From an uncultured Desulfobulbia bacterium (GTDB taxonomy: Bacteria > Desulfobacterota > Desulfobulbia > Desulfobulbales > SURF-16), in contig CAZUZJ010000001.1 in assembly GCA_964624225.1 (NCBI GenBank), positions 1 through 52,080 on the forward strand: a stretch of 52,080 nt of DNA, written 5' to 3'. The notes beneath the pieces were generated by a model, which searched no databases, had not been told where the DNA came from, and was given only the letters and a program-made list of their open reading frames with translations. Below are positions 1 to 52,080 of this stretch, one piece after another; the stretch's first letter is position 1; every line of letters starts with the position of its first letter. The translations under genes and the position numbers were made by a program.

Positions 1-59
1 TCAACCCTAACTTCGCTGCCGATGTCAGGGGTTCGGTTGGTGCAGATACGTATCAGTAA
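1..59 (+). CDS. 3' end of a gene entering from upstream (...NPNFAADVRGSVGADTYQ*); function unknown, probably structural
   Basis: Frame 3 is open from the window edge to TAA at 57-59. No start codon lies in the window. Confidence 0.3.
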   Translation, partial: NPNFAADVRGSVGADTYQ

Positions 60-100
60 TCGCAGCTGGTGCAACAACGGCTACGGTTAACACAACCGCA

Positions 101-292
101 GTGACCGCTAACAGTGAAATCCTCATAACCGAAGATCAAAGCCTTGGCGTGGCGCTCGGCGTTACGTGCAATACATCTATTAGTTCGCCACCTGTGGTTT
201 CATCACGCGTTGCAGGAACCAGTTTCAGCGTGATTATTAGCTCAGCCCTCGCAACGAATCCGGTGTGCTATGACTATTCGATCATTAATTAA
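101..292 (+). CDS. Small hypothetical protein resembling the C-terminal domain of the neighbouring fibre protein
   Basis: ORF-track ORF with GTG start. The frame is open from nt 11, so an ATC at 59-61 overlapping the upstream TAA is an alternative start. The two-Cys, Ser/Thr-rich pattern resembles the last ~60 aa of the 521-2923 product. No clear RBS. Confidence 0.3.
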   Translation: MTANSEILITEDQSLGVALGVTCNTSISSPPVVSSRVAGTSFSVIISSALATNPVCYDYSIIN

Positions 293-509
293 ACTCGTAT
301 TCTGCTTGCTTTTTCTTTTGTCCCCGCAAGTCTTTGCTCAGAGCGCTCATCCCTCGATTACGCAAGACATGGGTATAGGAGCGCCTACTGGAACTTGTAA
401 CAATCAGTCCTATGTTGATTCCTCGACCGGAACGGTCTATGTCTGCAAGGGCGGAAGTTGGTTCAACGCTAGCACCGGGAGCGACACGGTGAGCTGGGCG
501 CAGTTTTAG
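270..509 (+). CDS. Small secreted protein (signal peptide; GTC...YVCKGGSW motif)
   Basis: The N-terminus MTIRSLIKLVFCLLFLLSPQVFAQS looks like a Sec signal peptide with an AQ/S cleavage site. The mature part has 2 Cys. Confidence 0.55.
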   Translation: MTIRSLIKLVFCLLFLLSPQVFAQSAHPSITQDMGIGAPTGTCNNQSYVDSSTGTVYVCKGGSWFNASTGSDTVSWAQF

Positions 510-520
510 GGAGATAGTCA

Positions 521-2923
521 ATGGAAATCGTGCAAAGCAGAACAACAAGAACGCGACGCGAAGCGACTGCCGATTACGGCCTGATGGCGGCGGCGTGGGT
601 TCTGTTTCTGGCCGCGCTGATGCTGATTCTGGCAAGCCCCTCGCTTTTCGCCCAAGGCCCCGGCGCGATCAAGACGCAGGAGATTTACAGCTCGACCGGC
701 ACGGTGAAGATTGACGGTACGCTGAACCTTCCGACCCCACTCCCGATCAGCAGCGGCGGCACGGGAATCTCGACTGGGCCCCTCGCTGGGAGCGTCCTGG
801 CTGGCCCGACAGTGAGTCCGGGGAGTAGCGTGGGCGTCCGGCAGTACGTGCACTGCGAATACGACACCCCCGTCAACGCGGATTCTCCAAAATCTTTTTC
901 CTGCCCGCAGTTCGCGAATCCAATCATCGTTGGCGATAGCCTTCTGGTGATATCCCCGCAACTGGGAAGCAGGACCGGCTCGTCTTCTTTCACAGACAGC
1001 CTGGGGAACACCATCACAAACCATGTGGTTACGACAACCGGGAGTCCCAGTCCCACTGTAGCGTACGGAACGATCACGGTTGGCGGAGCGGACAGCGTTA
1101 GTGGATCGAACATCGCCTATTGGGCCAACGGCGGCTCGCACAGCCAGTACGACTTCTGGGTATTCGAGCTAACCAACGCCTCCGGCGTGAACCTCGCCAG
1201 CAGTTTCACTGCTCCCAACTCCAGCCCTGCTACAATCGCCCTAACTCCGAGCGCTACGACCGACTCGTTCATCCGGCTGGCCCTTATCGGCTCGAACACC
1301 ATTTCCACTCCAGCCGCAGGCACCGCCTACATCAGCCCGGCGGGGAGCGACCTTTTCTCGGTAAGCGCCGCAGATGTCAAAATGGGGTTCGGGAAATCGG
1401 ATACAATCGCGCCAGATACTACCGCCTCCTTCAGCAGCCAGTTTTCGTGGAGTTTGACGGCTGGCCCGTCCCCTACTCAGGTTGACATGGTCGTTGACAT
1501 AACCCAATCGGCCTCGGTCGGAGCCGGTCCGTGGGTGGCTCGAAAGCTGACTGTCGGCGATCTGCCGTTGCCCTTTCCTTTGACGGACGAGGGCGGCCAG
1601 GTCTTCAACGTCAAGGCGTATGGGGCGAAGGGCGACGGGGTAACTAACGATTCTTCCGCCTTTCAAGCTGCCTTTAACGCGGCCCAACCTGCGGGAGGAC
1701 TGGTATGGATACCCGGCTGCGGGCCGTATTACGTCCCAACCGTTCCGACCAACATATCGACGGTCAGCTTCGACTCCCCTGGCTACACTTGCGCGAATAA
1801 ATTTGTGATGCAGCCGCCGTTCGACAGTAATGATATCTACTACAACTACAACACGATAACGAGCACGGACAACCTATCTGGTACCAACCACTCGGTTGAG
1901 GGTTGGGTATTCGATATCAATCAGACACCGAATCTGCCTACGATGAGAAATCTTGCAGTTGGTGCGGACTTAAGCGTTTTGACAGCCACGGGAACCCCTC
2001 CTACAAATAATAGTCCGACTTTAACCGGTAACTTTGACGGGATGTTTGCAGCAGTACAGTCAGGAGGAGCGGCTTGGAACAGTGTAGGAGTTATGGGCAT
2101 TGGTGATTGCATTACTTCAAGCGGAAATTGCTGGGGGGCGAATTTCATTGCCGGAGACTCGGCCAGTCTGGCTTCTCAACCACCGAATGAATATGCCTTG
2201 GAGCTTAACAATACTCCGTCAAACGCGGCCTCTCTCTACTCCTCTGCAGATGCCTTCAACGCTCTTCGCATATCGCTACTGAACACTCACATGCCGACGG
2301 GCGGTGCTGGTGCGATTGGGAACGCAATCAACATCGTTTCTAACGGGACTTCTGGGTATGGGTGGAATACGGCATTTTCCAGTGGTGACGGGGCGTCCTT
2401 GAATGGCATCTACCTTGGGCTCGCATACGGGACGGCACCCGTGGCCTCGCAGAATATAACTCTCAAGTCGTCCGGCGGAACTGGTTCAATGTTGCTCGAT
2501 TCCGGCGGTGCATGGATTGTCAACATGCCGTCGAGCGATGTAAAATTTGCACACACTGGCACAGATTTGTCGCTCGATCTGCAAAACAACTCTGGAACGA
2601 CTTGGCATCTCGATAGCTTATCCTCGAAAGACCTTTCGATTTTCTCAGATGCAGGGACGGGAAAGGTTACACTGAACGGATGGAATTTTGCAGCTTCAGG
2701 TAGTCCCGGCATCAGTGCCGGAACAATCTCCATTTCTGCCTCAACTAGCGGTTCGTACACTTTCACGACGGCTTACACAACGGCCCCAATTTGCACCGCT
2801 ACTGAGACATCCGGAACGGTAATCTCACCTACGATTTCCTCAACGACCACGAATGTGACGGTGACCGTGGGAACAAGCGGCACGTACGGCTTCAACTTTA
2901 TCTGCGTGCCAGCGGCAAATTAG
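521..2923 (+). CDS. Tail fibre/tailspike-like protein with a pectate-lyase-type beta-helix and an N-terminal hydrophobic segment
   Basis: 800-aa ORF with a GGGAGA RBS. FNVKAYGAKGDGVTNDSSAFQAAFNAA is the hallmark start of Pectate_lyase_3/tailspike beta-helices. PISSGGTGIST is a fibre N-terminal motif. The N-terminal TM or signal-like stretch is AAAWVLFLAALMLILASPSLFAQG. Confidence 0.7.
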   Translation: MEIVQSRTTRTRREATADYGLMAAAWVLFLAALMLILASPSLFAQGPGAIKTQEIYSSTGTVKIDGTLNLPTPLPISSGGTGISTGPLAGSVLAGPTVSPGSSVGVRQYVHCEYDTPVNADSPKSFSCPQFANPIIVGDSLLVISPQLGSRTGSSSFTDSLGNTITNHVVTTTGSPSPTVAYGTITVGGADSVSGSNIAYWANGGSHSQYDFWVFELTNASGVNLASSFTAPNSSPATIALTPSATTDSFIRLALIGSNTISTPAAGTAYISPAGSDLFSVSAADVKMGFGKSDTIAPDTTASFSSQFSWSLTAGPSPTQVDMVVDITQSASVGAGPWVARKLTVGDLPLPFPLTDEGGQVFNVKAYGAKGDGVTNDSSAFQAAFNAAQPAGGLVWIPGCGPYYVPTVPTNISTVSFDSPGYTCANKFVMQPPFDSNDIYYNYNTITSTDNLSGTNHSVEGWVFDINQTPNLPTMRNLAVGADLSVLTATGTPPTNNSPTLTGNFDGMFAAVQSGGAAWNSVGVMGIGDCITSSGNCWGANFIAGDSASLASQPPNEYALELNNTPSNAASLYSSADAFNALRISLLNTHMPTGGAGAIGNAINIVSNGTSGYGWNTAFSSGDGASLNGIYLGLAYGTAPVASQNITLKSSGGTGSMLLDSGGAWIVNMPSSDVKFAHTGTDLSLDLQNNSGTTWHLDSLSSKDLSIFSDAGTGKVTLNGWNFAASGSPGISAGTISISASTSGSYTFTTAYTTAPICTATETSGTVISPTISSTTTNVTVTVGTSGTYGFNFICVPAAN

Positions 2924-2944
2924 GGGGTGGGCTGCGGAGGCTAA

Positions 2945-3154
2945 ATGATCGCTTTAACAAAAACCGAGAGGCGCGTGCTGCCCATGCTCCTGTCCTTCCG
3001 CAGCAACAAGGAAATCGCCTCGGCCCTCGGCATTTCCGAGCGAACGGTGAAGTTCCACGTCTCAAACATTTTCAGGAAGCGCGGCGTTCGACGCCGGGCG
3101 GAACTTTTCGAACAAGAGCTAAGGGGGACTCACAATGGGCAACCTGGGGGATAA
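2945..3154 (+). CDS. Stand-alone LuxR/GerE-type HTH transcriptional regulator (69 aa)
   Basis: GGAGG RBS. The stretch NKEIASALGISERTVKFHVSNIFRKRGV matches the GerE HTH signature. Confidence 0.85.
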   Translation: MIALTKTERRVLPMLLSFRSNKEIASALGISERTVKFHVSNIFRKRGVRRRAELFEQELRGTHNGQPGG

Positions 3155-3371
3155 TAGCACGCTGAAGTCGATCGTCGTATTCCTACTTGCCATGCTGACC
3201 TTCGTCGCTGGGTGGGCGACTTCGGCATATGAAGAAAGAGCGCAGATTCAGCAGGTGGTCGACATAGAGATTCAGCGCGTGATGGGGCCCCAGCTAGCGA
3301 CCATGAGCCAGAAGCTGGACGATATTCAGGCCGAGCTTGCCCAGATCGCAGAGTTCCAACTGAAGCATTGA
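3135..3371 (+). CDS. Single-pass membrane protein with a coiled-coil tail (i-spanin- or holin-like lysis accessory)
   Basis: GGGGG RBS. One TM segment (IVVFLLAMLTFVAGWA) is followed by a helical region. The gene sits immediately upstream of the endolysin. Confidence 0.55.
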   Translation: MGNLGDNSTLKSIVVFLLAMLTFVAGWATSAYEERAQIQQVVDIEIQRVMGPQLATMSQKLDDIQAELAQIAEFQLKH

Positions 3372-3373
3372 CG

Positions 3374-3586
3374 ATGACAACTCTCTTGCTTTGCGCCGCT
3401 CTCGGACAGGCCACCGCCCAGCTTCAAAAGCCGGAGCAGAAGATTGACCGAATTCAGCAGCAGATCGAGACGATCAAGGAGGCTGAGAAAAAGAAGCAAG
3501 AGCCGAAAAAATCCGGAAAGCCCAAGGCGAAGAAGGGCGAGAAACCTAAGGCGAAGGAAAAACCGAAGGAAGGGCCTAAGAAATAG
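3374..3586 (+). CDS. Small exported Lys-rich protein (possible o-spanin-like partner)
   Basis: ATG at 3374, with TTG at 3368 as an alternative. The start overlaps the upstream stop. There is an N-terminal hydrophobic leader TTLLLCAALGQATAQ, then a KPK-rich tail. The lipobox is not canonical. Confidence 0.5.
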   Translation: MTTLLLCAALGQATAQLQKPEQKIDRIQQQIETIKEAEKKKQEPKKSGKPKAKKGEKPKAKEKPKEGPKK

Positions 3587-3588
3587 AG

Positions 3589-4065
3589 ATGAAATTTTCC
3601 GCTGCATTGCCGCCATTTCTGATGAAGCAAGAGGGGCTGAGCCTCAAGGCTTATTGGGACGAAGACGCCTGGAGGATTGGCTACGGCACAGCGGTACCTG
3701 GCATCGGCCCTGCCAGCACAACAACCCCAGAGCAAGCCCGGCTCTGGCTCGGGGAGACCCTCGACACGCTGGCGGCGGAAATAACCGGCCAGCTTAGGGT
3801 TCCGGTGGCCCAGTACCAATTCGACGCCCTGGGATCTTTTGTGTACAACATTGGCATCGGAAGGTTCATGCATAGCACGATGCTTCGGCTGCTGAACGAG
3901 GGGAAGTATGATGAGGCCGCCAACGAATTCCCACGCTGGGTGTACGTCAGGAATCCATCCGGCGAGCCTGTGATAAGTTCTGACCTGCAAAAGCGCCGCG
4001 AACTGGAACAAAGCATTTTCCTCGGCAAAGGTGCGCCGGGGTACGAATACCCAGTTGGAGGTTGA
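3589..4065 (+). CDS. Endolysin, GH24 phage lysozyme (P22 gp19 / T4 e type)
   Basis: MKQEGLSLKAYWDEDAWRIGYG contains the catalytic Glu context. QYQFDALGSFVYNIGIGRF and the RRELEQSIFL end match the GH24 lysozyme layout. Confidence 0.9.
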   Translation: MKFSAALPPFLMKQEGLSLKAYWDEDAWRIGYGTAVPGIGPASTTTPEQARLWLGETLDTLAAEITGQLRVPVAQYQFDALGSFVYNIGIGRFMHSTMLRLLNEGKYDEAANEFPRWVYVRNPSGEPVISSDLQKRRELEQSIFLGKGAPGYEYPVGG

Positions 4066-4068
4066 GAA

Positions 4069-4443
4069 ATGAAAACCGCCCTGATTTGTCTCGCAGTTTT
4101 GCTTACACTTCCGCTTGAGGTTTGCGCGCAGGTTCACCACACAGACCTTTCGTGGACTGCCTCGGCGGACGCTGGGGTAGCGTACAACGTCTACAAGGCT
4201 ATCGGAGCTTGCCCTTCGACGGGACTGCCGTCCGGTGCGACAAAGATTGCCTCGGCTATCACCAAGACGGCTTACAGCGACACTGCCGTATCGCCCGGCC
4301 AAACCGCGTGCTATTATGTTACGGCAACCCTGAACGGCTCGGAGTCTGCGCCAAGCAACACGGCCCCGGCCACAACCCCGATTGCGCCGCCGGGGACACT
4401 GACAATCCAGACCGTAGCGGAGCTTAGGGTGGTGGCGCGATGA
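4069..4443 (+). CDS. Secreted fibronectin-III-like protein
   Basis: GGAGG RBS and the signal peptide MKTALICLAVLLTLPLEVCAQ. DLSWTASADAGVAYNVYKA and CYYVTATLNGSESAPSN are typical FN3 strands. Confidence 0.75.
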   Translation: MKTALICLAVLLTLPLEVCAQVHHTDLSWTASADAGVAYNVYKAIGACPSTGLPSGATKIASAITKTAYSDTAVSPGQTACYYVTATLNGSESAPSNTAPATTPIAPPGTLTIQTVAELRVVAR

Positions 4444-4539
4444 TTCGCAAGATAAAATTCGCGTGGTTCTGGCTTAAGGAGAAACTTTTCATCTGGCTGC
4501 TGGAGAGGTAGCCAGAAGTAAATAAAATGGAGGATTAGT

Positions 4540-4815
4540 ATGAGCTGGTCATTTCAGGCAATAGGAAAGCCGAGCAAAATTCCCGCAGCGATTGACAAAG
4601 CAATTGAAGGTTACGGCCCTGACTCGCATACCAATCTGTCAAGGCGAGAGTTTGCTGCCGCCGCCCTGCATCTCAAGGCGCTGGTGTTAATGAATGGCGA
4701 CAATTTTGCCGTGAATGTCGAGGCATCAGGTCATGCGCAATTCGGCTCGGAAGGAAGGATGGCCCCTGGTAGCTGCTCGGTCAAGATCGAGCCGATCTAC
4801 GGCCTTGTCGAGTAG
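4540..4815 (+). CDS. Hypothetical protein (91 aa)
   Basis: Strong GGAGG RBS 6 nt upstream of the ATG. No recognisable motif. Confidence 0.65.
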   Translation: MSWSFQAIGKPSKIPAAIDKAIEGYGPDSHTNLSRREFAAAALHLKALVLMNGDNFAVNVEASGHAQFGSEGRMAPGSCSVKIEPIYGLVE

Positions 4816-4828
4816 GGAGTGCCCGGAG

Positions 4829-5125
4829 ATGATCCACTGGCTCAAGAAGCTTTTTCACGCCGGCGAGGGTGGCCCGATGCCCCACGGGGTCAAGGCCGGC
4901 CTCAAGCGCGTTCCACTTCACCTTGCCACGATGGGCTTGCCCAGCCTGGTCGCCGCGCTGCTGATCCCGCCTGGGCCGTGGGAATGGATTCCCGCCGCCG
5001 TGATGGTCGCGCAGGCGGTTCGGGGGGAAATAGATGATGTCAAAAACGGCGAGGATACCGTGGGCAAGGCGGTTATCGATGGGCTGAGCCAGTCGGCCCC
5101 CGCCGTTATAGGAGCGTTGCTGTAA
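4829..5125 (+). CDS. Membrane protein (holin-like candidate)
   Basis: Internal ATG of ORF 4715-5125, preceded by GGGAG. Two hydrophobic segments (LPSLVAALLIPPGPWEWIPAAVMVA and APAVIGALL). Confidence 0.55.
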   Translation: MIHWLKKLFHAGEGGPMPHGVKAGLKRVPLHLATMGLPSLVAALLIPPGPWEWIPAAVMVAQAVRGEIDDVKNGEDTVGKAVIDGLSQSAPAVIGALL

Positions 5126-5175
5126 TGTGGAACCCAATCCGATCCATCCGGGAGGCAATCGAAAGGAGGATGATA

Positions 5176-5370
5176 ATGAATTTCCTCAAGAAGTACATCG
5201 CCCACTGGGGCAACATTGCGGCGCTAGTTTTCGTGCTCATATCGTTCCTTGAGCCGTCCATGCAGGCGTACGACAAGGCCAACCGGCATTCCTTCATGGC
5301 CCAGATTTTCATCGTACTGCTGGCGCTCTACCACGCCCGCGCACCAAAGGACAAAGGAGGCAGTCAATGA
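5176..5370 (+). CDS. Small two-TM membrane protein (holin-like candidate)
   Basis: ATG at 5176 lies 6 nt after GGAGG. ATGs at 5125 and 5170 are alternatives. TM segments are NIAALVFVLISFL and AQIFIVLLALY. Confidence 0.55.
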   Translation: MNFLKKYIAHWGNIAALVFVLISFLEPSMQAYDKANRHSFMAQIFIVLLALYHARAPKDKGGSQ

Positions 5371-5891
5371 AAAAATTCGCGCTTGTGTTACTCGCCATGG
5401 CGCTCGGTTCGCCACTGTTCGCCCAGACTTCAACCAGGTTCTCGCTTTCCGGCAACGCGCTCGGCTACGTCGGAGGTGGTCAGAGCCTTATCGCCGCCGA
5501 CGCGGTTAGCGCCGTTCAGATTTCCCCGAACCTCACGATCCGAAATGACAACATCGTTCTCTCGACAGCAAACTCAAATGCTTCGGTAGCGACGTTCTTC
5601 CTCGGCGGGGCGCAGTACGATCTCCCGCTCGGCAAGATTCTGTCCAAGACGTTCCTCAACCCCGACAACTACAAATTCTACGTGGTCGGGCAGGCTGGAT
5701 ATGTCAACAGCCCCGCGACGGGGAATCTGGCGGAGTCGGCAGGTGGGGGGCTGAATTACTTCCCGCCAAGCCATCCGTCGGTCGGCATCAACCTCTTCGA
5801 AGTGCGGTGGCTGCACGGGAACGTGCCCGTCGATAACTTGCACATCGTCAATAACGGTTTGGCCGTCAGCGTTGGACTGACGTTCAAGTGA
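5367..5891 (+). CDS. Small outer-membrane beta-barrel protein (OmpX/Ail/Lom-like moron)
   Basis: GGAGG RBS and the signal peptide MKKFALVLLAMALGSPLFAQ. Alternating hydrophobic strands and an aromatic near-C-terminal end (GLTFK). Confidence 0.75.
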   Translation: MKKFALVLLAMALGSPLFAQTSTRFSLSGNALGYVGGGQSLIAADAVSAVQISPNLTIRNDNIVLSTANSNASVATFFLGGAQYDLPLGKILSKTFLNPDNYKFYVVGQAGYVNSPATGNLAESAGGGLNYFPPSHPSVGINLFEVRWLHGNVPVDNLHIVNNGLAVSVGLTFK

Positions 5892-5899
5892 GCGCCATC

Positions 5900-6403
5900 A
5901 TGGGACGGAAGATGCGACTGGCGCTCTTCGCCGTGCTACTGATTTGTTCACCGCTGATGGCGCAGAACGCCCACTATCGCAAGGACGGCCCGGCCCTGCT
6001 GAACGACCTGCGTTACACCCCTGGGAGCGTTCGCACAACCGACCCCAAGGAACTTTGCCCGCACGCGCACACAAAGGCCGTCCGGCACGTCACGCGCGCA
6101 ACCAAGGAGGCTGCCTGCAAGGAGTACGGAATTGCTCCCGCCAAGTGTACGGGGGCTAACTATGAGCAAGACCACCTCATCAGCCTTGAGTTGGGAGGAA
6201 GCAATGATCTGGCGAATATCTGGCCGGAGCCGTATCTGCCATGGCCGGGCGCTCGTGAGAAGGACAGGCTGGAAAACGCTTTGCACCGGGACGTGTGCAC
6301 CGGCAAGTTAAGCCTGAAATCGGCTCAGGAACAGATAAGGACGGATTGGTGGAAGGCGTACCGGAAGTACGTAGGCGAGGCACGGCGACGCCCTGGGCGG
6401 TGA
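5900..6403 (+). CDS. Exported HNH-family nuclease
   Basis: Signal peptide RKMRLALFAVLLICSPLMAQ. YEQDHLISLELGGSNDLANIWPE is an HNH (His-Me finger) motif. GTG at 5888 is an alternative start. Confidence 0.75.
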   Translation: MGRKMRLALFAVLLICSPLMAQNAHYRKDGPALLNDLRYTPGSVRTTDPKELCPHAHTKAVRHVTRATKEAACKEYGIAPAKCTGANYEQDHLISLELGGSNDLANIWPEPYLPWPGAREKDRLENALHRDVCTGKLSLKSAQEQIRTDWWKAYRKYVGEARRRPGR

Positions 6404-6406
6404 TGC

Positions 6407-6559
6407 CTAGGCAATCCCGAGCACCAGCATCAGCCCGAACATCATCAGGGCGGTCCCCAGAGCCCCCAGAATCATGGCTTGCTTGACGCCCCACTGCCAG
6501 CCGAGCCAGCCCACAGCCAGCATCGAGAAGCCCCATCCGGTGAGCAGAACTGCAAGCAT
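6407..6559 (-). CDS. 50-aa two-TM mini-protein downstream of the methylase
   Basis: Hand-translated as MLAVLLTGWGFSMLAVGWLGWQWGVKQAMILGALGTALMMFGLMLVLGIA. GGAAAGGA RBS. Too short for the ORF track. Confidence 0.5.
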   Translation of the reverse strand: MLAVLLTGWGFSMLAVGWLGWQWGVKQAMILGALGTALMMFGLMLVLGIA

Positions 6560-6580
6560 TAGGAATCCTTTCCGGCAGTT

Positions 6581-7261
6581 TTAAAATTCCAGCACGCCTT
6601 GAGCCATGCGCTTGGCGGATATCTCGCAGTACTTCCAGCTAATCTCGACCCCGATGGCCTTGCGGCGAAGCTCTTTCGCAGCCAGTAGGGTTGTTCCGCT
6701 TCCGGCGAACGGGTCAAGGATAACACCTGCGGGCATAAACTCAATAATCTGTTTCATGACTTCGACGGGCTTCGGGGACGGGTGACCGGTGGCCGACGCC
6801 TTCTCGGGCATGGATTCGAAAACGTCAGAGCGGTGGCCCTTGTTGCCGAAATAGTTGCCCTTGATGTGGTAAAACAGTATCGGCTCCCAGTGGGGGTAGA
6901 TCGGCATCGAAAACATTGCGAGCGCTCCGTAGCGCTTCCTAAAAACCCCTATCCAGTCGGGCTCGGGGGCGCGCCACAGGTTGGTGACGGACGAGAACAT
7001 CGCTGTCGGAACGCCGAGCCCGACCACGGCGGCGGCGTAATCGGCGAACGCATTTGGCGTGTCGGGGGGCGCATCGTCGTAGCCCTTCCCTACACCGTAA
7101 GGCGGGTCGGTGATTACCACATCAAATCCGCCGATTGACGGCAAGATGTCCCGGCAGTCCGCATGCGCTATGCAGACGTAATCGTCCGAGTAGTACCATT
7201 TAACGCCGGATGGAGGCCAGACCTGCGCCGCCGGTGCCGTCTCAGTTCGTTGGGTCTGCAT
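6581..7261 (-). CDS. DNA N6-adenine/N4-cytosine methyltransferase (beta class, PF01555-like)
   Basis: Motif IV (VVITDPPYG) precedes motif I (ILDPFAGSGTTLLAA), and HPSPKPVEVM is also present. ATG at 7261, with GTG at 7264 as an alternative. Confidence 0.9.
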   Translation of the reverse strand: MQTQRTETAPAAQVWPPSGVKWYYSDDYVCIAHADCRDILPSIGGFDVVITDPPYGVGKGYDDAPPDTPNAFADYAAAVVGLGVPTAMFSSVTNLWRAPEPDWIGVFRKRYGALAMFSMPIYPHWEPILFYHIKGNYFGNKGHRSDVFESMPEKASATGHPSPKPVEVMKQIIEFMPAGVILDPFAGSGTTLLAAKELRRKAIGVEISWKYCEISAKRMAQGVLEF

Positions 7262-7413
7262 CACGCCCTTCGATTCTCCCTTGAGATGCGTTCGGCAGCC
7301 CTCCTAAGCGCCCGGCGGTCTGCCTCGTTCTGCCAGATTACCGACACGACATGCGCCAGGGAACAGCCGAGAATAATAAGCGAGATGACCATAACCATAA
7401 ACTCTGCCATCAT
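7261..7413 (-). CDS. 50-aa single-TM mini-protein translationally coupled between the regulator and the methylase
   Basis: Hand-translated as MMAEFMVMVISLIILGCSLAHVVSVIWQNEADRRALRRAAERISRENRRA. GGAGG RBS. ATGA overlap with the upstream stop and TGATG overlap with the methylase start. Confidence 0.5.
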   Translation of the reverse strand: MMAEFMVMVISLIILGCSLAHVVSVIWQNEADRRALRRAAERISRENRRA

Positions 7414-7814
7414 GATGCCTCCTTCCCGTTCCTCCGGTACGCGCGCTTGAATCCAAGTTCCTGCACAAGCTGCCCGACGCGCTGGCGGCTGATGCCCAGT
7501 CTCACCGCGATTTCCGGCGGCAACATCCCCGCGATGAGCAGGCGCTCAACACGCTTCCTCAGGGCCATGTCCTTGCGTCTACCTCGTTTACGAGGGGCAT
7601 ATTCGACGTAGGTTCGTTTCAGATGGCAAGAATGGCACAGAGCTTGCACGTGAAGCCGGTACTCCGGAGCGTACCCGAGGTAATGATGGTAACACTCGGC
7701 CGGTTTTCCGCAGTCGTGGCAACGGAGGGTCGAAAGGGCGGGGAGATCTCCCCGACGCTTTGCACGACTAACCGCGCTATGAGCTCTTTCCCTGTCCCGT
7801 TTGGTGTCCCTCAT
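7410..7814 (-). CDS. DNA-binding protein with an HNH-like zinc-finger N-domain and a C-terminal HTH
   Basis: CHDCGKPAECYHH...LCHSCH is a Cys/His pattern. LPPEIAVRLGISRQRVGQLVQELG is an HTH. The gene is transcribed divergently from the primase gene. Confidence 0.75.
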   Translation of the reverse strand: MRDTKRDRERAHSAVSRAKRRGDLPALSTLRCHDCGKPAECYHHYLGYAPEYRLHVQALCHSCHLKRTYVEYAPRKRGRRKDMALRKRVERLLIAGMLPPEIAVRLGISRQRVGQLVQELGFKRAYRRNGKEAS

Positions 7815-7820
7815 TGGGTT

Positions 7821-7849
7821 ATTAGAGCACTAATCGTTTCTCATGTCAA
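7821..7849 (-). promoter_or_regulatory. Sigma70-like promoter for 7410-7814; predicted leaderless transcript
   Basis: The minus strand reads TTGACA-17 nt-TCTAAT, then 6 nt, then ATG. Confidence 0.45.
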
Positions 7850-7860
7850 GCAAATGTCCT

Positions 7861-7889
7861 TTGACAACCGGCGCGTTTTGGGATATTTT
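7861..7889 (+). promoter_or_regulatory. Sigma70-like promoter for the primase/helicase gene
   Basis: TTGACA (7861-7866)-17 nt-TATTTT (7884-7889). Its -35 box forms an inverted repeat with the divergent -35 box at 7844-7849. Confidence 0.45.
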
Positions 7890-7980
7890 CATCGGCGGGC
7901 TGGCGCCCGACGGGGGATGTGCGGGAACCCCTTCCCGAGCATGGCGCATCCCCCCACCTTTTCCATGCTGAGGTGGATTA

Positions 7981-10458
7981 ATGGGATACCTGGAAGATGT
8001 AAGGCAAGCACTGTTGAATCGCTGCCCGGCGATGCTGTACGACTGGCTCCCTGATGGACGGCAAGAGGGGCGGTATTACGTCTGCGCTGACATTACGGGG
8101 GGCAGAGGAAATTCACTCAAGGTCAATCTTAAAACTGGCCGCTGGGAGGACTACTCGCAGGGCCACCAGCCTGGCACCTACGGCTCCGACCTAGTATCAC
8201 TCTATGCCGCAACCAAGGGCAAGGAATACAAAGAGGCCCTCCACGAACTCGCGGCGATGCTGGACATCAAGCCTGAGAAGCTCAAGCGCTCCGACCCGAC
8301 GGAGTGGCAGGTTATAACCCCAGTCCCGCGCAGCGCCTATGAAGTCGGGACGGACGGCCTGCCCAAACTGCCGGATGTCCCGCGCGCTAAGGGAAACGCT
8401 GGCTACTGGTCCTACGTTGACCGAGACGGGGAGCTTCTGTGCTTCCGATACCGCATGGAGAGCGGAGAGGTTAACGGGCACGGGAAACGCAAAAAGGAGG
8501 TCAAGCCGCTGACCTACTGCCGGAACAAGCACAGCGGGGAGTGCGCATGGATCACCCGCGACCTGCCGTCGCCCATGCCGCTCTACAACCTTTTCGACCT
8601 TGCGAACGTTCAGCCGAAGCGCGTGTTGGTCGTCGAGGGCGAGTCGTGCGCCTCGTCAGGGCAGCGCGTTCTTCCCAATTGGACGGTTACGACATGGTCG
8701 GGCGGCGTCAGGCGCGTGCGGATGGCCGACTGGTCGCCGCTTAAAGTCCTACCGCGCGAGACGATGGTCGTACTCTGGCCGGACAACGACCACGCCGGAC
8801 AGGAAGCTATGAACGACGTCATTGAGATGCTGGATCGGCCAGTTGATATTGTGAGACCCGACCAAGCATGGCCCGCTGGGTACGACATCGCAGACTTGGT
8901 TGAGCACGGCTGGGACACCGCCAAAATCGAGACCTTCATCGCCCAGAGCACGCACCGCGTGGAGCCCGAGCCACGAAAGGAACGCCCGGCGGTCGAACTC
9001 ACCGGCAAAGACTACTACGAGCACATGAAGGCGCTGTATCCCGCGATCCGAGACTCTGAGAGCCCGCTCTATGAGTCGGCTGGGGGCATCATCGTCCACA
9101 TCAAGCGGGACATATTCGGGAACCAGTACGTCAACCCCGTGGGGCCATCAGAACTCCAGGCGTGGGCGGCACGATACCTCGACTGCTACGGTTACACCGC
9201 ACACGGGCGGTCCCCGTGCCACATCTCGGACCCCCTTGCGAATGCTCTGGTCTACAACTGCAACGGCCAGCTCATGCCGCTCGTTCGTTACGCGGATCAC
9301 CCAATCGTCACGGCATCCGGCGATATCATTAACCGGCCCGGCTACAATCCGGTTGCCAAGTGCTACCTCTCAATCCCGGATGGCTACGACCCCGAAATGC
9401 CGCTCGACCAAGCAATCGACCTGATCATGGACCTGCTGGCAGACTTCCCTTTTGAAAACAAGGATGCTGATCTGGCCGCTGCAGTAGCCTATCCCTTGAC
9501 CGCGATACTCCGGGACAGGATCGCGGGGCCGGTGCCGCTTTTCAAATTCGAGGCTCCCGAGCACGGCACTGGCAAGAGCCTGCTCTGCGAAGTCCTGACG
9601 CACATATTCTCCACGCGGCCTTCGATATACGGGATGCCGAGCGAGGAAGAGGAAACGAGAAAGCAAATCACTTCGGCACTAATCAGGATGCCCCCCGTCA
9701 TCATCTGGGACAATGTTTACAAGATGGAAAGCGGATACCTGAAGAAGGCCCTAAGCGAGCCGGAGTGGACGGACCGGCTTCTGGGACGCAACAGGGAGAT
9801 AACCATCCCAATCCGCACGGTCTGGGCGGCCACGGTGAATAACCCGGTGATGTCCCGTGAGCTGCTCCGGCGGTCGGTGAGGGTCAGGATCAACGCCCAT
9901 GTCGAGAACCCGGAGGATCGGTCGGGGTGGAGGCACGATCTCCCTCATTACGCCAAGGAGAACCGGGCGGTATTGCTAAGCGCTTGGGTGGCCCTGGCGC
10001 GGGCCGGGCTTGAAGAGAGCACGAACGGCTTGCCGCGAATGGGAAGGTACGAGTCTTGGGTTAAAACCGTAGGGTCATCACTCGCAGCGGGCGGTTTTTC
10101 TGGCTTCCTCTCAACCCTTGCCGAGGACCGGAAGCTCTGCGAGGACCCAAAAACGGCGGGGATTAACGCCTTCGTTTCGGCCTGGGCGCAAGACTTCGGG
10201 AACCAGACTGTCACCGTCAAGCAGTTGGCCGAGCTAGCATCCCGGGTTGACGCGCTCAGCATCAGACGGCGAAAGGACGGAGCGGTGTCTGCCGAATCAA
10301 TGGGGTGGCTGCTGAGCACACTCAGGGGCAAGGTGATTGAAGGGCTACTAATTGACGGGCCGTACAAAAACGAAAGCGGACGCTCGTACCGGCTGGCTGG
10401 CGACATCGAAGAGCAGCAGAGAGATTTCAAGATGGAGGCATCTGGCGATGAATTCTAG
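7981..10458 (+). CDS. Bifunctional Toprim primase / P-loop helicase (P4-alpha / D5-like replication protein)
   Basis: GGTGG RBS. The Toprim motifs are VLVVEGESCA and LWPDNDHAGQEA. The Walker A motif is APEHGTGKSLL. Confidence 0.85.
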   Translation: MGYLEDVRQALLNRCPAMLYDWLPDGRQEGRYYVCADITGGRGNSLKVNLKTGRWEDYSQGHQPGTYGSDLVSLYAATKGKEYKEALHELAAMLDIKPEKLKRSDPTEWQVITPVPRSAYEVGTDGLPKLPDVPRAKGNAGYWSYVDRDGELLCFRYRMESGEVNGHGKRKKEVKPLTYCRNKHSGECAWITRDLPSPMPLYNLFDLANVQPKRVLVVEGESCASSGQRVLPNWTVTTWSGGVRRVRMADWSPLKVLPRETMVVLWPDNDHAGQEAMNDVIEMLDRPVDIVRPDQAWPAGYDIADLVEHGWDTAKIETFIAQSTHRVEPEPRKERPAVELTGKDYYEHMKALYPAIRDSESPLYESAGGIIVHIKRDIFGNQYVNPVGPSELQAWAARYLDCYGYTAHGRSPCHISDPLANALVYNCNGQLMPLVRYADHPIVTASGDIINRPGYNPVAKCYLSIPDGYDPEMPLDQAIDLIMDLLADFPFENKDADLAAAVAYPLTAILRDRIAGPVPLFKFEAPEHGTGKSLLCEVLTHIFSTRPSIYGMPSEEEETRKQITSALIRMPPVIIWDNVYKMESGYLKKALSEPEWTDRLLGRNREITIPIRTVWAATVNNPVMSRELLRRSVRVRINAHVENPEDRSGWRHDLPHYAKENRAVLLSAWVALARAGLEESTNGLPRMGRYESWVKTVGSSLAAGGFSGFLSTLAEDRKLCEDPKTAGINAFVSAWAQDFGNQTVTVKQLAELASRVDALSIRRRKDGAVSAESMGWLLSTLRGKVIEGLLIDGPYKNESGRSYRLAGDIEEQQRDFKMEASGDEF

Positions 10459-10461
10459 ATT

Positions 10462-10665
10462 GAAAACCGTCAAAACCTTCATTAATAGCCGCAATCCTGA
10501 CGGTTCTACCGGTTCGATACGGTTCTACATATTAAATTATAAATTAAAAATATAAATGAGTATGGAAAACCGTCAAAACTGGACAAACCGTCAGGATGTA
10601 AATTTTACATAGTTTTATGCGGCTGCATTTTTTGGTGTTGAAGAAAACCGACAGAACCTTCAGGA
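10462..10665. other. Putative replication origin: iterons flanking an AT-rich unwinding element
   Basis: GAAAACCGTCAAAAC occurs at 10462-10476 and 10565-10579. AACCGTCAGGA occurs at 10586-10596 and inverted at 10496-10506. CGGTTCTAC occurs at 10501 and 10520, and GAAAACCGACAGAAC at 10643. The AT-rich stretch is 10529-10560. Confidence 0.5.
10597..10609. promoter_or_regulatory. TGTAA-N3-TTACA palindrome (exact copy)
   Basis: tgtaaattttaca, in the origin-proximal intergenic region. Confidence 0.5.
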
Positions 10666-10698
10666 GGCAGGGTTGTTGGCGAGGATGTTATGGAGCGC

Positions 10699-10729
10699 GA
10701 ATTCTTCGCAATTATTCCCTTGACAAACC
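10699..10729. repeat. Target-site duplication (10699-10706, GAATTCTT) plus left inverted repeat (10707-10729)
   Basis: IRL is cgcaattattcccttgacaaacc. It matches the reverse complement of 13252-13274 at 19 of 23 positions. Confidence 0.75.
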
Positions 10730-10769
10730 AAGCAGTCTATGAGATGATTAAGGCGTAAAAGGAAACGCT

Positions 10770-11702
10770 ATGAATCTTATAGACCTAGCCCAACAATTCA
10801 GCAACGAGCGTGGCGCCAGAGCTTACCTCGAAAATCTCCTATGGCCCGATGGGCCGATCTGCCCAAAGTGCGGATTGGTCAATGAAGCCTACAAGCTCCA
10901 ACCTCGGAAGACTTCAAAGAGCCCCGTGCGCGAGGGAGTGTACAAGTGCAAAGGATGCGGCAAGCAGTTCACCGTGACCGTGAACACGATTTTCGAGGAT
11001 TCGCATATTCCGCTTCATAAGTGGATGATGGCAATTCACCTGATGAACGCCAGCAAAAAGGGAATGTCTGCGCATCAGATTCACCGCATGTTGGGCTTAG
11101 GCTATCGCGCCGCATGGTTCATGTGTCACCGCATTCGCTACGCTATGAATGCGGGGCCAGATGCCCCTAAGCTTAACGGCACAATCGAAGCTGATGAAAC
11201 CTATGTTGGCGGCAAGGTGAGAGGCAAAGGCTGTTATGTGGCCCGGCAGAAGAAAGCCCCGGTGGTGACTCTTGTCGAACGCAATGGAAAAGCCAGGTCG
11301 TTTCACTTTGAGCAAGTATGCGCCAGCAATCTGCGGCCTGTAGTCAAGGAACACATTGAGCAAGGCGCAAGCCTGATGACTGATGACTCGGGGTTGTACG
11401 CCAGCATGCGAGGCCACTTCAGCTCTCACGATGTAGTAAAGCATTCTCTTGGCGAATATGCGAGGCATGAAGTAGGCAAGACTGTTCACACCAACACAGT
11501 AGAAGGATTTTTCTCCATCCTGAAACGTGGAATTTTTGGGACTTACCATCATATCGGCAAGCAGCATCTTCATCGGTACCTGGACGAGTTTGACTTTCGC
11601 TACAATGCGAGAGATACTTCGGACGGTGAGCGATCTGAATTGGCTGTTAAAGGAGTAGTTGGCAAGCGACTTATGTACCGGGACTCATCCGGAACCGCAT
11701 AG
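10770..11702 (+). CDS. IS1595-family (ISXO2-like) DDE transposase with an N-terminal zinc ribbon
   Basis: CPKCG...YKCKGCGKQFTVTVNTIFEDSHIPLHKWMMAIHLM is the zinc-ribbon/HTH region. IEADETYVGGK is a signature of the IS1595 DDE domain. Confidence 0.85.
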   Translation: MNLIDLAQQFSNERGARAYLENLLWPDGPICPKCGLVNEAYKLQPRKTSKSPVREGVYKCKGCGKQFTVTVNTIFEDSHIPLHKWMMAIHLMNASKKGMSAHQIHRMLGLGYRAAWFMCHRIRYAMNAGPDAPKLNGTIEADETYVGGKVRGKGCYVARQKKAPVVTLVERNGKARSFHFEQVCASNLRPVVKEHIEQGASLMTDDSGLYASMRGHFSSHDVVKHSLGEYARHEVGKTVHTNTVEGFFSILKRGIFGTYHHIGKQHLHRYLDEFDFRYNARDTSDGERSELAVKGVVGKRLMYRDSSGTA

Positions 11703-11725
11703 TCGGCAAGTTTGACGGGTCTCTT

Positions 11726-12511
11726 ATGAATCGGCAACGTGAAGAAATCCCGTTCACAGTCAAGCTCGAAAGTGACGAGCCACTCAGTGTCAGGATAATC
11801 GCGGAAACACTGAGGGACATCGAAAATATGCTTTCTGACATTGAAAAGCATATCTTCAACACTTCCGACGCAAGAGCCCAATGGAAGTGGCCTGACGAAG
11901 CGGAACTTGAAGTGGTAGCGACTGTCAACGGCCTGGACCGAGCCCAACTAAGCCGAATTGTCGAAGAGGCAGAGAGGGGATTTGCAGAAGCTAAAGAGGC
12001 AAAAGGCAGCGTAAACTGGCCGTCTGGCTTTGGTCCCGCCGCGCAGCACTCCGCACGAAAGATTCTAGGCAGGCTTGAAAAACTTAACTCGATTATCGTT
12101 CGCGCAGAGGATCGCAGGCCCGTTACGATAACCACTGTGGAGATAGGGAAAAGAGTAACTGGAAAGCTGATCTCTCGACGGTGCGCCTATTCCTCCGTAG
12201 AGGGCAGGCTGGAACTTATATCCCATCGTGGGAAGCTCCGTGCGGCTGTGAAGGAAAACGTGACGGATTGTGTTGTTCAATGTACGTTTTCTGACGAACT
12301 GCTGGACGTGATCAAAGAACTCTTTGACAAAAGAGTAGTAGTCGAAGGCCTCGTAAATTACCGAGAAAATGGTGAGCCGATCTCTATAACGAAGGTAAGC
12401 AGCGTTACAGAGCGAAAACATGGCGCACCTCTTAGAGACTTCATCGGGTCCGCTCCAGACATAACCGGCGGCGTAAGCAGTGATGAGTTTATCGCCCGGC
12501 TACGGGGCTAG
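11726..12511 (+). CDS. Hypothetical 261-aa cargo protein (possible antitoxin or sensor partner of the PIN protein)
   Basis: Starts 23 nt after the transposase stop and lies inside the IRs. The C-terminal FIGSAPDITGGVSSDEFIARLRG resembles the tails of PIN-associated antitoxins. No other motif recognised. Confidence 0.65.
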   Translation: MNRQREEIPFTVKLESDEPLSVRIIAETLRDIENMLSDIEKHIFNTSDARAQWKWPDEAELEVVATVNGLDRAQLSRIVEEAERGFAEAKEAKGSVNWPSGFGPAAQHSARKILGRLEKLNSIIVRAEDRRPVTITTVEIGKRVTGKLISRRCAYSSVEGRLELISHRGKLRAAVKENVTDCVVQCTFSDELLDVIKELFDKRVVVEGLVNYRENGEPISITKVSSVTERKHGAPLRDFIGSAPDITGGVSSDEFIARLRG

Positions 12512-12558
12512 CAAGCGGCTGTCCCAAGCTGCACTTCCGATTCTTTTTGCGAGATAAT

Positions 12559-13077
12559 ATGAGCGAAGGGCCACAAATCCAGTACTGGGATGCTTGCCTG
12601 TTTATATCGCTTCTCATAAAGGAAAAAGATCGGGCGACAACCATTGAGAAACTTCTGGACAGGCAGGAGAGAGGTCACTTAGTAATTACCATATCGACGC
12701 TAGTTATTGCCGAAGTTCGCCCGGATGAATTAAACCCTGACCTCGACCCGATGCAGTATAAGCGCATTCAGGAGCTTTTTAACTCCGACAGACTAGATTA
12801 TCGAGCCGTGACACCCGCTATTGCCGAACGGGCTCGGGAGATCGGCGTTCAGCATCCTAAGCTACTGCCGCCCGATTGCATCCATATCGCGACGGCGCTG
12901 GCGGCAAAAGCGGCTGTTCTGTTTACGTTTGATGGCGTCGGACCCAAAAGGCGCCGTCCTGGAGAAATGGTCCGGTTTAACGGACTATTTGGAAATCCTC
13001 CACTTAAGATATGTGCGCCATATGTCGAGGAGGGACCACTGTTTGATGCGCAAAAAGCCCAAGAAACTGAAGGTTGA
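12559..13077 (+). CDS. PIN-domain nuclease (VapC-like)
   Basis: The acidic residues fit the PIN pattern: YWDACLF (Asp), VIAEVR (Glu), PPDCIHIATA (Asp) and FTFDG (Asp). TTG at 12547 is an alternative start. Confidence 0.75.
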   Translation: MSEGPQIQYWDACLFISLLIKEKDRATTIEKLLDRQERGHLVITISTLVIAEVRPDELNPDLDPMQYKRIQELFNSDRLDYRAVTPAIAERAREIGVQHPKLLPPDCIHIATALAAKAAVLFTFDGVGPKRRRPGEMVRFNGLFGNPPLKICAPYVEEGPLFDAQKAQETEG

Positions 13078-13210
13078 TAGAATCCTAAAAGAATTCCAGA
13101 AATCTGAGCAGTCATCCTCTCATCGCCGCGACGCCTTCAAGATCGAAGGTGATTTCGAGGACGCCGTGCGGAAGATCGCCGGAGCCAAGCCCAAACCGAA
13201 AGGGCGCTAA
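13046..13210 (+). CDS. Possible 54-aa basic protein overlapping the PIN gene 3' end
   Basis: Internal ATG of ORF 12821-13210, translating MRKKPKKLKVDRILKEF...AGAKPKPKGR. It ends 42 nt before IRR. No clear RBS. Confidence 0.3.
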   Translation: MRKKPKKLKVDRILKEFQKSEQSSSHRRDAFKIEGDFEDAVRKIAGAKPKPKGR

Positions 13211-13251
13211 GTTCACGCCTGCCCGTCAACGCTCTCACCATCCTACCACAA

Positions 13252-13282
13252 GGTTTGTCAAAGGCATAATTCCTGAATTCTT
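13252..13282. repeat. Right inverted repeat (13252-13274) plus target-site duplication (13275-13282, GAATTCTT)
   Basis: ggtttgtcaaaggcataattcct is followed directly by gaattctt. Confidence 0.75.
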
Positions 13283-13357
13283 CAAGCAGACGCTACCTCT
13301 TAAGGGGCGCTTAGGAGAGAAATTCAAGTTAGGTAGGTTTTATATGATCATCCACCT

Positions 13358-13576
13358 CTAGGTACATATGTGGCGTTCCCTTACCCTTTTTTCAAATGTC
13401 ACATAGTCACACCCAAACTCGCGTTCTACCGGATTTTTCTGGCTGACTCTGTGTATGCGGGTGAGATTACCCCTTCGGTCCTCTTCATACCAGATAATAG
13501 CGAAAGGTACTCCCAGTTTTTTTGCTAGCTTCAGGCCGACAGGGGCCGGCTTGAAATTGGAGCCATCGCCGTGACA
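13358..13576 (-). pseudogene. Start-less 72-codon open frame continuing the 13531-14106 gene in another frame (frameshifted gene or remnant)
   Basis: Hand translation: CHGDGSNFKPAPVGLKLAKKLGVPFAIIWYEEDRRGNLTRIHRVSQKNPVEREFGCDYVTFEKRVRERHICT*. Protein-like composition, but no ATG/GTG/TTG near its 5' end. It overlaps the end of the upstream ORF by 46 nt. Confidence 0.3.
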
Positions 13577-14106
13577 TCAATGCTTTCGTCGGCGACAGGG
13601 GCTAATTTGATGTCTGAGCAGAAGATTTCGACTTCATTTGAGTTACCGACGGATTCTTTACACTTAGTTCTTTCCTCGCGCAGCTGGCTTTTGAAATCCT
13701 TTGAAACCGACTTGATGAATCCAGTGACACTCAAGGCTTCCTTAGCTTTGGCTTCTTCAAGTTTCTGGCTGAGCCGCTCGGGGCTTAGCGCTCGCCGGAG
13801 AAGCTGGGAACGAGCGGAGATTCTCCAAGTGATGCCTTCGGGTACAAATTTCGGCCTGCCGCGATTTTCCTTCCCGACGGGTAGGAAATTCTTCTCGTTG
13901 GCCAGAAATTCTCCCAGCAGCCATAGCGCGCGAATCTGAACCTCCGTGGCGTAGTCCACCACTTCTTTCCCGGCCTTGACCCGCTGGGCATAAACTCTGG
14001 CCGCCGCAGCTAGGTCTGAGATTCGCTTAGCGTCTTGAATTGTTTTGGCTTGGAAAAGAAGCTTAGAAGCTTGGTCTATTTTCGCGAGGACGGCATCATC
14101 GACCAT
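13531..14106 (-). CDS. Hypothetical early protein; its helical N-domain resembles those fused to phage DNA methylases, and its C-end looks like a decayed methylase motif
   Basis: IQDAKRISDLAAAARVYAQRVKAGKEVVDYATEVQIRALWLLGEFL is the helical domain. EIFCSDIKLAPVADESIDVTAMAP aligns by eye with ...GD...LPDESVDLIxTDPPY, but the DPPY motif is lost. Confidence 0.6.
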   Translation of the reverse strand: MVDDAVLAKIDQASKLLFQAKTIQDAKRISDLAAAARVYAQRVKAGKEVVDYATEVQIRALWLLGEFLANEKNFLPVGKENRGRPKFVPEGITWRISARSQLLRRALSPERLSQKLEEAKAKEALSVTGFIKSVSKDFKSQLREERTKCKESVGNSNEVEIFCSDIKLAPVADESIDVTAMAPISSRPLSA

Positions 14107-14155
14107 GGATTCTCCTTAGCGAGAGAACGTGCACGTGATCACGGTACCGCAAAAC

Positions 14156-14698
14156 CTACGGGGATAGCTCCAGATAGTGCAGCGCGAACTCCTGGAGGAG
14201 CCGCTGGCAAATCTCCTGCCCCAGCCTCCGGCTAGACGCGAATATGGGGTTGACCCCAAACTTGCAAGCCCAGCAGATCGCCGAGGCCAGCGCCGCGTTT
14301 CCCGACACCAGGCTGCGCTCGTATCCGGCCTTGATCGTTCGGGCGTCGGCTTCGATCAAGAGATAGGCCGTCATGCCGCGCAAACGGGCCAATTCTCGCT
14401 CGAAGCGCTCCCTGCCGTGTCCAACTACCCCGAAATAGTCTGAGAGGCTTTTACGCTCAATTACGATGGGCAGGAGTTCACCGTCAAGCTCGACCGAGTA
14501 GTCCCCGGCGTCCAGGGCGTAGCACAGAGTGCCGCCGTCGTCGAACTCACGGCGTGGCTTGGAGAAGGAATACGCCATTTTTTCCCTCGAATCGACCACA
14601 AAGGTTAAGACTGGACGCGGCCTAGCTTTTCCTGTTGCGATTGTAGTACTCCTGCCGTGAAGCGTACTTTCGGCGCTTGTCGGTTTGTGCACGGTCAT
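14156..14698 (-). CDS. ERCC4-type (Mus81/XPF-like) nuclease domain protein
   Basis: The ERCC4 motif series is VVDSREK, then GDYSV, then IERKSLSDY, then LLIEA. The start is uncertain: ATG at 14698 overlaps the upstream HNH gene by 77 nt. Confidence 0.65.
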   Translation of the reverse strand: MTVHKPTSAESTLHGRSTTIATGKARPRPVLTFVVDSREKMAYSFSKPRREFDDGGTLCYALDAGDYSVELDGELLPIVIERKSLSDYFGVVGHGRERFERELARLRGMTAYLLIEADARTIKAGYERSLVSGNAALASAICWACKFGVNPIFASSRRLGQEICQRLLQEFALHYLELSP

Positions 14699-15245
14699 GG
14701 ATTCTTTTGCATTCCCTGCACCACCGGCCTTTCCTCGATGGCCGACCGGCAAGGCTCGGGCCTTCATAGGGATGGCCCCTGGGACAATGAGTCTTGCGGG
14801 CGTTCTTCCCCAAAGATGCGTGATCGGTCTTAGCCACGTTAAGGAGATGGTGAGGATTTACGCACAGGGTGTTTTCGCAAAGATGGTGAAGTAGCCTATT
14901 GCTGGTTGGGAGCCTGTTGCCGGCGAGCACCCACGAGATTCGATGCGCATCGATGGGCCTACGGAGCACATTTAGGACGCCGTAGCCTTTATGGCTAAAT
15001 CCCGTCCAAAGCCAACATTTGCCGAGGCTGGGCTTGCCCGAGGGTGGAGGTCCATCTTTGTTGACATTTTTCCAAAATCGGGCGGCGACTCCAGCTCTCG
15101 GGACGCTGGTTTTTGCGTACCTCCCCGGTGGGCTCAGGATCGCAGTTTCGAGCGCATTCACGTCCATGCAGAATTGACTGTCCACGTCTTCCTCCCAGGC
15201 GTGATTGCATCCGTTCCAGTCGATTCTTGTGTTTGGGTTTGCCAT
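14622..15245 (-). CDS. HNH homing-type endonuclease (HNH_3)
   Basis: CWLWTGFSHKGYGVL...AHRISW...HHLCENTLCVNPHHL is the classic phage HNH_3 pattern. The start overlaps the upstream stop (TAATG). Confidence 0.85.
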   Translation of the reverse strand: MANPNTRIDWNGCNHAWEEDVDSQFCMDVNALETAILSPPGRYAKTSVPRAGVAARFWKNVNKDGPPPSGKPSLGKCWLWTGFSHKGYGVLNVLRRPIDAHRISWVLAGNRLPTSNRLLHHLCENTLCVNPHHLLNVAKTDHASLGKNARKTHCPRGHPYEGPSLAGRPSRKGRWCRECKRIHDRAQTDKRRKYASRQEYYNRNRKS

Positions 15246-16189
15246 TAGCTCTTTGCCTCCCTCACGACAAATCTCCGGCTTTCGGGGCTGATCTTGGTCT
15301 GCACCGAGGAAACCCCCCTCTTGCCCCGCAGGGTGGCTAGAACGCTCATGACAGAGTTCATGGCCTCCTGCGACTCGAAGCTGAGCGTCGCCTTCCAGGA
15401 CGGCCTTACGCGCTCCCAGTTTGCCCGCCATCCGGCGGCGCAAGCGGAGTTGGACAGTCCCATCAGGCATTTTAGCTCCGAGTCGGCCTCCGCCTTAAGT
15501 TCTTCGAATTCCTCTATTTTCTGCTGGGCGTACTGCCGTCTTGTGATTGCCGCCAGCCATTTGTCCTCTGGGACCTCCGCCGGTTGGTCGGGCCACCGGT
15601 CGTTGCTGACCGCTTCCCAGAACTCCCGAATCGCTGGCTTGGCGTACGTTTCCCAGAACTCGCCCAGGCTCAGTTCATCGCCCCAATTGTCCCATACGCT
15701 CACTGGGAGAAGCTCCTTCTGGCCGGAGGCATGGTGGGCGACGAAGAAATCACAGGTCTCGACGTCGAATATGTCCATCATGGCGGCGCACTGGAGCTGG
15801 TAATGAGCGGGCACTACCCCGCGCTGCATGGACCTAAGCAGCCGGTCGCTGGACGGGCTTTTTAGCTCGACCAGGCATTTTTCTTCCGCGTACCAAGCGT
15901 CCGCGAAGCAGCGAAGGAATTCGAATTCTTGATGCTGGGCGCATACCTGCCGCTGAGCCTTTTCTTTGTGGGGGACGGCCTGTTCGTAGAGCCGGAAGGT
16001 TTCGTCCTCCATTTCCAGCCCAAACTTCATGGCCTCAGTCTGCGGCGGCTTCTCGCGCCGGCCGGTCTTGATCTGCCAAAGCTCATAGGCCGTCTGCCAC
16101 GGGTCGTAGCCAACGATGGCGGCGACCTGCGACGCCCCGATCTGAACCTCGGATTTCATCACTTCTGGGTCAATAAATTTTACGGCCAT
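15245..16189 (-). CDS. YqaJ-type recombination exonuclease (lambda Exo-like PD-(D/E)XK)
   Basis: IGASQVAAIVGYDPWQTAYELWQIKTG is a YqaJ N-terminal signature. LVELKS and YQLQCAAMM are also present. Confidence 0.8.
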   Translation of the reverse strand: MAVKFIDPEVMKSEVQIGASQVAAIVGYDPWQTAYELWQIKTGRREKPPQTEAMKFGLEMEDETFRLYEQAVPHKEKAQRQVCAQHQEFEFLRCFADAWYAEEKCLVELKSPSSDRLLRSMQRGVVPAHYQLQCAAMMDIFDVETCDFFVAHHASGQKELLPVSVWDNWGDELSLGEFWETYAKPAIREFWEAVSNDRWPDQPAEVPEDKWLAAITRRQYAQQKIEEFEELKAEADSELKCLMGLSNSACAAGWRANWERVRPSWKATLSFESQEAMNSVMSVLATLRGKRGVSSVQTKISPESRRFVVREAKS

Positions 16190-16567
16190 TTACTTCGCCT
16201 CCTTTTCCAGCAGCGGCTCGCTGCAATCCCACTCGTAAATCGGCTCTTCGCGTGCCGGGATAACCATTTCCGGGATGACTTTCTCCGGCACCTGCCGTAC
16301 CCCAACCTGCTTCCTCTTGCAGCAGTCTCTCCTTGAGGTTATAGCCCGAAATTCGATTTCGCCAAACTTGGTAACAAATGCGATGGAGCCCTCGAAATCC
16401 TTGTCGTACTCGTTTCGGAAGCTCCCGAGCGCGTTAATGATCCCTTCGACGCGCCCAGTACAAATGTCTACGAATATCACGTGATCGAACGGGAGACCGG
16501 CCTGTGGGTGCTGCTCATAGAAATCCGCGATCATCCGCAGGCTGTCAGCGTACTCTTTGTTTGTCAT
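16190..16567 (-). CDS. Hypothetical early protein (125 aa)
   Basis: GGAGGAAGG RBS. The stop abuts the exonuclease start. Confidence 0.65.
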   Translation of the reverse strand: MTNKEYADSLRMIADFYEQHPQAGLPFDHVIFVDICTGRVEGIINALGSFRNEYDKDFEGSIAFVTKFGEIEFRAITSRRDCCKRKQVGVRQVPEKVIPEMVIPAREEPIYEWDCSEPLLEKEAK

Positions 16568-16595
16568 CCTTCCTCCTTGAATTTCGTCACGGGCC

Positions 16596-17087
16596 TTACC
16601 GGATGGGCCGTCCCTTGACTACAACTCCGCGAGGGATGTCGCCGGTCAGGCTTCTCAGGTAGAGATCGCCCCCTGCGCTCAGCTTGGCATTATCGGGTAG
16701 GCTCGTCAGCCCGCTCAGGTCGAGAGCGCCCCCTGCGCTCAGCTTGGCATTGGCAGGTAGGCTCGTCAGCCCGCTCAGGTCGAGGTAGCCCCCTATAGCT
16801 ATATTGCCCTTCCACCTCGGAAAGCGTTTCTCAAGCCCCATACGCGCCCTGTGCTCGTCTTGGACAGGATTGAACCACGCAGGCAGCACATCTTGGTCAA
16901 CGGAGAACTCCCACTCGTCCATGTTCAGCCAGTTATCGCCGGTAGGAACGATCTCGACCTTGACGAAATCCGGCACCGGCTTGTCGTCAGGCAGTTTGCA
17001 GTGCTCGATGATGTCGGTGTGACTATCCGAATCCTTTAGCCATAAGACGGACGTTCTGGTTATCACGCTGGACGCGAATCGGCACAT
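16596..17087 (-). CDS. Hypothetical protein with C-terminal 20-aa leucine-rich tandem repeats
   Basis: ATG at 17087 follows the upstream TAA. The repeats read LDLSGLTSLP(A/D)NAKLSAGG. Confidence 0.65.
   Translation of the reverse strand: MCRFASSVITRTSVLWLKDSDSHTDIIEHCKLPDDKPVPDFVKVEIVPTGDNWLNMDEWEFSVDQDVLPAWFNPVQDEHRARMGLEKRFPRWKGNIAIGGYLDLSGLTSLPANAKLSAGGALDLSGLTSLPDNAKLSAGGDLYLRSLTGDIPRGVVVKGRPIR
16654..16795. repeat. 60-bp tandem repeat, about 2.4 copies
   Basis: ctcaggt(a/c)gag...gctcgtcagcccg units start at 16654, 16714 and 16774. Copies 1 and 2 are near-identical. Confidence 0.8.
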
Positions 17088-17088
17088 A

Positions 17089-18192
17089 TTACCTTGCCTC
17101 CCTGATCTTGTTGACCAACTCGCTAAACCTCGATTTATCAATAGCCGCAATCGTCCCGGAAAGGACTTCCATGCGCGTCTTGCCCGGCCCGGTTTTCATT
17201 TGGGCTCCTTCGTTCAGCAGGAACTCAAGGGCCGCCGCGGGGTCGTCCTGCCCGTTCTCATCGGGCTTTATCATCCCGCGCTTCCGAAACTCCCTGAAAA
17301 GAAGCCGCGTCTGGCCGACCGTGAGCGTGTTCTCCATTGGTGGATTTGGCTCGCTGCCCTGGGGGGCCGGGCCCTCTGCTGGCTTGGCTTCGGGCTTTCG
17401 CGGCGGTGCTGGCTGCGGCCCCTCTCTCGGCGGCGGCGGAGCCTTGGGCGCAGCGGGCTTTTGCTCCGGTTCTGTCGCGTCTTCGGGCTCTGTTCGCTTG
17501 ACCGGCCCGATCTCACCGGGCAAGGGGTCGGCGTCCTTCCTGCGCCAGCGGCGCACGTTGCCCTTGAACGTCTTGACCCACACCTCGACCGCGTGCTTCG
17601 CCATGAATTCCCGCTGGAACTTTCTGCGGTAGACGTTTGCCCCGATGGAAAGGGACTTGCAAATCCGGCTTAGCGCGTTGCTGGCCGTCATTTCTGCGGC
17701 GTCCGCCTTCGTGGTTTCCTTATTGTTGATGAAAAATCTGCCGTCACCGACCGCCTGGCCGACGTAGCATTCGTGGACCACGAGCATCCAGCGCTGAAAG
17801 ATCGGAACGTCTTTCTGGCCCGGCTCTACGTCGTGGTCGCGGGAAATTCCGGAGAGTGGAATCATTGACCAGGCCCCCTGCCCGAAAATCTCCGAGAGAC
17901 ACTCGCGCAGATAGTTTGCCTCGATGTAAATTATTCCTTCGGGCCGGATTTCGATATCGTCGTCTTCGACGATCATGTGCTCCCGTAGCTTCTGCTTTTC
18001 CTCCGGGGTCATTCTCTCCGGCAACTTTGTGGCGTTCGCATAGAACAGAGCCAAGGTTTCGGGCGGCACGATAACCTCGCCTACGTCCTTCGATAGAGTC
18101 TGCAATGCGTCCTGCTTGTCCGGCAGCGTGGCAAGTTCCTGCCGCAGGGGTTCATCATCCTGCGGGCTCGCGGGCACGATTTCTTCAGTCAT
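17089..18192 (-). CDS. Rad52/Sak-like single-strand annealing protein with a Pro-rich linker and a C-terminal domain
   Basis: YIEANYLRECLSEIFGQGAWS and ADAAEMTASNALSRICKSLSIGANVY fit the Rad52-fold SSAP pattern. The gene is adjacent to the YqaJ exonuclease. GGAGG RBS. Confidence 0.65.
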   Translation of the reverse strand: MTEEIVPASPQDDEPLRQELATLPDKQDALQTLSKDVGEVIVPPETLALFYANATKLPERMTPEEKQKLREHMIVEDDDIEIRPEGIIYIEANYLRECLSEIFGQGAWSMIPLSGISRDHDVEPGQKDVPIFQRWMLVVHECYVGQAVGDGRFFINNKETTKADAAEMTASNALSRICKSLSIGANVYRRKFQREFMAKHAVEVWVKTFKGNVRRWRRKDADPLPGEIGPVKRTEPEDATEPEQKPAAPKAPPPPREGPQPAPPRKPEAKPAEGPAPQGSEPNPPMENTLTVGQTRLLFREFRKRGMIKPDENGQDDPAAALEFLLNEGAQMKTGPGKTRMEVLSGTIAAIDKSRFSELVNKIREAR

Positions 18193-18303
18193 TTCCGGGC
18201 CTCCTTTTTCTTTCCGAGAGTGGCACGTTTCGTTTACTTTGTCAAGGCATTTGTTCGGGCGGCTCTATTCCTTTATGCCCATGCTCGCCGCGAGAATCGC
18301 GTT

Positions 18304-18678
18304 TCAATTGGGCTTAACCACGAGGCCCCGACTCTTTGCGTCTTCAAGCTCGGCGTCGGCGGCAAGACGAATCCAGTCCGCGCCGGTTGGCTTGCTGCAT
18401 TGCGGATTTGTGCAGGATTTGGCGTGCTCATCATTCAGACACAGCGGGCACGGGGCATCCTCAGTCATGAGGAGGAGCCCCCACCTGTCCAAGGCGTGCG
18501 CGTATATGTTGAAACACGCCGACATCAAGGGGTCGTAGTCCTCGTTGCTCGCAGAGCCCTCAAGCCGATTCGCAAGTCGGCTATATGCCTGCCCGCCATC
18601 GCCGGAAACGAACCGCATCAACCCCCGCTCTTCGATTGCTGCCTTCAGCTCCTTCCAGTGCGCTTGACACATTTTCAT
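18304..18678 (-). CDS. Hypothetical Cys-rich early protein
   Basis: 124-aa ORF with a GGAG RBS. Contains CPLC...C..PQC motifs. Confidence 0.6.
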   Translation of the reverse strand: MKMCQAHWKELKAAIEERGLMRFVSGDGGQAYSRLANRLEGSASNEDYDPLMSACFNIYAHALDRWGLLLMTEDAPCPLCLNDEHAKSCTNPQCSKPTGADWIRLAADAELEDAKSRGLVVKPN

Positions 18679-18732
18679 GGCTATAGCTCCTTTTGTGGTA
18701 TCCGGGCGGGCAGCAAGCTCGCCCGGTCCTGC

Positions 18733-19026
18733 CTACCGTTTGATTCCCATCCTTGCCGCGAAGATGGCATCCGCGCGGGCGACCATCTCCTGCGCGCATT
18801 CGTTGCAGTAGAAGCCCTTGTCCCCCTGCTCGCGGGCGCCGGCGAGTTCGTCTTGGGTTCCCAATATGAACACCCCCTCGATAAAAGAACCGTCCGCCTG
18901 GTTCTGGCACCCGTCGCGCTCGCACCAGACCGGCTCGCGGTGCGGGCCGAAAATGAGCTCAAGGGCGGAGTCGAACAGCTCGCCGATCCGTACCCATTCG
19001 TTTGGCCTTACGCTGCGTTTTCCCAT
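18733..19026 (-). CDS. Hypothetical zinc-binding early protein
   Basis: 97 aa, with WCERDGC...YCNEC Cys pairs. Confidence 0.6.
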   Translation of the reverse strand: MGKRSVRPNEWVRIGELFDSALELIFGPHREPVWCERDGCQNQADGSFIEGVFILGTQDELAGAREQGDKGFYCNECAQEMVARADAIFAARMGIKR

Positions 19027-19039
19027 CGCTCTGCCCCCT

Positions 19040-19219
19040 TCACAGGTAATCCCTGATTGCTTCGGCTTGCCGCAGGATCGCAGCCCATTGTTCGGGCGTC
19101 GGCGCGTACCGCCCGCTGACCTCGATCAGCGACAGCAGGGCTTCCAGTTCGTGCGCCGGAACTTCCTTCAACTCGAACCATTTGCTGCGGTCGTCATGCC
19201 GATGTTGCTTTTCAGTCAT
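19040..19219 (-). CDS. Hypothetical 59-aa protein
   Basis: Internal ATG (MTEKQHRH...) with an ATGA overlap to the stop of 19216-19413. Confidence 0.5.
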   Translation of the reverse strand: MTEKQHRHDDRSKWFELKEVPAHELEALLSLIEVSGRYAPTPEQWAAILRQAEAIRDYL

Positions 19220-19413
19220 TCGTGGGCCTCGTATCTTTCCCGCATCCGCCGGACGTAACAGTCCAAGTGGCAGGCGCTTCTTACTACGGTGATCTCGTAG
19301 CCCCGCATCCAAGTCGTCACCTTGCACGCAGGGACGGCGACTCGCTGCTCGGCGTCTGTGATCGGTCGACCGCAGAACGTGCAGGTCATTTTGTTTGCCG
19401 GGTTCCTGGCCAT
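19216..19413 (-). CDS. Hypothetical small Cys-containing protein
   Basis: 65 aa. Contains CTFCG...C...CH. Confidence 0.55.
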   Translation of the reverse strand: MARNPANKMTCTFCGRPITDAEQRVAVPACKVTTWMRGYEITVVRSACHLDCYVRRMRERYEAHE

Positions 19414-19427
19414 CTAATCCCCTAAGG

Positions 19428-19757
19428 TTACTTGACATCCACGAGAATGTGCTGGATTGCCCAGTGGTATGGGTTAAGCAGTGCGCTCGCGGCGAGGCAG
19501 GATAATACAACAGCAAGCGCAAGTGCTATCGCCGCCGTGACAACAGATGCACCAACGCTGCCGTCGTAATCCTCGATCTTCAGCAGATGCCTTGCCAAGA
19601 GGGCTAGCGCAATCGAGGCCGCAAATGCCACCGCCGCCGCAAACGCGAAAAGATAGCCGTCGATCCGGGCTTGCCTAATATAGGCGTCCAGGGTTTTGGC
19701 CTGTGCGTTGGCCCCCCATTCGCTCATTTTTTTCAGCACTTCGAGTTTCCAATCCAT
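19428..19757 (-). CDS. Membrane protein (about 3 TM)
   Basis: ATG at 19757 lies 7 nt after AAGGAGA. The hydrophobic segments are FAFAAAVAFAASIALALLA and VVTAAIALALAVVLSCLAASAL. Confidence 0.65.
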   Translation of the reverse strand: MDWKLEVLKKMSEWGANAQAKTLDAYIRQARIDGYLFAFAAAVAFAASIALALLARHLLKIEDYDGSVGASVVTAAIALALAVVLSCLAASALLNPYHWAIQHILVDVK

Positions 19758-19796
19758 TCTGCCTGTCTCCTTTTCCGGTTGTGGCTCGTCCGCAGA

Positions 19797-19833
19797 GGCC
19801 CGCGCCCGGATTCGAACCGGGTTGACCGTGGGC
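19797..19833 (-). other. tRNA-like acceptor/T-arm minihelix (not a complete tRNA)
   Basis: The minus strand reads GCCCACG-GTCAA-CCCGG-TTCGAAT-CCGGG-CGCGGGC-C. The T-arm is a perfect consensus (GGTTCGAATCC) and the acceptor-like stem is 7 bp with one A/C mismatch. No D arm or anticodon arm could be folded. Confidence 0.35.
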
Positions 19834-19862
19834 ACCCCCGCTCGCCTTACGGTCATTCCGGC

Positions 19863-20171
19863 CTACTCCAGACGGTCTCCTACGTCGATATAAAAGGTGT
19901 TGGCTGCTTTAGGCATAATTACCGCGCGTCCATTGGAGCAATAGATTTCAACCAGGCCGTCCCTGACTCGTGCGTACATATGGCCGCCGCGTGCCACGCG
20001 GAACTTGACCTCAGAGCCTGGCGGAAGCCCTCGGGGTTCCTCGGCTCCGCTCGACAAGTAAGTATCTGTCTCCCCCTTTTCGCACGCTGCTGACAATGCC
20101 TTTTCCTTCCAGTAAGCTACGTCCGATTTCAGGGTGGCTATTTCTCTTTCAACTTTCTTTGCTATCGCCAT
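19863..20171 (-). CDS. Hypothetical early protein (102 aa)
   Basis: ORF with a GGAG RBS and a coiled-coil N-terminus. Confidence 0.65.
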   Translation of the reverse strand: MAIAKKVEREIATLKSDVAYWKEKALSAACEKGETDTYLSSGAEEPRGLPPGSEVKFRVARGGHMYARVRDGLVEIYCSNGRAVIMPKAANTFYIDVGDRLE

Positions 20172-20332
20172 GTTATCTCCTTCTTGACCTTCTCAATTCT
20201 CCCGCACCGCTGGCACCGGCGAACCGTCAGCGCTGGCCGGTCGTACTCGATATGCCACCAGTGCTTGCACTCCGGCAGGGCTATAATCTCACCCCGCGTG
20301 CCGTCCTGCTTGTCGGGCATGATGATGACCAT
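20162..20332 (-). CDS. Small zinc-ribbon protein (56 aa)
   Basis: Internal ATG immediately after the upstream stop. Contains PECKHWWH...CQRCG. Confidence 0.5.
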   Translation of the reverse strand: MVIIMPDKQDGTRGEIIALPECKHWWHIEYDRPALTVRRCQRCGRIEKVKKEITWR

Positions 20333-20333
20333 T

Positions 20334-20735
20334 TCAACCCTCCCTCTTAGAGAAAATTGTCTTCCCGTCCCAGGGGCAATTGGGGCACTCAACCTTGTGC
20401 AGCGCCTCAATCTCCGCCTCATGGTGGGCGAGAGACCGCATGTGAGCGTTCCACGCCTTGACGGAGGCCCGCAGTTCGGGTTCAGCGCGGGCAGCTACGT
20501 TGTTTGGCCCCATGGCCTTTAGGAGCGCCTCCCGCGTCTCATCGACGATCCTCGCGGCCTCTAGAACCTCCGGAGGCAACGGGCCGCGTACTGGCTTGAT
20601 CAGCCCAATCCAAAGCCTCGCCTCTGGCTCGGGCTCATGGTTCCTAATGCCCGCCTTCACGCTTTCGGCGGAGTACGGGAGAAGCCAGATCAACACGTTG
20701 GGGTGTATATGCCAGTAGAATTTGCTCATGCTCAT
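20334..20735 (-). CDS. Hypothetical early protein
   Basis: ATGA overlap with the stop of 20732-20944. The C-terminal motif is CPNCPWDG. Confidence 0.65.
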   Translation of the reverse strand: MSMSKFYWHIHPNVLIWLLPYSAESVKAGIRNHEPEPEARLWIGLIKPVRGPLPPEVLEAARIVDETREALLKAMGPNNVAARAEPELRASVKAWNAHMRSLAHHEAEIEALHKVECPNCPWDGKTIFSKREG

Positions 20736-20944
20736 AACCAATTCTGGGCCAAGTACTTGATGGCCGCCCTCGCCAGCCGCCCAATTTCCTCGGATTCTTC
20801 AGAATGCGGCTCGATATCGCCGAACGCCAGCATGTTCAGCTTTGTCGCCAATTTCCGAAGATTGCTGGCGGCGCGGAATGTCGCGTCCTGCTCTGCTTTC
20901 CGGACCGCCTCGTTGTCATCGCATAGATTGCACATCCCGATCAC
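20732..20944 (-). CDS. Hypothetical early protein (70 aa)
   Basis: The ORF overlaps the upstream stop by 4 nt. Confidence 0.6.
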   Translation of the reverse strand: MIGMCNLCDDNEAVRKAEQDATFRAASNLRKLATKLNMLAFGDIEPHSEESEEIGRLARAAIKYLAQNWL

Positions 20945-21405
20945 CCCCTTTCCCGCTCGTAGTTTGGAAGGCTCAGTTTGAAGTCAGGGTCGGATGCCGG
21001 CGCGCGACGCACCTTGGCCATGACATCACCGAGCAATTCAAGATCGGCAGTAGAGCGTAGCCCTGCTCGTGCATGGGTGAGAACCTCGACTGCCGTAAAG
21101 ATCGCCTCCTCCGGGTCCAAGTACGCTCGGAGCGGAATCCTGTCGATCTCCCAGCCCGCGGCTTCTAGACACATAAAGGCCCGCCTAACGTGATCGTAGT
21201 AGTGCGAGCGCGTAAGGTGGCCGTGCTCGAATGTCCCGGAGGAGGGGGGTGCCTTCATTCCATAGTCAAACCCGACCGCCCAGCGAAGCACTGCCGTGTA
21301 GGCCAGCTTCTCGCCCTCGTTTCCGTCGTCCGGCCCCCGCATCGCCACCATAACGGCGCAGAATACGTCCCGCTCAATCAGAAAATCGACTACGCGCTTG
21401 TTCAT
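20941..21405 (-). CDS. Hypothetical protein, paralog A of a tandem pair
   Basis: ATG at 21405 follows AAGGAGG. It shares RGPD..NEG..LAYTAVL.W..GF.Y..KA.PS..TFE...YY..V.RAF..L...GW.IDRIPL.AYLDP with 21444-21941. Confidence 0.7.
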   Translation of the reverse strand: MNKRVVDFLIERDVFCAVMVAMRGPDDGNEGEKLAYTAVLRWAVGFDYGMKAPPSSGTFEHGHLTRSHYYDHVRRAFMCLEAAGWEIDRIPLRAYLDPEEAIFTAVEVLTHARAGLRSTADLELLGDVMAKVRRAPASDPDFKLSLPNYERERG

Positions 21406-21443
21406 TGAACCTCCTTGTTCGTCGCTTGGCTGAGGGGCTTCCG

Positions 21444-21941
21444 TCACAACCACATCGCGTCCACGTCCTCTCGGTTCGGGAGATGTATCTCGAAATCCGG
21501 ATCGGTCGCAGGTGCGTAATCAACTTTGCGTATGGCGCGCCGCAGGAGCCTGAGCACCGGGTCATCGACATCTACATGCCCCTGTTCCTGGAGATATGCC
21601 ACAGCGCAGCAGAGAATTTCCTTGGCGGTTTCTTTCGCCTTCGCTGGGTCCAAATATGCGCACAAGGGAATCCGGTCGATGTCCCATCCTCGGTCTCTCA
21701 GATCGGCGAAAGCCCGCTTGACCCTCGAATAGTAAAGCGAATCGGGCAGAGCGGCATACTCGAAGGTTCGGGCCGACGGCGTTGCCTTGATCGCGTATCG
21801 GAACCCCAGAGTCCAGCAGAGCACTGCTGTGTATGCCAGGTTATCGCCCTCGTTGTAGATGTCGGGCCCCCGCGTGGCGCTCATCACCTGCTCGAATATG
21901 TCCTCCCTCAGCAAGAAGTCTGCTACCGCGCTCCTGCACAT
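21444..21941 (-). CDS. Hypothetical protein, paralog B of a tandem pair
   Basis: ATG at 21941 follows the upstream stop. See paralog A for the shared blocks. Confidence 0.7.
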   Translation of the reverse strand: MCRSAVADFLLREDIFEQVMSATRGPDIYNEGDNLAYTAVLCWTLGFRYAIKATPSARTFEYAALPDSLYYSRVKRAFADLRDRGWDIDRIPLCAYLDPAKAKETAKEILCCAVAYLQEQGHVDVDDPVLRLLRRAIRKVDYAPATDPDFEIHLPNREDVDAMWL

Positions 21942-21943
21942 TC

Positions 21944-22279
21944 TTAGCTCCCTCCTTGGATCATATCGTCCCTCAAAATCATCGCAATCTTGCCCATCGC
22001 CCGCTCTAATTGGTTGGCCCGCATCGCAAGCTCCGCGTAGGCTTGGCTCCAATCGGCAGAGTCGGGCACTTCGTAGGATCGTTCGCGCCCGGAGGCAAAC
22101 TGCGCGATATCCGCCATTGTCGTGCCCAGCGTGTTATTGATCTCCGCCAGGCGCATACGGACCCTGAATGAAGCCTCATGGTCAACCGCTTCGAGCAGGT
22201 TCATGTAAGTGTAGAGCCTCGCGGCCTTTCTCATTAGCTGCTCGCGCGGGCTTTCCTGAACTCCCGTTTCGTCTGCCAT
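21944..22279 (-). CDS. Hypothetical helical early protein
   Basis: 111-aa ORF with a GAGGA RBS. Confidence 0.65.
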   Translation of the reverse strand: MADETGVQESPREQLMRKAARLYTYMNLLEAVDHEASFRVRMRLAEINNTLGTTMADIAQFASGRERSYEVPDSADWSQAYAELAMRANQLERAMGKIAMILRDDMIQGGS

Positions 22280-22406
22280 CCTAATCCTCGATTCTCCGCG
22301 TTCGGTCGCGGTTGCTAGTCCCTCGTTTCGAGATGTGGGCGGCTTTCGTACCGCCCGCCGGTGGTCAGCCGGACGCTCCGGTTGCCCGGAGTAGGCGCGC
22401 CGGAGA

Positions 22407-23201
22407 CTAGGCTTTCAGCAGCCCGGAACCTGCCTTCAGTATCTGGTCCGCCGCATGGAATATTTTCTGTGCTGATTTTTCCGGTATTTCAGAATGCCCG
22501 ATCCACGCCTGGATATATCCTCTCGATTCGTCGGCCCCTGGCAAACCCAGCGATTCGCCAACGATCATCGCCACGGCCTCGGCCTCGGCCTCCTGCAATG
22601 TCCTGGGCGTCGCGTCTCCGTCCAACTGCTGGCCTTTCTCGCAGTGCCCCAGCAGGATATGGGCCATTTCGTGAAATAAGGTTTTGTAGGGATGCTGGGC
22701 CAGAGGATTAATCGCCAGCTTGCGGCCCGGCTCGGCGTATCCCTGGCAGTTGCCGTTGGTCAACTCGAACGGCGCGCGCGTGATATTCAGCGCCTGCAAA
22801 GCGGCCTGTTCGTTCCACGTCGGCAGGGGCTCTGGCTGGTACTCCTGGCCTTCGGTTTGCGCCAGCACAAACCAGTTATTCCGATACACAAAGCGGGTGT
22901 ACGTGTACTCGGTCTCCGTTTCCCGGCCTTGCTCGTCCTTCTCGGTTTTGCGAATCTTCTTTGTGATCGGCATGCAAAGGGCTATGGCTTTTTGGCCCTT
23001 CATAACGTGTCGCCCGAGTTCCTTCCAGCGGTTAAAGCTCGCAATCGGCCCTATTGGAATCTGTCTCATCTCGCATTCAACCATGGCTAGCAGTTGATTC
23101 GCGGTCGAATACCGCCAGAAAGTCGAGTACGCCTTGCTGATCTTGCCTGGCTCATTCGTTGCTGACTTAAGCAACTCATTCCACTTAACTTCGCTTTCCA
23201 T
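22407..23201 (-). CDS. ArdC-like protein: ssDNA-binding N-domain plus HExxH zincin domain (anti-restriction type)
   Basis: FNRWKELGRHVMKGQKAIAL is an ArdC N-domain signature. HEMAHILLGH is the metalloprotease motif. GGAGAA RBS. Confidence 0.7.
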   Translation of the reverse strand: MESEVKWNELLKSATNEPGKISKAYSTFWRYSTANQLLAMVECEMRQIPIGPIASFNRWKELGRHVMKGQKAIALCMPITKKIRKTEKDEQGRETETEYTYTRFVYRNNWFVLAQTEGQEYQPEPLPTWNEQAALQALNITRAPFELTNGNCQGYAEPGRKLAINPLAQHPYKTLFHEMAHILLGHCEKGQQLDGDATPRTLQEAEAEAVAMIVGESLGLPGADESRGYIQAWIGHSEIPEKSAQKIFHAADQILKAGSGLLKA

Positions 23202-23288
23202 TTCGTTTTCTCCTGCCCGGTGACTTCCGGGCTAGTGTAGGTCACTACCCTATTCCGCGTGCGGATGCGCGGCCCCCAAATTCTGCTG

Positions 23289-23453
23289 TCAGTTATCGCT
23301 GCCGAAGCCCGCAACCACTAAGGCGACGGCTTCCTGAATGCCTAGTCCAGCGTGGAACATCCGGGCGTAGTTGATGCCCCGCTCATTCAATCGCATTTTG
23401 TAGGTGTTCCAGAGCCGGCTCTCAACTGCTTGCAGCCAGGTTTGGTAGCTCAT
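23289..23453 (-). CDS. Hypothetical 54-aa protein
   Basis: ATG at 23453 forms an ATGA overlap with the stop of 23450-23659. Confidence 0.5.
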   Translation of the reverse strand: MSYQTWLQAVESRLWNTYKMRLNERGINYARMFHAGLGIQEAVALVVAGFGSDN

Positions 23454-23659
23454 ATCGTCCTCCGCTTCTTGCCAGCCCATAATTCCTTACGAATCTGGTT
23501 CTCAGCGTTAATGAGTATCTCGATTGCCTGAAGACGCGCCGTAACAGCTTTGGGTATGTCGTCAAGCAGTCGGGGCGCGCGCCAAACATATTGGATTGCG
23601 TGGCTGAGCTTTGCTAATATCTCGTTCGCCTCATTTTCCGTCATCGTTGCCGTCTCCAT
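23450..23659 (-). CDS. First gene of the leftward early operon (69 aa, helical)
   Basis: GAGGATGAGAG precedes the ATG. A promoter lies directly upstream. Confidence 0.6.
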   Translation of the reverse strand: METATMTENEANEILAKLSHAIQYVWRAPRLLDDIPKAVTARLQAIEILINAENQIRKELWAGKKRRTI

Positions 23660-23678
23660 CTCTCATCCTCACGGCTAG

Positions 23679-23707
23679 ATCATAGTTAATATCGTTGCGT
23701 TTGTCAA
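23679..23707 (-). promoter_or_regulatory. Sigma70-like early leftward promoter
   Basis: The minus strand reads TTGACA-17 nt-TATGAT, 19 nt upstream of the ATG at 23659. Confidence 0.55.
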
Positions 23708-23853
23708 GGAAAATCTGCACGCGAACCGAATTTTTTTAGCTCCAGCATCTTTCCCTCCGTAAGCCGATATATCGAGCGGTTTCATTGCCAAAGTCAAGAA
23801 AATTTTTATCCTTTATTTTCAGTGGTTTGTAAATCGGCGGTTTTGGCCCGGAG

Positions 23854-23963
23854 TGTAGAAATTACATGGCCGGTACGTAAAAATTACCTTCTTGGCAGCA
23901 AGTTGTTGATAATGCACCTGTTGGTCGGCTGGTAAAAAATACGCGGAAGATGTAAAAATTGCA
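23854..23963. promoter_or_regulatory. Cluster of three TGTAA-N3-TTACA-type palindromes
   Basis: tgtagaaattaca at 23854-23866, cgtaaaaattacc at 23876-23888 (22 bp apart), and tgtaaaaattgca at 23951-23963. Confidence 0.5.
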
Positions 23964-24524
23964 TAGCTGCGAGTTCGCCTGGATGGACAGGGTGGAAGTG
24001 GCCAGGGATGAGCCCGTGGAATCCGGAGATTCGGGCGGACTGTGTTAAGGGGGCTGGCGCGGGGGGGAAGTTGGGGTTGCGGGTAGTTGTGGCCTTCAAG
24101 TTGAGTTCCATCTGGGCGAGCCGCTGTGAGCCAGGAAGGGATCCGGGGAAGCCATGGTCACGGGAAAGATGGCGGGCGGCCGGTGTTTGTATCATCTTAA
24201 GTGATTCTTGCTTCGCGGCAGCGTTGGTTAGTTGTTGTCAGGCGGAGTTTGGGCGGTTAAGTAGAGAAAGGGCGCGCCAGCGCCAGGAAGCGGGTTGAAC
24301 TAGTGCCTCTTAGTTCATGGGTTGAGCTGCCTCTATGCGAGCCAAGGCCGTCCGGAAGGGTGCGGGAAACGTGGCGCCGGGGGCAGTATGTGCAATCGGT
24401 TAAGCTCTATCCGTGGCAACTGCCGGAAGCACGGAAGAGGCGCGGGGAAACCATCATGCATGAGAGGATGGCGCGCCAGCGCCCGTCCCGCGTCGCGCCG
24501 GCCAATCGGGCTGGTGAGCGCGCG

Positions 24525-24563
24525 TGTGGCAAAAAAACCACACTTTGTGGTAAAAAAACCACA
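24525..24563. promoter_or_regulatory. Two tandem 18-bp A-tract palindromes, TGTGG(C/T)AAAAAAACCACA
   Basis: Copies at 24525-24542 and 24546-24563, exactly 21 bp apart. Confidence 0.5.
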
Positions 24564-24577
24564 CCAGGTTTTGGCTA

Positions 24578-24590
24578 TGTAAATTCTACA
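24578..24590. promoter_or_regulatory. TGTAA-N3-TTACA-type palindrome (1 mismatch)
   Basis: tgtaaattctaca, 15 bp after the A-tract palindromes. Confidence 0.45.
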
Positions 24591-24771
24591 CGCTGGCTAG
24601 TCGGGCCGCTTGCTGATGGCTTTTAGCCACGGTGACTAGCCCAGCGGTTCACGGAGGCCGCGTAAACACTGGCTGCCGAGCGATAGGCGAAGAAACGGCG
24701 TAGTTAACATAATATATATTCTCATACCTAGGTTTTTTGGAGCGTTGATTCTAAAGCACTTACAAGCGCAG

Positions 24772-24784
24772 TGTAATTATTACA
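24772..24784. promoter_or_regulatory. TGTAA-N3-TTACA palindrome (exact; extended GTGTAATTATTACAC)
   Basis: A perfect 15-bp palindrome at 24771-24785, just after an AT-rich stretch (24705-24745). Confidence 0.5.
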
Positions 24785-24962
24785 CGGTCGATAGTGAATG
24801 CCGACTACGGCGTGACGGCAAGCCAGATGGAGCTAGCAAAACACCCCCCGGCACGACCACCCCCCACCCCCTCGGAGGGGTACCCGATTTTATTATCCAG
24901 CCCCTTCAGCGAAATTTTAGGGATGCAGGGAAGTTGATTTTTGGGCGATTTGGTGTAGGATT

Positions 24963-25268
24963 TTGGGTATGGGACGGGGACGGGTACTAACCGGCGACCG
25001 GACGAGGGTATTGACGCGATTCTGCGAGCGCTGTGGAAAGCCTTACCGCCGGCCAAGTTCGCTCCAGAATCCCCGAAACCGGTACTGTTCGCCACAGTGC
25101 TACTGGGACGAAATTTTTTCCCCTCGCCCGCTCGACCCTCCCCCTGACTGGCGCGACAGCCGACTGGAGGACACGGTAGGCAGCCTAGCGGAGTATCTTG
25201 GAATTCACCCGGTGAAGCACCATGAAGATAGCCAAGCCACCGAAAATAGGGATGCGCATGACGCCTGA
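24963..25268 (+). CDS. Possible zinc-ribbon/HTH protein at the head of the packaging operon
   Basis: FCERCGKPY...YCSPQCYW are Cys pairs. SLAEYLGIHPV is HTH-like. No obvious RBS. Overlaps the next ORF by 47 nt. Confidence 0.4.
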   Translation: MGMGRGRVLTGDRTRVLTRFCERCGKPYRRPSSLQNPRNRYCSPQCYWDEIFSPRPLDPPPDWRDSRLEDTVGSLAEYLGIHPVKHHEDSQATENRDAHDA

Positions 25269-25878
25269 CGGCGAGAATATCGTCGCCGAGGACAAGCAGT
25301 ATTCGCCGATTCCCGACGGGAGAAAGATCGTTCCGCGTGAAACTCCAATCTCCCGGCCCTCAAAAGCCAGGAGGAACAGAGACGCACAGGCAACCCGGAC
25401 TGGCGAAGACCTCTCGCGCGTTGCCGACGAAGTTCTTGCCGCGACGAACAGTCCCCCCGCGAAAAAGGCGGTCCGGCCTGAGCGCGCTGTAAAGCAAGCG
25501 CTTGAGCGTCATGGCGTGACTCTGGACGCGATGGCCGCGAAGCTGGCTGAGGGTCTTGAGGCCGTGCACTGCTGGAGGCAGATCAATCGCAGGACTGGCG
25601 ATGTGGCGACCGAGATCGAGCCGGACTATATCGCTCGCCACAAGTATGTCGAGACAGCGGCAAAATTGCTCCGCGCAATACCCACCGAGCACGAGTCGAG
25701 GCAGGAAGCCTCTATCCTCATTTTGAACCTTCCGACGCAGGCTCCCTCAGTACAGGACTGGAACAAGTCGGTGGGAGCGGTTTCCGTGCGTGTGTCCCAA
25801 AGGGGCGCTCGCGCCGCCAGACATGAACGCGAGGAACTTTCAGATGTCAGCGACTCCTACGGCGCGGCCTCCGATTGA
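25222..25878 (+). CDS. Putative small terminase subunit
   Basis: Called from position immediately upstream of, and overlapping, the large terminase gene, and from its helical, basic composition. No diagnostic motif. Confidence 0.45.
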   Translation: MKIAKPPKIGMRMTPDGENIVAEDKQYSPIPDGRKIVPRETPISRPSKARRNRDAQATRTGEDLSRVADEVLAATNSPPAKKAVRPERAVKQALERHGVTLDAMAAKLAEGLEAVHCWRQINRRTGDVATEIEPDYIARHKYVETAAKLLRAIPTEHESRQEASILILNLPTQAPSVQDWNKSVGAVSVRVSQRGARAARHEREELSDVSDSYGAASD

Positions 25879-27466
25879 CCTCCAATCCTACCGCCGGATC
25901 ACCGAGTGGAGGCCCAACCCCGGCCCGCAAACCGCGCTGTTTCAGTGTCCTGCCGAGATTATCTTATATGGCGGGGCTAGGGGCGGCGGAAAGACGACTG
26001 GGCTAGTCATGATGATGCTACGGGACTGGAAAGTCGACGGATACAGGGCGCTTATCATCCGCCGAAACTACACGGAACTTGAGCGAAATATCATCCCCGT
26101 CGTCAAAAAGCTGCTCTACGGCATCGGAAAATACAACGAGAAAACGCACCGCTTCACGCTACGGACGCCGGACGGCGGGGAGTCATCTTTGGAGTTTGGC
26201 TACTTGGAGTCGCCATCCGATCTGGAAGCTTATCAGGGCTCTGAATACGCCAGAATAGGGTTTGACGAGAGCACGTCTTTTACCGAGCAGGAAATACGGA
26301 CGATGTATGCGTGCCTGCGCTCCACTGCCCCCGGCGTCCTGCGTCAACTCATCCTGACGTGCAACCCCATTGGCAAGGGATTTGCCTGGCACAAAAAGAT
26401 GTTCGTGGATGGCCGCGAGAGGTTCAAGATTTACGAAGACGCCCGCTGGCCGTCGGACGAGAAACCCGTGGGGGCATCGACATGCTTCATCCCAGCCCGC
26501 GTTTGGGACAATCCCGCCCTGCTCGAAAGGGAACCGAGCTATCCCGACCGGCTGCGTTCGCAGTACGGCCCCATCACCGAGGCCCTGCTTGAGGGCTCAT
26601 GGGACCGACACCTGTATCTTGCCTTCGATTTCAACGAGTCGTTGCATGTCGTTGACCCTATTGAAATTCCGGACTCAGCCCGTCGGTGGATGGCAATCGA
26701 CTGGGGCGTTGGAACGTCCAAGGCGGCAACTGTCTGGCTGGCAGAGTGGCAGGGCCGCGTCTACGCCTACCGCGCCTTTGCCAGACCGGGGCAGGAAATC
26801 GTGTCCTACGTCGCCGAGGTTTGCGGGATGTGCGCTGGAGAAAAGATTGAGTACTGCGTTCTCTCTCATGAGTGCTTTGCGCAGCGCGGGCACGGCCCAG
26901 GGAACACCCAGGCCGATCTTTTCAAAGCTGTCCTTGAGCGCTCCAACATTCCTCTCATCCCGTCAGATCGTGATCCCGCTGGCGGCCTGATGCTGATCCG
27001 CGAGTATCTTCGCACCGAGCCTGTGAACAATGCCGAGATCACAAGGGAATACTCCTACTGGCTCGAACAGATTCGGGTGCGTGGCGCAGAGGCCATAAGG
27101 GAGCTGGGGTCGCTGGAAAAGCTAGCTCGCTCGCAAGTCCTTCCGAAGCTGAAGATTTTCTCCGGCGCCTGCAAAGACCTGATCCGCGACCTGAGCCTTG
27201 TCGTCGTGGACAAGGAGCGCGGAAACGTGCTCGCCAGAGGGCAGGAGACCGATCTTATTGATGCACTGAGATACGGCCTGAAGTCACACACAATGCGCGG
27301 CGGCCTCAGTGCGGCTGAGATTTATCCTGCTGTGCTCGGCTGGCAGCAGCCCGATACCGGAATGCAGGCGGAGCAGGCATGGGAAGTGGCGCGAAAGATC
27401 AGCGGAGCAAAGGAGACCGCCGAGCCTTTCCCGTGGCCGACGGAGCACCATAACACGTTCTCGTAG
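25844..27466 (+). CDS. terL: Large terminase subunit (ATPase plus nuclease)
   Basis: The Walker A motif is LYGGARGGGKTTG and the Walker B-like motif is RIGFDEST. The C-terminal nuclease-type region includes MAIDWG. The start is uncertain (25790, 25823 or 25844). Confidence 0.85.
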   Translation: MSATPTARPPIDLQSYRRITEWRPNPGPQTALFQCPAEIILYGGARGGGKTTGLVMMMLRDWKVDGYRALIIRRNYTELERNIIPVVKKLLYGIGKYNEKTHRFTLRTPDGGESSLEFGYLESPSDLEAYQGSEYARIGFDESTSFTEQEIRTMYACLRSTAPGVLRQLILTCNPIGKGFAWHKKMFVDGRERFKIYEDARWPSDEKPVGASTCFIPARVWDNPALLEREPSYPDRLRSQYGPITEALLEGSWDRHLYLAFDFNESLHVVDPIEIPDSARRWMAIDWGVGTSKAATVWLAEWQGRVYAYRAFARPGQEIVSYVAEVCGMCAGEKIEYCVLSHECFAQRGHGPGNTQADLFKAVLERSNIPLIPSDRDPAGGLMLIREYLRTEPVNNAEITREYSYWLEQIRVRGAEAIRELGSLEKLARSQVLPKLKIFSGACKDLIRDLSLVVVDKERGNVLARGQETDLIDALRYGLKSHTMRGGLSAAEIYPAVLGWQQPDTGMQAEQAWEVARKISGAKETAEPFPWPTEHHNTFS

Positions 27467-27488
27467 GTGGCGACTGACAAAATATTTC

Positions 27489-27539
27489 TTGACACGGCAT
27501 CGCCACCCATTACAATAATCGCAGCGTGTAAATTTTACA
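27489..27539 (+). promoter_or_regulatory. Near-consensus sigma70 promoter followed by an exact TGTAAATTTTACA palindrome
   Basis: TTGACA (27489-27494)-16 nt-TACAAT (27511-27516). The palindrome at 27527-27539 sits at about +4 to +16, with GGAGG at 27541 and ATG at 27553. Confidence 0.5.
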
Positions 27540-27552
27540 CGGAGGCCATGAC

Positions 27553-27894
27553 ATGCCGGCGGCGAACGGATTGGCACAGGGAGTAGCTAACACGATTCTT
27601 TCCAGCGCTACAGCCACCGGCCCAGGTCAGGCTTGGGCTGTCCCCCTGCGCGCAGCCGGCCAATTCGGCAGATACACATGGCAGGTCATTCCAACCGGGA
27701 CGTTCACGGCCCTCACGGTCACGCTTGAAGGCTCGCTGGACGGGGCAACGTGGTTCACACTTGATACGATAAACAGCGTGACTGGAGGCGCAGCGTCCGT
27801 TTCCGCCGCTCCGGTTAATTTCCTTCGAGCCAACGTGACGACCTTTACCGGCGGCACGAATGTAAGCGCGATGTTAACGCTGGGGGCTGCATGA
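27553..27894 (+). CDS. Hypothetical virion-module protein (113 aa, beta-rich)
   Basis: GGAGG RBS. Stop/start overlap with the next gene. Confidence 0.7.
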   Translation: MPAANGLAQGVANTILSSATATGPGQAWAVPLRAAGQFGRYTWQVIPTGTFTALTVTLEGSLDGATWFTLDTINSVTGGAASVSAAPVNFLRANVTTFTGGTNVSAMLTLGAA

Positions 27895-28115
27895 GGACTG
27901 AGCTTGACAGCAAGGGCCTGTCCGCCTGCGAGTATGAGCCGGGCGCAGACGGCCTCACCATTGAGTTCAGGGACGGCAGTGTGCACCACTATCCAGACGT
28001 TCCGGCGAGCAACGTCGCGCTCTTTATAGCGAGCGACAGCAAGGGAAAAAGCTTCAACAAGCACATTCGGGGGAAGTTCCCGTACCAGAAGATCAGAGGT
28101 GCCTATGGCGGCTAA
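27891..28115 (+). CDS. KTSC-domain protein
   Basis: LTIEFRDGSVHHYPDVPASNVALFIASDSKGKSFNKHIRGKFPY fits the KTSC domain pattern. Confidence 0.7.
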   Translation: MRTELDSKGLSACEYEPGADGLTIEFRDGSVHHYPDVPASNVALFIASDSKGKSFNKHIRGKFPYQKIRGAYGG

Positions 28116-28404
28116 GACGAAGCGAGTAGATGGCGAAGACCTTCCGCCTTCAGCGTTTCTCTACGTCGGCGACCCCGAGCGCACGGAAACATGGCATCTT
28201 CCGGTTAAGTTCGAGTCGGCGGAAAAAACTGAGTCGCATATCCGAAATGCACTAGCGCGTTACAACCAGACCGAGGGCATCCCCGCGAAGAAGAAGGAGT
28301 CCATCCGCAAGAAGCTGGTCGCTCTCGCCAAAGCGCACGGGATCGACGCCAGCGGTTTTAAGGCGAAGCACCACATGATAGGCGGATCGATGGGGAGGGT
28401 GTAA
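28099..28404 (+). CDS. Hypothetical protein (101 aa)
   Basis: ORF with an AGAGG RBS. Confidence 0.65.
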   Translation: MPMAAKTKRVDGEDLPPSAFLYVGDPERTETWHLPVKFESAEKTESHIRNALARYNQTEGIPAKKKESIRKKLVALAKAHGIDASGFKAKHHMIGGSMGRV

Positions 28405-28405
28405 A

Positions 28406-28591
28406 ATTCCTAATTTTCTTGAGCGCATTCTGCAGAAAGAGGCCGACAAAAAGGGCCTCACCGGGAAGCGGAAAGACCGCTACGTGTACGGGCTGATGAA
28501 CCGAAGGGGTTACATGCACGGCAACAAAATCACACCGCTCGGGAAGGAAATTGAGCGCAAGCATCGCAGAAAATTGAGGTTTTCGAAGTGA
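28406..28591 (+). CDS. Hypothetical basic protein with an apparent ATT (AUU) start
   Basis: A protein-like frame, (I/M)PNFLERILQKEADKKGLTGKRKDRYVYGLMNRRGYMHGNKITPLGKEIERKHRRKLRFSK*. There is no ATG/GTG/TTG before codon 25. GGAGG at 28394-28398 lies 7 nt before ATT at 28406. Confidence 0.45.
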   Translation: MPNFLERILQKEADKKGLTGKRKDRYVYGLMNRRGYMHGNKITPLGKEIERKHRRKLRFSK

Positions 28592-28770
28592 GGGTAGTTC
28601 TATTATGGCATAATGGACGACGCGAAGAGAGGCTTATCGGGGAGCTGAGTGTCCGTCCCCGCATTCGGGTTCCAGTAGAGCCTTCTCTTCCGGCCTTCGA
28701 TGTCGCCGAGTTTGAACTGCTCGATTGGTCCAAGAACTCGCCACCACCTATGTACAAGGAAGTGCGCTAG
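28588..28770 (+). CDS. Hypothetical protein (60 aa, GTG start)
   Basis: GTGA overlap with the stop of the preceding ORF. Confidence 0.45.
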   Translation: MRVVLLWHNGRREERLIGELSVRPRIRVPVEPSLPAFDVAEFELLDWSKNSPPPMYKEVR

Positions 28771-28773
28771 GCC

Positions 28774-28980
28774 ATGAAACCGAACTTCAGCCCGAGCTTA
28801 TACCATTCCGTAATCTCAGGGGTCGGAGGCAAGAAGAAACGTGCGGCAATCCACCTCAGCGCCCCTGGGCATAAACGGATCAAAAAACTCTCCGCCAAGA
28901 TTAAGATTTCATTTTTGAGGCCAGGAGAGAAAGCTTTACCCGGAAGGAAAAATCGCAGGATCAGTTTCAAAGGAGAATAA
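28774..28980 (+). CDS. Doubtful very basic 68-aa ORF
   Basis: ATG 3 nt after the upstream stop, no RBS, atypical composition. Confidence 0.25.
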   Translation: MKPNFSPSLYHSVISGVGGKKKRAAIHLSAPGHKRIKKLSAKIKISFLRPGEKALPGRKNRRISFKGE

Positions 28981-28981
28981 G

Positions 28982-29155
28982 ATGGCGACAAAAGGAAATT
29001 CAAAGGTATCCCCCGCCGGTGTCGGAGGGATGTCAATTCCGCGCGGCCCGAATGGTGAATGCGGCTCGGTCCCGAGCAGCGTTCCGATGAAGGGAGCGAC
29101 GATCAGCAAGCCCTCCAAGGGCAAAGGATACGTTACCAGCCAGAAGTTTAAGTGA
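28982..29155 (+). CDS. Hypothetical 57-aa protein
   Basis: Hand-translated as MATKGNSKVSPAGVGGMSIPRGPNGECGSVPSSVPMKGATISKPSKGKGYVTSQKFK. AAAGGAGAA RBS. Confidence 0.5.
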   Translation: MATKGNSKVSPAGVGGMSIPRGPNGECGSVPSSVPMKGATISKPSKGKGYVTSQKFK

Positions 29156-29163
29156 CGTGAACA

Positions 29164-29538
29164 ATGAATTTCTCCGCGCTGATGGACGGGCTTTTCCCCA
29201 CGCGGCGGCTTATTCGGCATCTTGAGGCGGAGATCGAGTTGCTGCGGCGGGACAACCGCGCCCTGATTGACCGAATAGTGCTCGTTACGACCGGAATCGG
29301 CGCAGACGGCAAGATCGTTGGTTCCAGCGCGCAGCGAGTTCAGGCCCCCGTCCAGGAGCCGAAGCTGGACTTCGAGGAAGCTGGCTCGCCTTACAAATGG
29401 CTTGAAGATCAGGAGCGGAGAACGTTGGAAGATTTATCCCGCCAGGAATCCGAGATGCGCGGCTTCTCGCCGGAGCCTCCGCCCCCACCTAGCGGGGCTA
29501 TCGGTGACGGGCCGGGAATTCCGCTGCCAGGGCGATGA
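29164..29538 (+). CDS. Hypothetical coiled-coil protein (124 aa)
   Basis: ORF preceding the portal-position gene. Confidence 0.65.
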   Translation: MNFSALMDGLFPTRRLIRHLEAEIELLRRDNRALIDRIVLVTTGIGADGKIVGSSAQRVQAPVQEPKLDFEEAGSPYKWLEDQERRTLEDLSRQESEMRGFSPEPPPPPSGAIGDGPGIPLPGR

Positions 29539-29545
29539 CTAGTAA

Positions 29546-32203
29546 ATGGGCACTCTTCCGCAAGGCACCACGCTTCGCGCTTTTAACCGCTCGGCGCTCG
29601 TCGAGGCCGACCGCAAGAGGCTTGACGACTCCGAACTGGTTCCGGGGCTGACCGCCGACCTCGAATCCAAGCTTGTAACCATTTGCCAGCGTCAGGAGGA
29701 TGAGAACTACGTCACCTGGCGCTTTCTTTTCAGAATCTTCCTTGAAGCGCAGATGTTCTGGAAGGACCAGCAATATGGCTACTACGATTACCGCAGCGAC
29801 ACCTACCGCACGCTTTCTTCGGGCGGCGGCGTAAGTACACAAACCGGCACAAAGGGCAACTCCAACCTCAGCTTTCAGTACGTTACCAACATCTACAGGG
29901 CGTTCGGGTGGACGGTCGTCTCGGTCTTGGGACAGAAGCGCCCCACCGTCGTATTCCTTCCGAATGACTACACGAATGAGGATGACGTGGTAGCGGCGCG
30001 CGCCGCCGATGACGTGGTGCCGCTTCTGGAGCGCCAAAACGATCTCACTCTCCAGCATATGAAGGCCTGCTTATGGCTCTATACCGATGGCATATGCGGC
30101 TCCTATACGCGCTACATCATCGATGGGGAGACCTTTGGCTATAACAAGAAGAAGGTGGTGCGCCTCGTTCCGAAAGGCGCCGGAGCAAGCTACCTCTGCC
30201 CGAACTGCGGCATCCCGACACCAGTTCCACAGCCGCGGGGGACAGAGCCACAAGTCCAGCGCGATTACGGTACCCCGCTCCAGCCATCGGGCACACCCTC
30301 TCAAATCGAGAAGTACGGCCTGAGCGCGCCCATCAATCAACTTCCGCGCGTCGAGGGGGCGACAGAGTTTAACGGAAAGTTCCCGATGTATGGGCAGACC
30401 GAGCGACGCACTGGGACCGCCTCGGCGTCTTTGTCGTCTCCAGACAGGGCCGATCTGGAGAGGACAGGGGCAACCCTCTGCCAGAATTGCGGAACACCGC
30501 TCGGGCCGGAGGATATCTCTGAAGGCGACGAGCTTTCACTTGAAGTTGTCGGGGTAAGGAGGATTCCCCGCGGGCAGGTGGTGATCACGGTGCACAGCGG
30601 GCTCGAAACGAGGTTTCCGCCCTATGTTCAGGAGCAGCGCGATTTCCCGTTCATCAGTATGCAGCACGAGGCCCACGTCAGCGCGCTGAGGGCGACCTAC
30701 GGAGAGCGGGCAAAGAATGTGATGGGAGGGACCGCCGGTCCATACGATACTTGGGACAGATTCGCCAGATTGATGCTTACCGAGCCGCACGGCGGGAGTT
30801 ACTACTCCCTCGCCAACCAGAACCTCGTCACCCTCAAGGAATACTGGCTTCGTCCCTCCATGTTTTACGTGCTCGAAGAGGAAGATAGGAACAAGCTTCT
30901 GGAGATTTTCCCCACGGGGGCTTACGTCGCCTACGAAGGCGTTGGAATGCGGGTCTTGGACGCCAGAAAAGAATCGATGGACGACCATTGGGCAGTCTGC
31001 CGGGCGCTGGAGGGCCCCGGCTGCTACACGCCTTCAATCGGCTCGTCGTGCATTTCGATTCAGAAACGCTACAACACGCTGCATAACTTCATCATGGAGT
31101 GGGTTGAGTACGCAGCCGCCGGCCAAGGCACGTTTGTCAACGCCGGCCTGGTTTCCGTAGACGCCCTGCGGAGGCAGCGCCGCGCTCCCGGCATGATTTA
31201 CCCGATCTATCTGCCGCCTACGACCCCGATTGGCAACGCAATCTATGACTCGCGGCCAGGGGTTATCGCCAACGAGGTGTTTACATATGGACAGCAGCTC
31301 GTTCAGCTCGGCCAGCTCGTAACTGGCGCGGTTCCAACAGTTAGCGGGGGGACAGATAAGAGCCTTAAGCCCACAACCTATCTCACCGACAGGGAGCAAG
31401 CTCTTGGCAGGCTCTATGTTCCATGGCAGCATCTGAGGAATTTCTGGGCGAGGACGATGCTCCTGGCAGTTAAGGAATTCGCCAGGTGCGAGGGCGGAGA
31501 TTTCAACTACACTATGCAGGCCAGCGATGGATCGACCATCAACAAGACCGTCCACCTGGACCAGCTGAAGGGGAACTTCGATGCATATCCCGAAGTCAAC
31601 GAGGACTTCCCGAGGCTCCTGCATCAGCAGCAAGCCCTGTTCCTGTCGATGGTGAATTCGCCGGACTCGACGATCAAGCAGCTTCTCTCCGATCCAAGGA
31701 ACCTGCCCTACGTCAAGACGCTGTTCGGCTGGCCGTCGATCTATGTCCCCGGCGAAGACGACATCATGAAGCAAAAGCGGGAAATCTCCCGCCTTATCGT
31801 AGAGAGGCCCATCCAGCAGCTATCACCGTCCGGGCAAGTCATTTTCCTGCCTTCCATCATGCCGGATGTCTACGCTGATAATCATCCGTTGCATAGCGCC
31901 ATTGTGAAGGCTTGGGCTGTCTCTTCCGAGGGCATTCGGATAAAGGACGAAGACCCGCTCGGCTACGCCAACGCAGTGGCTCATGGCCGGATGCACGATC
32001 AGATTGCTTCCCAGCAGCAGCAGCAGGCGCAGCAGGCGATGATGCAGCAGGAGATGCAGAAAGAGTCCACCAAGATCGGGGCGGCCCAGGTTGCCACGAA
32101 GCGGGTTACGCAGCAGATCAAGCAGGCGGAGGCCCAGCAGCAGGCGCAGCAACTTCAGGCAGCGGAGGCGCAAGCCAGCCAGCCGCCACAGACCGTAGGA
32201 TAG
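29546..32203 (+). CDS. Putative portal protein (885 aa) with a Cys4 insertion and a Gln-rich helical C-terminus
   Basis: Called from gene order (terminase ... this gene ... scaffold, capsid) and size. CPNCG (near nt 30198) and CQNCG (near nt 30480) are the Cys pairs. The C-terminus reads QQQQQAQQAMMQQEMQ... Confidence 0.55.
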   Translation: MGTLPQGTTLRAFNRSALVEADRKRLDDSELVPGLTADLESKLVTICQRQEDENYVTWRFLFRIFLEAQMFWKDQQYGYYDYRSDTYRTLSSGGGVSTQTGTKGNSNLSFQYVTNIYRAFGWTVVSVLGQKRPTVVFLPNDYTNEDDVVAARAADDVVPLLERQNDLTLQHMKACLWLYTDGICGSYTRYIIDGETFGYNKKKVVRLVPKGAGASYLCPNCGIPTPVPQPRGTEPQVQRDYGTPLQPSGTPSQIEKYGLSAPINQLPRVEGATEFNGKFPMYGQTERRTGTASASLSSPDRADLERTGATLCQNCGTPLGPEDISEGDELSLEVVGVRRIPRGQVVITVHSGLETRFPPYVQEQRDFPFISMQHEAHVSALRATYGERAKNVMGGTAGPYDTWDRFARLMLTEPHGGSYYSLANQNLVTLKEYWLRPSMFYVLEEEDRNKLLEIFPTGAYVAYEGVGMRVLDARKESMDDHWAVCRALEGPGCYTPSIGSSCISIQKRYNTLHNFIMEWVEYAAAGQGTFVNAGLVSVDALRRQRRAPGMIYPIYLPPTTPIGNAIYDSRPGVIANEVFTYGQQLVQLGQLVTGAVPTVSGGTDKSLKPTTYLTDREQALGRLYVPWQHLRNFWARTMLLAVKEFARCEGGDFNYTMQASDGSTINKTVHLDQLKGNFDAYPEVNEDFPRLLHQQQALFLSMVNSPDSTIKQLLSDPRNLPYVKTLFGWPSIYVPGEDDIMKQKREISRLIVERPIQQLSPSGQVIFLPSIMPDVYADNHPLHSAIVKAWAVSSEGIRIKDEDPLGYANAVAHGRMHDQIASQQQQQAQQAMMQQEMQKESTKIGAAQVATKRVTQQIKQAEAQQQAQQLQAAEAQASQPPQTVG

Positions 32204-32209
32204 ACAGGC

Positions 32210-32746
32210 ATGATCGTCACGGGAACATTTCTGGACGCCGCAGGAAACCCGCAATCCGGGATCGAGGTGTCATTTTTGCTGGACGGCTACGATGGAGACT
32301 ACCCAAGGCTCCAAGGGACTTCGATGCTCGTTCCCCTTCGGGTCGTCGCAACGACCGATGTCAACGGCAAGATATCCGCAACAGTCGATGGCAACGACAC
32401 AATAACCCCGACTGGCACCTACTACAGAGTTGGCATTGCGCCCAACGCTGAGCTTTTCCTTGAGAGAGAATACGTCCTGTCGGGGTCAACAGTTGATTTG
32501 AGCACGCTCACACCTGCGGAGGCTGTGGCGTCGCCGACACCAGTGGCTTCCGTCAAGGTTGCCCTAGCTCCGACGGCAGCCGGAAATTTCACTGTCGCTC
32601 ACGGGCTTGGGCGCGTTCCGACCACGGTGATTTTCCAGATGACCAGCGGCATTTCCGTCTGGTTGCAAACGCCAACTTCATTCGACGCAACCAATCTGTA
32701 CCTGGTCGCATCCGACGCTGGAACTGGCTACGCCCTTGTATGGTAG
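32210..32746 (+). CDS. Hypothetical structural beta-sandwich protein
   Basis: 178-aa ORF. TGTFLDAAGNPQSGIEVSF...TDVNGKISA is a pattern common in phage fibre and decoration domains. Confidence 0.6.
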   Translation: MIVTGTFLDAAGNPQSGIEVSFLLDGYDGDYPRLQGTSMLVPLRVVATTDVNGKISATVDGNDTITPTGTYYRVGIAPNAELFLEREYVLSGSTVDLSTLTPAEAVASPTPVASVKVALAPTAAGNFTVAHGLGRVPTTVIFQMTSGISVWLQTPTSFDATNLYLVASDAGTGYALVW

Positions 32747-32797
32747 CCAACGGAAAATTACCCTTGACAACTGGAAAAATTGGGGCCAATCTTTCTA

Positions 32798-32824
32798 TGT
32801 AAAAATTACATGGTAATTTTTGCC
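32798..32824. promoter_or_regulatory. Exact TGTAAAAATTACA palindrome plus an adjacent degenerate copy
   Basis: tgtaaaaattaca at 32798-32810 and ggtaatttttgcc at 32812-32824. TTGACA at 32764-32769 lies upstream. Confidence 0.5.
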
Positions 32825-32852
32825 ATGTGATGTTTGCCCTCTTGGAGGATTG

Positions 32853-34196
32853 ATGCCACTCACAGAAGCCGAGGCGCTATCCCAGGCCGCCCAAATTTTC
32901 AATCAGCCAGCGGAGCCCGCCAGTCCTCCGCCCACGGACAACGGGCCGGATGCAGTCGCTGAGGCTGAGCCGTCCGAAGCCAGCTCCCCCGAAGAATCGG
33001 AGACGGAAGTAGCTGGGCCGGAAAAGGAAGAAGCTTCCGAGGAATCCAGCGAGGAAAGCGGGGAAGAGCAGAGGGCCGCCGGCGGCGAAGAAGGCGAAGA
33101 ACCCGCACCAGAAGAAGAGTCCGCAAAGGAAGAAACTCCTGAGCTTACAAGACTTTATAAAGAAAATCCGAACCTCAAGTCCTTCCTGAAGAAGAACCCT
33201 GACCTGCGTGCTGCATGGTTCAAGGCTTCGCAGGTTCTCTCCGAGTTTCCAACCGTCGAGGACGCGAAGGCGGCGCGGGAAGCTCTGGTTGAGATCAATG
33301 CGCTCGACAAACTTTTCCTGAGCCCGAACATTGCGGACAAGAAGGAACTTCTCAAACGGTTCGCCGAGAGTTCAATCGACCCTGCCACCGGTAAATCAAC
33401 GGGGCATTACGAGGCTCTCGTGGGCGCGATGGCCGACGATTTGACCTCTGCACTGATGCGCGCCACCCGCAGCGGTCAATTCAAGCCGCCAGCCGGATGG
33501 CAGCCCGAACATCTGCTTGCCGCCCTCGCCGGCCTAAGGGCAGCCTTGGGGCTTCCAGTTACCGGCGATGCGGCGGGAGAAGCGTTTAGCGGGCAACCGA
33601 CGCCGGTTGGCGATGAAACCGTCCGGCAACGGCTCAGCGCTATTGAACAGCGCGAAAGGGAGCTTGCTGGCAAGTCTGAGCAGTTGTTCTCAGAGGCTAT
33701 CCAGTCCCGCTACTCGGACTGGGTCGGCAGGAAGATCGCGTCCCTCATCGACGGTTCGAGCGGCCTTAAGGCCCAGCCACCCGGCTTCCAGAAATACGTG
33801 CAAAATGAAATTATTGGTGCACTCCACAAGGCGATGGAAGCCGACCAGATTTTTTCGAGCCAGTTCGACGCCAAAGCCAGGTCGGGTGATCGTAGCCCTG
33901 AGCACATAGCGGAGCTTGCCGAGATGCTCAAGTCCAGGGCGGAGCATTACCTACCGGCTGTAGTCAAAAAGGTTTTTCGTGAAGTAGGCGCGGAAATTGA
34001 ACGGAAAGAAGCCGCCGAGGAACAGAGACGCGCCGCTGTCCCAAAGCGGAAGGAAGCAGCATTATCATCGAGCGCGGCGAAGCTGTCGCGTCCAGGAGCC
34101 GGTCGAACGGGGCGACCGACAATGAACCCCGGTGAATCTCCTGACGCCTATGCTCGTCGCATCGTGAGCGATGCAATGAGAGAGGCAGGGGTTTAG
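32853..34196 (+). CDS. Putative scaffolding protein (acidic N-region, helical)
   Basis: ATG at 32853 follows GGAGG. There is a Glu-rich low-complexity stretch, and the gene lies directly before the capsid-position gene. Confidence 0.55.
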   Translation: MPLTEAEALSQAAQIFNQPAEPASPPPTDNGPDAVAEAEPSEASSPEESETEVAGPEKEEASEESSEESGEEQRAAGGEEGEEPAPEEESAKEETPELTRLYKENPNLKSFLKKNPDLRAAWFKASQVLSEFPTVEDAKAAREALVEINALDKLFLSPNIADKKELLKRFAESSIDPATGKSTGHYEALVGAMADDLTSALMRATRSGQFKPPAGWQPEHLLAALAGLRAALGLPVTGDAAGEAFSGQPTPVGDETVRQRLSAIEQRERELAGKSEQLFSEAIQSRYSDWVGRKIASLIDGSSGLKAQPPGFQKYVQNEIIGALHKAMEADQIFSSQFDAKARSGDRSPEHIAELAEMLKSRAEHYLPAVVKKVFREVGAEIERKEAAEEQRRAAVPKRKEAALSSSAAKLSRPGAGRTGRPTMNPGESPDAYARRIVSDAMREAGV

Positions 34197-34335
34197 ACCA
34201 ACCCGCATTCCGGTTCTCGGGCCGGTCAAATCCGAGTCAAGCGGGCACCGACCTCCAACCTCGTCGTGAAAGCTAAGGCCGAACCTTGTCTATTCGAGGC
34301 CACGGCCAAAAAGCCCAACTTCGGAGGTGTCCGCA

Positions 34336-35604
34336 ATGGCACAATCTACAGCAGATGTGGTTGCGCTTCAATTAGAAGCGGTCAAAACCACCCTTCCGAT
34401 CCTGTACGACATCAATGACGTTTTCTTCACGCTGATCCAGGCGCGTGAGGACTTGATGATGATTTCCTCGCGGGCTGCCAGGCTGCCCATTCAGGACATG
34501 CCGGGTTCCCGGTGGGGATATTTCAACCCCGCTGGCGGCCCGATGGGACGTGGCGCGGCAACGCACTATGACGTTCCGACCGTGACCGCGCTCGATTCCA
34601 GGATCGCCATCGAAATTAACGACGACGTTCTGCGGCAAACCAACTCTGAGCCGCAGGCAATCCGCAATATCCTGAGCATTGAAATCACGAACGCCATGAA
34701 AGAATTCCGGCGTCAGATGAATGCTCAGCTTCAAACCTCCAATGACGGCGTTCTGGCTACGATCACCGCAGTTAGCGGGCAGCAGTTGACCGTCAAGACT
34801 TCGCCGTTCTATGCCCAGTTGCTGCGCACGCAACAGAACATCAACGTCTACTCCAGCAATCTTGCGACCCAGCGCACCACCACCCCGCTGCTGATCAGTC
34901 AGATTGACGAAGCGAACGCCGTTGTCACCATCGACGCGAGCACTACCGTTCCGGTTACCGTCGTGGCGACGGATGTTATCCTTCCCGAGGGGTTGTCGGG
35001 AGCGAACCCAGTTGCTATGAACGGCTTGCAGAACCTCCTGACAGACGCTCAAACCGGCACTTGGCTTACCCTGAACCTCGCAAACGTTCCGCAAGTCAGG
35101 GCCAGCGCCTATCACGCCGGGAGCAACCAGCTCACGACCTACCCCATCCGGCTCGTGCTGAGCAAAATCCTTCAGCGCACCGGCATGGTGAACCCGAAGT
35201 CTCTTCGCGCCCATATGCACCCAACGCAAGTTGATGCCTATGAGCAGATGGCCATTCTGGTATCGCAGGTTCAGAAGACCGCGAACGCCAGCGATGCAGT
35301 TGACTTCTTCTTCACGCAAAAGCAGATGGCGGGGGTTGAAATTGTCGGCGACATCCACGCAGACCGCACCCGAATTGACTTTGTGAACCTCGAATATTGG
35401 GGGCGTGTCGAGTCCAACCCAATTGACTTCTGGAAGCGTCCAGACGGGACATACTTCGAGCGGCCATTTGACACCGCCGGGGGCTCTCCGCTTGCCGCTA
35501 TCCTGTTCTATATCTATTGGTTTGGGAACGTGTTCACGAACAATCCTTCGGCCCAGGGCTTCATCGACCAACTTAGCGTCCAGAGCGGCTACGACGCTAT
35601 GTAG
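34336..35604 (+). CDS. Putative major capsid protein
   Basis: About 423 aa, GGAGG RBS, positioned after the scaffold-like gene. The fold was not verified. Confidence 0.55.
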   Translation: MAQSTADVVALQLEAVKTTLPILYDINDVFFTLIQAREDLMMISSRAARLPIQDMPGSRWGYFNPAGGPMGRGAATHYDVPTVTALDSRIAIEINDDVLRQTNSEPQAIRNILSIEITNAMKEFRRQMNAQLQTSNDGVLATITAVSGQQLTVKTSPFYAQLLRTQQNINVYSSNLATQRTTTPLLISQIDEANAVVTIDASTTVPVTVVATDVILPEGLSGANPVAMNGLQNLLTDAQTGTWLTLNLANVPQVRASAYHAGSNQLTTYPIRLVLSKILQRTGMVNPKSLRAHMHPTQVDAYEQMAILVSQVQKTANASDAVDFFFTQKQMAGVEIVGDIHADRTRIDFVNLEYWGRVESNPIDFWKRPDGTYFERPFDTAGGSPLAAILFYIYWFGNVFTNNPSAQGFIDQLSVQSGYDAM

Positions 35605-35634
35605 TCAATAGTTTACGGCAGAGGAGTTCAGTCC

Positions 35635-36321
35635 GTGATTGAGGTCATCGGTGGCGGGGTCAAACTCCCGACCGAAAAGCTCGTTGCACTCAACAAGCTC
35701 CTGGAGCTTTGGGGAGGGACTTTCCAAGGTCGTCCGCAGTTCAAACTTTCCTGGGCTGCGGACGACAACCTTGGGCTCGCCAAGGACCATGTCTGCGGCA
35801 AGACGGACCCGTTCGACACGGCCTGCCATTGCCTTCCGAAGTCGAAGCAGATTCCGGTCTGCTTCCACCCGGAGCAATACTCATACCACCTGCTCTCGTT
35901 CCATGAGAACATCAACACGCCGTCCGACCTGATTTCCACGTTCTCAAAGCAGGAGGATACCCGCTTCCGGTATGACTGCCTGAAGCACTACCTTGATCCT
36001 GTGACGGGCAAGCCGATCAACCCTACGGCAACGATCATCGAGAACGACATTCCGGTTCTGATGAATTCGGCCAAGGCGATGCTTGCCGCACGTTTTCAGA
36101 TGGACGCAACCTTTCGGCAGGAATGCCGACAAAGGGCGCAGAAAAGACGCGAGGCCCGCGCACTTGCCGAGCTTCGCAACGATCAGTTCGCACGGGACCT
36201 CATTAACGAGGTCGTGCCAGCGTGGAACCCACACACAGGATGCGGCCCCAAGCGTCGCCAATTCGCCGATTTGACGGCTTCCGACGTGGTGGCCGGAAAG
36301 GTTCAGTTCGGAAAACCTTAA
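35635..36321 (+). CDS. Hypothetical virion-module protein (228 aa, GTG start)
   Basis: GGAG lies 8 nt upstream of the GTG. Confidence 0.6.
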   Translation: MIEVIGGGVKLPTEKLVALNKLLELWGGTFQGRPQFKLSWAADDNLGLAKDHVCGKTDPFDTACHCLPKSKQIPVCFHPEQYSYHLLSFHENINTPSDLISTFSKQEDTRFRYDCLKHYLDPVTGKPINPTATIIENDIPVLMNSAKAMLAARFQMDATFRQECRQRAQKRREARALAELRNDQFARDLINEVVPAWNPHTGCGPKRRQFADLTASDVVAGKVQFGKP

Positions 36322-36334
36322 GCCAGGAGGCATA

Positions 36335-37156
36335 ATGCCAATCTCTACCAGAATTTCGGTCGCGCATATGATTTCGGCGCATTCGATCCCGGACGGTATT
36401 GACGTGAACCTCGTTTCGCTCATACCCGGCAGGTTCCACATCCCGTCCTGCCTCGACAATCCGAAGGAAGTCAAGAAACACTGCACCATTGAGGCCACCG
36501 ACCCGAACAGCGCCGGACAGCCAGCAAGTATCAAAGTCCAGCTCGCCGAGATCAGGAAGGGGCCTCTGGGTCCCTATGTCTATCTCACGATTCCGGACTG
36601 CGTCACTCGCAGAATCGGCTATGAAGAGCAGCTTTCGGACGAGTGGGGCAGGCGCCTATCACCCCCCATCCAGCGGTCTCTTCTCACCGTTCCGTGCGCC
36701 AAGGTCGTCAATGAGATCGAGCGACAGCACGGGCACTACGGAATCATGGCCATCGAGGGTGAATTGCCGTCCGACAAAGAACTCAAAAAGGTTCACGACA
36801 TGGCGCGGCAGTGGCAAATCCATTTTGTAAACGAGACCAGCAACTACGTCTCGCGCTACGGATCACGCCAGGCGACGGAGCTTGCCATCTTCGTTGCGAA
36901 TGAACTGTTCAAGAACAAACTGATTCCATCATTGCCAGCGTGGGCCATTGTTCAGGCACAGCAAACGATTGAGGCAAACGAGGCGATGGGCTGCCCGAAC
37001 TGCGGAGCGCTCGTCCGTCCAGGGTCGGCGGTCTGCGTCACCTGCCGCGCGATCCTCGACTGGAAGCGCGCCCTTGAGTTTGGAATCGTGAAAGCGGAGG
37101 ATGTGCCGCCGACAAAGAGAGCCGACGCAGGGCTTCAGCCATTGCCGACGGCCTGA
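36335..37156 (+). CDS. Hypothetical virion-module protein with a C-terminal zinc ribbon
   Basis: AGGAGG RBS. Contains CPNCGALVRPGSAVCVTC. Confidence 0.65.
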   Translation: MPISTRISVAHMISAHSIPDGIDVNLVSLIPGRFHIPSCLDNPKEVKKHCTIEATDPNSAGQPASIKVQLAEIRKGPLGPYVYLTIPDCVTRRIGYEEQLSDEWGRRLSPPIQRSLLTVPCAKVVNEIERQHGHYGIMAIEGELPSDKELKKVHDMARQWQIHFVNETSNYVSRYGSRQATELAIFVANELFKNKLIPSLPAWAIVQAQQTIEANEAMGCPNCGALVRPGSAVCVTCRAILDWKRALEFGIVKAEDVPPTKRADAGLQPLPTA

Positions 37157-37159
37157 CGT

Positions 37160-37897
37160 ATGCCATCTGCAAACACTTTGGGCGACATCATGGACCGCGC
37201 CCGCGCTTTCTTGAACGATCAGGGAGCGATGATATGGAACAATCAGATGCTCATGCCGCACGCAAGGACGGCCTACACGTGGCTCGTTACGCGGCTTCAG
37301 CAGCACGACCAGTTGATGTATCAGAAGGTCAGCGGCACGCCCTACACTCCGACGGACATTGTCTACACTGGCGGGGAGGTGGATTTGCTCTCCGTCCTGC
37401 CAGCCGATATGTGGTACCCGACCCGGCTGGAATTCCGCATGGACGCAAGCCAGGACTGGACAGAAGTTGTGGAAAGCTCGGACCTGGAAACCATTGTGGC
37501 CCCGGAGCAAGGAACAATCCGGCAATGGATGTGGCGCAACAGGGATATCTACGTCACCCCGGTCACAAACAATGGGCTCCTGCGGCTCACGTACATGGCC
37601 CTCGTTCCCCCAAGCTCTCCGGGGCCGGGCAGCAGTGTCCTTGTGGACAACGCCGTCGAATGCCTTGCTTACTTTACGGCTCACTCGGCCTACATGTCGC
37701 GCGGACAGGCCCAGCAAGCTGGCTTGATGCTCGGCTCGGACATTCCCACAAGCCCGGCCTACATGTCGGGGGCAAAGGGGTTCTGCGCCATGCTGATTGA
37801 TTTGCTCGTTAAGGTTCGGCAGCTTATCGCCACCCGTGGCGTTCCATTTGACCAAGGTCAATACAACGTAGGGTCGTACGGGCCGTTACTATATTAG
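37160..37897 (+). CDS. Hypothetical head-tail/tail protein (245 aa)
   Basis: ORF in the late operon. Confidence 0.6.
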   Translation: MPSANTLGDIMDRARAFLNDQGAMIWNNQMLMPHARTAYTWLVTRLQQHDQLMYQKVSGTPYTPTDIVYTGGEVDLLSVLPADMWYPTRLEFRMDASQDWTEVVESSDLETIVAPEQGTIRQWMWRNRDIYVTPVTNNGLLRLTYMALVPPSSPGPGSSVLVDNAVECLAYFTAHSAYMSRGQAQQAGLMLGSDIPTSPAYMSGAKGFCAMLIDLLVKVRQLIATRGVPFDQGQYNVGSYGPLLY

Positions 37898-37937
37898 AAT
37901 GAGCAACTTACAGTCATTGTGTTTCAGGGAGGGCTAA

Positions 37938-38336
37938 ATGGCAATTTCACTTCGACCAATTTCTTCGTGGGGGAACCCTGGGGGCCGCGACTTCACCCTG
38001 TTCGCGCAGCTTGTTTTCAGCGGCAACTACACTACGGGCGGCGATACCGTCACGCTTGATACCGTAGATGCCCCGGATGTGGAAATCTACAACGAGCGCC
38101 CGGCACTCAGCGTTGGCAGGCCGCCGCTCGAATGGCGGTTCAACAGCGTGAGCGTCGTTTCCACGACGGCGGGCGGCCCTTATGTCTTCGACCTTGTTCC
38201 GGGAACCAAAGCCTACGACTTCAAGGTCAAGGTTTTCATTAATGGCGCGGAACTGGCTGCCGGGGCCTACCCAGCCGCGCTGACTGCGCCGGTGCCCCAG
38301 CCGCGCGTAAGCCTGCATTTCCGGCAGAACATCTAG
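37938..38336 (+). CDS. Hypothetical structural protein (132 aa)
   Basis: GGGAGGG RBS. The stop overlaps the stop of the convergent HNH gene. Confidence 0.65.
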   Translation: MAISLRPISSWGNPGGRDFTLFAQLVFSGNYTTGGDTVTLDTVDAPDVEIYNERPALSVGRPPLEWRFNSVSVVSTTAGGPYVFDLVPGTKAYDFKVKVFINGAELAAGAYPAALTAPVPQPRVSLHFRQNI

Positions 38337-39079
38337 AGCTGGATCAGAATGCGTGCAGAAAGGAATTCCAAGGGGGTGCGAGCTCCCTTGGACGAGTTGC
38401 AGGGCTTGCAGGATGGAACCAGGTTGGACGGCCAGTTCGAGCCTCCCCGCGCGAGCGGGATGCAGTGATCCAGTGTCAGGGTACTTTTGGTGAGGGAGCG
38501 ATGGCAATAGCGGCATCTCCAACCGTAATAAGCCACGCGGAACAAGATTTTCTGGTTCGTAAGTTCCCCTTTTGCGGATTTTTTTCCGGCCCTACGCCTT
38601 ATCTCCCTCAGAACAGCGATTCTGCGGAACTTCTCAATATTTTTGAGCCGCCATTCCTTGGATTTCTCAATCGCCCTTTTTCGGTTCAAACGGTAATACG
38701 CTCTCGCACGCTCACGAATCTGCTCCGCATTTTTCAACTGATACTTTTTCATCGATGCCTTAAGCTTCTCAGAGTGCTTGAGCCGGTATTTCCTCGCATT
38801 TTCTCTGTAGTAACTCGGGTTTTTGATGGCGATTTTCGCCCTAAACCTGATGTTTTTTTGGCGTCTCTTTTCGCGCTTGACTGGGCATTCATCAGAACAA
38901 TAGCGACGGCCTCCGCCAATCGGAATCGGCTTTCCGCAAGCACATCTCTTCTCGATTCGGACCCTGCGGTAATAATATCGGAGCGCGATCTGCTTCCTTT
39001 TCTCAATTCGGCACTTCGCGCAATAAAGGGATTGTGGCCCTCTGACCGGGCTTCCACATTCGCATATACTCTTTAACAT
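38333..39079 (-). CDS. Free-standing HNH homing endonuclease on the opposite strand within the late operon
   Basis: LTLDHCIPLARGGSNWPSNLVPSCKPCNSSKG is the HNH motif. The N-half has reiterated basic K/R...YY(R)..N motifs. GC looks lower than in the flanks. Confidence 0.85.
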   Translation of the reverse strand: MLKSICECGSPVRGPQSLYCAKCRIEKRKQIALRYYYRRVRIEKRCACGKPIPIGGGRRYCSDECPVKREKRRQKNIRFRAKIAIKNPSYYRENARKYRLKHSEKLKASMKKYQLKNAEQIRERARAYYRLNRKRAIEKSKEWRLKNIEKFRRIAVLREIRRRAGKKSAKGELTNQKILFRVAYYGWRCRYCHRSLTKSTLTLDHCIPLARGGSNWPSNLVPSCKPCNSSKGARTPLEFLSARILIQL

Positions 39080-39085
39080 GAGAGG

Positions 39086-39113
39086 ATTATACCATCAGTT
39101 TCGATCAATTCAA
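39086..39113 (-). promoter_or_regulatory. Promoter of the HNH cassette; predicted leaderless transcript
   Basis: The minus strand reads TTGAAT-16 nt-TATAAT, then 6 nt, then ATG (39079). Confidence 0.45.
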
Positions 39114-41982
39114 GCCGGTTCTTTTCGACAGACTGGGTGGTAGCTACAGCTTTTTGCAGGCGGAGGACATCCCGTCGGCCTTCGCAGCAGGTTGCCAGAA
39201 CATCCGCTTTCGCCCCGGCTCTGTCCAAACCCGCAGCGGGCTCAAGGCCCTGACCGGAACCCCTCCATCCGGCGCGTCCTACTTCACCAGCGCCGTCGAG
39301 TTCACAGACAACCAGGACAATCACACCATTTTCGTTCTGGACAGCGGCGGGACGCTGTACCAAATGAATCTGTTCACGAATACTCTGACGCAGATTGCGG
39401 CCCAAGTGTGCGTGCCGGGAGCCTATATGAAGGGGGCGGCGGCGAATAACCGCCTGTACCTTTCGTTCTACACGTATCTGACGGGCGGAGGCCCCATAGC
39501 TGCTGGGCCTGTCCGCCAGTGGAACCAGGGCGTTCTGGAACCATTCTCGAATCCGGGGCCGGGCGGGAAAAACCATCTCTTCTCGACCGGCACTCTGGCA
39601 AGCGGCAGTACGACCGTATCGAACGTCACGAACATCCAGATGTGGTCTCCGGGCGACCAGATTTCAGATTCTTCGGGCTTCATCCCGGCGGGCACGACCG
39701 TGACATCCGTCAACGCTTCCGGAGCAACACTCACCATTTCAGCGGCGGCAACCGGCAGCGTCCCGACGGCGTTCCTCTCCCAGCCCGTTCCATCTCCGGC
39801 AAGCTCGGGGACGGGAGAAATCGTTCCCGGAGTTCATGGGGTCGCGGTTTCGTTTGTCACGCGCTCCCTCTACGTCACGGAGCCCACCCCGATTGCTTTC
39901 TGGAACGCTACCGGAATTTCCGCACCGGCCACGCCGACGCTCAGTTCGGTCGCCGGGGGTTCGTTGGGGGCCGCAACTTACTACATCGTCATAACGCTCG
40001 TGAACGCAACGGGAGAGACGCTACCATCAGCAGAGGCAAGCATCGCCGTCGCTGCAAACAATTTGCCGTCTGTTGCATCCCCCCCCGCCACGCCGGGAGC
40101 TACTGGCTACAACGTTTATGTGGGGACAGCGAGCGGGCTCGAAACCCTTCAGACACATTCGCCGATCCAGATTGGGACAAACTGGACGCTGCCTGTCTCG
40201 GGGCTGGTGGCTGGTGGTCCGCCCCCAACCGTCGCAAGCGCTGGAAGCGCTCAGGTTCAGGTGTCAAACATTCCGACGGGGCCGCCCAATGTTGTTGCCC
40301 GGCGGCTTTATTTCACTCCCAGCGGATCGACCGACCTGTACTTCCTTCCAGCTTTTCAGATTAACGACAACACGACCACGAGTGCGCTTTTCAATTTCAA
40401 CGACACCGACCTGCTGAACGGTGAGCTTGTCAACAACCTCTTTAATAATGCACGCCTTCCTGACTGCGGCGGGGTCGCCATGTACAATGCGCGAACGGCT
40501 CTCTGGGCCAGCGACAACCCGTTGCCGTTCAACAATATCGGTTTCGACGGGGGGATTGACTCCGTGTCAGGGAAAGCCCAGCCGCTCGGATGGATTCCGG
40601 GGGCTTCCGTCGCCGGCGGATCAGTGGATTCCGCCGATGCGTTTTATGGGAACTGCTGGAAGATAACGGGCGACGGCGTAACAGCGGTGCGTGGACGCAT
40701 AGAGAACACCGACGCGCCCTTGCTCATCCTGCCGTCCACCGCGTATCGGCTGAGAGTGTGGCTCAAGGGCGCCGGCCTGACCCAAGGATCCGTCCAGATA
40801 GGGCTCTCCAGCAGCAGCCTCGCAAAAGATGTTTACATGTCGGTCGGCTACCTCAACCTGACTTCGGGCTGGAAGTTATTCGAGGGCCCGCTGATCGGAA
40901 ATGCAAATTTTCCCACTATCCCGAACGATCTTGTCCTCTATGTCGAGGGGACAGGAACGATCAACAACGGCGGTACGGTTTTTATTGACCATATCGAGGT
41001 CGTTCCTGATCTCTCCCGATATTCTACCGGGCAGATTCTCTTCTCAGACGCCTACAATAACGAGCGTTTTGACTCGCAGACCGGCTTCGTTACGATCAAC
41101 AAGGACGACGGCCAGAAGGTCGCTGCCTGCGGCCAGCTACGCGGTTATTGGTATGTCCTCAAGGAACGGTCAATGTGGGTAACATTCGACGATTCCGTCA
41201 ACCCGCCTGCCTTCTGGAGCGCAAGCCTTATCGATGACGCGGTAGGCGCCGGCGGCCCCGCGTGCGTGGCTGAGTTCGAAGAAATGCTCGTCATAGCGTC
41301 ACGACCGGGGGCGTACTTCTTCCTTGGCGGCAGGCCGGTTAAGATGAGCCAGGAGGTTCAGAACATCTGGAGCAGCATCAACTGGGCGGCGGCGGCAACC
41401 ATTCATGTTTCCATTGACCCTCAAGCGAGGCTGATGCGCTTCTTCTTTCCGGTCGGATCATCAACCGTTCCGAATTCAGCCCTGACGCTGGACTACGTCG
41501 AGGGCCTGGGGCAGGAAGTTGAGCCTGGGGGCCGCAAGTGGAACCCGGACGTTTACCCGGTCACGATCTACGGCCACTTCGTCGGAAACGACGAAAATAA
41601 CAACCAACAGGTCTATATGATCGGCCCAAAAATATATCAGGTTGGCGGCACAGACGATGACGGCGTTGCTATCGACTGTTTCTATCAGACAGCTTTTGCG
41701 AGGGCAACCCCCACCGGGCAATCCTTGTTCGGCGGGGCCTCGATGACGCTGAGCGGGTCAGGATCGCTGAAAGCGTCGCTGGTGGGCCTCGGGGGGTCGC
41801 CTGTGAACGTGTTGCTTGAGACAACTCTGACCAACCCCATGACAAAGGACTTGGAGCTTTACGGAAACCTTGAATCCGAGCGGGCTTCGCTTAAAATAGA
41901 GACGGCTGGACTGGGAGCGAACTTCAGCGCCCGGCGGTTGGCAATTATGGTTATGCCGTGGGCGGAACAGCGCGCCCATTAA
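39094..41982 (+). CDS. Large tail protein with a CBM/laminin-G-like domain; apparent ATC (AUC) start
   Basis: The frame is open from 39082. GAGGA (39082-39086) lies 7 nt before ATC at 39094. The first canonical start is TTG at 39154. The segment GNCWKITGDG...VWLKGAGL...GTVFIDHIEVVP looks like a carbohydrate-binding jelly-roll. Confidence 0.6.
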   Translation: MSFDQFKPVLFDRLGGSYSFLQAEDIPSAFAAGCQNIRFRPGSVQTRSGLKALTGTPPSGASYFTSAVEFTDNQDNHTIFVLDSGGTLYQMNLFTNTLTQIAAQVCVPGAYMKGAAANNRLYLSFYTYLTGGGPIAAGPVRQWNQGVLEPFSNPGPGGKNHLFSTGTLASGSTTVSNVTNIQMWSPGDQISDSSGFIPAGTTVTSVNASGATLTISAAATGSVPTAFLSQPVPSPASSGTGEIVPGVHGVAVSFVTRSLYVTEPTPIAFWNATGISAPATPTLSSVAGGSLGAATYYIVITLVNATGETLPSAEASIAVAANNLPSVASPPATPGATGYNVYVGTASGLETLQTHSPIQIGTNWTLPVSGLVAGGPPPTVASAGSAQVQVSNIPTGPPNVVARRLYFTPSGSTDLYFLPAFQINDNTTTSALFNFNDTDLLNGELVNNLFNNARLPDCGGVAMYNARTALWASDNPLPFNNIGFDGGIDSVSGKAQPLGWIPGASVAGGSVDSADAFYGNCWKITGDGVTAVRGRIENTDAPLLILPSTAYRLRVWLKGAGLTQGSVQIGLSSSSLAKDVYMSVGYLNLTSGWKLFEGPLIGNANFPTIPNDLVLYVEGTGTINNGGTVFIDHIEVVPDLSRYSTGQILFSDAYNNERFDSQTGFVTINKDDGQKVAACGQLRGYWYVLKERSMWVTFDDSVNPPAFWSASLIDDAVGAGGPACVAEFEEMLVIASRPGAYFFLGGRPVKMSQEVQNIWSSINWAAAATIHVSIDPQARLMRFFFPVGSSTVPNSALTLDYVEGLGQEVEPGGRKWNPDVYPVTIYGHFVGNDENNNQQVYMIGPKIYQVGGTDDDGVAIDCFYQTAFARATPTGQSLFGGASMTLSGSGSLKASLVGLGGSPVNVLLETTLTNPMTKDLELYGNLESERASLKIETAGLGANFSARRLAIMVMPWAEQRAH

Positions 41983-41985
41983 ATT

Positions 41986-42384
41986 ATGTACGACAGAACT
42001 AGATACGAGAGGAATCGGGATAAAATTCTCAAGTGGTACCGCGAGTACCGAAGGCGAAAGCCCGAACTTCACAAGCTCTGGCGTCAACGGGAGGGCCGAG
42101 CACAGTTGAGACAGATGAACAGGAGGGAGAAACTAAAGCGCAAGTACAAGCTAGCGCCTGATCGATACTCGAAGATGCTGGAGGAGCAGCGGGGCGTTTG
42201 CGCTATTTGTGGCAAGGCCCCGACCTCCAGGCCCCTCTTTGTGGACCACGACCACGAAACCGGGGTGGTCAGGGGGCTTTTATGCAGCACCTGCAATATG
42301 GCAGTCGGATGGATTAAAAATGACAAAGATCGCCACGAGCGAGCGTTGGCTTATATAAGATTACATTCCTCGCCACGAGGATAG
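41986..42384 (+). CDS. Recombination endonuclease VII family protein
   Basis: CAICGK...LFVDHDHETGVVRGLLCSTCNMAVG is the Endonuclease_7 signature. Confidence 0.85.
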   Translation: MYDRTRYERNRDKILKWYREYRRRKPELHKLWRQREGRAQLRQMNRREKLKRKYKLAPDRYSKMLEEQRGVCAICGKAPTSRPLFVDHDHETGVVRGLLCSTCNMAVGWIKNDKDRHERALAYIRLHSSPRG

Positions 42385-42387
42385 CCT

Positions 42388-43212
42388 ATGTCTGTCGTCT
42401 ATTTAGTGCGCCATGTTGAAACTCCAGCCAATGTAGGCGAGCCCGTGGTGCGCGGCAATATGGACGTTCCGCCAGACCCAAGGGGCATACAGCAGATTCA
42501 AGCGTTGTCAAAAAAGTTCGCCGGAAAGCCGGTCAACCTTATCCTCAGTTCCCCACTCGCCAGAGCCATGGCGCTGGCAAAAGGCATTCAGGCGGCCACG
42601 GGAGCGAGACTGGAACCCGTCAATGCTCTCAAATCGTGGGACAGGGGCATACTCACCGGCAAGCCGGAGTCGCAGGCGAAGCCCTATGTTGAGTGGTACT
42701 TCGAGCATCCGACGGTGCCAATCCCGGCTGGCGAATCCTATGAGTCGTTCTACACGCGGTGGCAACAAGCGCTTACGAGGATATTAGACCTTGCGAGGAA
42801 GACGGGAATTAATATTGTGGTCGTCACCCACGCCCATAATCTGAACACCGCGCCCTCGATTTTGACGGGCGGCAAGGAACCGATTGCCGTAGATTCCGCC
42901 CCGGCTCCGGGCTCCGTCCTGACGCTTTCCTCCTCGGGCTCTGGATGGAAGCTCGGGGCCGGACTGGGCGGGGCTCGAACCAGAGGCGTATCAGCGCCAA
43001 GCCGTAGGAGCCGGGTGCTGAATGTCGCCCGAAACAAAAAGCCCATGCCGAAGCAGCGCAGGGCGGCAAACCCGCTCAAGCCACGTTCACTGGACGGCGG
43101 CGACAAGGTTGGATTCGCCTATCCCATTGGATCGACCGAGCCGGGCGGCGCAACTCGTGGAACGATTCCGCAGGGCCTTGGCGGGAACACCCAAATGCCG
43201 GAGAACTACTGA
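42388..43212 (+). CDS. Histidine-phosphatase (phosphoglycerate-mutase-like) superfamily protein with a basic disordered C-tail
   Basis: VYLVRHVETPAN is an RHGxT-type motif with Val replacing Gly. SSPLARA and VVVTHAHN are also present. The C-terminal ~90 aa are Gly/Arg/Pro-rich. Confidence 0.7.
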   Translation: MSVVYLVRHVETPANVGEPVVRGNMDVPPDPRGIQQIQALSKKFAGKPVNLILSSPLARAMALAKGIQAATGARLEPVNALKSWDRGILTGKPESQAKPYVEWYFEHPTVPIPAGESYESFYTRWQQALTRILDLARKTGINIVVVTHAHNLNTAPSILTGGKEPIAVDSAPAPGSVLTLSSSGSGWKLGAGLGGARTRGVSAPSRRSRVLNVARNKKPMPKQRRAANPLKPRSLDGGDKVGFAYPIGSTEPGGATRGTIPQGLGGNTQMPENY

Positions 43213-43418
43213 TGCTGGTTGCCTGGGAAATCGAGAAAAACGGCAGTCGCCTGAGTATCGTGGCTGAGCCGGAAAACCTCTCGGAATGGGCCTTTCTGCT
43301 ACGCGCTGGCAAGAAAGATGGGATCAGGAAGCTCAGCCTAACGATGTTTGACGGTTCGTTCATCGAGACGGCTGGAGACGAATTGAGGGACATCGGCGAA
43401 GGGAGTCTCCCGAACTGA
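43212..43418 (+). CDS. Hypothetical protein (68 aa)
   Basis: TGATG-coupled ORF. Confidence 0.55.
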   Translation: MLVAWEIEKNGSRLSIVAEPENLSEWAFLLRAGKKDGIRKLSLTMFDGSFIETAGDELRDIGEGSLPN

Positions 43419-43678
43419 TGCGTAAAATTCCAGAGCCTGACAATCTGACCCCCTCCGGCACCAGGGCAACGCACTATGCGCCTGCCAGGATGGGGCCGTT
43501 CCGGTGCGACCACTGCCGGTTTTTCGAGAGGCCGGAAAGCGTGTGCCGTGAGCGGCACGTTATGGCCGACCCTGACATGCCACGCGACAATCTGGGGAGA
43601 CCCATCGTTGAGCCCGGAGGCTGCTGCGAGTACCAAGAGCGCAGCCATTCCGGGAGAAGATTGAAGGTGGTCGGATAA
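43418..43678 (+). CDS. Hypothetical Cys-rich protein (86 aa)
   Basis: Contains CDHCRFF...GGCCEY. Confidence 0.55.
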   Translation: MRKIPEPDNLTPSGTRATHYAPARMGPFRCDHCRFFERPESVCRERHVMADPDMPRDNLGRPIVEPGGCCEYQERSHSGRRLKVVG

Positions 43679-43679
43679 G

Positions 43680-44516
43680 ATGCCAGCGTCGCTGTTTCTT
43701 CCCGAAGCCGAACCGCTCGCGCAAGCAGACCCGCTGCTTTACGAGGTGATTCAGAAGCTCGCCCAAGCGCAGGCTACCACGGCCTCCGCCATCATCCGGG
43801 GTGATAAGCCGCCGGAAGGATCAATCGCCGCCCCGCCCGGAACGCTCTTTATTGAGACCAATTCCGCAGGCGCGGCGGTGTGGATCAAGAATGGCAACGC
43901 GCCCGGAAAATCCGGCTGGACGAAGGTAATCCATGCGCCCGCCGCAACCAGCCTTTCGAAGACCCCGGCTAGCCTTGGTCCGACGATGACGCAGCTTGCT
44001 CCCAGCGGCAAGCCAAGCCCGATGTACCTTTTGGACCATCATACGCTGCAGGACGTTGCCGACGGCCCCACGTTCAAAAAAATAGTCGCCGTGAGCAACA
44101 ACCGCGTAAACACCGGGTCAATCAACTCGGGGGCTGTTTCCTCTTCGGCGCAGCAATCGGTAACAACCTACGTCAATATCACGACCTCGGGGCAAATCGC
44201 CAGCGCAACGATCACGCCGAATAACGGCTACATGCGGCTCACCTGCTGCGGAGCAATAGCCTCGACGAATGCAACGGCTACCGGCTGGGGCCTTGGATTT
44301 TACAAGAATGGGGTATTGATGTCGCCGTCCTTCCAGTATCAGGCGTTCGATTCAGCCGAGGCAGGCAATAGTAAGTACAAGTCGTTCTCGTTCACCATCT
44401 TGGATACCTCGCCGGGCACGGCTCCGGCAACCTATAGCGTAAGCGTAAATACGAATACCGGCGGCACACTGTCGCTAATTCCAGTTGTTCTGATTGCAGA
44501 GAACATCAAGGCGTAG
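43680..44516 (+). CDS. Putative tail fibre or receptor-binding-type protein
   Basis: PPGTLFIETNSAGAAVWIKNG...GWTKV is a fibre-like motif. The C-half is beta-rich. Confidence 0.5.
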   Translation: MPASLFLPEAEPLAQADPLLYEVIQKLAQAQATTASAIIRGDKPPEGSIAAPPGTLFIETNSAGAAVWIKNGNAPGKSGWTKVIHAPAATSLSKTPASLGPTMTQLAPSGKPSPMYLLDHHTLQDVADGPTFKKIVAVSNNRVNTGSINSGAVSSSAQQSVTTYVNITTSGQIASATITPNNGYMRLTCCGAIASTNATATGWGLGFYKNGVLMSPSFQYQAFDSAEAGNSKYKSFSFTILDTSPGTAPATYSVSVNTNTGGTLSLIPVVLIAENIKA

Positions 44517-44517
44517 G

Positions 44518-44718
44518 ATGACGTTCATCATCTACGATTCGAACAGCGGGCAGATCAAATCGGCCTATTCGGTCTATCTCCCAGCCGATCAGATTGCTGC
44601 TTTCTTGGCGGCCAACACCCCGTCGGGGCACGAAGCGATTGAGGTTCAGGACGACTCCCCGGCATTGTCCGACATGGGCAAGTGGCACGTCAAAAACAGA
44701 CAGTTGCAGTCCGTGTAA
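44518..44718 (+). CDS. Hypothetical protein (66 aa)
   Basis: ATG 2 nt after the upstream stop. Confidence 0.55.
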   Translation: MTFIIYDSNSGQIKSAYSVYLPADQIAAFLAANTPSGHEAIEVQDDSPALSDMGKWHVKNRQLQSV

Positions 44719-44726
44719 ATTTTACA
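44714..44726. promoter_or_regulatory. Exact TGTAAATTTTACA palindrome
   Basis: It overlaps the stop of 44518-44718 and lies 16 nt before the ATG at 44742. It is flanked by TTGCAG (17 nt upstream of TAGAAT) and by TAGAAT. Confidence 0.5.
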
Positions 44727-44741
44727 TAGAATGGGGGCATC

Positions 44742-45500
44742 ATGGGCGGATTCGTAAATTCCGGGCTGGCTCGGGGCATTTTGCGGAACGCTCTTGGCGC
44801 GGCAGGTGGCTACGCAGGGGGCGTTCAGGGCTTGGCTGGCGATCTGAGCGGTCTCGCTGGCAGCATTCCCGTCACGGGCTATACGCCACAGCAGCAATCG
44901 TCCATCCTCAACGCCGTGCTGGGGGCGATCAACAATCAATACAACACCACCCGCCAGAGGGCGCAGGACGTCGCCGGGCGCACAGGTGCCTACGCCAGCT
45001 TGCTCCCGATGCTCACCGACATCGGAAATCGGCAGGCAAGCGCTTTGTCAGGTGCTGGCGGCAAGCTGACCCAGCAATTCGCGGAGTTTCCGACTGAGCA
45101 AAAGCGGGCGGCAGCGGGCATCTATACCGACGCCTTGCGCGGTCTGTTGGGGCTTTTTTGGCCGGAGATGGGCTTTGCCGGGAGAACCGTTCAGGGGGCT
45201 ATCATGCCAAGTTTGCTCTCCCGGATACTGGCTGGCGCTGGTGGCGGAGCGCTGGGCGATATCCTTGGGCCGCTGGCGAGCGGGGCTGGAAAAGCCTTGG
45301 GCAACATTCTGTTCGGCGGGGGCGGTAGCGCAGGAGGCGCGTCGGACTATCCCTACAACCCGGTCGGGGGAATCCTCGATATTCTGTTCGGCGGGGGCGG
45401 TAGCGCAGGAGGCGCGTCGGACTATCCCTACAACCCGGTCGGGGGAATCCTCGATAGCGGCCTCGGACTGCCCCAGCCGAACTTCACGCCGACTTTTTAG
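44742..45500 (+). CDS. Gly-rich internal virion/ejection-type protein with a duplicated 25-aa unit
   Basis: 252 aa. ILFGGGGSAGGASDYPYNPVGGILD occurs twice. Confidence 0.6.
   Translation: MGGFVNSGLARGILRNALGAAGGYAGGVQGLAGDLSGLAGSIPVTGYTPQQQSSILNAVLGAINNQYNTTRQRAQDVAGRTGAYASLLPMLTDIGNRQASALSGAGGKLTQQFAEFPTEQKRAAAGIYTDALRGLLGLFWPEMGFAGRTVQGAIMPSLLSRILAGAGGGALGDILGPLASGAGKALGNILFGGGGSAGGASDYPYNPVGGILDILFGGGGSAGGASDYPYNPVGGILDSGLGLPQPNFTPTF
45306..45455. repeat. Perfect 75-bp tandem duplication
   Basis: 45306-45380 equals 45381-45455 by eye. Confidence 0.85.
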
Positions 45501-45512
45501 AGGTGGCTAATC

Positions 45513-46760
45513 TTGGGCATTCCGTTGGAAATTCTGCAAGCTGCTGAGAGAGTGAGGCGAGGGCTCTATAACCCCTCCGTAGCGCAGCCAGCCTCTGCGC
45601 CCCAGAACCAAATGCCCAGCCCTCCAGATCAGGGCGGTCCGATCGGTGGGGCCGTTCCACCCTACGTCAATCCGCATCTCTTGTCTGTCCTCGGCCTTAC
45701 GCCGCCCAGCGCCGGAGACACGCTGGCCGACCTCTACCAGAGGGCCATCATGCAATCCGCGCAGCGTCAGCAGCAGATTGAAAACGCGCCCATCCCTCAC
45801 CCGATCAAGCGCGGGCTGGAGGCTGGAATGCTGGGGGCAGGGCAGGGCGTCGCCGATGTTCTGCGGGAGTATGCCCTAGGACGGGTGGCAATTCCCCGTG
45901 GCGGGGAGACGGACATCGGCTCCGAATTCTTCTACAGGCCACGAACGCAGGCCGAGCAGGAATATCAAACGGCGCTAAGCGGCCTCGGGGCAGCCGCCAA
46001 AAGTCAGGAAGCCCAACAGTTAGGACAGGCCAGGGAATCGGCTTATTCGGCACGCGCAGCTGCGGATATCGCGCGACAGAGAGCCGAAAACGCTGCTGAG
46101 CAGCTGACCAGAGCGAAGATACCCGCGGCGGGGATCGTTGGGGTCGCGCCTGGAAGGACCATCTACGACGCGGCGACCGGGAAGCCAGCATATACCGCTC
46201 CGCCAGCCCCCAGAAAGGCCGCACAGCCTAGCCTGAACCAAGTCCTCGGAGCCTACGTCACCGAGCAGCTGGGCAAAGGGGTGCCTCTGGCGCAGATCAT
46301 GGCCCAACTGAAGCCGCCCAAATCGTCCTCGTCTCGCACGGGTAAGGCGACCCCTGTGTTTGGCGTAGCGGGCGGCAAGCCCGCGTGGGGAATCTACGAC
46401 CCGGCTAGAGGATGGCTGGATGCCCAACCCCCGCACGAGCCGCTTCCAGGTTTCCAAAAGGCACCGAGTAGCTCGGCGGCGCAGATAGCGTCAATCATCG
46501 CTGGCACGCCAGCCCATGGTGGCACTTCTTCGGTGGCGACTGCGGGTGCGGGCGAGAATTTCCTCGGAAGGCTCGTCACGAGCATCGGAAATCTGTTTTC
46601 TACTAACGCCCAGAATCTGGAGACATCAGCTCAGCCGCCCGCAGCGCCTGGGCGTCCTGCCAAGGTTCCGGCAAACTACGTGAGGGTGAAGGTAGGCAAT
46701 CGCACCGGATGGGCCGATCCGAATCGCCTGCCCGCCGGGGCGCAAATCATTGGGCAATAG
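45513..46760 (+). CDS. Hypothetical internal virion-type protein (415 aa, TTG start)
   Basis: GAGGTGG RBS. Ala/Pro/Gln-rich. Confidence 0.55.
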   Translation: MGIPLEILQAAERVRRGLYNPSVAQPASAPQNQMPSPPDQGGPIGGAVPPYVNPHLLSVLGLTPPSAGDTLADLYQRAIMQSAQRQQQIENAPIPHPIKRGLEAGMLGAGQGVADVLREYALGRVAIPRGGETDIGSEFFYRPRTQAEQEYQTALSGLGAAAKSQEAQQLGQARESAYSARAAADIARQRAENAAEQLTRAKIPAAGIVGVAPGRTIYDAATGKPAYTAPPAPRKAAQPSLNQVLGAYVTEQLGKGVPLAQIMAQLKPPKSSSSRTGKATPVFGVAGGKPAWGIYDPARGWLDAQPPHEPLPGFQKAPSSSAAQIASIIAGTPAHGGTSSVATAGAGENFLGRLVTSIGNLFSTNAQNLETSAQPPAAPGRPAKVPANYVRVKVGNRTGWADPNRLPAGAQIIGQ

Positions 46761-49700
46761 CGTTCCAGCCTTCATTCCCGATCCGCCGACCGAACGGCAA
46801 GCGCCTGCGTTCATCCCTGATGAGCCAGAGGGCAGGTCAATAACCCTCTCCAGTGGCCGCACCCTTCCGGTGAGTTCGAAGCAGCCGGTCGAAAGCTATT
46901 TTCGGGCGCTTGAGACCACCCTGGCGCATCCTATCGAGGCCACGAGGACGGCGATCCATGCCCTGACCAGCCCGACGCCTGAACAGGTCGCAGCGGTCAG
47001 AGACGAGGCTGCTAAGGCCGGAGTAGCGCCTCCGGTGCCAAAGCCGTCACGCTCAGAGTTCACCCCGGACCGTTCCGCCTATTCGCGTCCCGGCCCCTAT
47101 TTTACGCGGCTTGACCCAAAGGAAGAGGCCGCTTTTGAGGCATGGGCAAAGTCGATTGGCCAAGCTCCATCGCCTGACTATGATCTTCGCGGTTTCTGGA
47201 AGGCCATGCAGAGCGGAGACCCCCGTGCGCGCAGGGCTGTCAATCCGGTTACAAGGACAGTGCATTTTCCTGACACGTGGAAGACTCCGTACAGCAGGAG
47301 CTTTTCAAACGAGTCGATTTATGCGCTGCCTGACGCCCCCCATTGGGAGGGAGCCAAGCTGATAGACAAGAATGGAAACGTAGTTTTTGAGGACAAGCCG
47401 CCGTCCCACCGCGCCTCCGGTAACGGGTCCACGATCGAGGCCGCCCCAGAGGAAAGCAGGCTGAAAGAACTGCTCTTAGGTGGCCCGCAGGCTGGTGAGA
47501 CAGCGCTCGGGGAAGCCCTGATTGCGGCAGGACGCGAGTTCCCTACGCTTGAGCCACTCATACAGAAAATCGGGCCTTACGAGGCGCGAGAGGATCAGGG
47601 CCTGTCTGCCCCAGTGCTCGGCCTCGGCGCGCTGCGAAGGACGCCCGGCATCATCCACGGCGCTCTTACCGCGCTCGGGGGCCTCACCTCCATCCCGAAT
47701 CTTGAGATGCAGGCACTCGCCGGGCCAGCGGTGGCGGGGGCAGCAGGTCTCGTTGGCAAGACGGCCTCCTCGGTTCTGGAGAGGCTTGCGGCAGCAGGAT
47801 TCTCGGGCGAGATGCTTAAGGGCCTCTATAACGAGCTGCCTGAATTTCGGCGTCGAGTAAACTCCGGCGACACGGTTGGGGCTAGGGAAATGATAGGGCA
47901 AATGGCGGTCCAGGCTCCGCTGGCGCTTCTTAGCGGGGCCGCCGCCATCCACGGTCCCAAAGCGGAAGCCGCTATCCCAGCGGAAGCGAGCGAGGTAGTG
48001 CCAGAAGCAGAAGGCTCGACGCCAGGAGCGGCAGATACTCAGCAGACGGAGGCACCAGTGCCGAAGCCGGCTCCGAAGGTCAGCATACGCCTGACCCCGG
48101 AGGGTGAAGCCCGATTTGAGGCCCGCCCTAGCGAGGCCCCGCCAGCCTTCATTCCAGATGCCGAAGCTGAGAGGCAGGCTTCGACCGTCGCCCAGCCGCA
48201 GGCGCTTCCCGTAGGCCCCGGCCACATGACCGCTGGAAGCGGAGAAGGCCAAGGGCATCCGCTGGCGCAAACGGTTCAATCGCTTTCGGCTCAGGACAAG
48301 ATCAGCCCGCTGATCGAAGATGCTGTCGCCGAGAAGCCGAAGCCGCCTATCGCTCCGCAAGGGCACTTGGCTAAGGTCGTTCAAGACTTCAGGAACACCT
48401 TCAAGCCCGCGCCCGAATCGACCAGCGTGGAGGATGCCAGGAACCATTTCGACAAAGACAAGCAGGTGATCGACCACCATGTCCGCCGTTACCTCGAAGA
48501 AGTGCGCCGACTTGTCCCTGACGAAAAAGTTCGCTCCGCCATGTTCGTCTACGCCGAAACCCGTGGAACCCCGGAGGAGCGCATGGCACAGCTTCAGGAC
48601 TGGGCTGACCGGTCAGAGGGCGACGCGAAGACGAAGTACGTTCTGGCACAGCACTTGACTCCCCAGCAGCGTGTGCTGGCGGAGAACGAGCGCAACCTTC
48701 GAGACGCGATTTATCCGATTGCGCATAAGTGGGGGGTAATCAAGGGCCACGTCGAAGACTACATGAACCACATGCTCAAGGACCCCACCGAGGCCGGGGA
48801 GCGCAACAAAATAAAACGGTTTAGCGTCGAGTTTGCAAGATCATCGCAATTCGGGCTTCGGAGAAGGTTCCCCACGATCTTCGATATGGAGCAGGAAGGT
48901 TTTCACCCCGTAACGGACATCGCCAAGGCCACCCCAGCCTATGTTGACTCCGTGTATCGGGCGATTCGTACCCGCCGAATGGTCCACGAGCTGGCAAATT
49001 CAACCGACGCTGAGGGCAGGCCGAACGCTGTAATCGCCGGGGATGCCATCCAGATTTCAAGGCCGGGAAAGCCTGTCGCTCCAGGGAGCCAGATTGCCGA
49101 GCTTCCAGAAGAGGGGCAGATGTCACTTCCGTTCGGAACCCACGCCGCTGGAACCGAGGGAAGGCCGGAGCCTGAACTCGCCACATTGGTTCGCTCAGGG
49201 AGGTTGAGAGGCGTTGATAACCAAGCGGATTATGAGGCCATCAATCACCCTGCTTTTAGGGGATATCGGGTCGTAACCACCGACAAGAACGGAAATCCGC
49301 TGGTGCTCGAAGCGCCGATGAAGTTCAGCCCCGATGCAGCCAGGATGCTGAAAGACATGATCGAGCCGAGCGCCGTTCGCCAAACCCCGGCTGGAAGGTT
49401 GCTCCTGCGGGGCGTCACGGGAGCCAAGAAGCTGATGACCTTCGCGTCGCCATTTCACGCCGTCAACGTCTGGATGAGGGCAGCGCCGGAGGCTGGAATA
49501 AGGGCTGCATTTCGCCCGCGCGACCTCGACGCGATTATGGCTGATCCCGGAGTGCAGTCGCTCATGGACCACGGCTTGCAGCTTATAACCCCGCGCTCCG
49601 CGTCTGAGGGCTTGGTTTCTGGACCGCACAGTCTTGAGCGCTGGATGTTTGAGGACTGGATTCCCCGTGTGAAGGCCGAGTCCGCGCTCGCCGACCTGGA

Positions 49701-50925
49701 ACACTCGCTCTCCGATCCTCAGTATCGGCGCATGGGATTTACGCCCGATGAGATAGCGAAGATCGTCGCCAGGCGGAACAACGAACTCTTCACCGGGCCG
49801 CGTGCAATTAAGGGGCATCTTGGCACGAACGCAAAGACATGGGCCGACCTTGAAAGGCTTGTGTTGTTTGCACCTGGATTTGAGATCGGAAACCTGAAGT
49901 ATGCGGCGCGCGCGCTCCTTGCTGACCCTGAGGTTTATCGAAAAATACTCGAAAGCGACGACCCGGCTCTCAAGAAGCTCGTAAGGATGGCAAGGGAAAC
50001 TGTCTGGCACGCCAATGAGCCACGCATGAACTTTGCGAAGCTGGCTGCTGCCCTGTATTTCGGCACGCGGCTCATCAACGCCGCCTTGAACAACGGAGAA
50101 ACCTACCCAGGAAAACCGTTCACAATCGTGATAGGAAAGGGCGACAAGCGAGAGGAATTCACGCCCCGAAGCCAGGTGACCGACTTGGCCGAGTTTGCTC
50201 CGAGGGTTGGCCAGGGGCTCATAAGCGGGGCCAGGACATTCGCGTCCGGCAGGCTCTCGCCGCTGGCGAGGGCCGCTATCGAGGGGATCGTCGGGAGGAA
50301 CCTCTACACAGGCAAGCCGCAGTCCGGCGGTCAAACGATACTGAGTGCTGGCGAGAACGTCCTGCCATTCTTTACTCAGGCATTCCAGGGCCGGTATGCG
50401 GACGAGACGCTTGGACAGAAGGCGCTGGGAGCCGTCGGAAGATCGGTAGGCATTCATTTCCACCCCGGCTATACCAAGGCCGAGAAAATTGCTGATAGCT
50501 TTATCAAGAAGGGTTCAACCAGCGGCGACATGACACCCAAGCAGGAAGCAGCAGAACACCAGAGATGGCTCTACCAAACAGCGCTGGCCAACGGCACGCT
50601 GACCCCTCAGGATTTCATCGCCGAGACAGCGGGCAAGTTGACGCCGGCGAAGCAACTGGCAATCATCAGGATGGCGCACGAACCGAGGCTGTTTCGGATG
50701 GTTTACAGGCTTCCGCTCAAGCAGGCTCTCGATGTTTACGCCGCCGCAAAGCCGAACGAGCAGGAAGAACTGTACCAGTTGATAATGGGGAAGGCGGTGA
50801 ACAAAGTAAAAGGGGCGGCGGCAGATGAGCGTGCGGGGCTGATCCAGGAGGCCAGAAAAGGCATTCACGCGCCGCCGCGCCGGGCGCTACGGTTCAACGT
50901 GCTGGGGAGACCGTCGCCGCCCTAA
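46750..50925 (+). CDS. Very large virion protein (1391 aa); internal core/ejection or tape-measure-like
   Basis: It is the largest ORF and lies after two Gly/Ala-rich proteins, as the core genes do in T7-like gene order. The AFIPD motif occurs three times (PAFIPDPP and PAFIPDEP at the N-terminus, PAFIPDAEAERQA near nt 48140). TTG start, uncertain. Confidence 0.55.
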   Translation: MGNSVPAFIPDPPTERQAPAFIPDEPEGRSITLSSGRTLPVSSKQPVESYFRALETTLAHPIEATRTAIHALTSPTPEQVAAVRDEAAKAGVAPPVPKPSRSEFTPDRSAYSRPGPYFTRLDPKEEAAFEAWAKSIGQAPSPDYDLRGFWKAMQSGDPRARRAVNPVTRTVHFPDTWKTPYSRSFSNESIYALPDAPHWEGAKLIDKNGNVVFEDKPPSHRASGNGSTIEAAPEESRLKELLLGGPQAGETALGEALIAAGREFPTLEPLIQKIGPYEAREDQGLSAPVLGLGALRRTPGIIHGALTALGGLTSIPNLEMQALAGPAVAGAAGLVGKTASSVLERLAAAGFSGEMLKGLYNELPEFRRRVNSGDTVGAREMIGQMAVQAPLALLSGAAAIHGPKAEAAIPAEASEVVPEAEGSTPGAADTQQTEAPVPKPAPKVSIRLTPEGEARFEARPSEAPPAFIPDAEAERQASTVAQPQALPVGPGHMTAGSGEGQGHPLAQTVQSLSAQDKISPLIEDAVAEKPKPPIAPQGHLAKVVQDFRNTFKPAPESTSVEDARNHFDKDKQVIDHHVRRYLEEVRRLVPDEKVRSAMFVYAETRGTPEERMAQLQDWADRSEGDAKTKYVLAQHLTPQQRVLAENERNLRDAIYPIAHKWGVIKGHVEDYMNHMLKDPTEAGERNKIKRFSVEFARSSQFGLRRRFPTIFDMEQEGFHPVTDIAKATPAYVDSVYRAIRTRRMVHELANSTDAEGRPNAVIAGDAIQISRPGKPVAPGSQIAELPEEGQMSLPFGTHAAGTEGRPEPELATLVRSGRLRGVDNQADYEAINHPAFRGYRVVTTDKNGNPLVLEAPMKFSPDAARMLKDMIEPSAVRQTPAGRLLLRGVTGAKKLMTFASPFHAVNVWMRAAPEAGIRAAFRPRDLDAIMADPGVQSLMDHGLQLITPRSASEGLVSGPHSLERWMFEDWIPRVKAESALADLEHSLSDPQYRRMGFTPDEIAKIVARRNNELFTGPRAIKGHLGTNAKTWADLERLVLFAPGFEIGNLKYAARALLADPEVYRKILESDDPALKKLVRMARETVWHANEPRMNFAKLAAALYFGTRLINAALNNGETYPGKPFTIVIGKGDKREEFTPRSQVTDLAEFAPRVGQGLISGARTFASGRLSPLARAAIEGIVGRNLYTGKPQSGGQTILSAGENVLPFFTQAFQGRYADETLGQKALGAVGRSVGIHFHPGYTKAEKIADSFIKKGSTSGDMTPKQEAAEHQRWLYQTALANGTLTPQDFIAETAGKLTPAKQLAIIRMAHEPRLFRMVYRLPLKQALDVYAAAKPNEQEELYQLIMGKAVNKVKGAAADERAGLIQEARKGIHAPPRRALRFNVLGRPSPP

Positions 50926-51581
50926 TTTGGTCTTGGGTTCGAGGGCTGGCTGCTCGCATCCGGCGGCGTTGTGCCAAGCGACTCTGCCAGGGCACAAGAG
51001 AGGTCCAGCAGGGACCCGCGCTTAACCCCCTCGGGATCGGCTGCCCATGACTGCTCATTATACGGGGCCGCACAGAGCATCAGCCTTGCCGCTGGCACCA
51101 CCTTTCCGATAGACCGTAGCGAATGCATCCCATCGGTGATAACGGCCTCAGGCCCCAGCGCTTGGGCAAGCTGGGCGCGTTCTTCAGCGGAGCCCAGCGT
51201 AATCAGCGAGCAATTGTCTTGCCAAACCCCCATGCGGCGGAGCCAGGTCTGGGTTTGGTGATGGCAAAGCGGCCCTTGGCGCACGCTGATGTAATAGACG
51301 TTATAGACCATGCCAAGCCCAAATGTCAGGAACGAGTACCATTCGGCGACATTCTCGCGCAGGGGCGGCACCCTGAGCCACCATGACGGCATCCCGATAG
51401 CCATCCTTGCAAATTCCCGCCACTGGTCTTCCGTATACGGCGTCAGGTCGAGTTCGGCCTTTGGCCACGCACCGTCGTCGCCATCTTCGGCTTTGGGGAA
51501 CATGCGCCGCAGTAACTCTCTGGCAGCGCTGTTGAAGTCGGCCAGAACCCCATCAACCTGGACAAATAAACGCTTTTCCAT
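50922..51581 (-). CDS. NT5C-like HAD-family 5'(3')-deoxyribonucleotidase homolog lacking the nucleophile Asp
   Basis: FVQVDGVLADF aligns with the NT5C motif VDMDGVLADF, with the first Asp replaced by Gln. Opposite strand, and its stop overlaps the stop of the 1391-aa gene. Confidence 0.55.
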   Translation of the reverse strand: MEKRLFVQVDGVLADFNSAARELLRRMFPKAEDGDDGAWPKAELDLTPYTEDQWREFARMAIGMPSWWLRVPPLRENVAEWYSFLTFGLGMVYNVYYISVRQGPLCHHQTQTWLRRMGVWQDNCSLITLGSAEERAQLAQALGPEAVITDGMHSLRSIGKVVPAARLMLCAAPYNEQSWAADPEGVKRGSLLDLSCALAESLGTTPPDASSQPSNPRPN

Positions 51582-51595
51582 TCGTTACCCCATCG

Positions 51596-51608
51596 TGTAA
51601 AATTTACT
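51596..51608. promoter_or_regulatory. TGTAA-N3-TTACA-type palindrome (1 mismatch) in a divergent intergenic region
   Basis: tgtaaaatttact, 15 nt from the minus-strand ATG (51581) and 48 nt from the plus-strand ATG (51657). Confidence 0.45.
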
Positions 51609-51656
51609 CGATTCGCTTGCCTTTTGTGGTATCTTTGCGTTGGAGGTAATCCAGCT

Positions 51657-51917
51657 ATGGCGCACATTGCAGAGCCGCAGGAATCTTCCGCAGCCAAGCT
51701 CGTAAAGGGCAGCGGGGAGCTTTGTGGAATCCACGTCGAGCCCGCCGAGAACGGCTTCGTGGTGGAAATCGTTAAAAAGCAGCATGACGACAAAGATGAT
51801 ACCATGCCGATGAGAAAAAGCGAGCGGAAAGTTTACGGCTCGCAGGACATTGAAAAGCTGCTTGACGAGATGCACGGCACGCTTACCGCCCATCTTGGGG
51901 CAAAAAAGAGGAAATAG
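51657..51917 (+). CDS. Hypothetical protein (86 aa)
   Basis: ATG at 51657 lies 10 nt after GGAGG. Confidence 0.6.
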   Translation: MAHIAEPQESSAAKLVKGSGELCGIHVEPAENGFVVEIVKKQHDDKDDTMPMRKSERKVYGSQDIEKLLDEMHGTLTAHLGAKKRK

Positions 51918-51923
51918 AATCGC

Positions 51924-52080
51924 ATGGCTACTCCGGGTCTCATCGCGCAGTATCGGTCCTATCTTCAAGGGGCCATATCCGCCCCCTTCCGATATCTAGA
52001 CCCCAACGCGCCCGTTGATGAGTTCGGCAATCCAATAAACCCAAGCGCGCCAACCAGCCAAGCTCCCAATACTCCAAGCG
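51924..52080 (+). CDS. 5' part of a gene running off the window (MATPGLIAQYRSYLQGAISAPF...)
   Basis: ATG at 51924 follows AAGAGGAAA. The frame stays open to the window end. Confidence 0.5.
   Translation, partial: MATPGLIAQYRSYLQGAISAPFRYLDPNAPVDEFGNPINPSAPTSQAPNTPS

Follow-up and report, generated by a model that had tools for sequence, protein, structure and literature searches.

A TGTAA-N3-TTACA palindrome at the gene-block boundaries of a phage genome recurs in other phages and in an Acidobacterial chromosomal element

The stretch of DNA analysed here (52,080 nt, hereafter the window) carries five exact copies of the 13-bp palindrome TGTAA-N3-TTACA, at 10597, 24772, 27527, 32798 and 44714, all where the original prediction had placed them. 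One-mismatch copies lie at 23854, 23951, 24578 and 51596, as it had listed, and at 2539-2551, which it had overlooked. The claimed restriction to non-coding or gene-boundary positions holds for every copy (44714 overlaps a stop codon) except 2539-2551, which is located within the tailspike-like 800-aa ORF 521-2923. This copy is of uncertain status; it overlaps the -10 hexamer of a promoter-like TTGTCA-18-TAAAAT (2517-2546), with a gene for a LuxR/GerE-type protein 393 nt downstream.

Five to six copies cluster, as predicted, in the gene-poor divergent control region 23660-25257 (1.6 kb). The one-mismatch site TGTAGAAATTACA (23854..23866) is followed 22 bp later by the two-mismatch site CGTAAAAATTACC (23876..23888) and then by the sole perfect match of the window to the IHF consensus WATCAANNNNTTR, namely TATCAACAACTTG (23899..23911, minus strand). 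A TGGTAAAA box (23930..23937, plus strand) lies 21 nt upstream of the one-mismatch site TGTAAAAATTGCA (23951..23963). Further on, two adjacent dyads, TGTGGCAAAAAAACCACA and TGTGGTAAAAAAACCACA (TGTGG-N8-CCACA), occupy 24525..24563; the second includes a TGGTAAAA box, 30 nt upstream of the one-mismatch site TGTAAATTCTACA (24578..24590). The exact site TGTAATTATTACA (24772..24784) is the core of a 21-mer, CAGTGTAATTATTACACGGTC, that is identical at 20 of 21 positions to a site in the phage contig L045.

The heads of the late blocks carry single or tandem sites. The late region has its best sigma-70-like promoter at 27489..27516 (plus strand; TTGACA-16-TACAAT, 11/12). It precedes the exact site 27527..27539, which begins 10 nt 3' of the -10 hexamer and would cover approximately +4 to +16 of the predicted RNA. 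A GGAGG ribosome-binding site follows after 1 nt and the ATG 27553(+) after 13 nt. At 32798..32824 the exact site TGTAAAAATTACA and a degenerate GGTAATTTTTGCC form a tandem pair separated by 1 nt, and a TGGAAAAA box (32772..32779, plus strand) lies 26 nt upstream of the former; the ATG at 32853 is 42 nt 3' of the exact site and 28 nt 3' of the end of the pair. The window has five TGGWAAAA boxes, of which three are located 21-30 nt upstream of a site. The exact site 44714..44726, which shares bases with the stop codon of 44518-44718, has a TTGCAG hexamer on one side and a TAGAAT hexamer on the other; the ATG 44742(+) follows after 15 nt. Between divergent genes, the one-mismatch site 51596..51608 stands 14 nt upstream of the ATG of 50922-51581 (minus strand) and 48 nt upstream of the ATG 51657 (plus strand). 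The remaining exact site, TGTAAATTTTACA (10597..10609), is intergenic, 3' of a primase/helicase gene, in origin-like surroundings with GAAAACCGTCAAAAC repeats and an AT-rich stretch. An IS1595 insertion lies ~100 nt to its right, and the gene adjoining this copy is part of that IS element, which had been missed before.

We found no exact copy in 100 dinucleotide-preserving shuffles of the window. Allowing one mismatch, 10 copies were counted against 0.34 expected; with W required at both inner spacer positions and up to two mismatches, 11 were counted against 1.6, the extra copy being 23876. A background built from the 5.3 kb of non-coding DNA only (52% GC, Markov order 1-3) expects 0.003-0.005 exact and 0.08-0.15 one-mismatch copies, whereas the strictly non-coding DNA holds four exact and eight one-mismatch copies, 44714 being additional owing to its stop-codon overlap. 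As this enrichment of ~1000-fold persists against the non-coding background, intergenic AT-richness is not its cause. Enrichment and positions together bear out the idea of a dispersed regulatory signal at gene-block boundaries. Two still weaker copies had also been proposed. The copy at 32812 has three mismatches and is probably real because it follows 32798 after 1 nt, in the same site-N1-site arrangement as in the host element and other phage loci described below; the half-site at 28400 is probably due to chance, since it overlaps a stop codon and has no other support.

The motif is not private to this phage, a fact that the original prediction overlooked. The site recurs in several other phage contigs, flanks and tandem arrangement included (for example L021:2488/2502). 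L034 has 12 sites in 12.6 kb, and L216 has seven in 20 kb, six of them in a divergent control region; the very distant relative L134 has six in its control region, and sites are also multiple in L215/L045, L089, L024 and L111. The order of promoter and site is repeated as well, with TTGACA-17-TATGAC 10 nt before the site at L215:6531 and TTGACA-18-TAACAT 5 nt before that at L034:8074, and at both 44714 and L134:12109 the site lies 4 nt after a -35-like hexamer. Other TGTAA-N3-TTACA arrays are of an origin type, at 33-bp spacing, adjoining DnaA boxes, TAG-trio repeats and AT-rich DNA (L267, L323, L332), or adjoin Xre cI/cro-like gene pairs in low-GC prophages. Since these settings are clearly different, the core alone is not diagnostic of one protein family.

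The site is also part of a conserved intergenic element, linked to parS, that is carried by chromosomes of Terriglobales/Acidobacteriaceae and by peat and soil metagenome contigs. Its 13 distinct copies, in differing gene contexts, run in the order parS (at about -188 nt), IHF-consensus box, TGTGG-N9-CACA and tandem site-N1-site. The distance from parS to the tandem sites is 186-192 nt in nine of the 13 elements and 142-203 nt in 11. Window positions 23895-23963 align to this element (alignment A1). The IHF box at 23899..23911 falls on an invariant box of the host element, the TGGTAAAA box at 23930..23937 has its counterpart in TGTGGTWAAA, and site 23951 takes the position of the first host site; the invariant TGTGG-N9-CACA stands at the place that matches the dyads of 24525..24563. 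The phage control region copies part of the host element, in the order IHF-consensus box, TGGTAAAA box and site. Among the 13 elements there is neither a consistent downstream gene nor a clear sigma-70 promoter, and the element's own function may not be transcriptional, which weakens the case for a repressor operator.

Comparison of 40 sites from 10 phage loci defined an extended operator of ~21 bp, ACnR-TGTAA-WnW-TTACA-YnGT. The half-sites are invariant. In the spacer, only A or T occurs at positions 6 and 8 of the 13-mer, and the centre may be any base. The outer flanks are weaker and their preferences symmetric, favouring, relative to the core, R at -1, Y at +1, A at -4 and T at +4. Because the half-sites are invariant, the flanks symmetric without covariation and the predicted hairpins weak, the anatomy fits two protein half-sites on double-stranded DNA, contacted by a dimeric protein, rather than an RNA hairpin. 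The original suggestion that the dyad symmetry fits a dimer is supported.

A docking site for one DNA-binding protein is the most likely explanation, because unrelated phages and the Acidobacterial element share the same site. We infer that the palindrome would be the invariant core of a dyad operator for a dimer of one sequence-specific protein, in a repressor-type regulon with a probably host-type binder; taken as a whole, we consider this reading about evenly balanced between right and wrong. The binder would most likely be an Acidobacteriota host protein, or a protein with the specificity of that host protein, and is probably not one of the two HTH proteins recognisable in the phage. The sites would mark transcription-unit boundaries, with the control-region cluster of five to six accompanied by the IHF-consensus site and the TGTGG-N8-CCACA dyads, the sites at late-block heads overlapping or lying just 3' of promoters, and one site in the origin-like region. 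The bound protein would most likely block initiation or promoter escape, its operator being of the repressor type and having its centre close to +10 or else lying in the interval from the -35 to the -10 hexamer, so that the control region and late blocks may be switched together as one regulon.

A phage-encoded regulator could instead read the operator, with the host copies coincidental or bound by a host homologue. The candidates would be the LuxR/GerE protein 2945-3154 and the HTH protein 7410-7814, both originally named, the small zinc-ribbon ORF at 24969-25268 or some other small protein that has escaped recognition. The first is a clear GerE-domain protein (Pfam 2e-17), and the 2539 copy overlaps the promoter-like site upstream of its gene. 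Its nearest relatives are short LuxR-type proteins, several of them from Acidobacterial MAGs, which makes it conceivable that a host homologue shares its specificity. The TyrR box is TGTAAA-N6-TTTACA. TGTAAG half-sites are readable by LuxR-type HTH proteins, the GacA/UvrY upstream activating sequence being TGTAAG-N6-CTTACA (PMC9911603). Both boxes have dyad half-sites nearly identical to those of the window (TGTAAR/YTTACA), but their spacing is 5 bp longer than that of TGTAAW-N1-WTTACA, and they act upstream as activator sites. Co-occurrence of the motif with a GerE-type protein was looked for and not found. Four phage contigs (L209, L212-214) encode GerE homologues of 48-58% identity at the same tail-fibre/lysis junction and lack the site over 10-20 kb, the bacterial or phage contigs L369-L371, also with GerE homologues, have no motif nearby, and none of the best 120 homologues lies on a contig equal in length to a motif-bearing one. 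For the 7410-7814 protein, 5.8 billion proteins yielded no detectable relative, whereas the motif is common to several phages. Neither named regulator is thus upheld. The blastp comparison of the window with the motif-rich phage loci, made with parts of the contigs, detected no shared protein; a shared small phage regulator could sit outside the compared parts. We consider a phage-encoded reader rather unlikely.

The motif might also act in mRNA, as a short AU-rich hairpin at or near the 5' end that serves as a stability, processing or translation signal, possibly as the target of an RNA-binding protein. In five phage loci, eight sites immediately precede the ribosome-binding site, 10-18 nt ahead of the start codon, and an mRNA-level role is conceivable because such regular spacing is not required of a pure DNA operator. 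The predicted transcript at 27527 would start 3-4 nt before the hairpin, three of the five one-mismatch window copies are G.U-compatible on the plus strand, and the hairpins fold better than shuffles at 27527 (z = -3.4) and 44714 (z = -4.0). Against this, the stem is invariant and the loop variable, the opposite of usual RNA hairpins. The first flank pair is complementary in 23 of 40 sites, no real excess over the ~19 predicted from base frequencies, and we found neither covariation nor a G.U bias in the flanks of the 40 sites, G.T being as common as A.C. The hairpins reach only -2.3 to -6.9 kcal/mol, the best fold at 32798 is another structure, RNAalifold detected no covariation in the 13 host elements and Rfam gave no match. 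The arrays moreover are surrounded by promoter hexamers, an IHF consensus and further DNA dyads at fixed distances. This alternative, raised in the original prediction, is accordingly disfavoured and seems to us quite improbable.

Replication, segregation or chromosome organisation would make the sites iteron-like or centromere-accessory elements for an initiator or a ParB-associated protein. The canonical parS ~188 nt from the tandem sites in nine of 13 host elements, the origin-type arrays, the 10597 copy amid iteron-like repeats beside the primase/helicase gene and a ParB-HTH-like gene in L034 are consistent with such a role. The window, however, has no parS-like sequence at up to three mismatches and no partition genes were found in it. 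Most of its sites are single, just before late genes and behind promoters, and we know of nothing in origins or centromeres that predicts such placement. We regard this role as very doubtful.

That the palindrome is itself a promoter element, for host sigma-70 (-10-like TAAAAT/TAAATT or -35-like TTTACA) or as a hairpin or sequence promoter for a phage-specific polymerase or sigma factor, is hardly credible: the site does contain TTTACA and TAAAAT hexamers, in four cases (2539, 51596, L034:1323, L216:8561) the internal TAAAAT is preceded at 17-18 nt by a -35-like hexamer, and TTTACA-16-CATAGT promoters can be drawn in tandem arrays, but the better -10 of gene-proximal sites points away from the gene, the transcript would lack a ribosome-binding site, the distance to -35-like hexamers is inconstant (21, 28, 32 nt) and among the proteins compared with Pfam or PHROGs none was found to be an RNA polymerase or a sigma factor.

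Start-associated sequences of Cluster K mycobacteriophages are a conserved 13-bp motif placed a few bases ahead of many start codons, asymmetric and including the ribosome-binding site. The window site differs from them as a palindrome placed before the ribosome-binding site, with arrays also far from gene starts. Their context is given in PMC3029335. Three other systems are likewise close to the window site. Stoperators of Cluster A mycobacteriophages (L5, Bxb1) are 13-14-bp sites in many genome copies that silence transcription units as a set (PMC9283540, PMC6550527) and, like the window sites, lie in short intergenic gaps or overlap start or stop codons. They are, however, asymmetric, oriented with transcription and bound by the monomeric immunity repressor of a temperate phage; the window site is palindromic and occurs also in unrelated phages and a host chromosome, and neither an immunity repressor nor an integrase was found in the window. 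The plasmid RK2 KorA/KorB global regulon disperses short palindromic operators over the promoters of a mobile element (PMC11790492). Its ParB-family loading site lies distant from the operator of a small dimeric repressor, a layout similar to that of the host element with its parS at ~188 nt; unlike RK2, the phage window has no parS or ParB gene that we could find, and that ParB has any connection with the site-binding protein is a conjecture. Phage GIL01, which lacks a classical repressor of its own, is controlled by the host LexA repressor (PMC4551915, PMC6182141). There too, host-type operators stand at early and late promoters and a host protein sets the switch, but in GIL01 the protein and its SOS regulon are known, and the host copies of the present site lie in a parS-linked element with no SOS genes nearby. 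If our reading is right, one DNA-binding protein, probably the host's, would switch the genes of this phage jointly.

The window covers most of a 54.5-kb contig from a tailed phage with 57.6% GC. The phage is novel; there is no near DNA match to the window among GenBank phages, and the large terminase reaches a best identity of 61% among 5.8 billion proteins. A rightward block (521–10458, + strand) encodes a tailspike-like protein, a 69-aa LuxR/GerE protein, a lysis cassette with a lysozyme, small genes and a primase/helicase. A small leftward cassette (− strand) carries an HTH protein (7410–7814) and an N6/N4 methyltransferase (6581–7261). The leftward early operon (13531–23659, − strand) includes genes for an ERCC4 nuclease, a YqaJ exonuclease, a Mgm101/Rad52-like annealase and an ArdC-like protein, and the rightward late operon (from 25258, + strand) those for the small and large terminase, a portal-like protein and the capsid and tail. 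An unusual cargo amid the structural block is a His_Phos_1 (histidine-phosphatase) gene at 42388–43212. No integrase or CI-like repressor was detected by Pfam/PHROG scans, which took in all ORFs of 300 aa or more and the majority of the small ones; some small and mid-sized ORFs, 35635–38336 and 38333–39079 among them, were left out. The two operons are separated by a gene-poor control region of 1.6 kb (23660–25257), without a convincing gene, very GC-rich at 24000–24500 and with C/G runs near 24840–24880, which could house the packaging site or an unannotated RNA. Its small ORFs contain no Pfam domains save a weak zinc-finger hint in 24963–25268; a small zinc-ribbon ORF (24969–25268, CxxC...CxxxC) is found just upstream of the small-terminase-like gene.

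The palindrome TGTAANNNTTACA is present exactly at 10597, 24772, 27527, 32798 and 44714, the five positions of the original prediction, and in none of 100 dinucleotide-preserving shuffles. Ten copies are found with at most one mismatch against 0.34 expected, including one at 2539–2551, within an 800-aa ORF, that adds to the four such copies noted previously. Allowing two mismatches with A/T at both inner spacer positions gives 11 copies against 1.6 expected and adds 23876. Markov models of order 1–3 trained solely on the 5.3 kb of non-coding DNA (52% GC) predict 0.003–0.005 exact and 0.08–0.15 one-mismatch copies, whereas 4 and 8 were observed, 44714 being left out of this tally because it overlaps a stop codon. 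Since models built from non-coding DNA cannot account for the four exact copies, the enrichment is real and exceeds what an AT-rich intergenic background produces. The proposed restriction to non-coding or boundary DNA holds for nine of the ten copies with at most one mismatch, counting 44714, and fails for the intragenic copy at 2539–2551. A literature search on exact site sequences found nothing relevant.

As predicted, the copies cluster between the early and late operons, with five or six in the control region; the 10-kb leftward early operon has none. Site 27527 lies 13 nt ahead of the ATG at 27553, and 44714, which overlaps the preceding stop codon, lies 15 nt ahead of the ATG at 44742. 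Site 51596 stands between divergent genes, 14 nt from the leftward ATG and 48 nt before 51657, and 32798 has a degenerate partner 1 nt downstream and the ATG at 32853 42 nt away. Site 10597 is found 3′ of the primase/helicase gene, in a region with three copies of the repeat GAAAACCGTCAAAAC and an AT-rich stretch; its right-hand neighbour is an IS gene, not a phage gene.

IMG/VR was scanned with CGTGTAAATTTTACA and then for two sites within 31 nt. The motif-bearing contigs include IMGVR_UViG_3300042090_000423, 3300050821_008688, 3300014169_000080 and 3300035643_000024. Locus L034, with DNA polymerase and nuclease genes around the sites, carries 12 copies of the variant TGTAAT(C/G)ATTACA in 12.6 kb. 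Of the seven sites within 20 kb of the 99.7-kb contig L216, six fall in a divergent control region, and L215/L045 has three tandem sites 31 bp apart and one behind a promoter; L089, L024 and L111 are also many-copy contigs. The gene-proximal arrangement recurs, as at L021:3119, which reads TGTAAATTTTACAtagtgggagcatccATG, and eight sites in all lie 10–18 nt ahead of a start codon. Two sites of L034 (10471 and 11410) lie inside long ORFs at domain junctions (UDG/3′-5′ exonuclease and ERCC4/HhH), so that the ORFs may in truth be distinct genes, or else DNA coding for linkers tolerates the sites.

Conservation of the motif in related phages, suggested originally as a check, was found in part. L134 has six sites in the control region that precedes its late operon, and a terminase and portal about 26% identical to those of the window, but the closer relatives L011, L012 and L014 make no repeated use of the motif. 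L012, with a terminase 48% identical to that of the window, holds a single copy, TGTAAtccTTACA, and its control region (7900–8900) has three copies of another palindrome, GTACT-N3-AGTAC, and three IHF-consensus sites, a sequence arrangement which suggests that operator sets may be swapped between related phages. By blastp, the proteins shared between the window and the compared portions of the motif-bearing loci are the L134 terminase and portal and two small uninformative ones, an 86-aa ORF (L089) and a weak KTSC-domain match (L216). Given this near-absence of shared proteins and the closer relatives that do not use the motif, the signal moves separately from the phage backbone.

A link of the phage site to a host element was unexpected. 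A scan of bacterial genomes for two sites within 31 nt gave matches over a wide range of taxa, and those of high GC include an Acidobacteriaceae contig and two from a single Terriglobales MAG, in each of which two sites 1 nt apart have conserved flanks. The same tandem arrangement was found at 30 metagenome loci, mostly from peat and soil, which represent 13 distinct versions of one element. This element of about 300 bp (L256, L266, L269 and L339–L364) is intergenic on Acidobacterial contigs in many gene contexts, and no two copies have the same genes beside them (gyrA, ispE/prs, zwf/pgl and others). An alignment of the 13 versions gives the order, towards the sites, of a parS, an IHF box, an invariant TGTGG-N9-CACA dyad and the two sites. 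The canonical parS, TGTTTCACGTGAAACA or TGTTCCACGTGGAACA, lies 186–192 nt upstream in nine of the 13 versions and 142–203 nt upstream in 11. The invariant box TATCAATGACTTG, present in all 13, matches the IHF consensus perfectly when read on the opposite strand, and many copies contain a TGACY-N3-RGTCA palindrome between parS and the IHF box. The assembly appears to be undescribed.

Window positions 23895–23963 align with this element as GCAAGTTGTTGATAATGC, 14 nt, TGGTAAAA, 13 nt and TGTAAAAATTGCA. The sole match to the IHF consensus WATCAANNNNTTR in the window, a predicted IHF site, is found here at 23899–23911; further IHF-consensus matches fall within or close to the control regions of L012, L014, L216 and L024. 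Of the five TGGWAAAA octamers in the window, three lie 21–30 nt upstream of a site, for which the chance probability is roughly estimated at about 1e-5. Two adjacent TGTGG-N8-CCACA dyads (24525–24563) stand just ahead of site 24578. As the IHF box, the octamer spacing and the dyads tie it to the element, the phage control region carries a set of DNA sites assembled in the manner of the host. A Terriglobales-type Acidobacterium is the probable host, in agreement with the GC content and with the taxa to which the closest GerE and terminase relatives belong. Each of the dyads at 24525–24563 also has a TGT-N12-ACA geometry, resembling the sites at P2/P4 late promoters where the Ogr/Delta activators act.

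A role of the sites in replication or segregation is possible in view of the fixed parS distance in the host element. The only site of the window with an origin-like setting is 10597, and the repeats there differ in sequence from the site. That region (10462–10662), directly after the primase/helicase gene, contains three direct repeats GAAAACCG(T/A)CA(A/G)AAC, an inverted copy and a 40-nt AT-rich stretch, and is plausibly a replication origin whose right flank is now cut off by an IS. The IS1595-family insertion (10708–13274; 2567 bp, with a lower GC content of 51%) within this intergenic region has terminal inverted repeats CGCAATTATTCCCTTGACAAACC and GGTTTGTCAAAGGCATAATTCCT and an 8-bp target duplication, GAATTCTT, and its cargo comprises a transposase (10770–11702), an unknown ORF and a PIN-domain protein (12547–13077). 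Elsewhere, three or four TGTAAAWTTTACA-core palindromes about 33 bp apart (L267 850–1200, L323 870–1100, L332 1–200) adjoin TTATCCACA DnaA boxes, TAGTAGTAG TAG-trio repeats and a stretch of AT-rich DNA, all within or next to an ORF of replication type, and look like origins of plasmid- or phage-like replicons on MAG contigs labelled Planctomycetota or Gammaproteobacteria. These three loci show the regular array beside AT-rich DNA and an initiator gene that characterizes origin iterons of the lambda O type. Low-GC prophages carry 22- or 43-bp tandem arrays of TGTAA-N3-TTACA beside Xre cI/cro-like pairs. Because arrays also occur in such plainly different systems, the core alone names no protein family.

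A role in the mRNA is also possible, as the sites recur immediately ahead of ribosome-binding sites, and a 5′ hairpin had been offered as the alternative to an operator. The anatomy of 40 exact sites, pooled across the window and nine further phage loci, in which the ten core bases are invariant by construction, speaks against it. Within the 13-mer, spacer positions 6 and 8 are always A/T while the central base is free, and base preferences in the flanks mirror each other: R precedes the core and Y follows it, A stands four bases before and T four bases after, and C at three bases before is matched, weakly, by G at three bases after. This gives the consensus ACnR-TGTAA-WnW-TTACA-YnGT, of which GCGTGTAAATTTTACACGG is a 21-bp example. 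The first flank pair is complementary in 23 of the 40 sites against about 19 from base frequencies, and G·T equals A·C in frequency, so there is neither covariation nor wobble bias. The predicted RNA hairpins reach only −2.3 to −6.9 kcal/mol, and at 32798 another structure folds best. For the host elements, the RNAalifold covariation term was 0.12 across the 13 sequences, which amounts to no covariation. No Rfam family or tRNA was matched, and for the host element Rfam likewise gave nothing. RNA hairpins usually show the reverse pattern, with structure or loop conserved and not the stem sequence. Fixed arms with a variable centre are the pattern of two protein half-sites on duplex DNA. A structured RNA (a nut/boxB-like hairpin, 5′ stabilizer or RNase site) is not supported, and the enrichment, boundary positions and mirrored flanks support the predicted regulon in the form of a dyad-symmetric DNA operator.

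Two phage proteins had been put forward as binders of this operator, and neither is supported. The 69-aa protein (2945–3154) is a clear GerE domain, and domains of the LuxR type are able to recognize TGTAAG half-sites, GacA with its TGTAAG-N6-CTTACA sequence being an example (PMC9911603). Compared with a LuxR box, an 18–20 bp dyad with half-sites 10–12 bp apart, the core half-sites here are 8 bp apart and the flanked dyad is about 21 bp. Homologues with 48–58% identity at the same tail-fibre/lysis junction in L209 and L212–L214 have no site in 10–20 kb, nor do three further homologue loci; in total the motif accompanies the gene in 0 of 7 loci, and the motif-rich loci have no GerE homologue in the portions compared. 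The stand-alone gene keeps its position between tail-fibre genes and lysis cassette in the window, L209 and L212–L214, otherwise different contigs. The HTH protein (7410–7814) has no relatives among 5.8 billion proteins, whereas the motif is common to several phages. With co-occurrence failing for the one and relatives lacking for the other, neither is the factor common to all motif phages. Compared with dispersed phage operator regulons in general, the site has the over-representation and the intergenic or boundary confinement, and no cognate DNA-binding protein was found among the candidates examined. A host homologue of the GerE protein is a possibility. Of the remaining readings, a target of the phage N6/N4 methyltransferase would not be limited to intergenic DNA; LexA, Fur-family 7-1-7, TyrR, CRP and LacI-family boxes misfit in spacing or centre and no matching regulon genes stand beside the host sites; spacings are inconsistent with a sigma-70 −10/−35 element of the downstream gene; a sigma-54 reading of TGG...GC fits a single window copy and, by inspection, no host copies; and for an N4-type hairpin promoter no virion RNA polymerase is detectable among the proteins scanned.

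The best sigma-70-like promoter of the late region, TTGACA-16-TACAAT (27489–27516, 11/12), ends 10 nt 5′ of site 27527, which is therefore centred near +10. Similarly, L215:6531 reads TTGACA-17-TATGAC, 10 nt, site, and L034:8074 reads TTGACA-18-TAACAT, 5 nt, site. Adjacency is clear at these three; near other sites there are only weak hexamers. Site 44714 occupies the spacer between TTGCAG and TAGAAT, and the site at L134:12109 begins 4 nt after TTGACA. Repressor operators typically overlap promoter or start at variable positions, whereas an activator is expected at a fixed upstream position. The operator would accordingly be of repressor type, since its position relative to the core promoter varies yet always overlaps promoter or start.

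Cluster A mycobacteriophage stoperators (PMC9283540) are asymmetric and keep one orientation relative to transcription, whereas the window site is a perfect palindrome with symmetric flanks; they also belong to temperate phages with an immunity repressor and integrase, neither of which is among the scanned proteins here. The system resembles GIL01 and host LexA (PMC4551915, PMC6182141) in that the same operator is found in the host chromosome, here as 13 Acidobacterial elements with tandem sites and an upstream module partly common to the phage. It differs in that the LexA sites lie upstream of a recognizable regulon of SOS genes, whereas no consistent downstream gene and no SOS genes were seen beside the host elements. 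The KorA/KorB operators of RK2 (PMC11790492) differ in that neither a parS nor a ParB gene was found in the window phage.

We consider it conceivable but rather unlikely that phages of soil Acidobacteria each captured the operator of a host protein that has its own sites in the conserved parS, IHF, dyad and tandem-palindrome element, and use this protein as a shared master switch, the host element being a new ParB-linked regulatory or chromosome-organizing locus. In one mode of such a switch, replicating phage DNA would titrate a scarce host repressor, and late genes would come on only after replication. If true, the host element would be analogous to KorB/KorA long-range silencing.

To our knowledge, almost nothing is known of gene regulation in phages of the Acidobacteria, a phylum abundant in soil and hard to culture. 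The 21-bp site can be used as bait for isolating the binding protein, and it makes the timing of late-gene expression testable. Being common to unrelated phages and a chromosomal element, the site gives a sequence-based link from uncultivated phages to their hosts, and the host element, in which a canonical parS keeps a constant spacing to the IHF box, dyad and tandem sites, may bear on chromosome organization in Acidobacteria.

Follow-up and report, generated by a model that had tools for sequence, protein, structure and literature searches.

Genes and features at the locus

The window, by which we mean the whole 52,080-nt stretch of DNA analysed here, carries within phage DNA an intact 2,568-bp transporter insertion sequence (tIS) of the IS1595 family at 10707-13274. 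Its left inverted repeat (IRL, 10707-10729, + strand) reads cgcaattattcccttgacaaacc / CGCAATTATTCCCTTGACAAACC, and the reverse complement of its right inverted repeat (IRR, 13252-13274, - strand) reads aggaattatgcctttgacaaacc / AGGAATTATGCCTTTGACAAACC. When the two were aligned, 19 of 23 positions were identical, with mismatches at IR positions 1, 3, 10 and 13. The 8-bp target-site duplication GAATTCTT, read directly on the left (10699-10706) and on the right (13275-13282), is identical at 8 of 8 positions and abuts IRL and IRR without a gap. We also considered a duplication of 9 bp, which would end the IS at 13273, and rejected it because the left GAATTCTT is preceded by C and not by T.

To assess the reading that these repeats are coincidental, all identical 8-mers spaced 0.7-10 kb apart in the whole window (~10,800 pairs) were compared for inverted identity in the adjoining 23 nt. 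The element ends were the only pair that reached 19 of 23, and the runner-up reached 15; in 50 Markov-simulated windows, the top inverted identity was 13-17. In addition, the degenerate end motif GSAATTATKCCYTTGACAAACC occurs at two sites only in the window, which are the two element ends, against a chance expectation of 0.01. The inverted repeats and 8-bp direct repeat described in the initial annotation are thus confirmed at a level above all 50 simulations, and the adjacency of the two repeats argues strongly against coincidence. At the tip of IRR we found AGG, while L125 (a second copy, described below) and the closest relatives have CGG; this deviant terminal base could impair the function of the right end.

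The element follows the backbone order IRL, tnp, cargo slot, 54-aa ORF and IRR. The transposase gene tnp (10770-11702, + strand) encodes a 310-aa DDE transposase with an N-terminal zinc ribbon. It matched PF12762 over the entire profile (1-153 of 153, 1e-36) and the NCBIfam model NF033547, 'IS1595 family transposase' (9e-59, 198.9 bits, cut-off 75), and its CxxC...CxxC zinc ribbon matched PF12760 (1e-11), in agreement with the family and zinc ribbon first assigned to it from its sequence features. An alignment of 47 transposases (the element's own protein and 46 relatives) showed that C31, C34, C60 and C63 of the zinc ribbon, as well as D142, D205, N242-x-x-E245 and K252, are kept in at least 95% of the sequences. 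By analogy, we assigned D142, D205 and E245 as the probable catalytic D, D and E, with K252 as the K seven residues past E. Upstream of tnp, a promoter-like site on the + strand (10720-10748) has a -35 TTGACA, a 17-nt spacer and a TG-extended -10 GATGAT, matches 10 of 12 consensus positions and may serve as the tnp promoter; its -35 TTGACA coincides with the conserved core of IRL.

The next gene begins 23 nt after the transposase stop, as had been noted, and the cargo genes lie inside the ends of an intact element, also as proposed. The first (11726-12511, + strand) encodes a 261-aa protein of an uncharacterised family, with an N-terminal alpha/beta domain and a C-terminal OB fold. The second (12559-13077, + strand) encodes a PIN-domain nuclease of 172 aa (PF01850, 1e-11), whose start is most likely the ATG at 12559 called by gene callers and not the TTG at 12547. 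A third, basic ORF of 54 aa (13046-13210, + strand) lies between the cargo slot and IRR and shares 32 nt with the 3' end of the PIN gene. It matched no known family in Pfam, NCBIfam or PADLOC, and homologues with 43-49% identity occupy the same position in four related elements (L033, L043, L044 and L045) in which the cargo differs. Since the closest relatives keep it with other cargo, the 54-aa ORF counts among the backbone genes of this IS subclade; of the three-ORF cargo originally proposed, the 261-aa and PIN genes stand and the third ORF does not. An Rfam scan of 10300-13700 returned only sub-threshold eukaryotic miRNA and snoRNA noise.

Taken together, these features are those of the IS1595 family: a DDE transposase of the ISXO2/IS1595 type with a zinc ribbon and D-D-E-K residues, short IRs and an 8-bp duplication. 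A tIS is IS-like, with one transposase, and its IRs enclose passenger genes that have no part in transposition; with one transposase, and with the 261-aa and PIN genes between tnp and IRR, the element is of this type. Relatives are named in the databases only as 'IS1595 family transposase', with no subgroup. The ISNwi1 and ISNha5 subgroups, for which the ISfinder end consensus is 'ggnnatTAT', are the candidate closest subgroups of the family; the element ends CGCAATTAT and AGGAATTAT agree with this consensus. On its sequence, 10707-13274 is an intact tIS-type element of the IS1595 family, and the members of its clade come chiefly from Acidobacteriota and Alphaproteobacteria.

Phage setting of the insertion

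Outside the element, a gap of 38.7% GC follows the primase/helicase gene at 10462-10657. It contains three repeats of the GAAAACCGTCAAAAC type and two of ACGGTTCTAC, together with an AT-rich core at ~10530-10560, and is likely to be the phage replication origin. The insertion point is AT-rich and lies 42 nt beyond the last iteron-like repeat, in non-coding DNA that separates the primase/helicase gene from a convergent gene, so that the location beside the phage origin given in the initial annotation fits an iteron-bearing, AT-rich, origin-like gap. The downstream gene in the window encodes 191 aa.

The GC content of the element is 51.1% compared to 58.0% in the remainder of the window, in which the lowest 2.6-kb block elsewhere is 53.5%. 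This contrast, and the finding of no element after the primase gene in related phages, suggest that the element is foreign to the phage. Of the differences claimed earlier, the one in GC content was found; a contrast in Shine-Dalgarno usage was not substantiated, with an obvious AGGA/GAGG present upstream of tnp and the 54-aa ORF only. No integrase was found among the 20 large phage ORFs scanned, and IMG/VR contained no close relative of the phage primase. A related IS1595 transposase is present in 2 of 50,697 deposited phage records. Searching with the DNA of the whole element gave no match in deposited phages and only weak matches of ~200 nt to transposase genes in plasmids.

Related elements, a second copy and the empty site

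We compared the element with 47 relatives found in genomes and viral contigs, whose transposases are 45-68% identical. In all of them the end motif recurs at an unchanged offset, with IRs of the type GGnAATTATnnnCTTGACA and perfect 8-bp duplications. Of these duplications, 40 lie at the exact predicted junctions, while in the other 7 the left junction is displaced by 1-2 nt. The motif ..AATTATnCnCTTGACA.. recurs at the equivalent position in dozens of related loci, and the IS starts there 46-96 nt (mostly ~60-95 nt) upstream of the tnp ATG. The asymmetry between IRL and IRR, TTATTCCC versus TTATGCCT, is common to L043, L044 and L045, which indicates that the four IR mismatches include two ancestral ones. 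Across the element set, the duplications are 66% AT compared to 42% in the flanks. Passenger genes are present in 47 of 47 relatives, and the cargo of these sister elements is often of the toxin-antitoxin (TA), restriction-modification (RM) or defence type, including HigB, SocA/Panacea, DUF4411 with an M78 peptidase, DUF433, PIN_10, N6_Mtase and Methylase_S. Thus, passenger genes, which had been considered unusual, are the rule in this clade, and the unusual feature that remains is the phage location (2 of 50,697 records).

A second copy, L125, was found in another metagenome. It is 99.2% identical to 11043-13273 of the window and continues into an unrelated right flank. Homology stops at 13273/13274, the predicted right end; this comparison covers the right junction, the left junction lying outside the recovered L125 sequence, and the flank was compared with the window, beyond which the 54.5-kb source contig extends for ~2.4 kb. 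Other copies bounded by these IRs therefore exist, both as L125, with its different right flank, and as the 47 relatives. A near-identical copy at another locus indicates movement in the recent past. IMG/VR contained no match to the IRR sequence and none to the L125 junction.

The phage-borne copies, from three samples, all lie at one site, and their element sequences are 100% identical. L001 covers both junctions and L002 the left junction, and the two come from independent samples. One short-read assembly breaks within IRL, with L040 ending at 10723 and L003 starting at 10725. The empty site was reconstructed in silico as ...GGAGCGCGAATTCTTCAAGCAGACG..., and a 25-mer of it gave 0 matches in IMG/VR. 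A 22-mer searched against JGI metagenomes gave two matches only (L041 and L042), which we regard as chance because both lie in unrelated coding sequence without flank similarity. The empty-site allele was thus not found in either collection.

The missing empty site and the break in IRL could be taken to favour coincidental repeats or an assembly chimera of host IS DNA and the phage contig. This reading is effectively refuted by the simulations described above, by the recurrence of the end motif and 8-bp duplications in 47 relatives, by identical junctions in independent assemblies from three samples, and by L125 homology that stops at the predicted boundary. A second alternative accepts a real tIS and holds that it is now fixed and immobile in the phage, where it acts as an acquired gene cassette; the intact duplication would then be due to too little time or selection, and not to continuing activity. 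The single shared site with complete identity across the element, the empty site that was not found in IMG/VR or JGI metagenomes, and the terminal base of IRR, which is off the consensus tip, are all consistent with such fixation. It is opposed by the intact transposase ORF with all its conserved zinc-ribbon and DDE(K) residues, by the perfect 8-bp duplication, and by the 99.2% copy at another locus, and we consider fixation possible but doubtful. The recent hop proposed in the initial annotation is plausible in the light of these data but falls short of proof; as every phage-borne copy lies at the same site, activity inside this phage is putative.

A gene pair encoding a 261-aa protein and a PIN nuclease

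The 261-aa/PIN module is the less ordinary part of the element. The 261-aa protein matched no Pfam, NCBIfam or PADLOC family, and Pfam was blank across 92 family members. An AF2 model built on the 92-sequence alignment reached a pLDDT of 89.7, superseding an earlier model from a 9-sequence alignment (61.6), and is read as a new N-terminal domain joined to an OB fold. PDB structure matches to the OB domain were weak (E ~1e-3), and it is as similar to the OB folds of SSB, the RecG wedge and ExoVII as to tRNA-binding OB folds. The PIN protein keeps its acidic active-site residues: E52, D106 and D125 show no variation among 7 homologues, and D12 occurs in every sequence with a called N-terminus. 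A PDB sequence search with the PIN protein and the 261-aa family gave no meaningful match, and PADLOC-DB v2 gave no significant match to the four element proteins or the 7 PIN homologues.

A PIN gene follows the 261-aa gene in 7 of 7 independent lineages examined, in which identity falls as low as 27%, and an overlap of 11-14 nt between the two genes is common. The pair adjoins IS1595-family transposases of three very different lineages (100%, 71% and 32% identical). It also occurs with no transposase nearby, both in chromosomal settings and in integrase islands; in one lineage, its neighbour within such an island is a Type ISP restriction enzyme. The 261-aa/PIN family comprises ~1,600 representative sequences, which carry no annotation, and no homologue was found in deposited phages or plasmids. 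No recognisable DNA-binding domain (RHH, AbrB, Phd or HTH) was found in the upstream partner.

These observations also bear on a role of the pair as a nucleic-acid-processing accessory, in which an OB-fold single-strand binder and a FEN-like PIN nuclease, rather than a TA or defence module, would assist transposition or phage DNA replication and repair. The proximity to IS1595-family transposases in three lineages, the likeness of the C-terminal domain to OB folds of DNA-processing proteins (equally to tRNA-binding ones), and an insertion that adjoins the replication module would suit such a role. However, the pair occurs without a transposase, the PIN protein is of the compact single-domain type (~170 aa), and tblastn detected a close homologue of the pair in 0 of 47 delimited sister tIS. 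The pair is therefore not needed for transposition, and we regard an accessory role as unlikely. A TA-like or abortive-infection module is the most likely identity of the cargo.

Discussion

The tIS category has been described for the IS1595 family (Siguier, Gagnevin & Chandler 2009, Res Microbiol 160:232, as cited in PMC3129680; TnCentral preprint, 10.1101/2021.05.26.445724). Like those elements, the one described here combines one zinc-ribbon DDE transposase with passengers inside its short terminal IRs, and it is flanked by an 8-bp duplication; it differs in its uncharacterised OB-fold and PIN cargo, its phage location, and the 54-aa ORF that its subclade conserves between the cargo slot and IRR. 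TA pairs, PIN toxins included, are known within Tn3-family transposons (Lima-Mendez et al. 2020, mBio; PMC7157771). As in the Tn3-borne type II systems, a two-gene PIN-type module with its presumed partner upstream is carried by a transposable element, and the module has been gained repeatedly and independently. In contrast, the present transposon belongs to another family, has no resolvase and no res site, and encodes a 261-aa OB-fold partner in place of an RHH, AbrB, Phd or HTH antitoxin. The module also recalls VapBC, in which the second gene of a tightly linked pair encodes a compact PIN protein that carries four acidic residues; however, a small VapB-like DNA-binding antitoxin is absent, the partner is far larger, and the PIN protein matched neither the NCBIfam VapC models nor PDB sequences.

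Based on these comparisons, we propose that the transposase would bind the conserved ends and that the whole unit would have inserted via staggered 8-bp cuts, with a preference for AT-rich DNA. The PIN protein may be a toxic RNase or a nuclease effector, and the 261-aa protein its cognate partner, acting either as a neutraliser or as a nucleic-acid-sensing specificity subunit. Together, the two would make up a TA-like or abortive-infection module, which would either help the element and the phage genome to be retained or act against competing phages. We put the probability of this joint reading, an intact IS1595-family tIS with end-binding transposition and a TA-like or abortive-infection cargo, at roughly 85%. 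More tentatively, the cargo might represent an undescribed toxin/immunity or abortive-infection pair, with the PIN protein under the control of a large nucleic-acid-binding partner, that repeatedly hitch-hikes on IS1595-family tIS (transposases 32-71% identical), and the clade might be a general shuttle of TA, RM and defence genes between chromosomes and phages; we hold this wider proposal to be a speculative one, with the odds against it.

The element leaves the known biology of the IS1595 family unchanged. Phage genomes are rarely seen to carry insertion sequences, and a tIS that brings a nuclease module into a phage would offer a concrete route between bacterial chromosomes and viruses for genes of the TA or defence type. 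If the wider proposal holds, the element would arm the phage for competition or for its own maintenance. The comparative set of 47 relatives, with exact ends, a cargo slot and a small backbone ORF, provides a basis for studying how tIS acquire cargo and may also be useful for characterising the 261-aa/PIN family.

Intact ends, a target duplication and a transposase define an IS1595-family element

The element occupies window positions 10707-13274 (2,568 bp) and is bounded by 23-nt left and right inverted repeats, IRL (10707-10729) and IRR (13252-13274); 19 of 23 positions are identical when IRL is compared with the reverse complement of IRR. Identical 8-nt copies of GAATTCTT (10699-10706 and 13275-13282) directly flank the two repeats. 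All identical 8-mers lying 0.7-10 kb apart in the window were collected, and the neighboring 23 nt were scored for inverted identity. A score of 19/23 was unique to the 8-mer pair of the element (the runner-up reached 15), and the best scores in 50 Markov-simulated windows were 13-17; the repeat match and flanking duplication noticed in the initial annotation thus exceed all 50 simulations. Furthermore, a degenerate end motif occurred at two sites in the window, which are the two ends of the element (chance expectation 0.01). The GC content was 51.1% in the element versus 58.0% in the remaining window, where the minimum among other 2.6-kb blocks was 53.5%, in line with the compositional difference first proposed.

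Two of the four inverted-repeat mismatches, TTATTCCC in IRL versus TTATGCCT in IRR, are ancestral asymmetries, since three sister elements (L043, L044 and L045) show the same difference. The other two lie at the tip (CGC versus AGG). Because the closest relatives and a second copy of the element (L125) end in CGG or CGC, the last base of the window IRR is a deviation, and it might affect activity.

The open reading frame at 10770-11702 matched both Pfam domains of IS1595/ISXO2 transposases, PF12762 (1e-36, full profile) and PF12760 (1e-11), as well as NF033547, the NCBIfam model 'IS1595 family transposase' (9e-59). When the protein was aligned with 46 relatives, the zinc-ribbon cysteines C31, C34, C60 and C63 and the residues D142, D205, N242, E245 and K252 were each at least 95% conserved; since all of them are kept, the transposase looks intact, and the family assignment made earlier holds. 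By match to the consensus, a promoter-like site was found 22 nt 5' of the transposase ATG, with a conserved TTGACA within IRL as the -35 element followed by a TG-extended -10 element.

Relatives were recovered using back-translated transposase peptides: IMG/VR yielded 29 loci, and GTDB genomes yielded more than 544 (80 kept); the best transposase matches in these searches were in Acidobacteriota/Terriglobia MAGs (68%, 61% and 59% identity). Across related loci, a GGnAATTATnnnCTTGACAnA-type motif lay 46-96 nt (mostly ~60-95 nt) 5' of the transposase start, and its inverted copy lay 1.8-6.8 kb downstream. When junctions were predicted with the boundary offsets of the window element, 47 loci carried perfect direct repeats of 8 bp; in 40 these fell at the predicted junctions, and in seven the left junction was 1-2 nt off. 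By this comparison, the ends are independently validated, as is the duplication size, which had been described as typical of the family. The duplicated targets were 66% AT versus 42% in the 500-nt flanks, which fits insertion into a gap of 39% GC in a phage whose GC content is 58%; the transposase would recognize the conserved ends and place the unit into AT-rich DNA.

The element is inserted beside a candidate phage origin

The window is a tailed-phage genome encoding a large terminase, a tail spike, a virion structural protein and a primase/helicase, in addition to lysozyme, a YqaJ exonuclease, an N6/N4 methylase, an Mgm101-type annealase, an ERCC4 nuclease and an ArdC-like protein; no integrase was found among the window ORFs scanned. 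A recombination cluster on the reverse strand (14159-18192) comprises the ERCC4-type nuclease, the YqaJ exonuclease (15245-16189) and the Mgm101/Rad52-like annealase (17092-18192). Also on the reverse strand, 22410-23201 encodes a 264-aa protein in which an anti-restriction domain (ArdC N-terminal) is combined with a peptidase region of M78/zincin-like type.

The gap 3' of the primase/helicase gene (10462-10657) contains GAAAACCGTCAAAAC in two perfect copies and one with two mismatches, and the repeat ACGGTTCTAC twice. The gap also has a 21-nt inverted repeat, and its AT-rich core lies at ~10530-10560. These features are consistent with a replication origin but are not proof of one. The element lies 42 nt past the last repeat, between convergent genes, which agrees with the proposed position beside the origin. 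In the rebuilt empty site (10691-10706 joined to 13283-13359), no long ORF spans the junction; the one candidate interrupted by the element is a possible ORF of 31 codons, MEREFFKQTLPLKGRLGEKFKLGRFYMIIHL, which would start at 10691 and is preceded by a good Shine-Dalgarno sequence (GAGGA).

Identical copies share one phage site and a second copy lies elsewhere

The exact transposase was present on contigs of three samples: SRR28264341 (L001, a 14.2-kb contig that covers both junctions and shares 99.9% identity with the window), JGI 3300029893 (L002, covering the left junction) and SRR5011273 (L003 and L040). In all three, the element was 100% identical and at the same phage site, which excludes an assembly chimera; no second insertion site was found among them. 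The SRR5011273 assembly breaks within IRL with a 1-nt gap (L040 ends at 10723 and L003 starts at 10725), a possible sign of a variant, or of a branch in the graph, at this end of the IS.

A copy elsewhere was found in SRR31012008, where contig L125 matches window 11043-13273 at 99.2% identity; homology halts at the predicted right end, and the contig runs on into ACTTAAGAAGGCTATTTC, which is absent from the window. L125 thus provides another, nearly identical copy at a different locus. In addition, L033 (SRR20958212) holds a more diverged sister (transposase 71%, 261-aa protein 67% and PIN protein 78% identical); its small ORF encodes 58 aa, it carries an extra ORF, and it terminates in the IRR-like GGGTCTGTCAAAGGCATAACCCCGG. 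The extra 89-aa ORF (L033 2434-2703) lies between the small ORF and IRR and is without a counterpart in the window element.

The search for an empty-site allele in IMG/VR and JGI metagenomes found none. A 22-mer across the rebuilt site matched two near-identical contigs, L041 (3518-3539) and L042 (1695-1716), by chance in unrelated coding sequence, so 22 nt is too short for that collection. The nearest phage relatives (primase 43-45% identical) have no transposase or PIN gene 3' of the primase; in one of them, L123, a 112-nt gap after the primase is followed directly by convergent genes.

A conserved backbone carries a variable cargo slot

Three ORFs had been counted as cargo, and all lie within the ends. 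The 261-aa and PIN genes stand as such, but the 54-aa ORF (13046-13210) belongs to the backbone. Its homologues in L033, L043, L044 and L045 (43-49% identical) share a conserved FKI..F..A..KI motif and adjoin the IRR side, just upstream, and the ORF is kept in L043 (DUF433 and PIN-like proteins), L044 (a 475-aa protein) and L045 (an M78-peptidase/HTH protein and DUF4411) despite their different cargo. The subclade architecture is thus IRL - transposase - cargo slot - small ORF - IRR, which leaves two genes as the true cargo of the window element.

All 47 delimited relatives carried passenger ORFs and exceeded minimal IS length, so passengers as such are normal in this clade; what is unusual is the phage location, since among 50,697 deposited phage records only 2 encode a related transposase. 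Among 101 sister passenger ORFs surveyed with Pfam were Peptidase_M78 with HTH, DUF4411, DUF433, PIN_10, HigB toxin, SocA/Panacea antitoxin, N6_Mtase, Methylase_S, N6_N4_Mtase and NA-iREase1, together with nested IS66/DDE_3 elements. Judged by these domains, many sister passenger genes are of toxin-antitoxin, restriction-modification or defense type. Among the nested elements, a DDE_3/IS630-like gene follows the small backbone ORF in L043 (5937-10598), and IS66-type genes occur in two further sisters, L067 and L118. Transporter IS (tIS) is an established category, said to be confined to the IS1595 and IS66 families (Siguier et al., 2009, as cited in PMC3129680).

The cargo pairs a predicted OB-fold protein with a PIN nuclease

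The 261-aa protein (gene at 11726-12511, forward strand) falls into no family of Pfam, NCBIfam or PADLOC, none of 92 family members tested matches Pfam, and no homologue was found in deposited phages or plasmids. A word-indexed search retrieved 8 clusters only, and a profile search retrieved 1,587 representatives at E ≤ 1e-3 (65 at E ≤ 1e-30). Its AlphaFold model (92-sequence alignment; pLDDT 89.7, pTM 0.67) is confident and predicts two domains: residues 1-145 make up an alpha/beta domain at the N-terminus, and the C-terminal domain is a barrel of five strands with a single helix. In Foldseek searches, this barrel domain matched OB folds with E ~1e-3 (class IIb aminoacyl-tRNA synthetase anticodon-binding domains, SSB, Stn1/Ten1, RecG wedge and ExoVII), and the whole model matched viral models of uncharacterized phage proteins at E ~1e-9 (Leptospira phage LE1 Q6NE06 and a DUF6575 protein). 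The 172-aa PIN protein (12559-13077, forward strand) matched PF01850 at 1e-11 and keeps D12, E52, D106 and D125, with no sequence relative in the PDB and no PADLOC match.

The PIN gene lay directly 3' of the 261-aa gene in 7/7 lineages examined (window and L125; L033; L034/L035; L036; L037-L039; L126/L127; and L128, where PIN was confirmed by hhalign at 99.7% probability), with overlaps of 11-14 nt in some. An IS1595-family transposase was upstream in three of them; in L126 (184-2586), a transposase 32% identical to that of the window precedes the pair (261-aa 33%, PIN 41% identical), with the IRL-like sequence CGCAATTATCCCTTGACAGCAC. In L034 (4933-9849) and L035 (3691-8607), the pair lies within a tyrosine-integrase island directly upstream of a 1117-aa Type ISP restriction-modification enzyme, a setting that looks defense-island-like.

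Given the obligatory pairing, operon order, defense-island context and sister-element cargo, we give a probability of about one half to the two proteins forming a joint module of toxin-antitoxin-like or abortive-infection type in which PIN is the effector. Toxin-antitoxin pairs, including PIN toxins, are known inside Tn3-family transposons (PMC7157771). The pair was not classed as VapBC because a small DNA-binding antitoxin, one of the defining features of that system, is missing.

Taken together, the initial interpretation was essentially right and the finding is real: the element is an IS1595-family tIS, a known kind in an uncommon location. The two-gene PIN module is uncharacterized but widespread, and it is this cargo module, together with the cargo-slot architecture, that is worth following.

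Follow-up and report, generated by a model that had tools for sequence, protein, structure and literature searches.

Three open reading frames (ORFs), encoding a 261-aa protein (called X here), a PIN-domain nuclease, and a tiny basic protein, are present where the initial annotation had placed them, and all lie within a 2568-bp transposon of the IS1595 family (10707-13274; Table 1). The window is the whole 52,080-nucleotide stretch of DNA that was analysed. The annotation had described these genes as transposon cargo, and this description was borne out: related inverted repeats enclose them together with an IS1595-family transposase gene, and an 8-bp target duplication without mismatch lies directly outside both repeats. 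The transposase matched PF12762 (DDE_Tnp_IS1595) at 1e-36, PF12760 (Zn_ribbon_IS1595) at 1e-11, and the NCBIfam model transpos_IS1595 (NF033547) at 9e-59. GC content is 0.51 within the transposon compared to ≈0.59 in its surroundings. The features by which the IS1595 family is recognized, namely a zinc-ribbon DDE transposase, inverted repeats, an 8-bp duplication, and passenger genes unrelated to transposition, were all found. No second copy of the transposon was detected in the MAG, and a search for an empty insertion site with a 20-mer across the joined flanks returned only chance 21-nt matches. Joining the flanks restored no ORF, which implies that the insertion was intergenic. We conclude that the segment from 10707 to 13274 represents an intact IS1595-family transporter insertion sequence (tIS) that entered a phage genome between genes, beside origin-like repeats.

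Table 1. Features of the IS1595-family transposon and its insertion site (positions in the window).
Feature	Position	Strand	Description
Target-site duplication, left copy	10699..10706		Octamer GAATTCTT abutting IRL; identical to right copy
Left terminal inverted repeat (IRL), CGCAATTATTCCCTTGACAAACC	10707..10729	+	20/23 nt complementary to 13252-13274
IS1595-family transposase, 310 aa	10770..11702	+	N-terminal zinc ribbon and DDE domain
X, 261 aa, PIN partner	11726..12511	+	N-terminal alpha/beta domain, linker, OB fold, tail
PIN-domain nuclease, 172 aa from ATG	12559..13077	+	PF01850; putative catalytic D11, E52, D106, D125
Tiny basic ORF, 54 aa	13046..13210	+	12 K and 6 R; component of the IS backbone
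Right terminal inverted repeat (IRR)	13252..13274	-	Matches right end of the 67%-related L014 element
Target-site duplication, right copy	13275..13282		Octamer GAATTCTT abutting IRR

The contig that carries the transposon is phage-like and comes from a Desulfobulbaceae MAG. The placement of the transposon in a phage, also proposed earlier, agrees with the phage-type genes on this contig, which encode a terminase large subunit, a tail spike, a RecE-like exonuclease, and a primase-helicase; no terminal repeat was found on the contig. Phage genomes are considered to contain insertion sequences only uncommonly. IS1595-family tIS (Siguier, Gagnevin & Chandler 2009, cited in PMC3129680) resemble the present element in having one zinc-ribbon DDE transposase, short inverted repeats, an 8-bp duplication, and internal passenger genes; unlike them, the present element sits in a phage genome. 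In the literature searched, neither X-PIN cargo nor the tiny backbone ORF was described for IS1595 elements.

The genes of the transposon are closely spaced, with gaps of 23 nt between transposase and X and of 47 nt between X and PIN, and an overlap of 32 nt between PIN and the tiny ORF. An alternative PIN start is a TTG codon at 12547. A promoter-like site (TTGACA-17-TG-GATGAT at 10720-10748; 10/12 matches) starts inside IRL, where TTGACA at 10720-10725 forms the -35-like hexamer, and the only candidate nearer to X is a 9/12 promoter-like site at 11590-11618. From this arrangement, X and PIN appear to be co-transcribed with the transposase gene and to have no clear promoter of their own. Transcription from the left-end promoter would then produce a single operon of transposase, X, PIN, and tiny basic protein.

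The initial annotation had noted that the tiny Lys-rich ORF overlaps the 3' end of PIN, which it does, and had counted it as part of a candidate module with X and PIN, which its distribution does not bear out. The ORF is preceded by a GGAGG Shine-Dalgarno sequence and is predicted to be translationally coupled to PIN. It shares 42% identity with its counterpart in L014, with a dN/dS of 0.34, and a motif, M(K/R)KK...F(D/E)(D/E)A(V/L)..(I/L)..PKPK, recurs in the copies borne by insertion sequences and in related insertion sequences with other cargo. The tiny ORF lies 3' of PIN in 7 of the 10 IS-borne copies, is missing from X-PIN loci free of an insertion sequence, and is present in two related IS1595 elements with unrelated cargo. 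Because its distribution follows the insertion sequence and not X-PIN, the tiny ORF belongs to the transposon backbone, and a role as antitoxin or third member of the module was ruled out on the same grounds.

The PIN protein matched PF01850 over residues 11-125 with 45.8 bits (cut-off 23.6; E 1.1e-11). The four acidic positions that had been read as those of an active nuclease are retained: E52, D106, and D125 are invariant in alignments of the PIN subfamily, and D11 is conserved in all full-length members. These residues are accompanied by a Ser/Thr pair (S46/T47), and their spacing is 41/54/19, which we take to be close to that of VapC toxins. A C-terminal extension of 45 residues carries a conserved GNPPLxI..P motif. 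When the PIN profile was compared to the PDB, the sole solved relative was a weak VapC match (E 0.03); matches to de novo repeat proteins were rejected as spurious. PIN domains may also act on DNA, for example in flap nucleases. The PIN protein is most likely a Mg2+-dependent ribonuclease toxin.

The partner protein X had been called large and devoid of recognizable motifs, and our searches agreed. Neither X alone nor its 75-sequence family gave a meaningful sequence match in Pfam, NCBIfam, PADLOC, PHROGs, or the PDB, and no RHH, AbrB/SpoVT, Phd/YefM, or HTH domain was found by Pfam or NCBIfam in X or its 75 relatives. A match of X to PDC-M63B in PADLOC (E 0.022) was at chance level and did not recur among the relatives. 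The family is unnamed and large, with 801 cluster representatives; a profile word search from one X alignment retrieved only 13 proteins. At one locus (L013), a distant X-like gene adjoins a type I HsdS gene.

In the structure predicted for X, residues 6-129 make up an alpha/beta domain. A flexible linker (130-151) joins this domain to an OB fold at residues 152-230 (nt 12179-12415), which is followed by a C-terminal tail at residues 231-261 (nt 12416-12508). The beta-rich middle part that had looked OB-like is predicted by AF2 (residues 153-229; pLDDT 80-89) as a barrel of five strands in which a helix connects strand 3 to strand 4, the arrangement that defines the OB fold. In Foldseek comparisons to the PDB, nearly all of the top 50 matches to this part were nucleic-acid-binding OB domains, the best at E 1.5e-3 and probability 1.0. 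Its topology (beta1-3, helix, beta4-5) is that of the tRNA_anti-codon OB folds (PF01336), which include the N-domains of LysRS and AspRS, the RecG wedge, and the ExoVII large subunit, and many such domains matched X with a Foldseek probability of 1.0. In contrast to this structural likeness, sequence similarity to these domains is at noise level, with 1 of the 75 X members touching PF01336 (E 0.003), and in X the OB fold follows an unrelated N-terminal domain and precedes the conserved tail. AF2 confidence for whole X was modest (pLDDT ≈66), with the N-terminal domain poorly defined. A second run with 17 sequences brought no gain (65.8 compared to 65.6), so this domain stays undefined. The antitoxin-like tail proposed by the initial annotation is present and is the best-conserved region of X (2.07 bits), set off by a low-confidence linker. 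Its conserved residues are G241, P244, and R260, the last found in 93% of the 75 sequences. This conserved C-terminal segment with its Arg is reminiscent of the toxin-binding tails of VapB and FitA.

X and PIN form a strict pair. A PIN gene of the same subfamily directly follows X in all 25 loci that have downstream DNA, and the two genes mostly overlap by 4-14 nt across loci. The association is reciprocal: among 401 genomes of the phylum, strong PIN-subfamily matches (at least 141 bits) were confined to 5 genomes with strong X matches, and the next match below these reached 59 bits. The initial annotation had named a misaligned active site and a failure of the genes to co-occur elsewhere as findings that would speak against its proposal; since the active site aligns and the genes co-occur, neither was obtained. 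Identity between clades is 28-30% for X and 31-37% for PIN, and dN relative to L014 is 0.19-0.23 for the two genes, with dS saturated; by these measures, X and PIN diverge together. The distribution of X-PIN is patchy, extending to 7 of the 401 genomes, and its neighbours include a Type ISP restriction enzyme (L003), an MTase-Mrr fusion (L015), and an integrase island. Such neighbourhoods and such spread are typical of toxin-antitoxin or defence modules.

The linkage of X-PIN to IS1595 elements is recurrent. Four further elements (L009, L010, L011, and L014) have related ends and identical gene order. Ends of the form 13 nt + TTGACAAAC flank the transposase-X-PIN genes in L009, L010, and L011 and equal the right end of L014, and the L010 element is flanked by an 8-bp duplication of its own (AAAAAAAT). 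About half of the X-PIN pairs lie downstream of an IS1595 transposase with the same ends, and about half have no transposase nearby; linkage with related ends was observed in every major X clade (11 loci). The transposases nearest to the present one share its IRL and 46-55% identity, yet their elements bear very different cargo or lack it altogether. The same slot is occupied in related elements by a C5 methylase or by an AAA_21/AAA_15 ATPase accompanied by a Toprim-like gene. The transposon lineage that carries X-PIN is present in many environmental bacteria.

We favour, with a probability of roughly 0.55, the interpretation that X-PIN serves addiction or abortive infection as a VapBC-like pair whose antitoxin is large and non-canonical, and that an IS1595 tIS carries it as cargo. 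Our analysis shows the gene layout, the ends of the transposon, the predicted OB fold of X, unbroken PIN motifs, invariable pairing of the two genes, and repeated association with IS1595; we infer that PIN is toxic, that X neutralises it, what the tail does, and how the carrier gains. X would be an antitoxin that keeps PIN inactive, and, by analogy to known VapBC and FitAB complexes, its tail (G241, P244, and the near-invariant R260) is likely laid in the acidic active-site groove of PIN and would inhibit it there. The OB domain may bind the operator or mRNA, giving autoregulation, or an RNA substrate. Should the transposon be lost or cease to be expressed, or should translation stop, as when a phage infects the cell, X would decay or be displaced, and PIN, freed from X, would cleave RNA and arrest the cell. 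Such arrest would help to maintain the transposon and, with it, the replicon on which it rides, in this case a phage or prophage.

Comparison to VapBC and FitAB is consistent with this interpretation in several respects: X-PIN has a four-acid PIN domain and an upstream, co-directional, usually overlapping partner gene, the two genes always occur together, and the pair is patchy in distribution and linked to mobile elements. It differs in that X, at 261 aa with an alpha/beta domain and an OB fold, is not the small antitoxin with an N-terminal DNA-binding domain of VapBC, lacks RHH, AbrB, Phd, and HTH domains and any Pfam or NCBIfam antitoxin match, and in that PIN has its 45-residue C-terminal extension. 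The modest AF2 confidence for X, the lack of a clear X-PIN promoter, and the ability of PIN domains to act on DNA likewise weigh against the interpretation. A precedent for such cargo is found in Tn3-family transposons, which carry integral toxin-antitoxin passengers with PIN and PIN_3 toxins among them (Lima-Mendez et al. 2020, PMC7157771); these modules adjoin the genes for transposition, and their proposed role is to make invasion by the transposon stable (PMC7157771). The present element likewise carries a candidate toxin-antitoxin module with a PIN protein as passenger beside its transposition gene. Tn3-family members are, by contrast, replicative transposons with a resolvase and canonical antitoxins (RHH_6, Phd, and AbrB), whereas here a small IS1595 element carries a partner of a new family.

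Because X is large, mostly folded, and without VapB-type DNA-binding domains, it could also be a substrate-recognition or sensor subunit instead of an inhibitor. One such possibility, which we consider unlikely, is abortive infection or anti-phage defence, in which X would sense a phage nucleic acid or protein through its OB or N-terminal domain and release or activate PIN; a phage-borne module of this kind would exclude competing phages. This explanation overlaps with the toxin-antitoxin interpretation and differs from it in the trigger. It corresponds to the possible new defence architecture, with the large partner as sensor, that the initial annotation had raised. The size and multi-domain build of X, which are like those of sensor-type antitoxins, are consistent with it, as are the restriction-modification neighbours in L003 and L015, the HsdS gene beside the distant X-like gene, the other conflict-type cargo of the same IS lineage, and the patchy distribution. 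Against it, no system model of PADLOC-DB 2.0 fits the locus, no model matches X or PIN, and no family recurs among the 75 X relatives. In addition, tblastn found no X relative in 50,697 phage and 72,556 plasmid records, and close-clade pattern searches of genome contigs and of viral (IMG/VR) contigs found none either.

It is more doubtful that X-PIN is a two-subunit nuclease, in which X would be an RNA-binding specificity subunit (for tRNA, for example) that presents or shields the substrate by way of an OB fold of the anticodon-binding type, PIN would be catalytic, and control would act at the substrate and not at the enzyme. Such a division of labour is suggested by the nucleic-acid-binding OB folds that the OB domain most resembles in structure, among them SSB, ExoVII, the RecG wedge, and the LysRS and AspRS anticodon-binding domains, by the family member that touches PF01336, and by the conservation of X, which is as strong as that of PIN, unlike fast-evolving, disordered antitoxins. 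However, conservation in X peaks in the tail, past the OB fold, a pattern that fits protein-protein contact better than RNA binding, the upstream position of X and the overlapping genes are the classic antitoxin-toxin layout, and the Foldseek E-values are modest (1.5e-3 and above). A related and quite speculative idea, to which we give little weight, is that X is an RNA-recognising gatekeeper whose OB domain would bind a specific tRNA or mRNA element and shield it or hand it to PIN, with the tail tethering PIN, in a pair that IS1595 tIS would spread between chromosomes and phages along with other conflict cassettes. If true, PIN systems gated by their substrate would constitute a class not seen before, and the phage would gain an exclusion weapon. 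Finally, it is very improbable that X and PIN, as an OB-type ssDNA binder and a flap-type nuclease, aid IS1595 end processing or gap repair, since the single transposase-X-PIN operon and the linkage recurring across the major X clades are offset by the half of X-PIN pairs without a transposase nearby, by the different or absent cargo of the closest transposases, and by the fact that the majority of IS1595 elements need no genes of this kind to transpose (Siguier et al. 2009, as cited in PMC3129680).

No toxin family of prokaryotes is larger than that of the PIN toxins, and to our knowledge their known partners are small DNA-binding antitoxins; an OB-fold partner of a PIN protein was not described in the literature searched. 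As a PIN pair with such a partner, X-PIN looks like an unusual toxin-antitoxin pair. The IS1595 tIS lineage, with a swappable slot for PIN pairs, AbiE-like ATPases, and methylases, moves conflict cassettes, here into a phage genome. The widespread X family, with about 800 sequence clusters, has so far had no name, domain model, or structure. If X is an antitoxin, it would broaden the known repertoire of PIN partners; a role as sensor or as substrate gate would instead represent a new mechanism.

The gene after X, the 261-aa uncharacterised protein encoded upstream of the PIN nuclease gene, belonged to the same PIN subfamily in all 25 X loci that had downstream DNA (22 distinct X sequences from metagenomes and genomes), and the two genes usually overlapped by 4-14 nt. 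In a sample of 401 genomes from across the phylum, X was detected in seven. Strong PIN-subfamily matches (141-242 bits) were confined to five genomes, the ones in which X also matched strongly; the PIN match ranked next scored 59 bits. X and PIN also diverge in step, with between-clade identities of 28-30% and 31-37%, respectively. Relative to the 67%-identical relative in L014, one of the loci compared, dN was 0.19-0.23 and dS was saturated for X and PIN. The co-occurrence expected from the initial annotation was thus found at other loci, and the X-PIN pair is, as judged from gene neighborhoods, obligate.

The claim that PIN retains an active site holds, because alignments with relatives from nine loci show no variation at E52, D106, or D125, and D11, within a YWD motif, is kept in every full-length member; a Ser/Thr pair at 46-47 is conserved as well. 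The match to PF01850 (45.8 bits) exceeded the cut-off of 23.6. A C-terminal extension (GNPPLxI..P) is conserved across the subfamily, whose sole solved relative by sequence is one weak VapC match.

X belongs to an unnamed family without a domain model, for which an exhaustive HMMER search recovered 801 cluster representatives at E <=1e-3, nearly all of 255-275 aa. The single sequence matched nothing in Pfam, NCBIfam, PADLOC, PHROGs, or PDB sequences; likewise, a 75-sequence profile gave no database match. In two AlphaFold2 runs, overall pLDDT was about 66, and residues 153-229, at 80-89, were predicted to fold as beta1-3, helix, beta4-5. The earlier impression that the middle of X is OB-like was supported by Foldseek, because nearly all of the best 50 PDB matches were nucleic-acid-binding OB domains (RecG wedge, LysRS and AspRS anticodon-binding domains, ExoVII, Stn1/Ten1, and SSB; best E 1.5e-3, probability 1.0), and residues 153-229 are modeled as an OB-like domain. 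The first 130 residues are predicted to form beta-alpha-beta-beta-alpha followed by a helix and a strand. The most conserved region is the C-terminal tail (231-261; 2.07 bits/column in the 75-sequence alignment), where G241, P244, and R260 are kept in 97%, 85%, and 93% of sequences. The two-domain architecture may also be present in phages, because in a BFVD structure search the whole of X matched three uncharacterised phage proteins (Q6NE06 of Leptospira phage LE1, A0A8S5T657, and one "DUF6575 domain-containing protein"; E 3e-8 to 1e-7, 270-305 aligned columns). A distant X-like protein, whose OB part was matched at E 8e-7, is encoded at 1120-2079 of L013 (genome and contig G151:C145), directly 3' of a type I restriction specificity (HsdS-like) gene; the contig stops before any downstream partner.

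Features at and around the IS1595-family element
Feature	Position	Strand	Support or remark
Primase-helicase gene	7981-10458
Repeat region	10459-10700		three GAAAACCGTCAAAAC-like 20-mers at 10462, 10565, 10643
21-nt inverted repeat	10494-10514 / 10577-10597		with the 20-mers, flanks an AT-rich stretch
Element inverted repeats	10707-10729, 13252-13274		enclose all four genes
Promoter-like site	10720-10748		built on left-repeat TTGACA; 10/12 matches, extended -10
Transposase, 310 aa	10770-11702	+	DDE_Tnp_IS1595 1e-36; Zn_ribbon_IS1595; NCBIfam transpos_IS1595 9e-59
X, 261 aa	11726-12511	+	ORF between transposase and PIN
PIN protein	12559-13077	+	PF01850
Tiny basic ORF, 54 aa	13046-13210	+	32-nt overlap with PIN; own GGAGG ribosome-binding site
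Start-less frame, 72 codons	~13367-13582	-	gene-continuation-like (…LKLAKKLGVPFAIIWYEEDRRGNLTRIH…)
191-aa ORF	13531-14106	-
264-aa protein	22407-23201	-	PHROG anti-restriction family, 1.4e-18
Second GC dip (0.50)	23001-24000		adjoins the anti-restriction gene

ORF checks reproduced the coordinates first assigned to X, PIN, and the tiny ORF, and the proposal that X-PIN is transposon cargo was borne out by the IS1595 transposase, the inverted repeats, and a perfect 8-bp direct repeat, GAATTCTT, outside both. The insertion is intergenic, since the rejoined flanks restore no ORF. The promoter-like site in the left repeat and the short distances between the four genes (23, 47, and -32 nt) suggest a single operon. 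No second copy was present in the 2.6-Mb MAG, and no empty insertion site was found among the public contigs searched.

The window covers all 52,080 bp of contig C1, from a MAG whose RpoB shares 98% identity with that of a Thermodesulfobacteriota/Desulfobulbaceae MAG. The contig is a phage or prophage, because phage genes (terminase large subunit, tail spike, virion protein, RecE-like exonuclease, primase-helicase, and anti-restriction protein) span it end to end. GC content dips from about 0.59 to 0.51 at 10-14 kb, where four ORFs run in one direction. The repeats directly 3' of the primase-helicase gene have a layout that looks like an iteron-type origin, and the element is inserted just past these repeats. 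The minus-strand frames in 13358-14106, adjoining the insertion site, may be a frameshifted gene.

An IS1595 transposase lies directly 5' of X in 11 loci; in about 10 others, where the available sequence extends at least 1 kb upstream, there is none. One end sequence (13 nt plus TTGACAAAC) recurs in the elements of L009, L010, L011, and L014, and the L010 element is flanked by its own 8-bp duplication. Because IS-borne and IS-free copies interleave in the X tree, with at least five state changes needed, the module must often have lost its transposase and been left stranded, or have been recaptured. The closest transposases in the phylum sample (46-55% identity; loci L025 [G373:C22], L028, L031, L033, L035, and L036) have the same ATTATnnACTTGACAAAC left end and different cargo in the same slot, including an AAA_21/AAA_15 ATPase with a Toprim-like gene, a C5 DNA methylase, a SEC-C/TraB-like protein, and membrane and unknown proteins. 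By these comparisons, the transposons of this lineage have an exchangeable cargo slot in which conflict-type genes are enriched. An element of such design is a transporter IS of Siguier et al., as cited in PMC3129680.

The tiny ORF had been placed in the PIN module, and this assignment did not stand. Small ORFs that share its motif M(K/R)KK...F(D/E)(D/E)A(V/L)..(I/L)..PKPK lie 3' of PIN in 7 of 10 IS-borne loci and in none of the IS-free loci examined, and such ORFs are also present in two related IS1595 elements with cargo other than X-PIN. Because this distribution follows IS1595 and not X-PIN, we assign the ORF to the transposon backbone. Its L014 counterpart is 42% identical (dN/dS 0.34), and the product may be a small DNA-binding regulator. 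In the L014 element, the tiny ORF is separated from the right inverted repeat by an additional 89-aa gene (2434-2703; MKVYLISYDLDKPGQDY...), which has no Pfam match.

PIN toxin-antitoxin modules and IS1595 transporter elements are known kinds; no description of the X family or of the transposase-X-PIN package was found in the literature searched. The best-supported reading is that X-PIN is a VapBC-like pair of predicted toxin and antitoxin, in which PIN would be an RNase toxin and X an antitoxin of unusually large size. The conserved tail of X, which bears the Arg residue, would then block the acidic groove, and the OB domain would bind nucleic acid. Counting against this reading, X has no canonical antitoxin DNA-binding domain and is well folded and well conserved. 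Rival readings are that X-PIN is a sensor-type defense system, or that X is a substrate-gating RNA-binding subunit. Least likely is a transposition accessory, because the slot takes interchangeable cargo and about half of X-PIN pairs lack a transposase. The closest analogy for a VapBC-like pair as cargo is provided by the toxin-antitoxin pairs built into Tn3-family transposons as integral components (PMC7157771). As such a pair, X-PIN would penalize the host for losing the transposon, or the phage or prophage carrying it, with abortive infection a possible added role.
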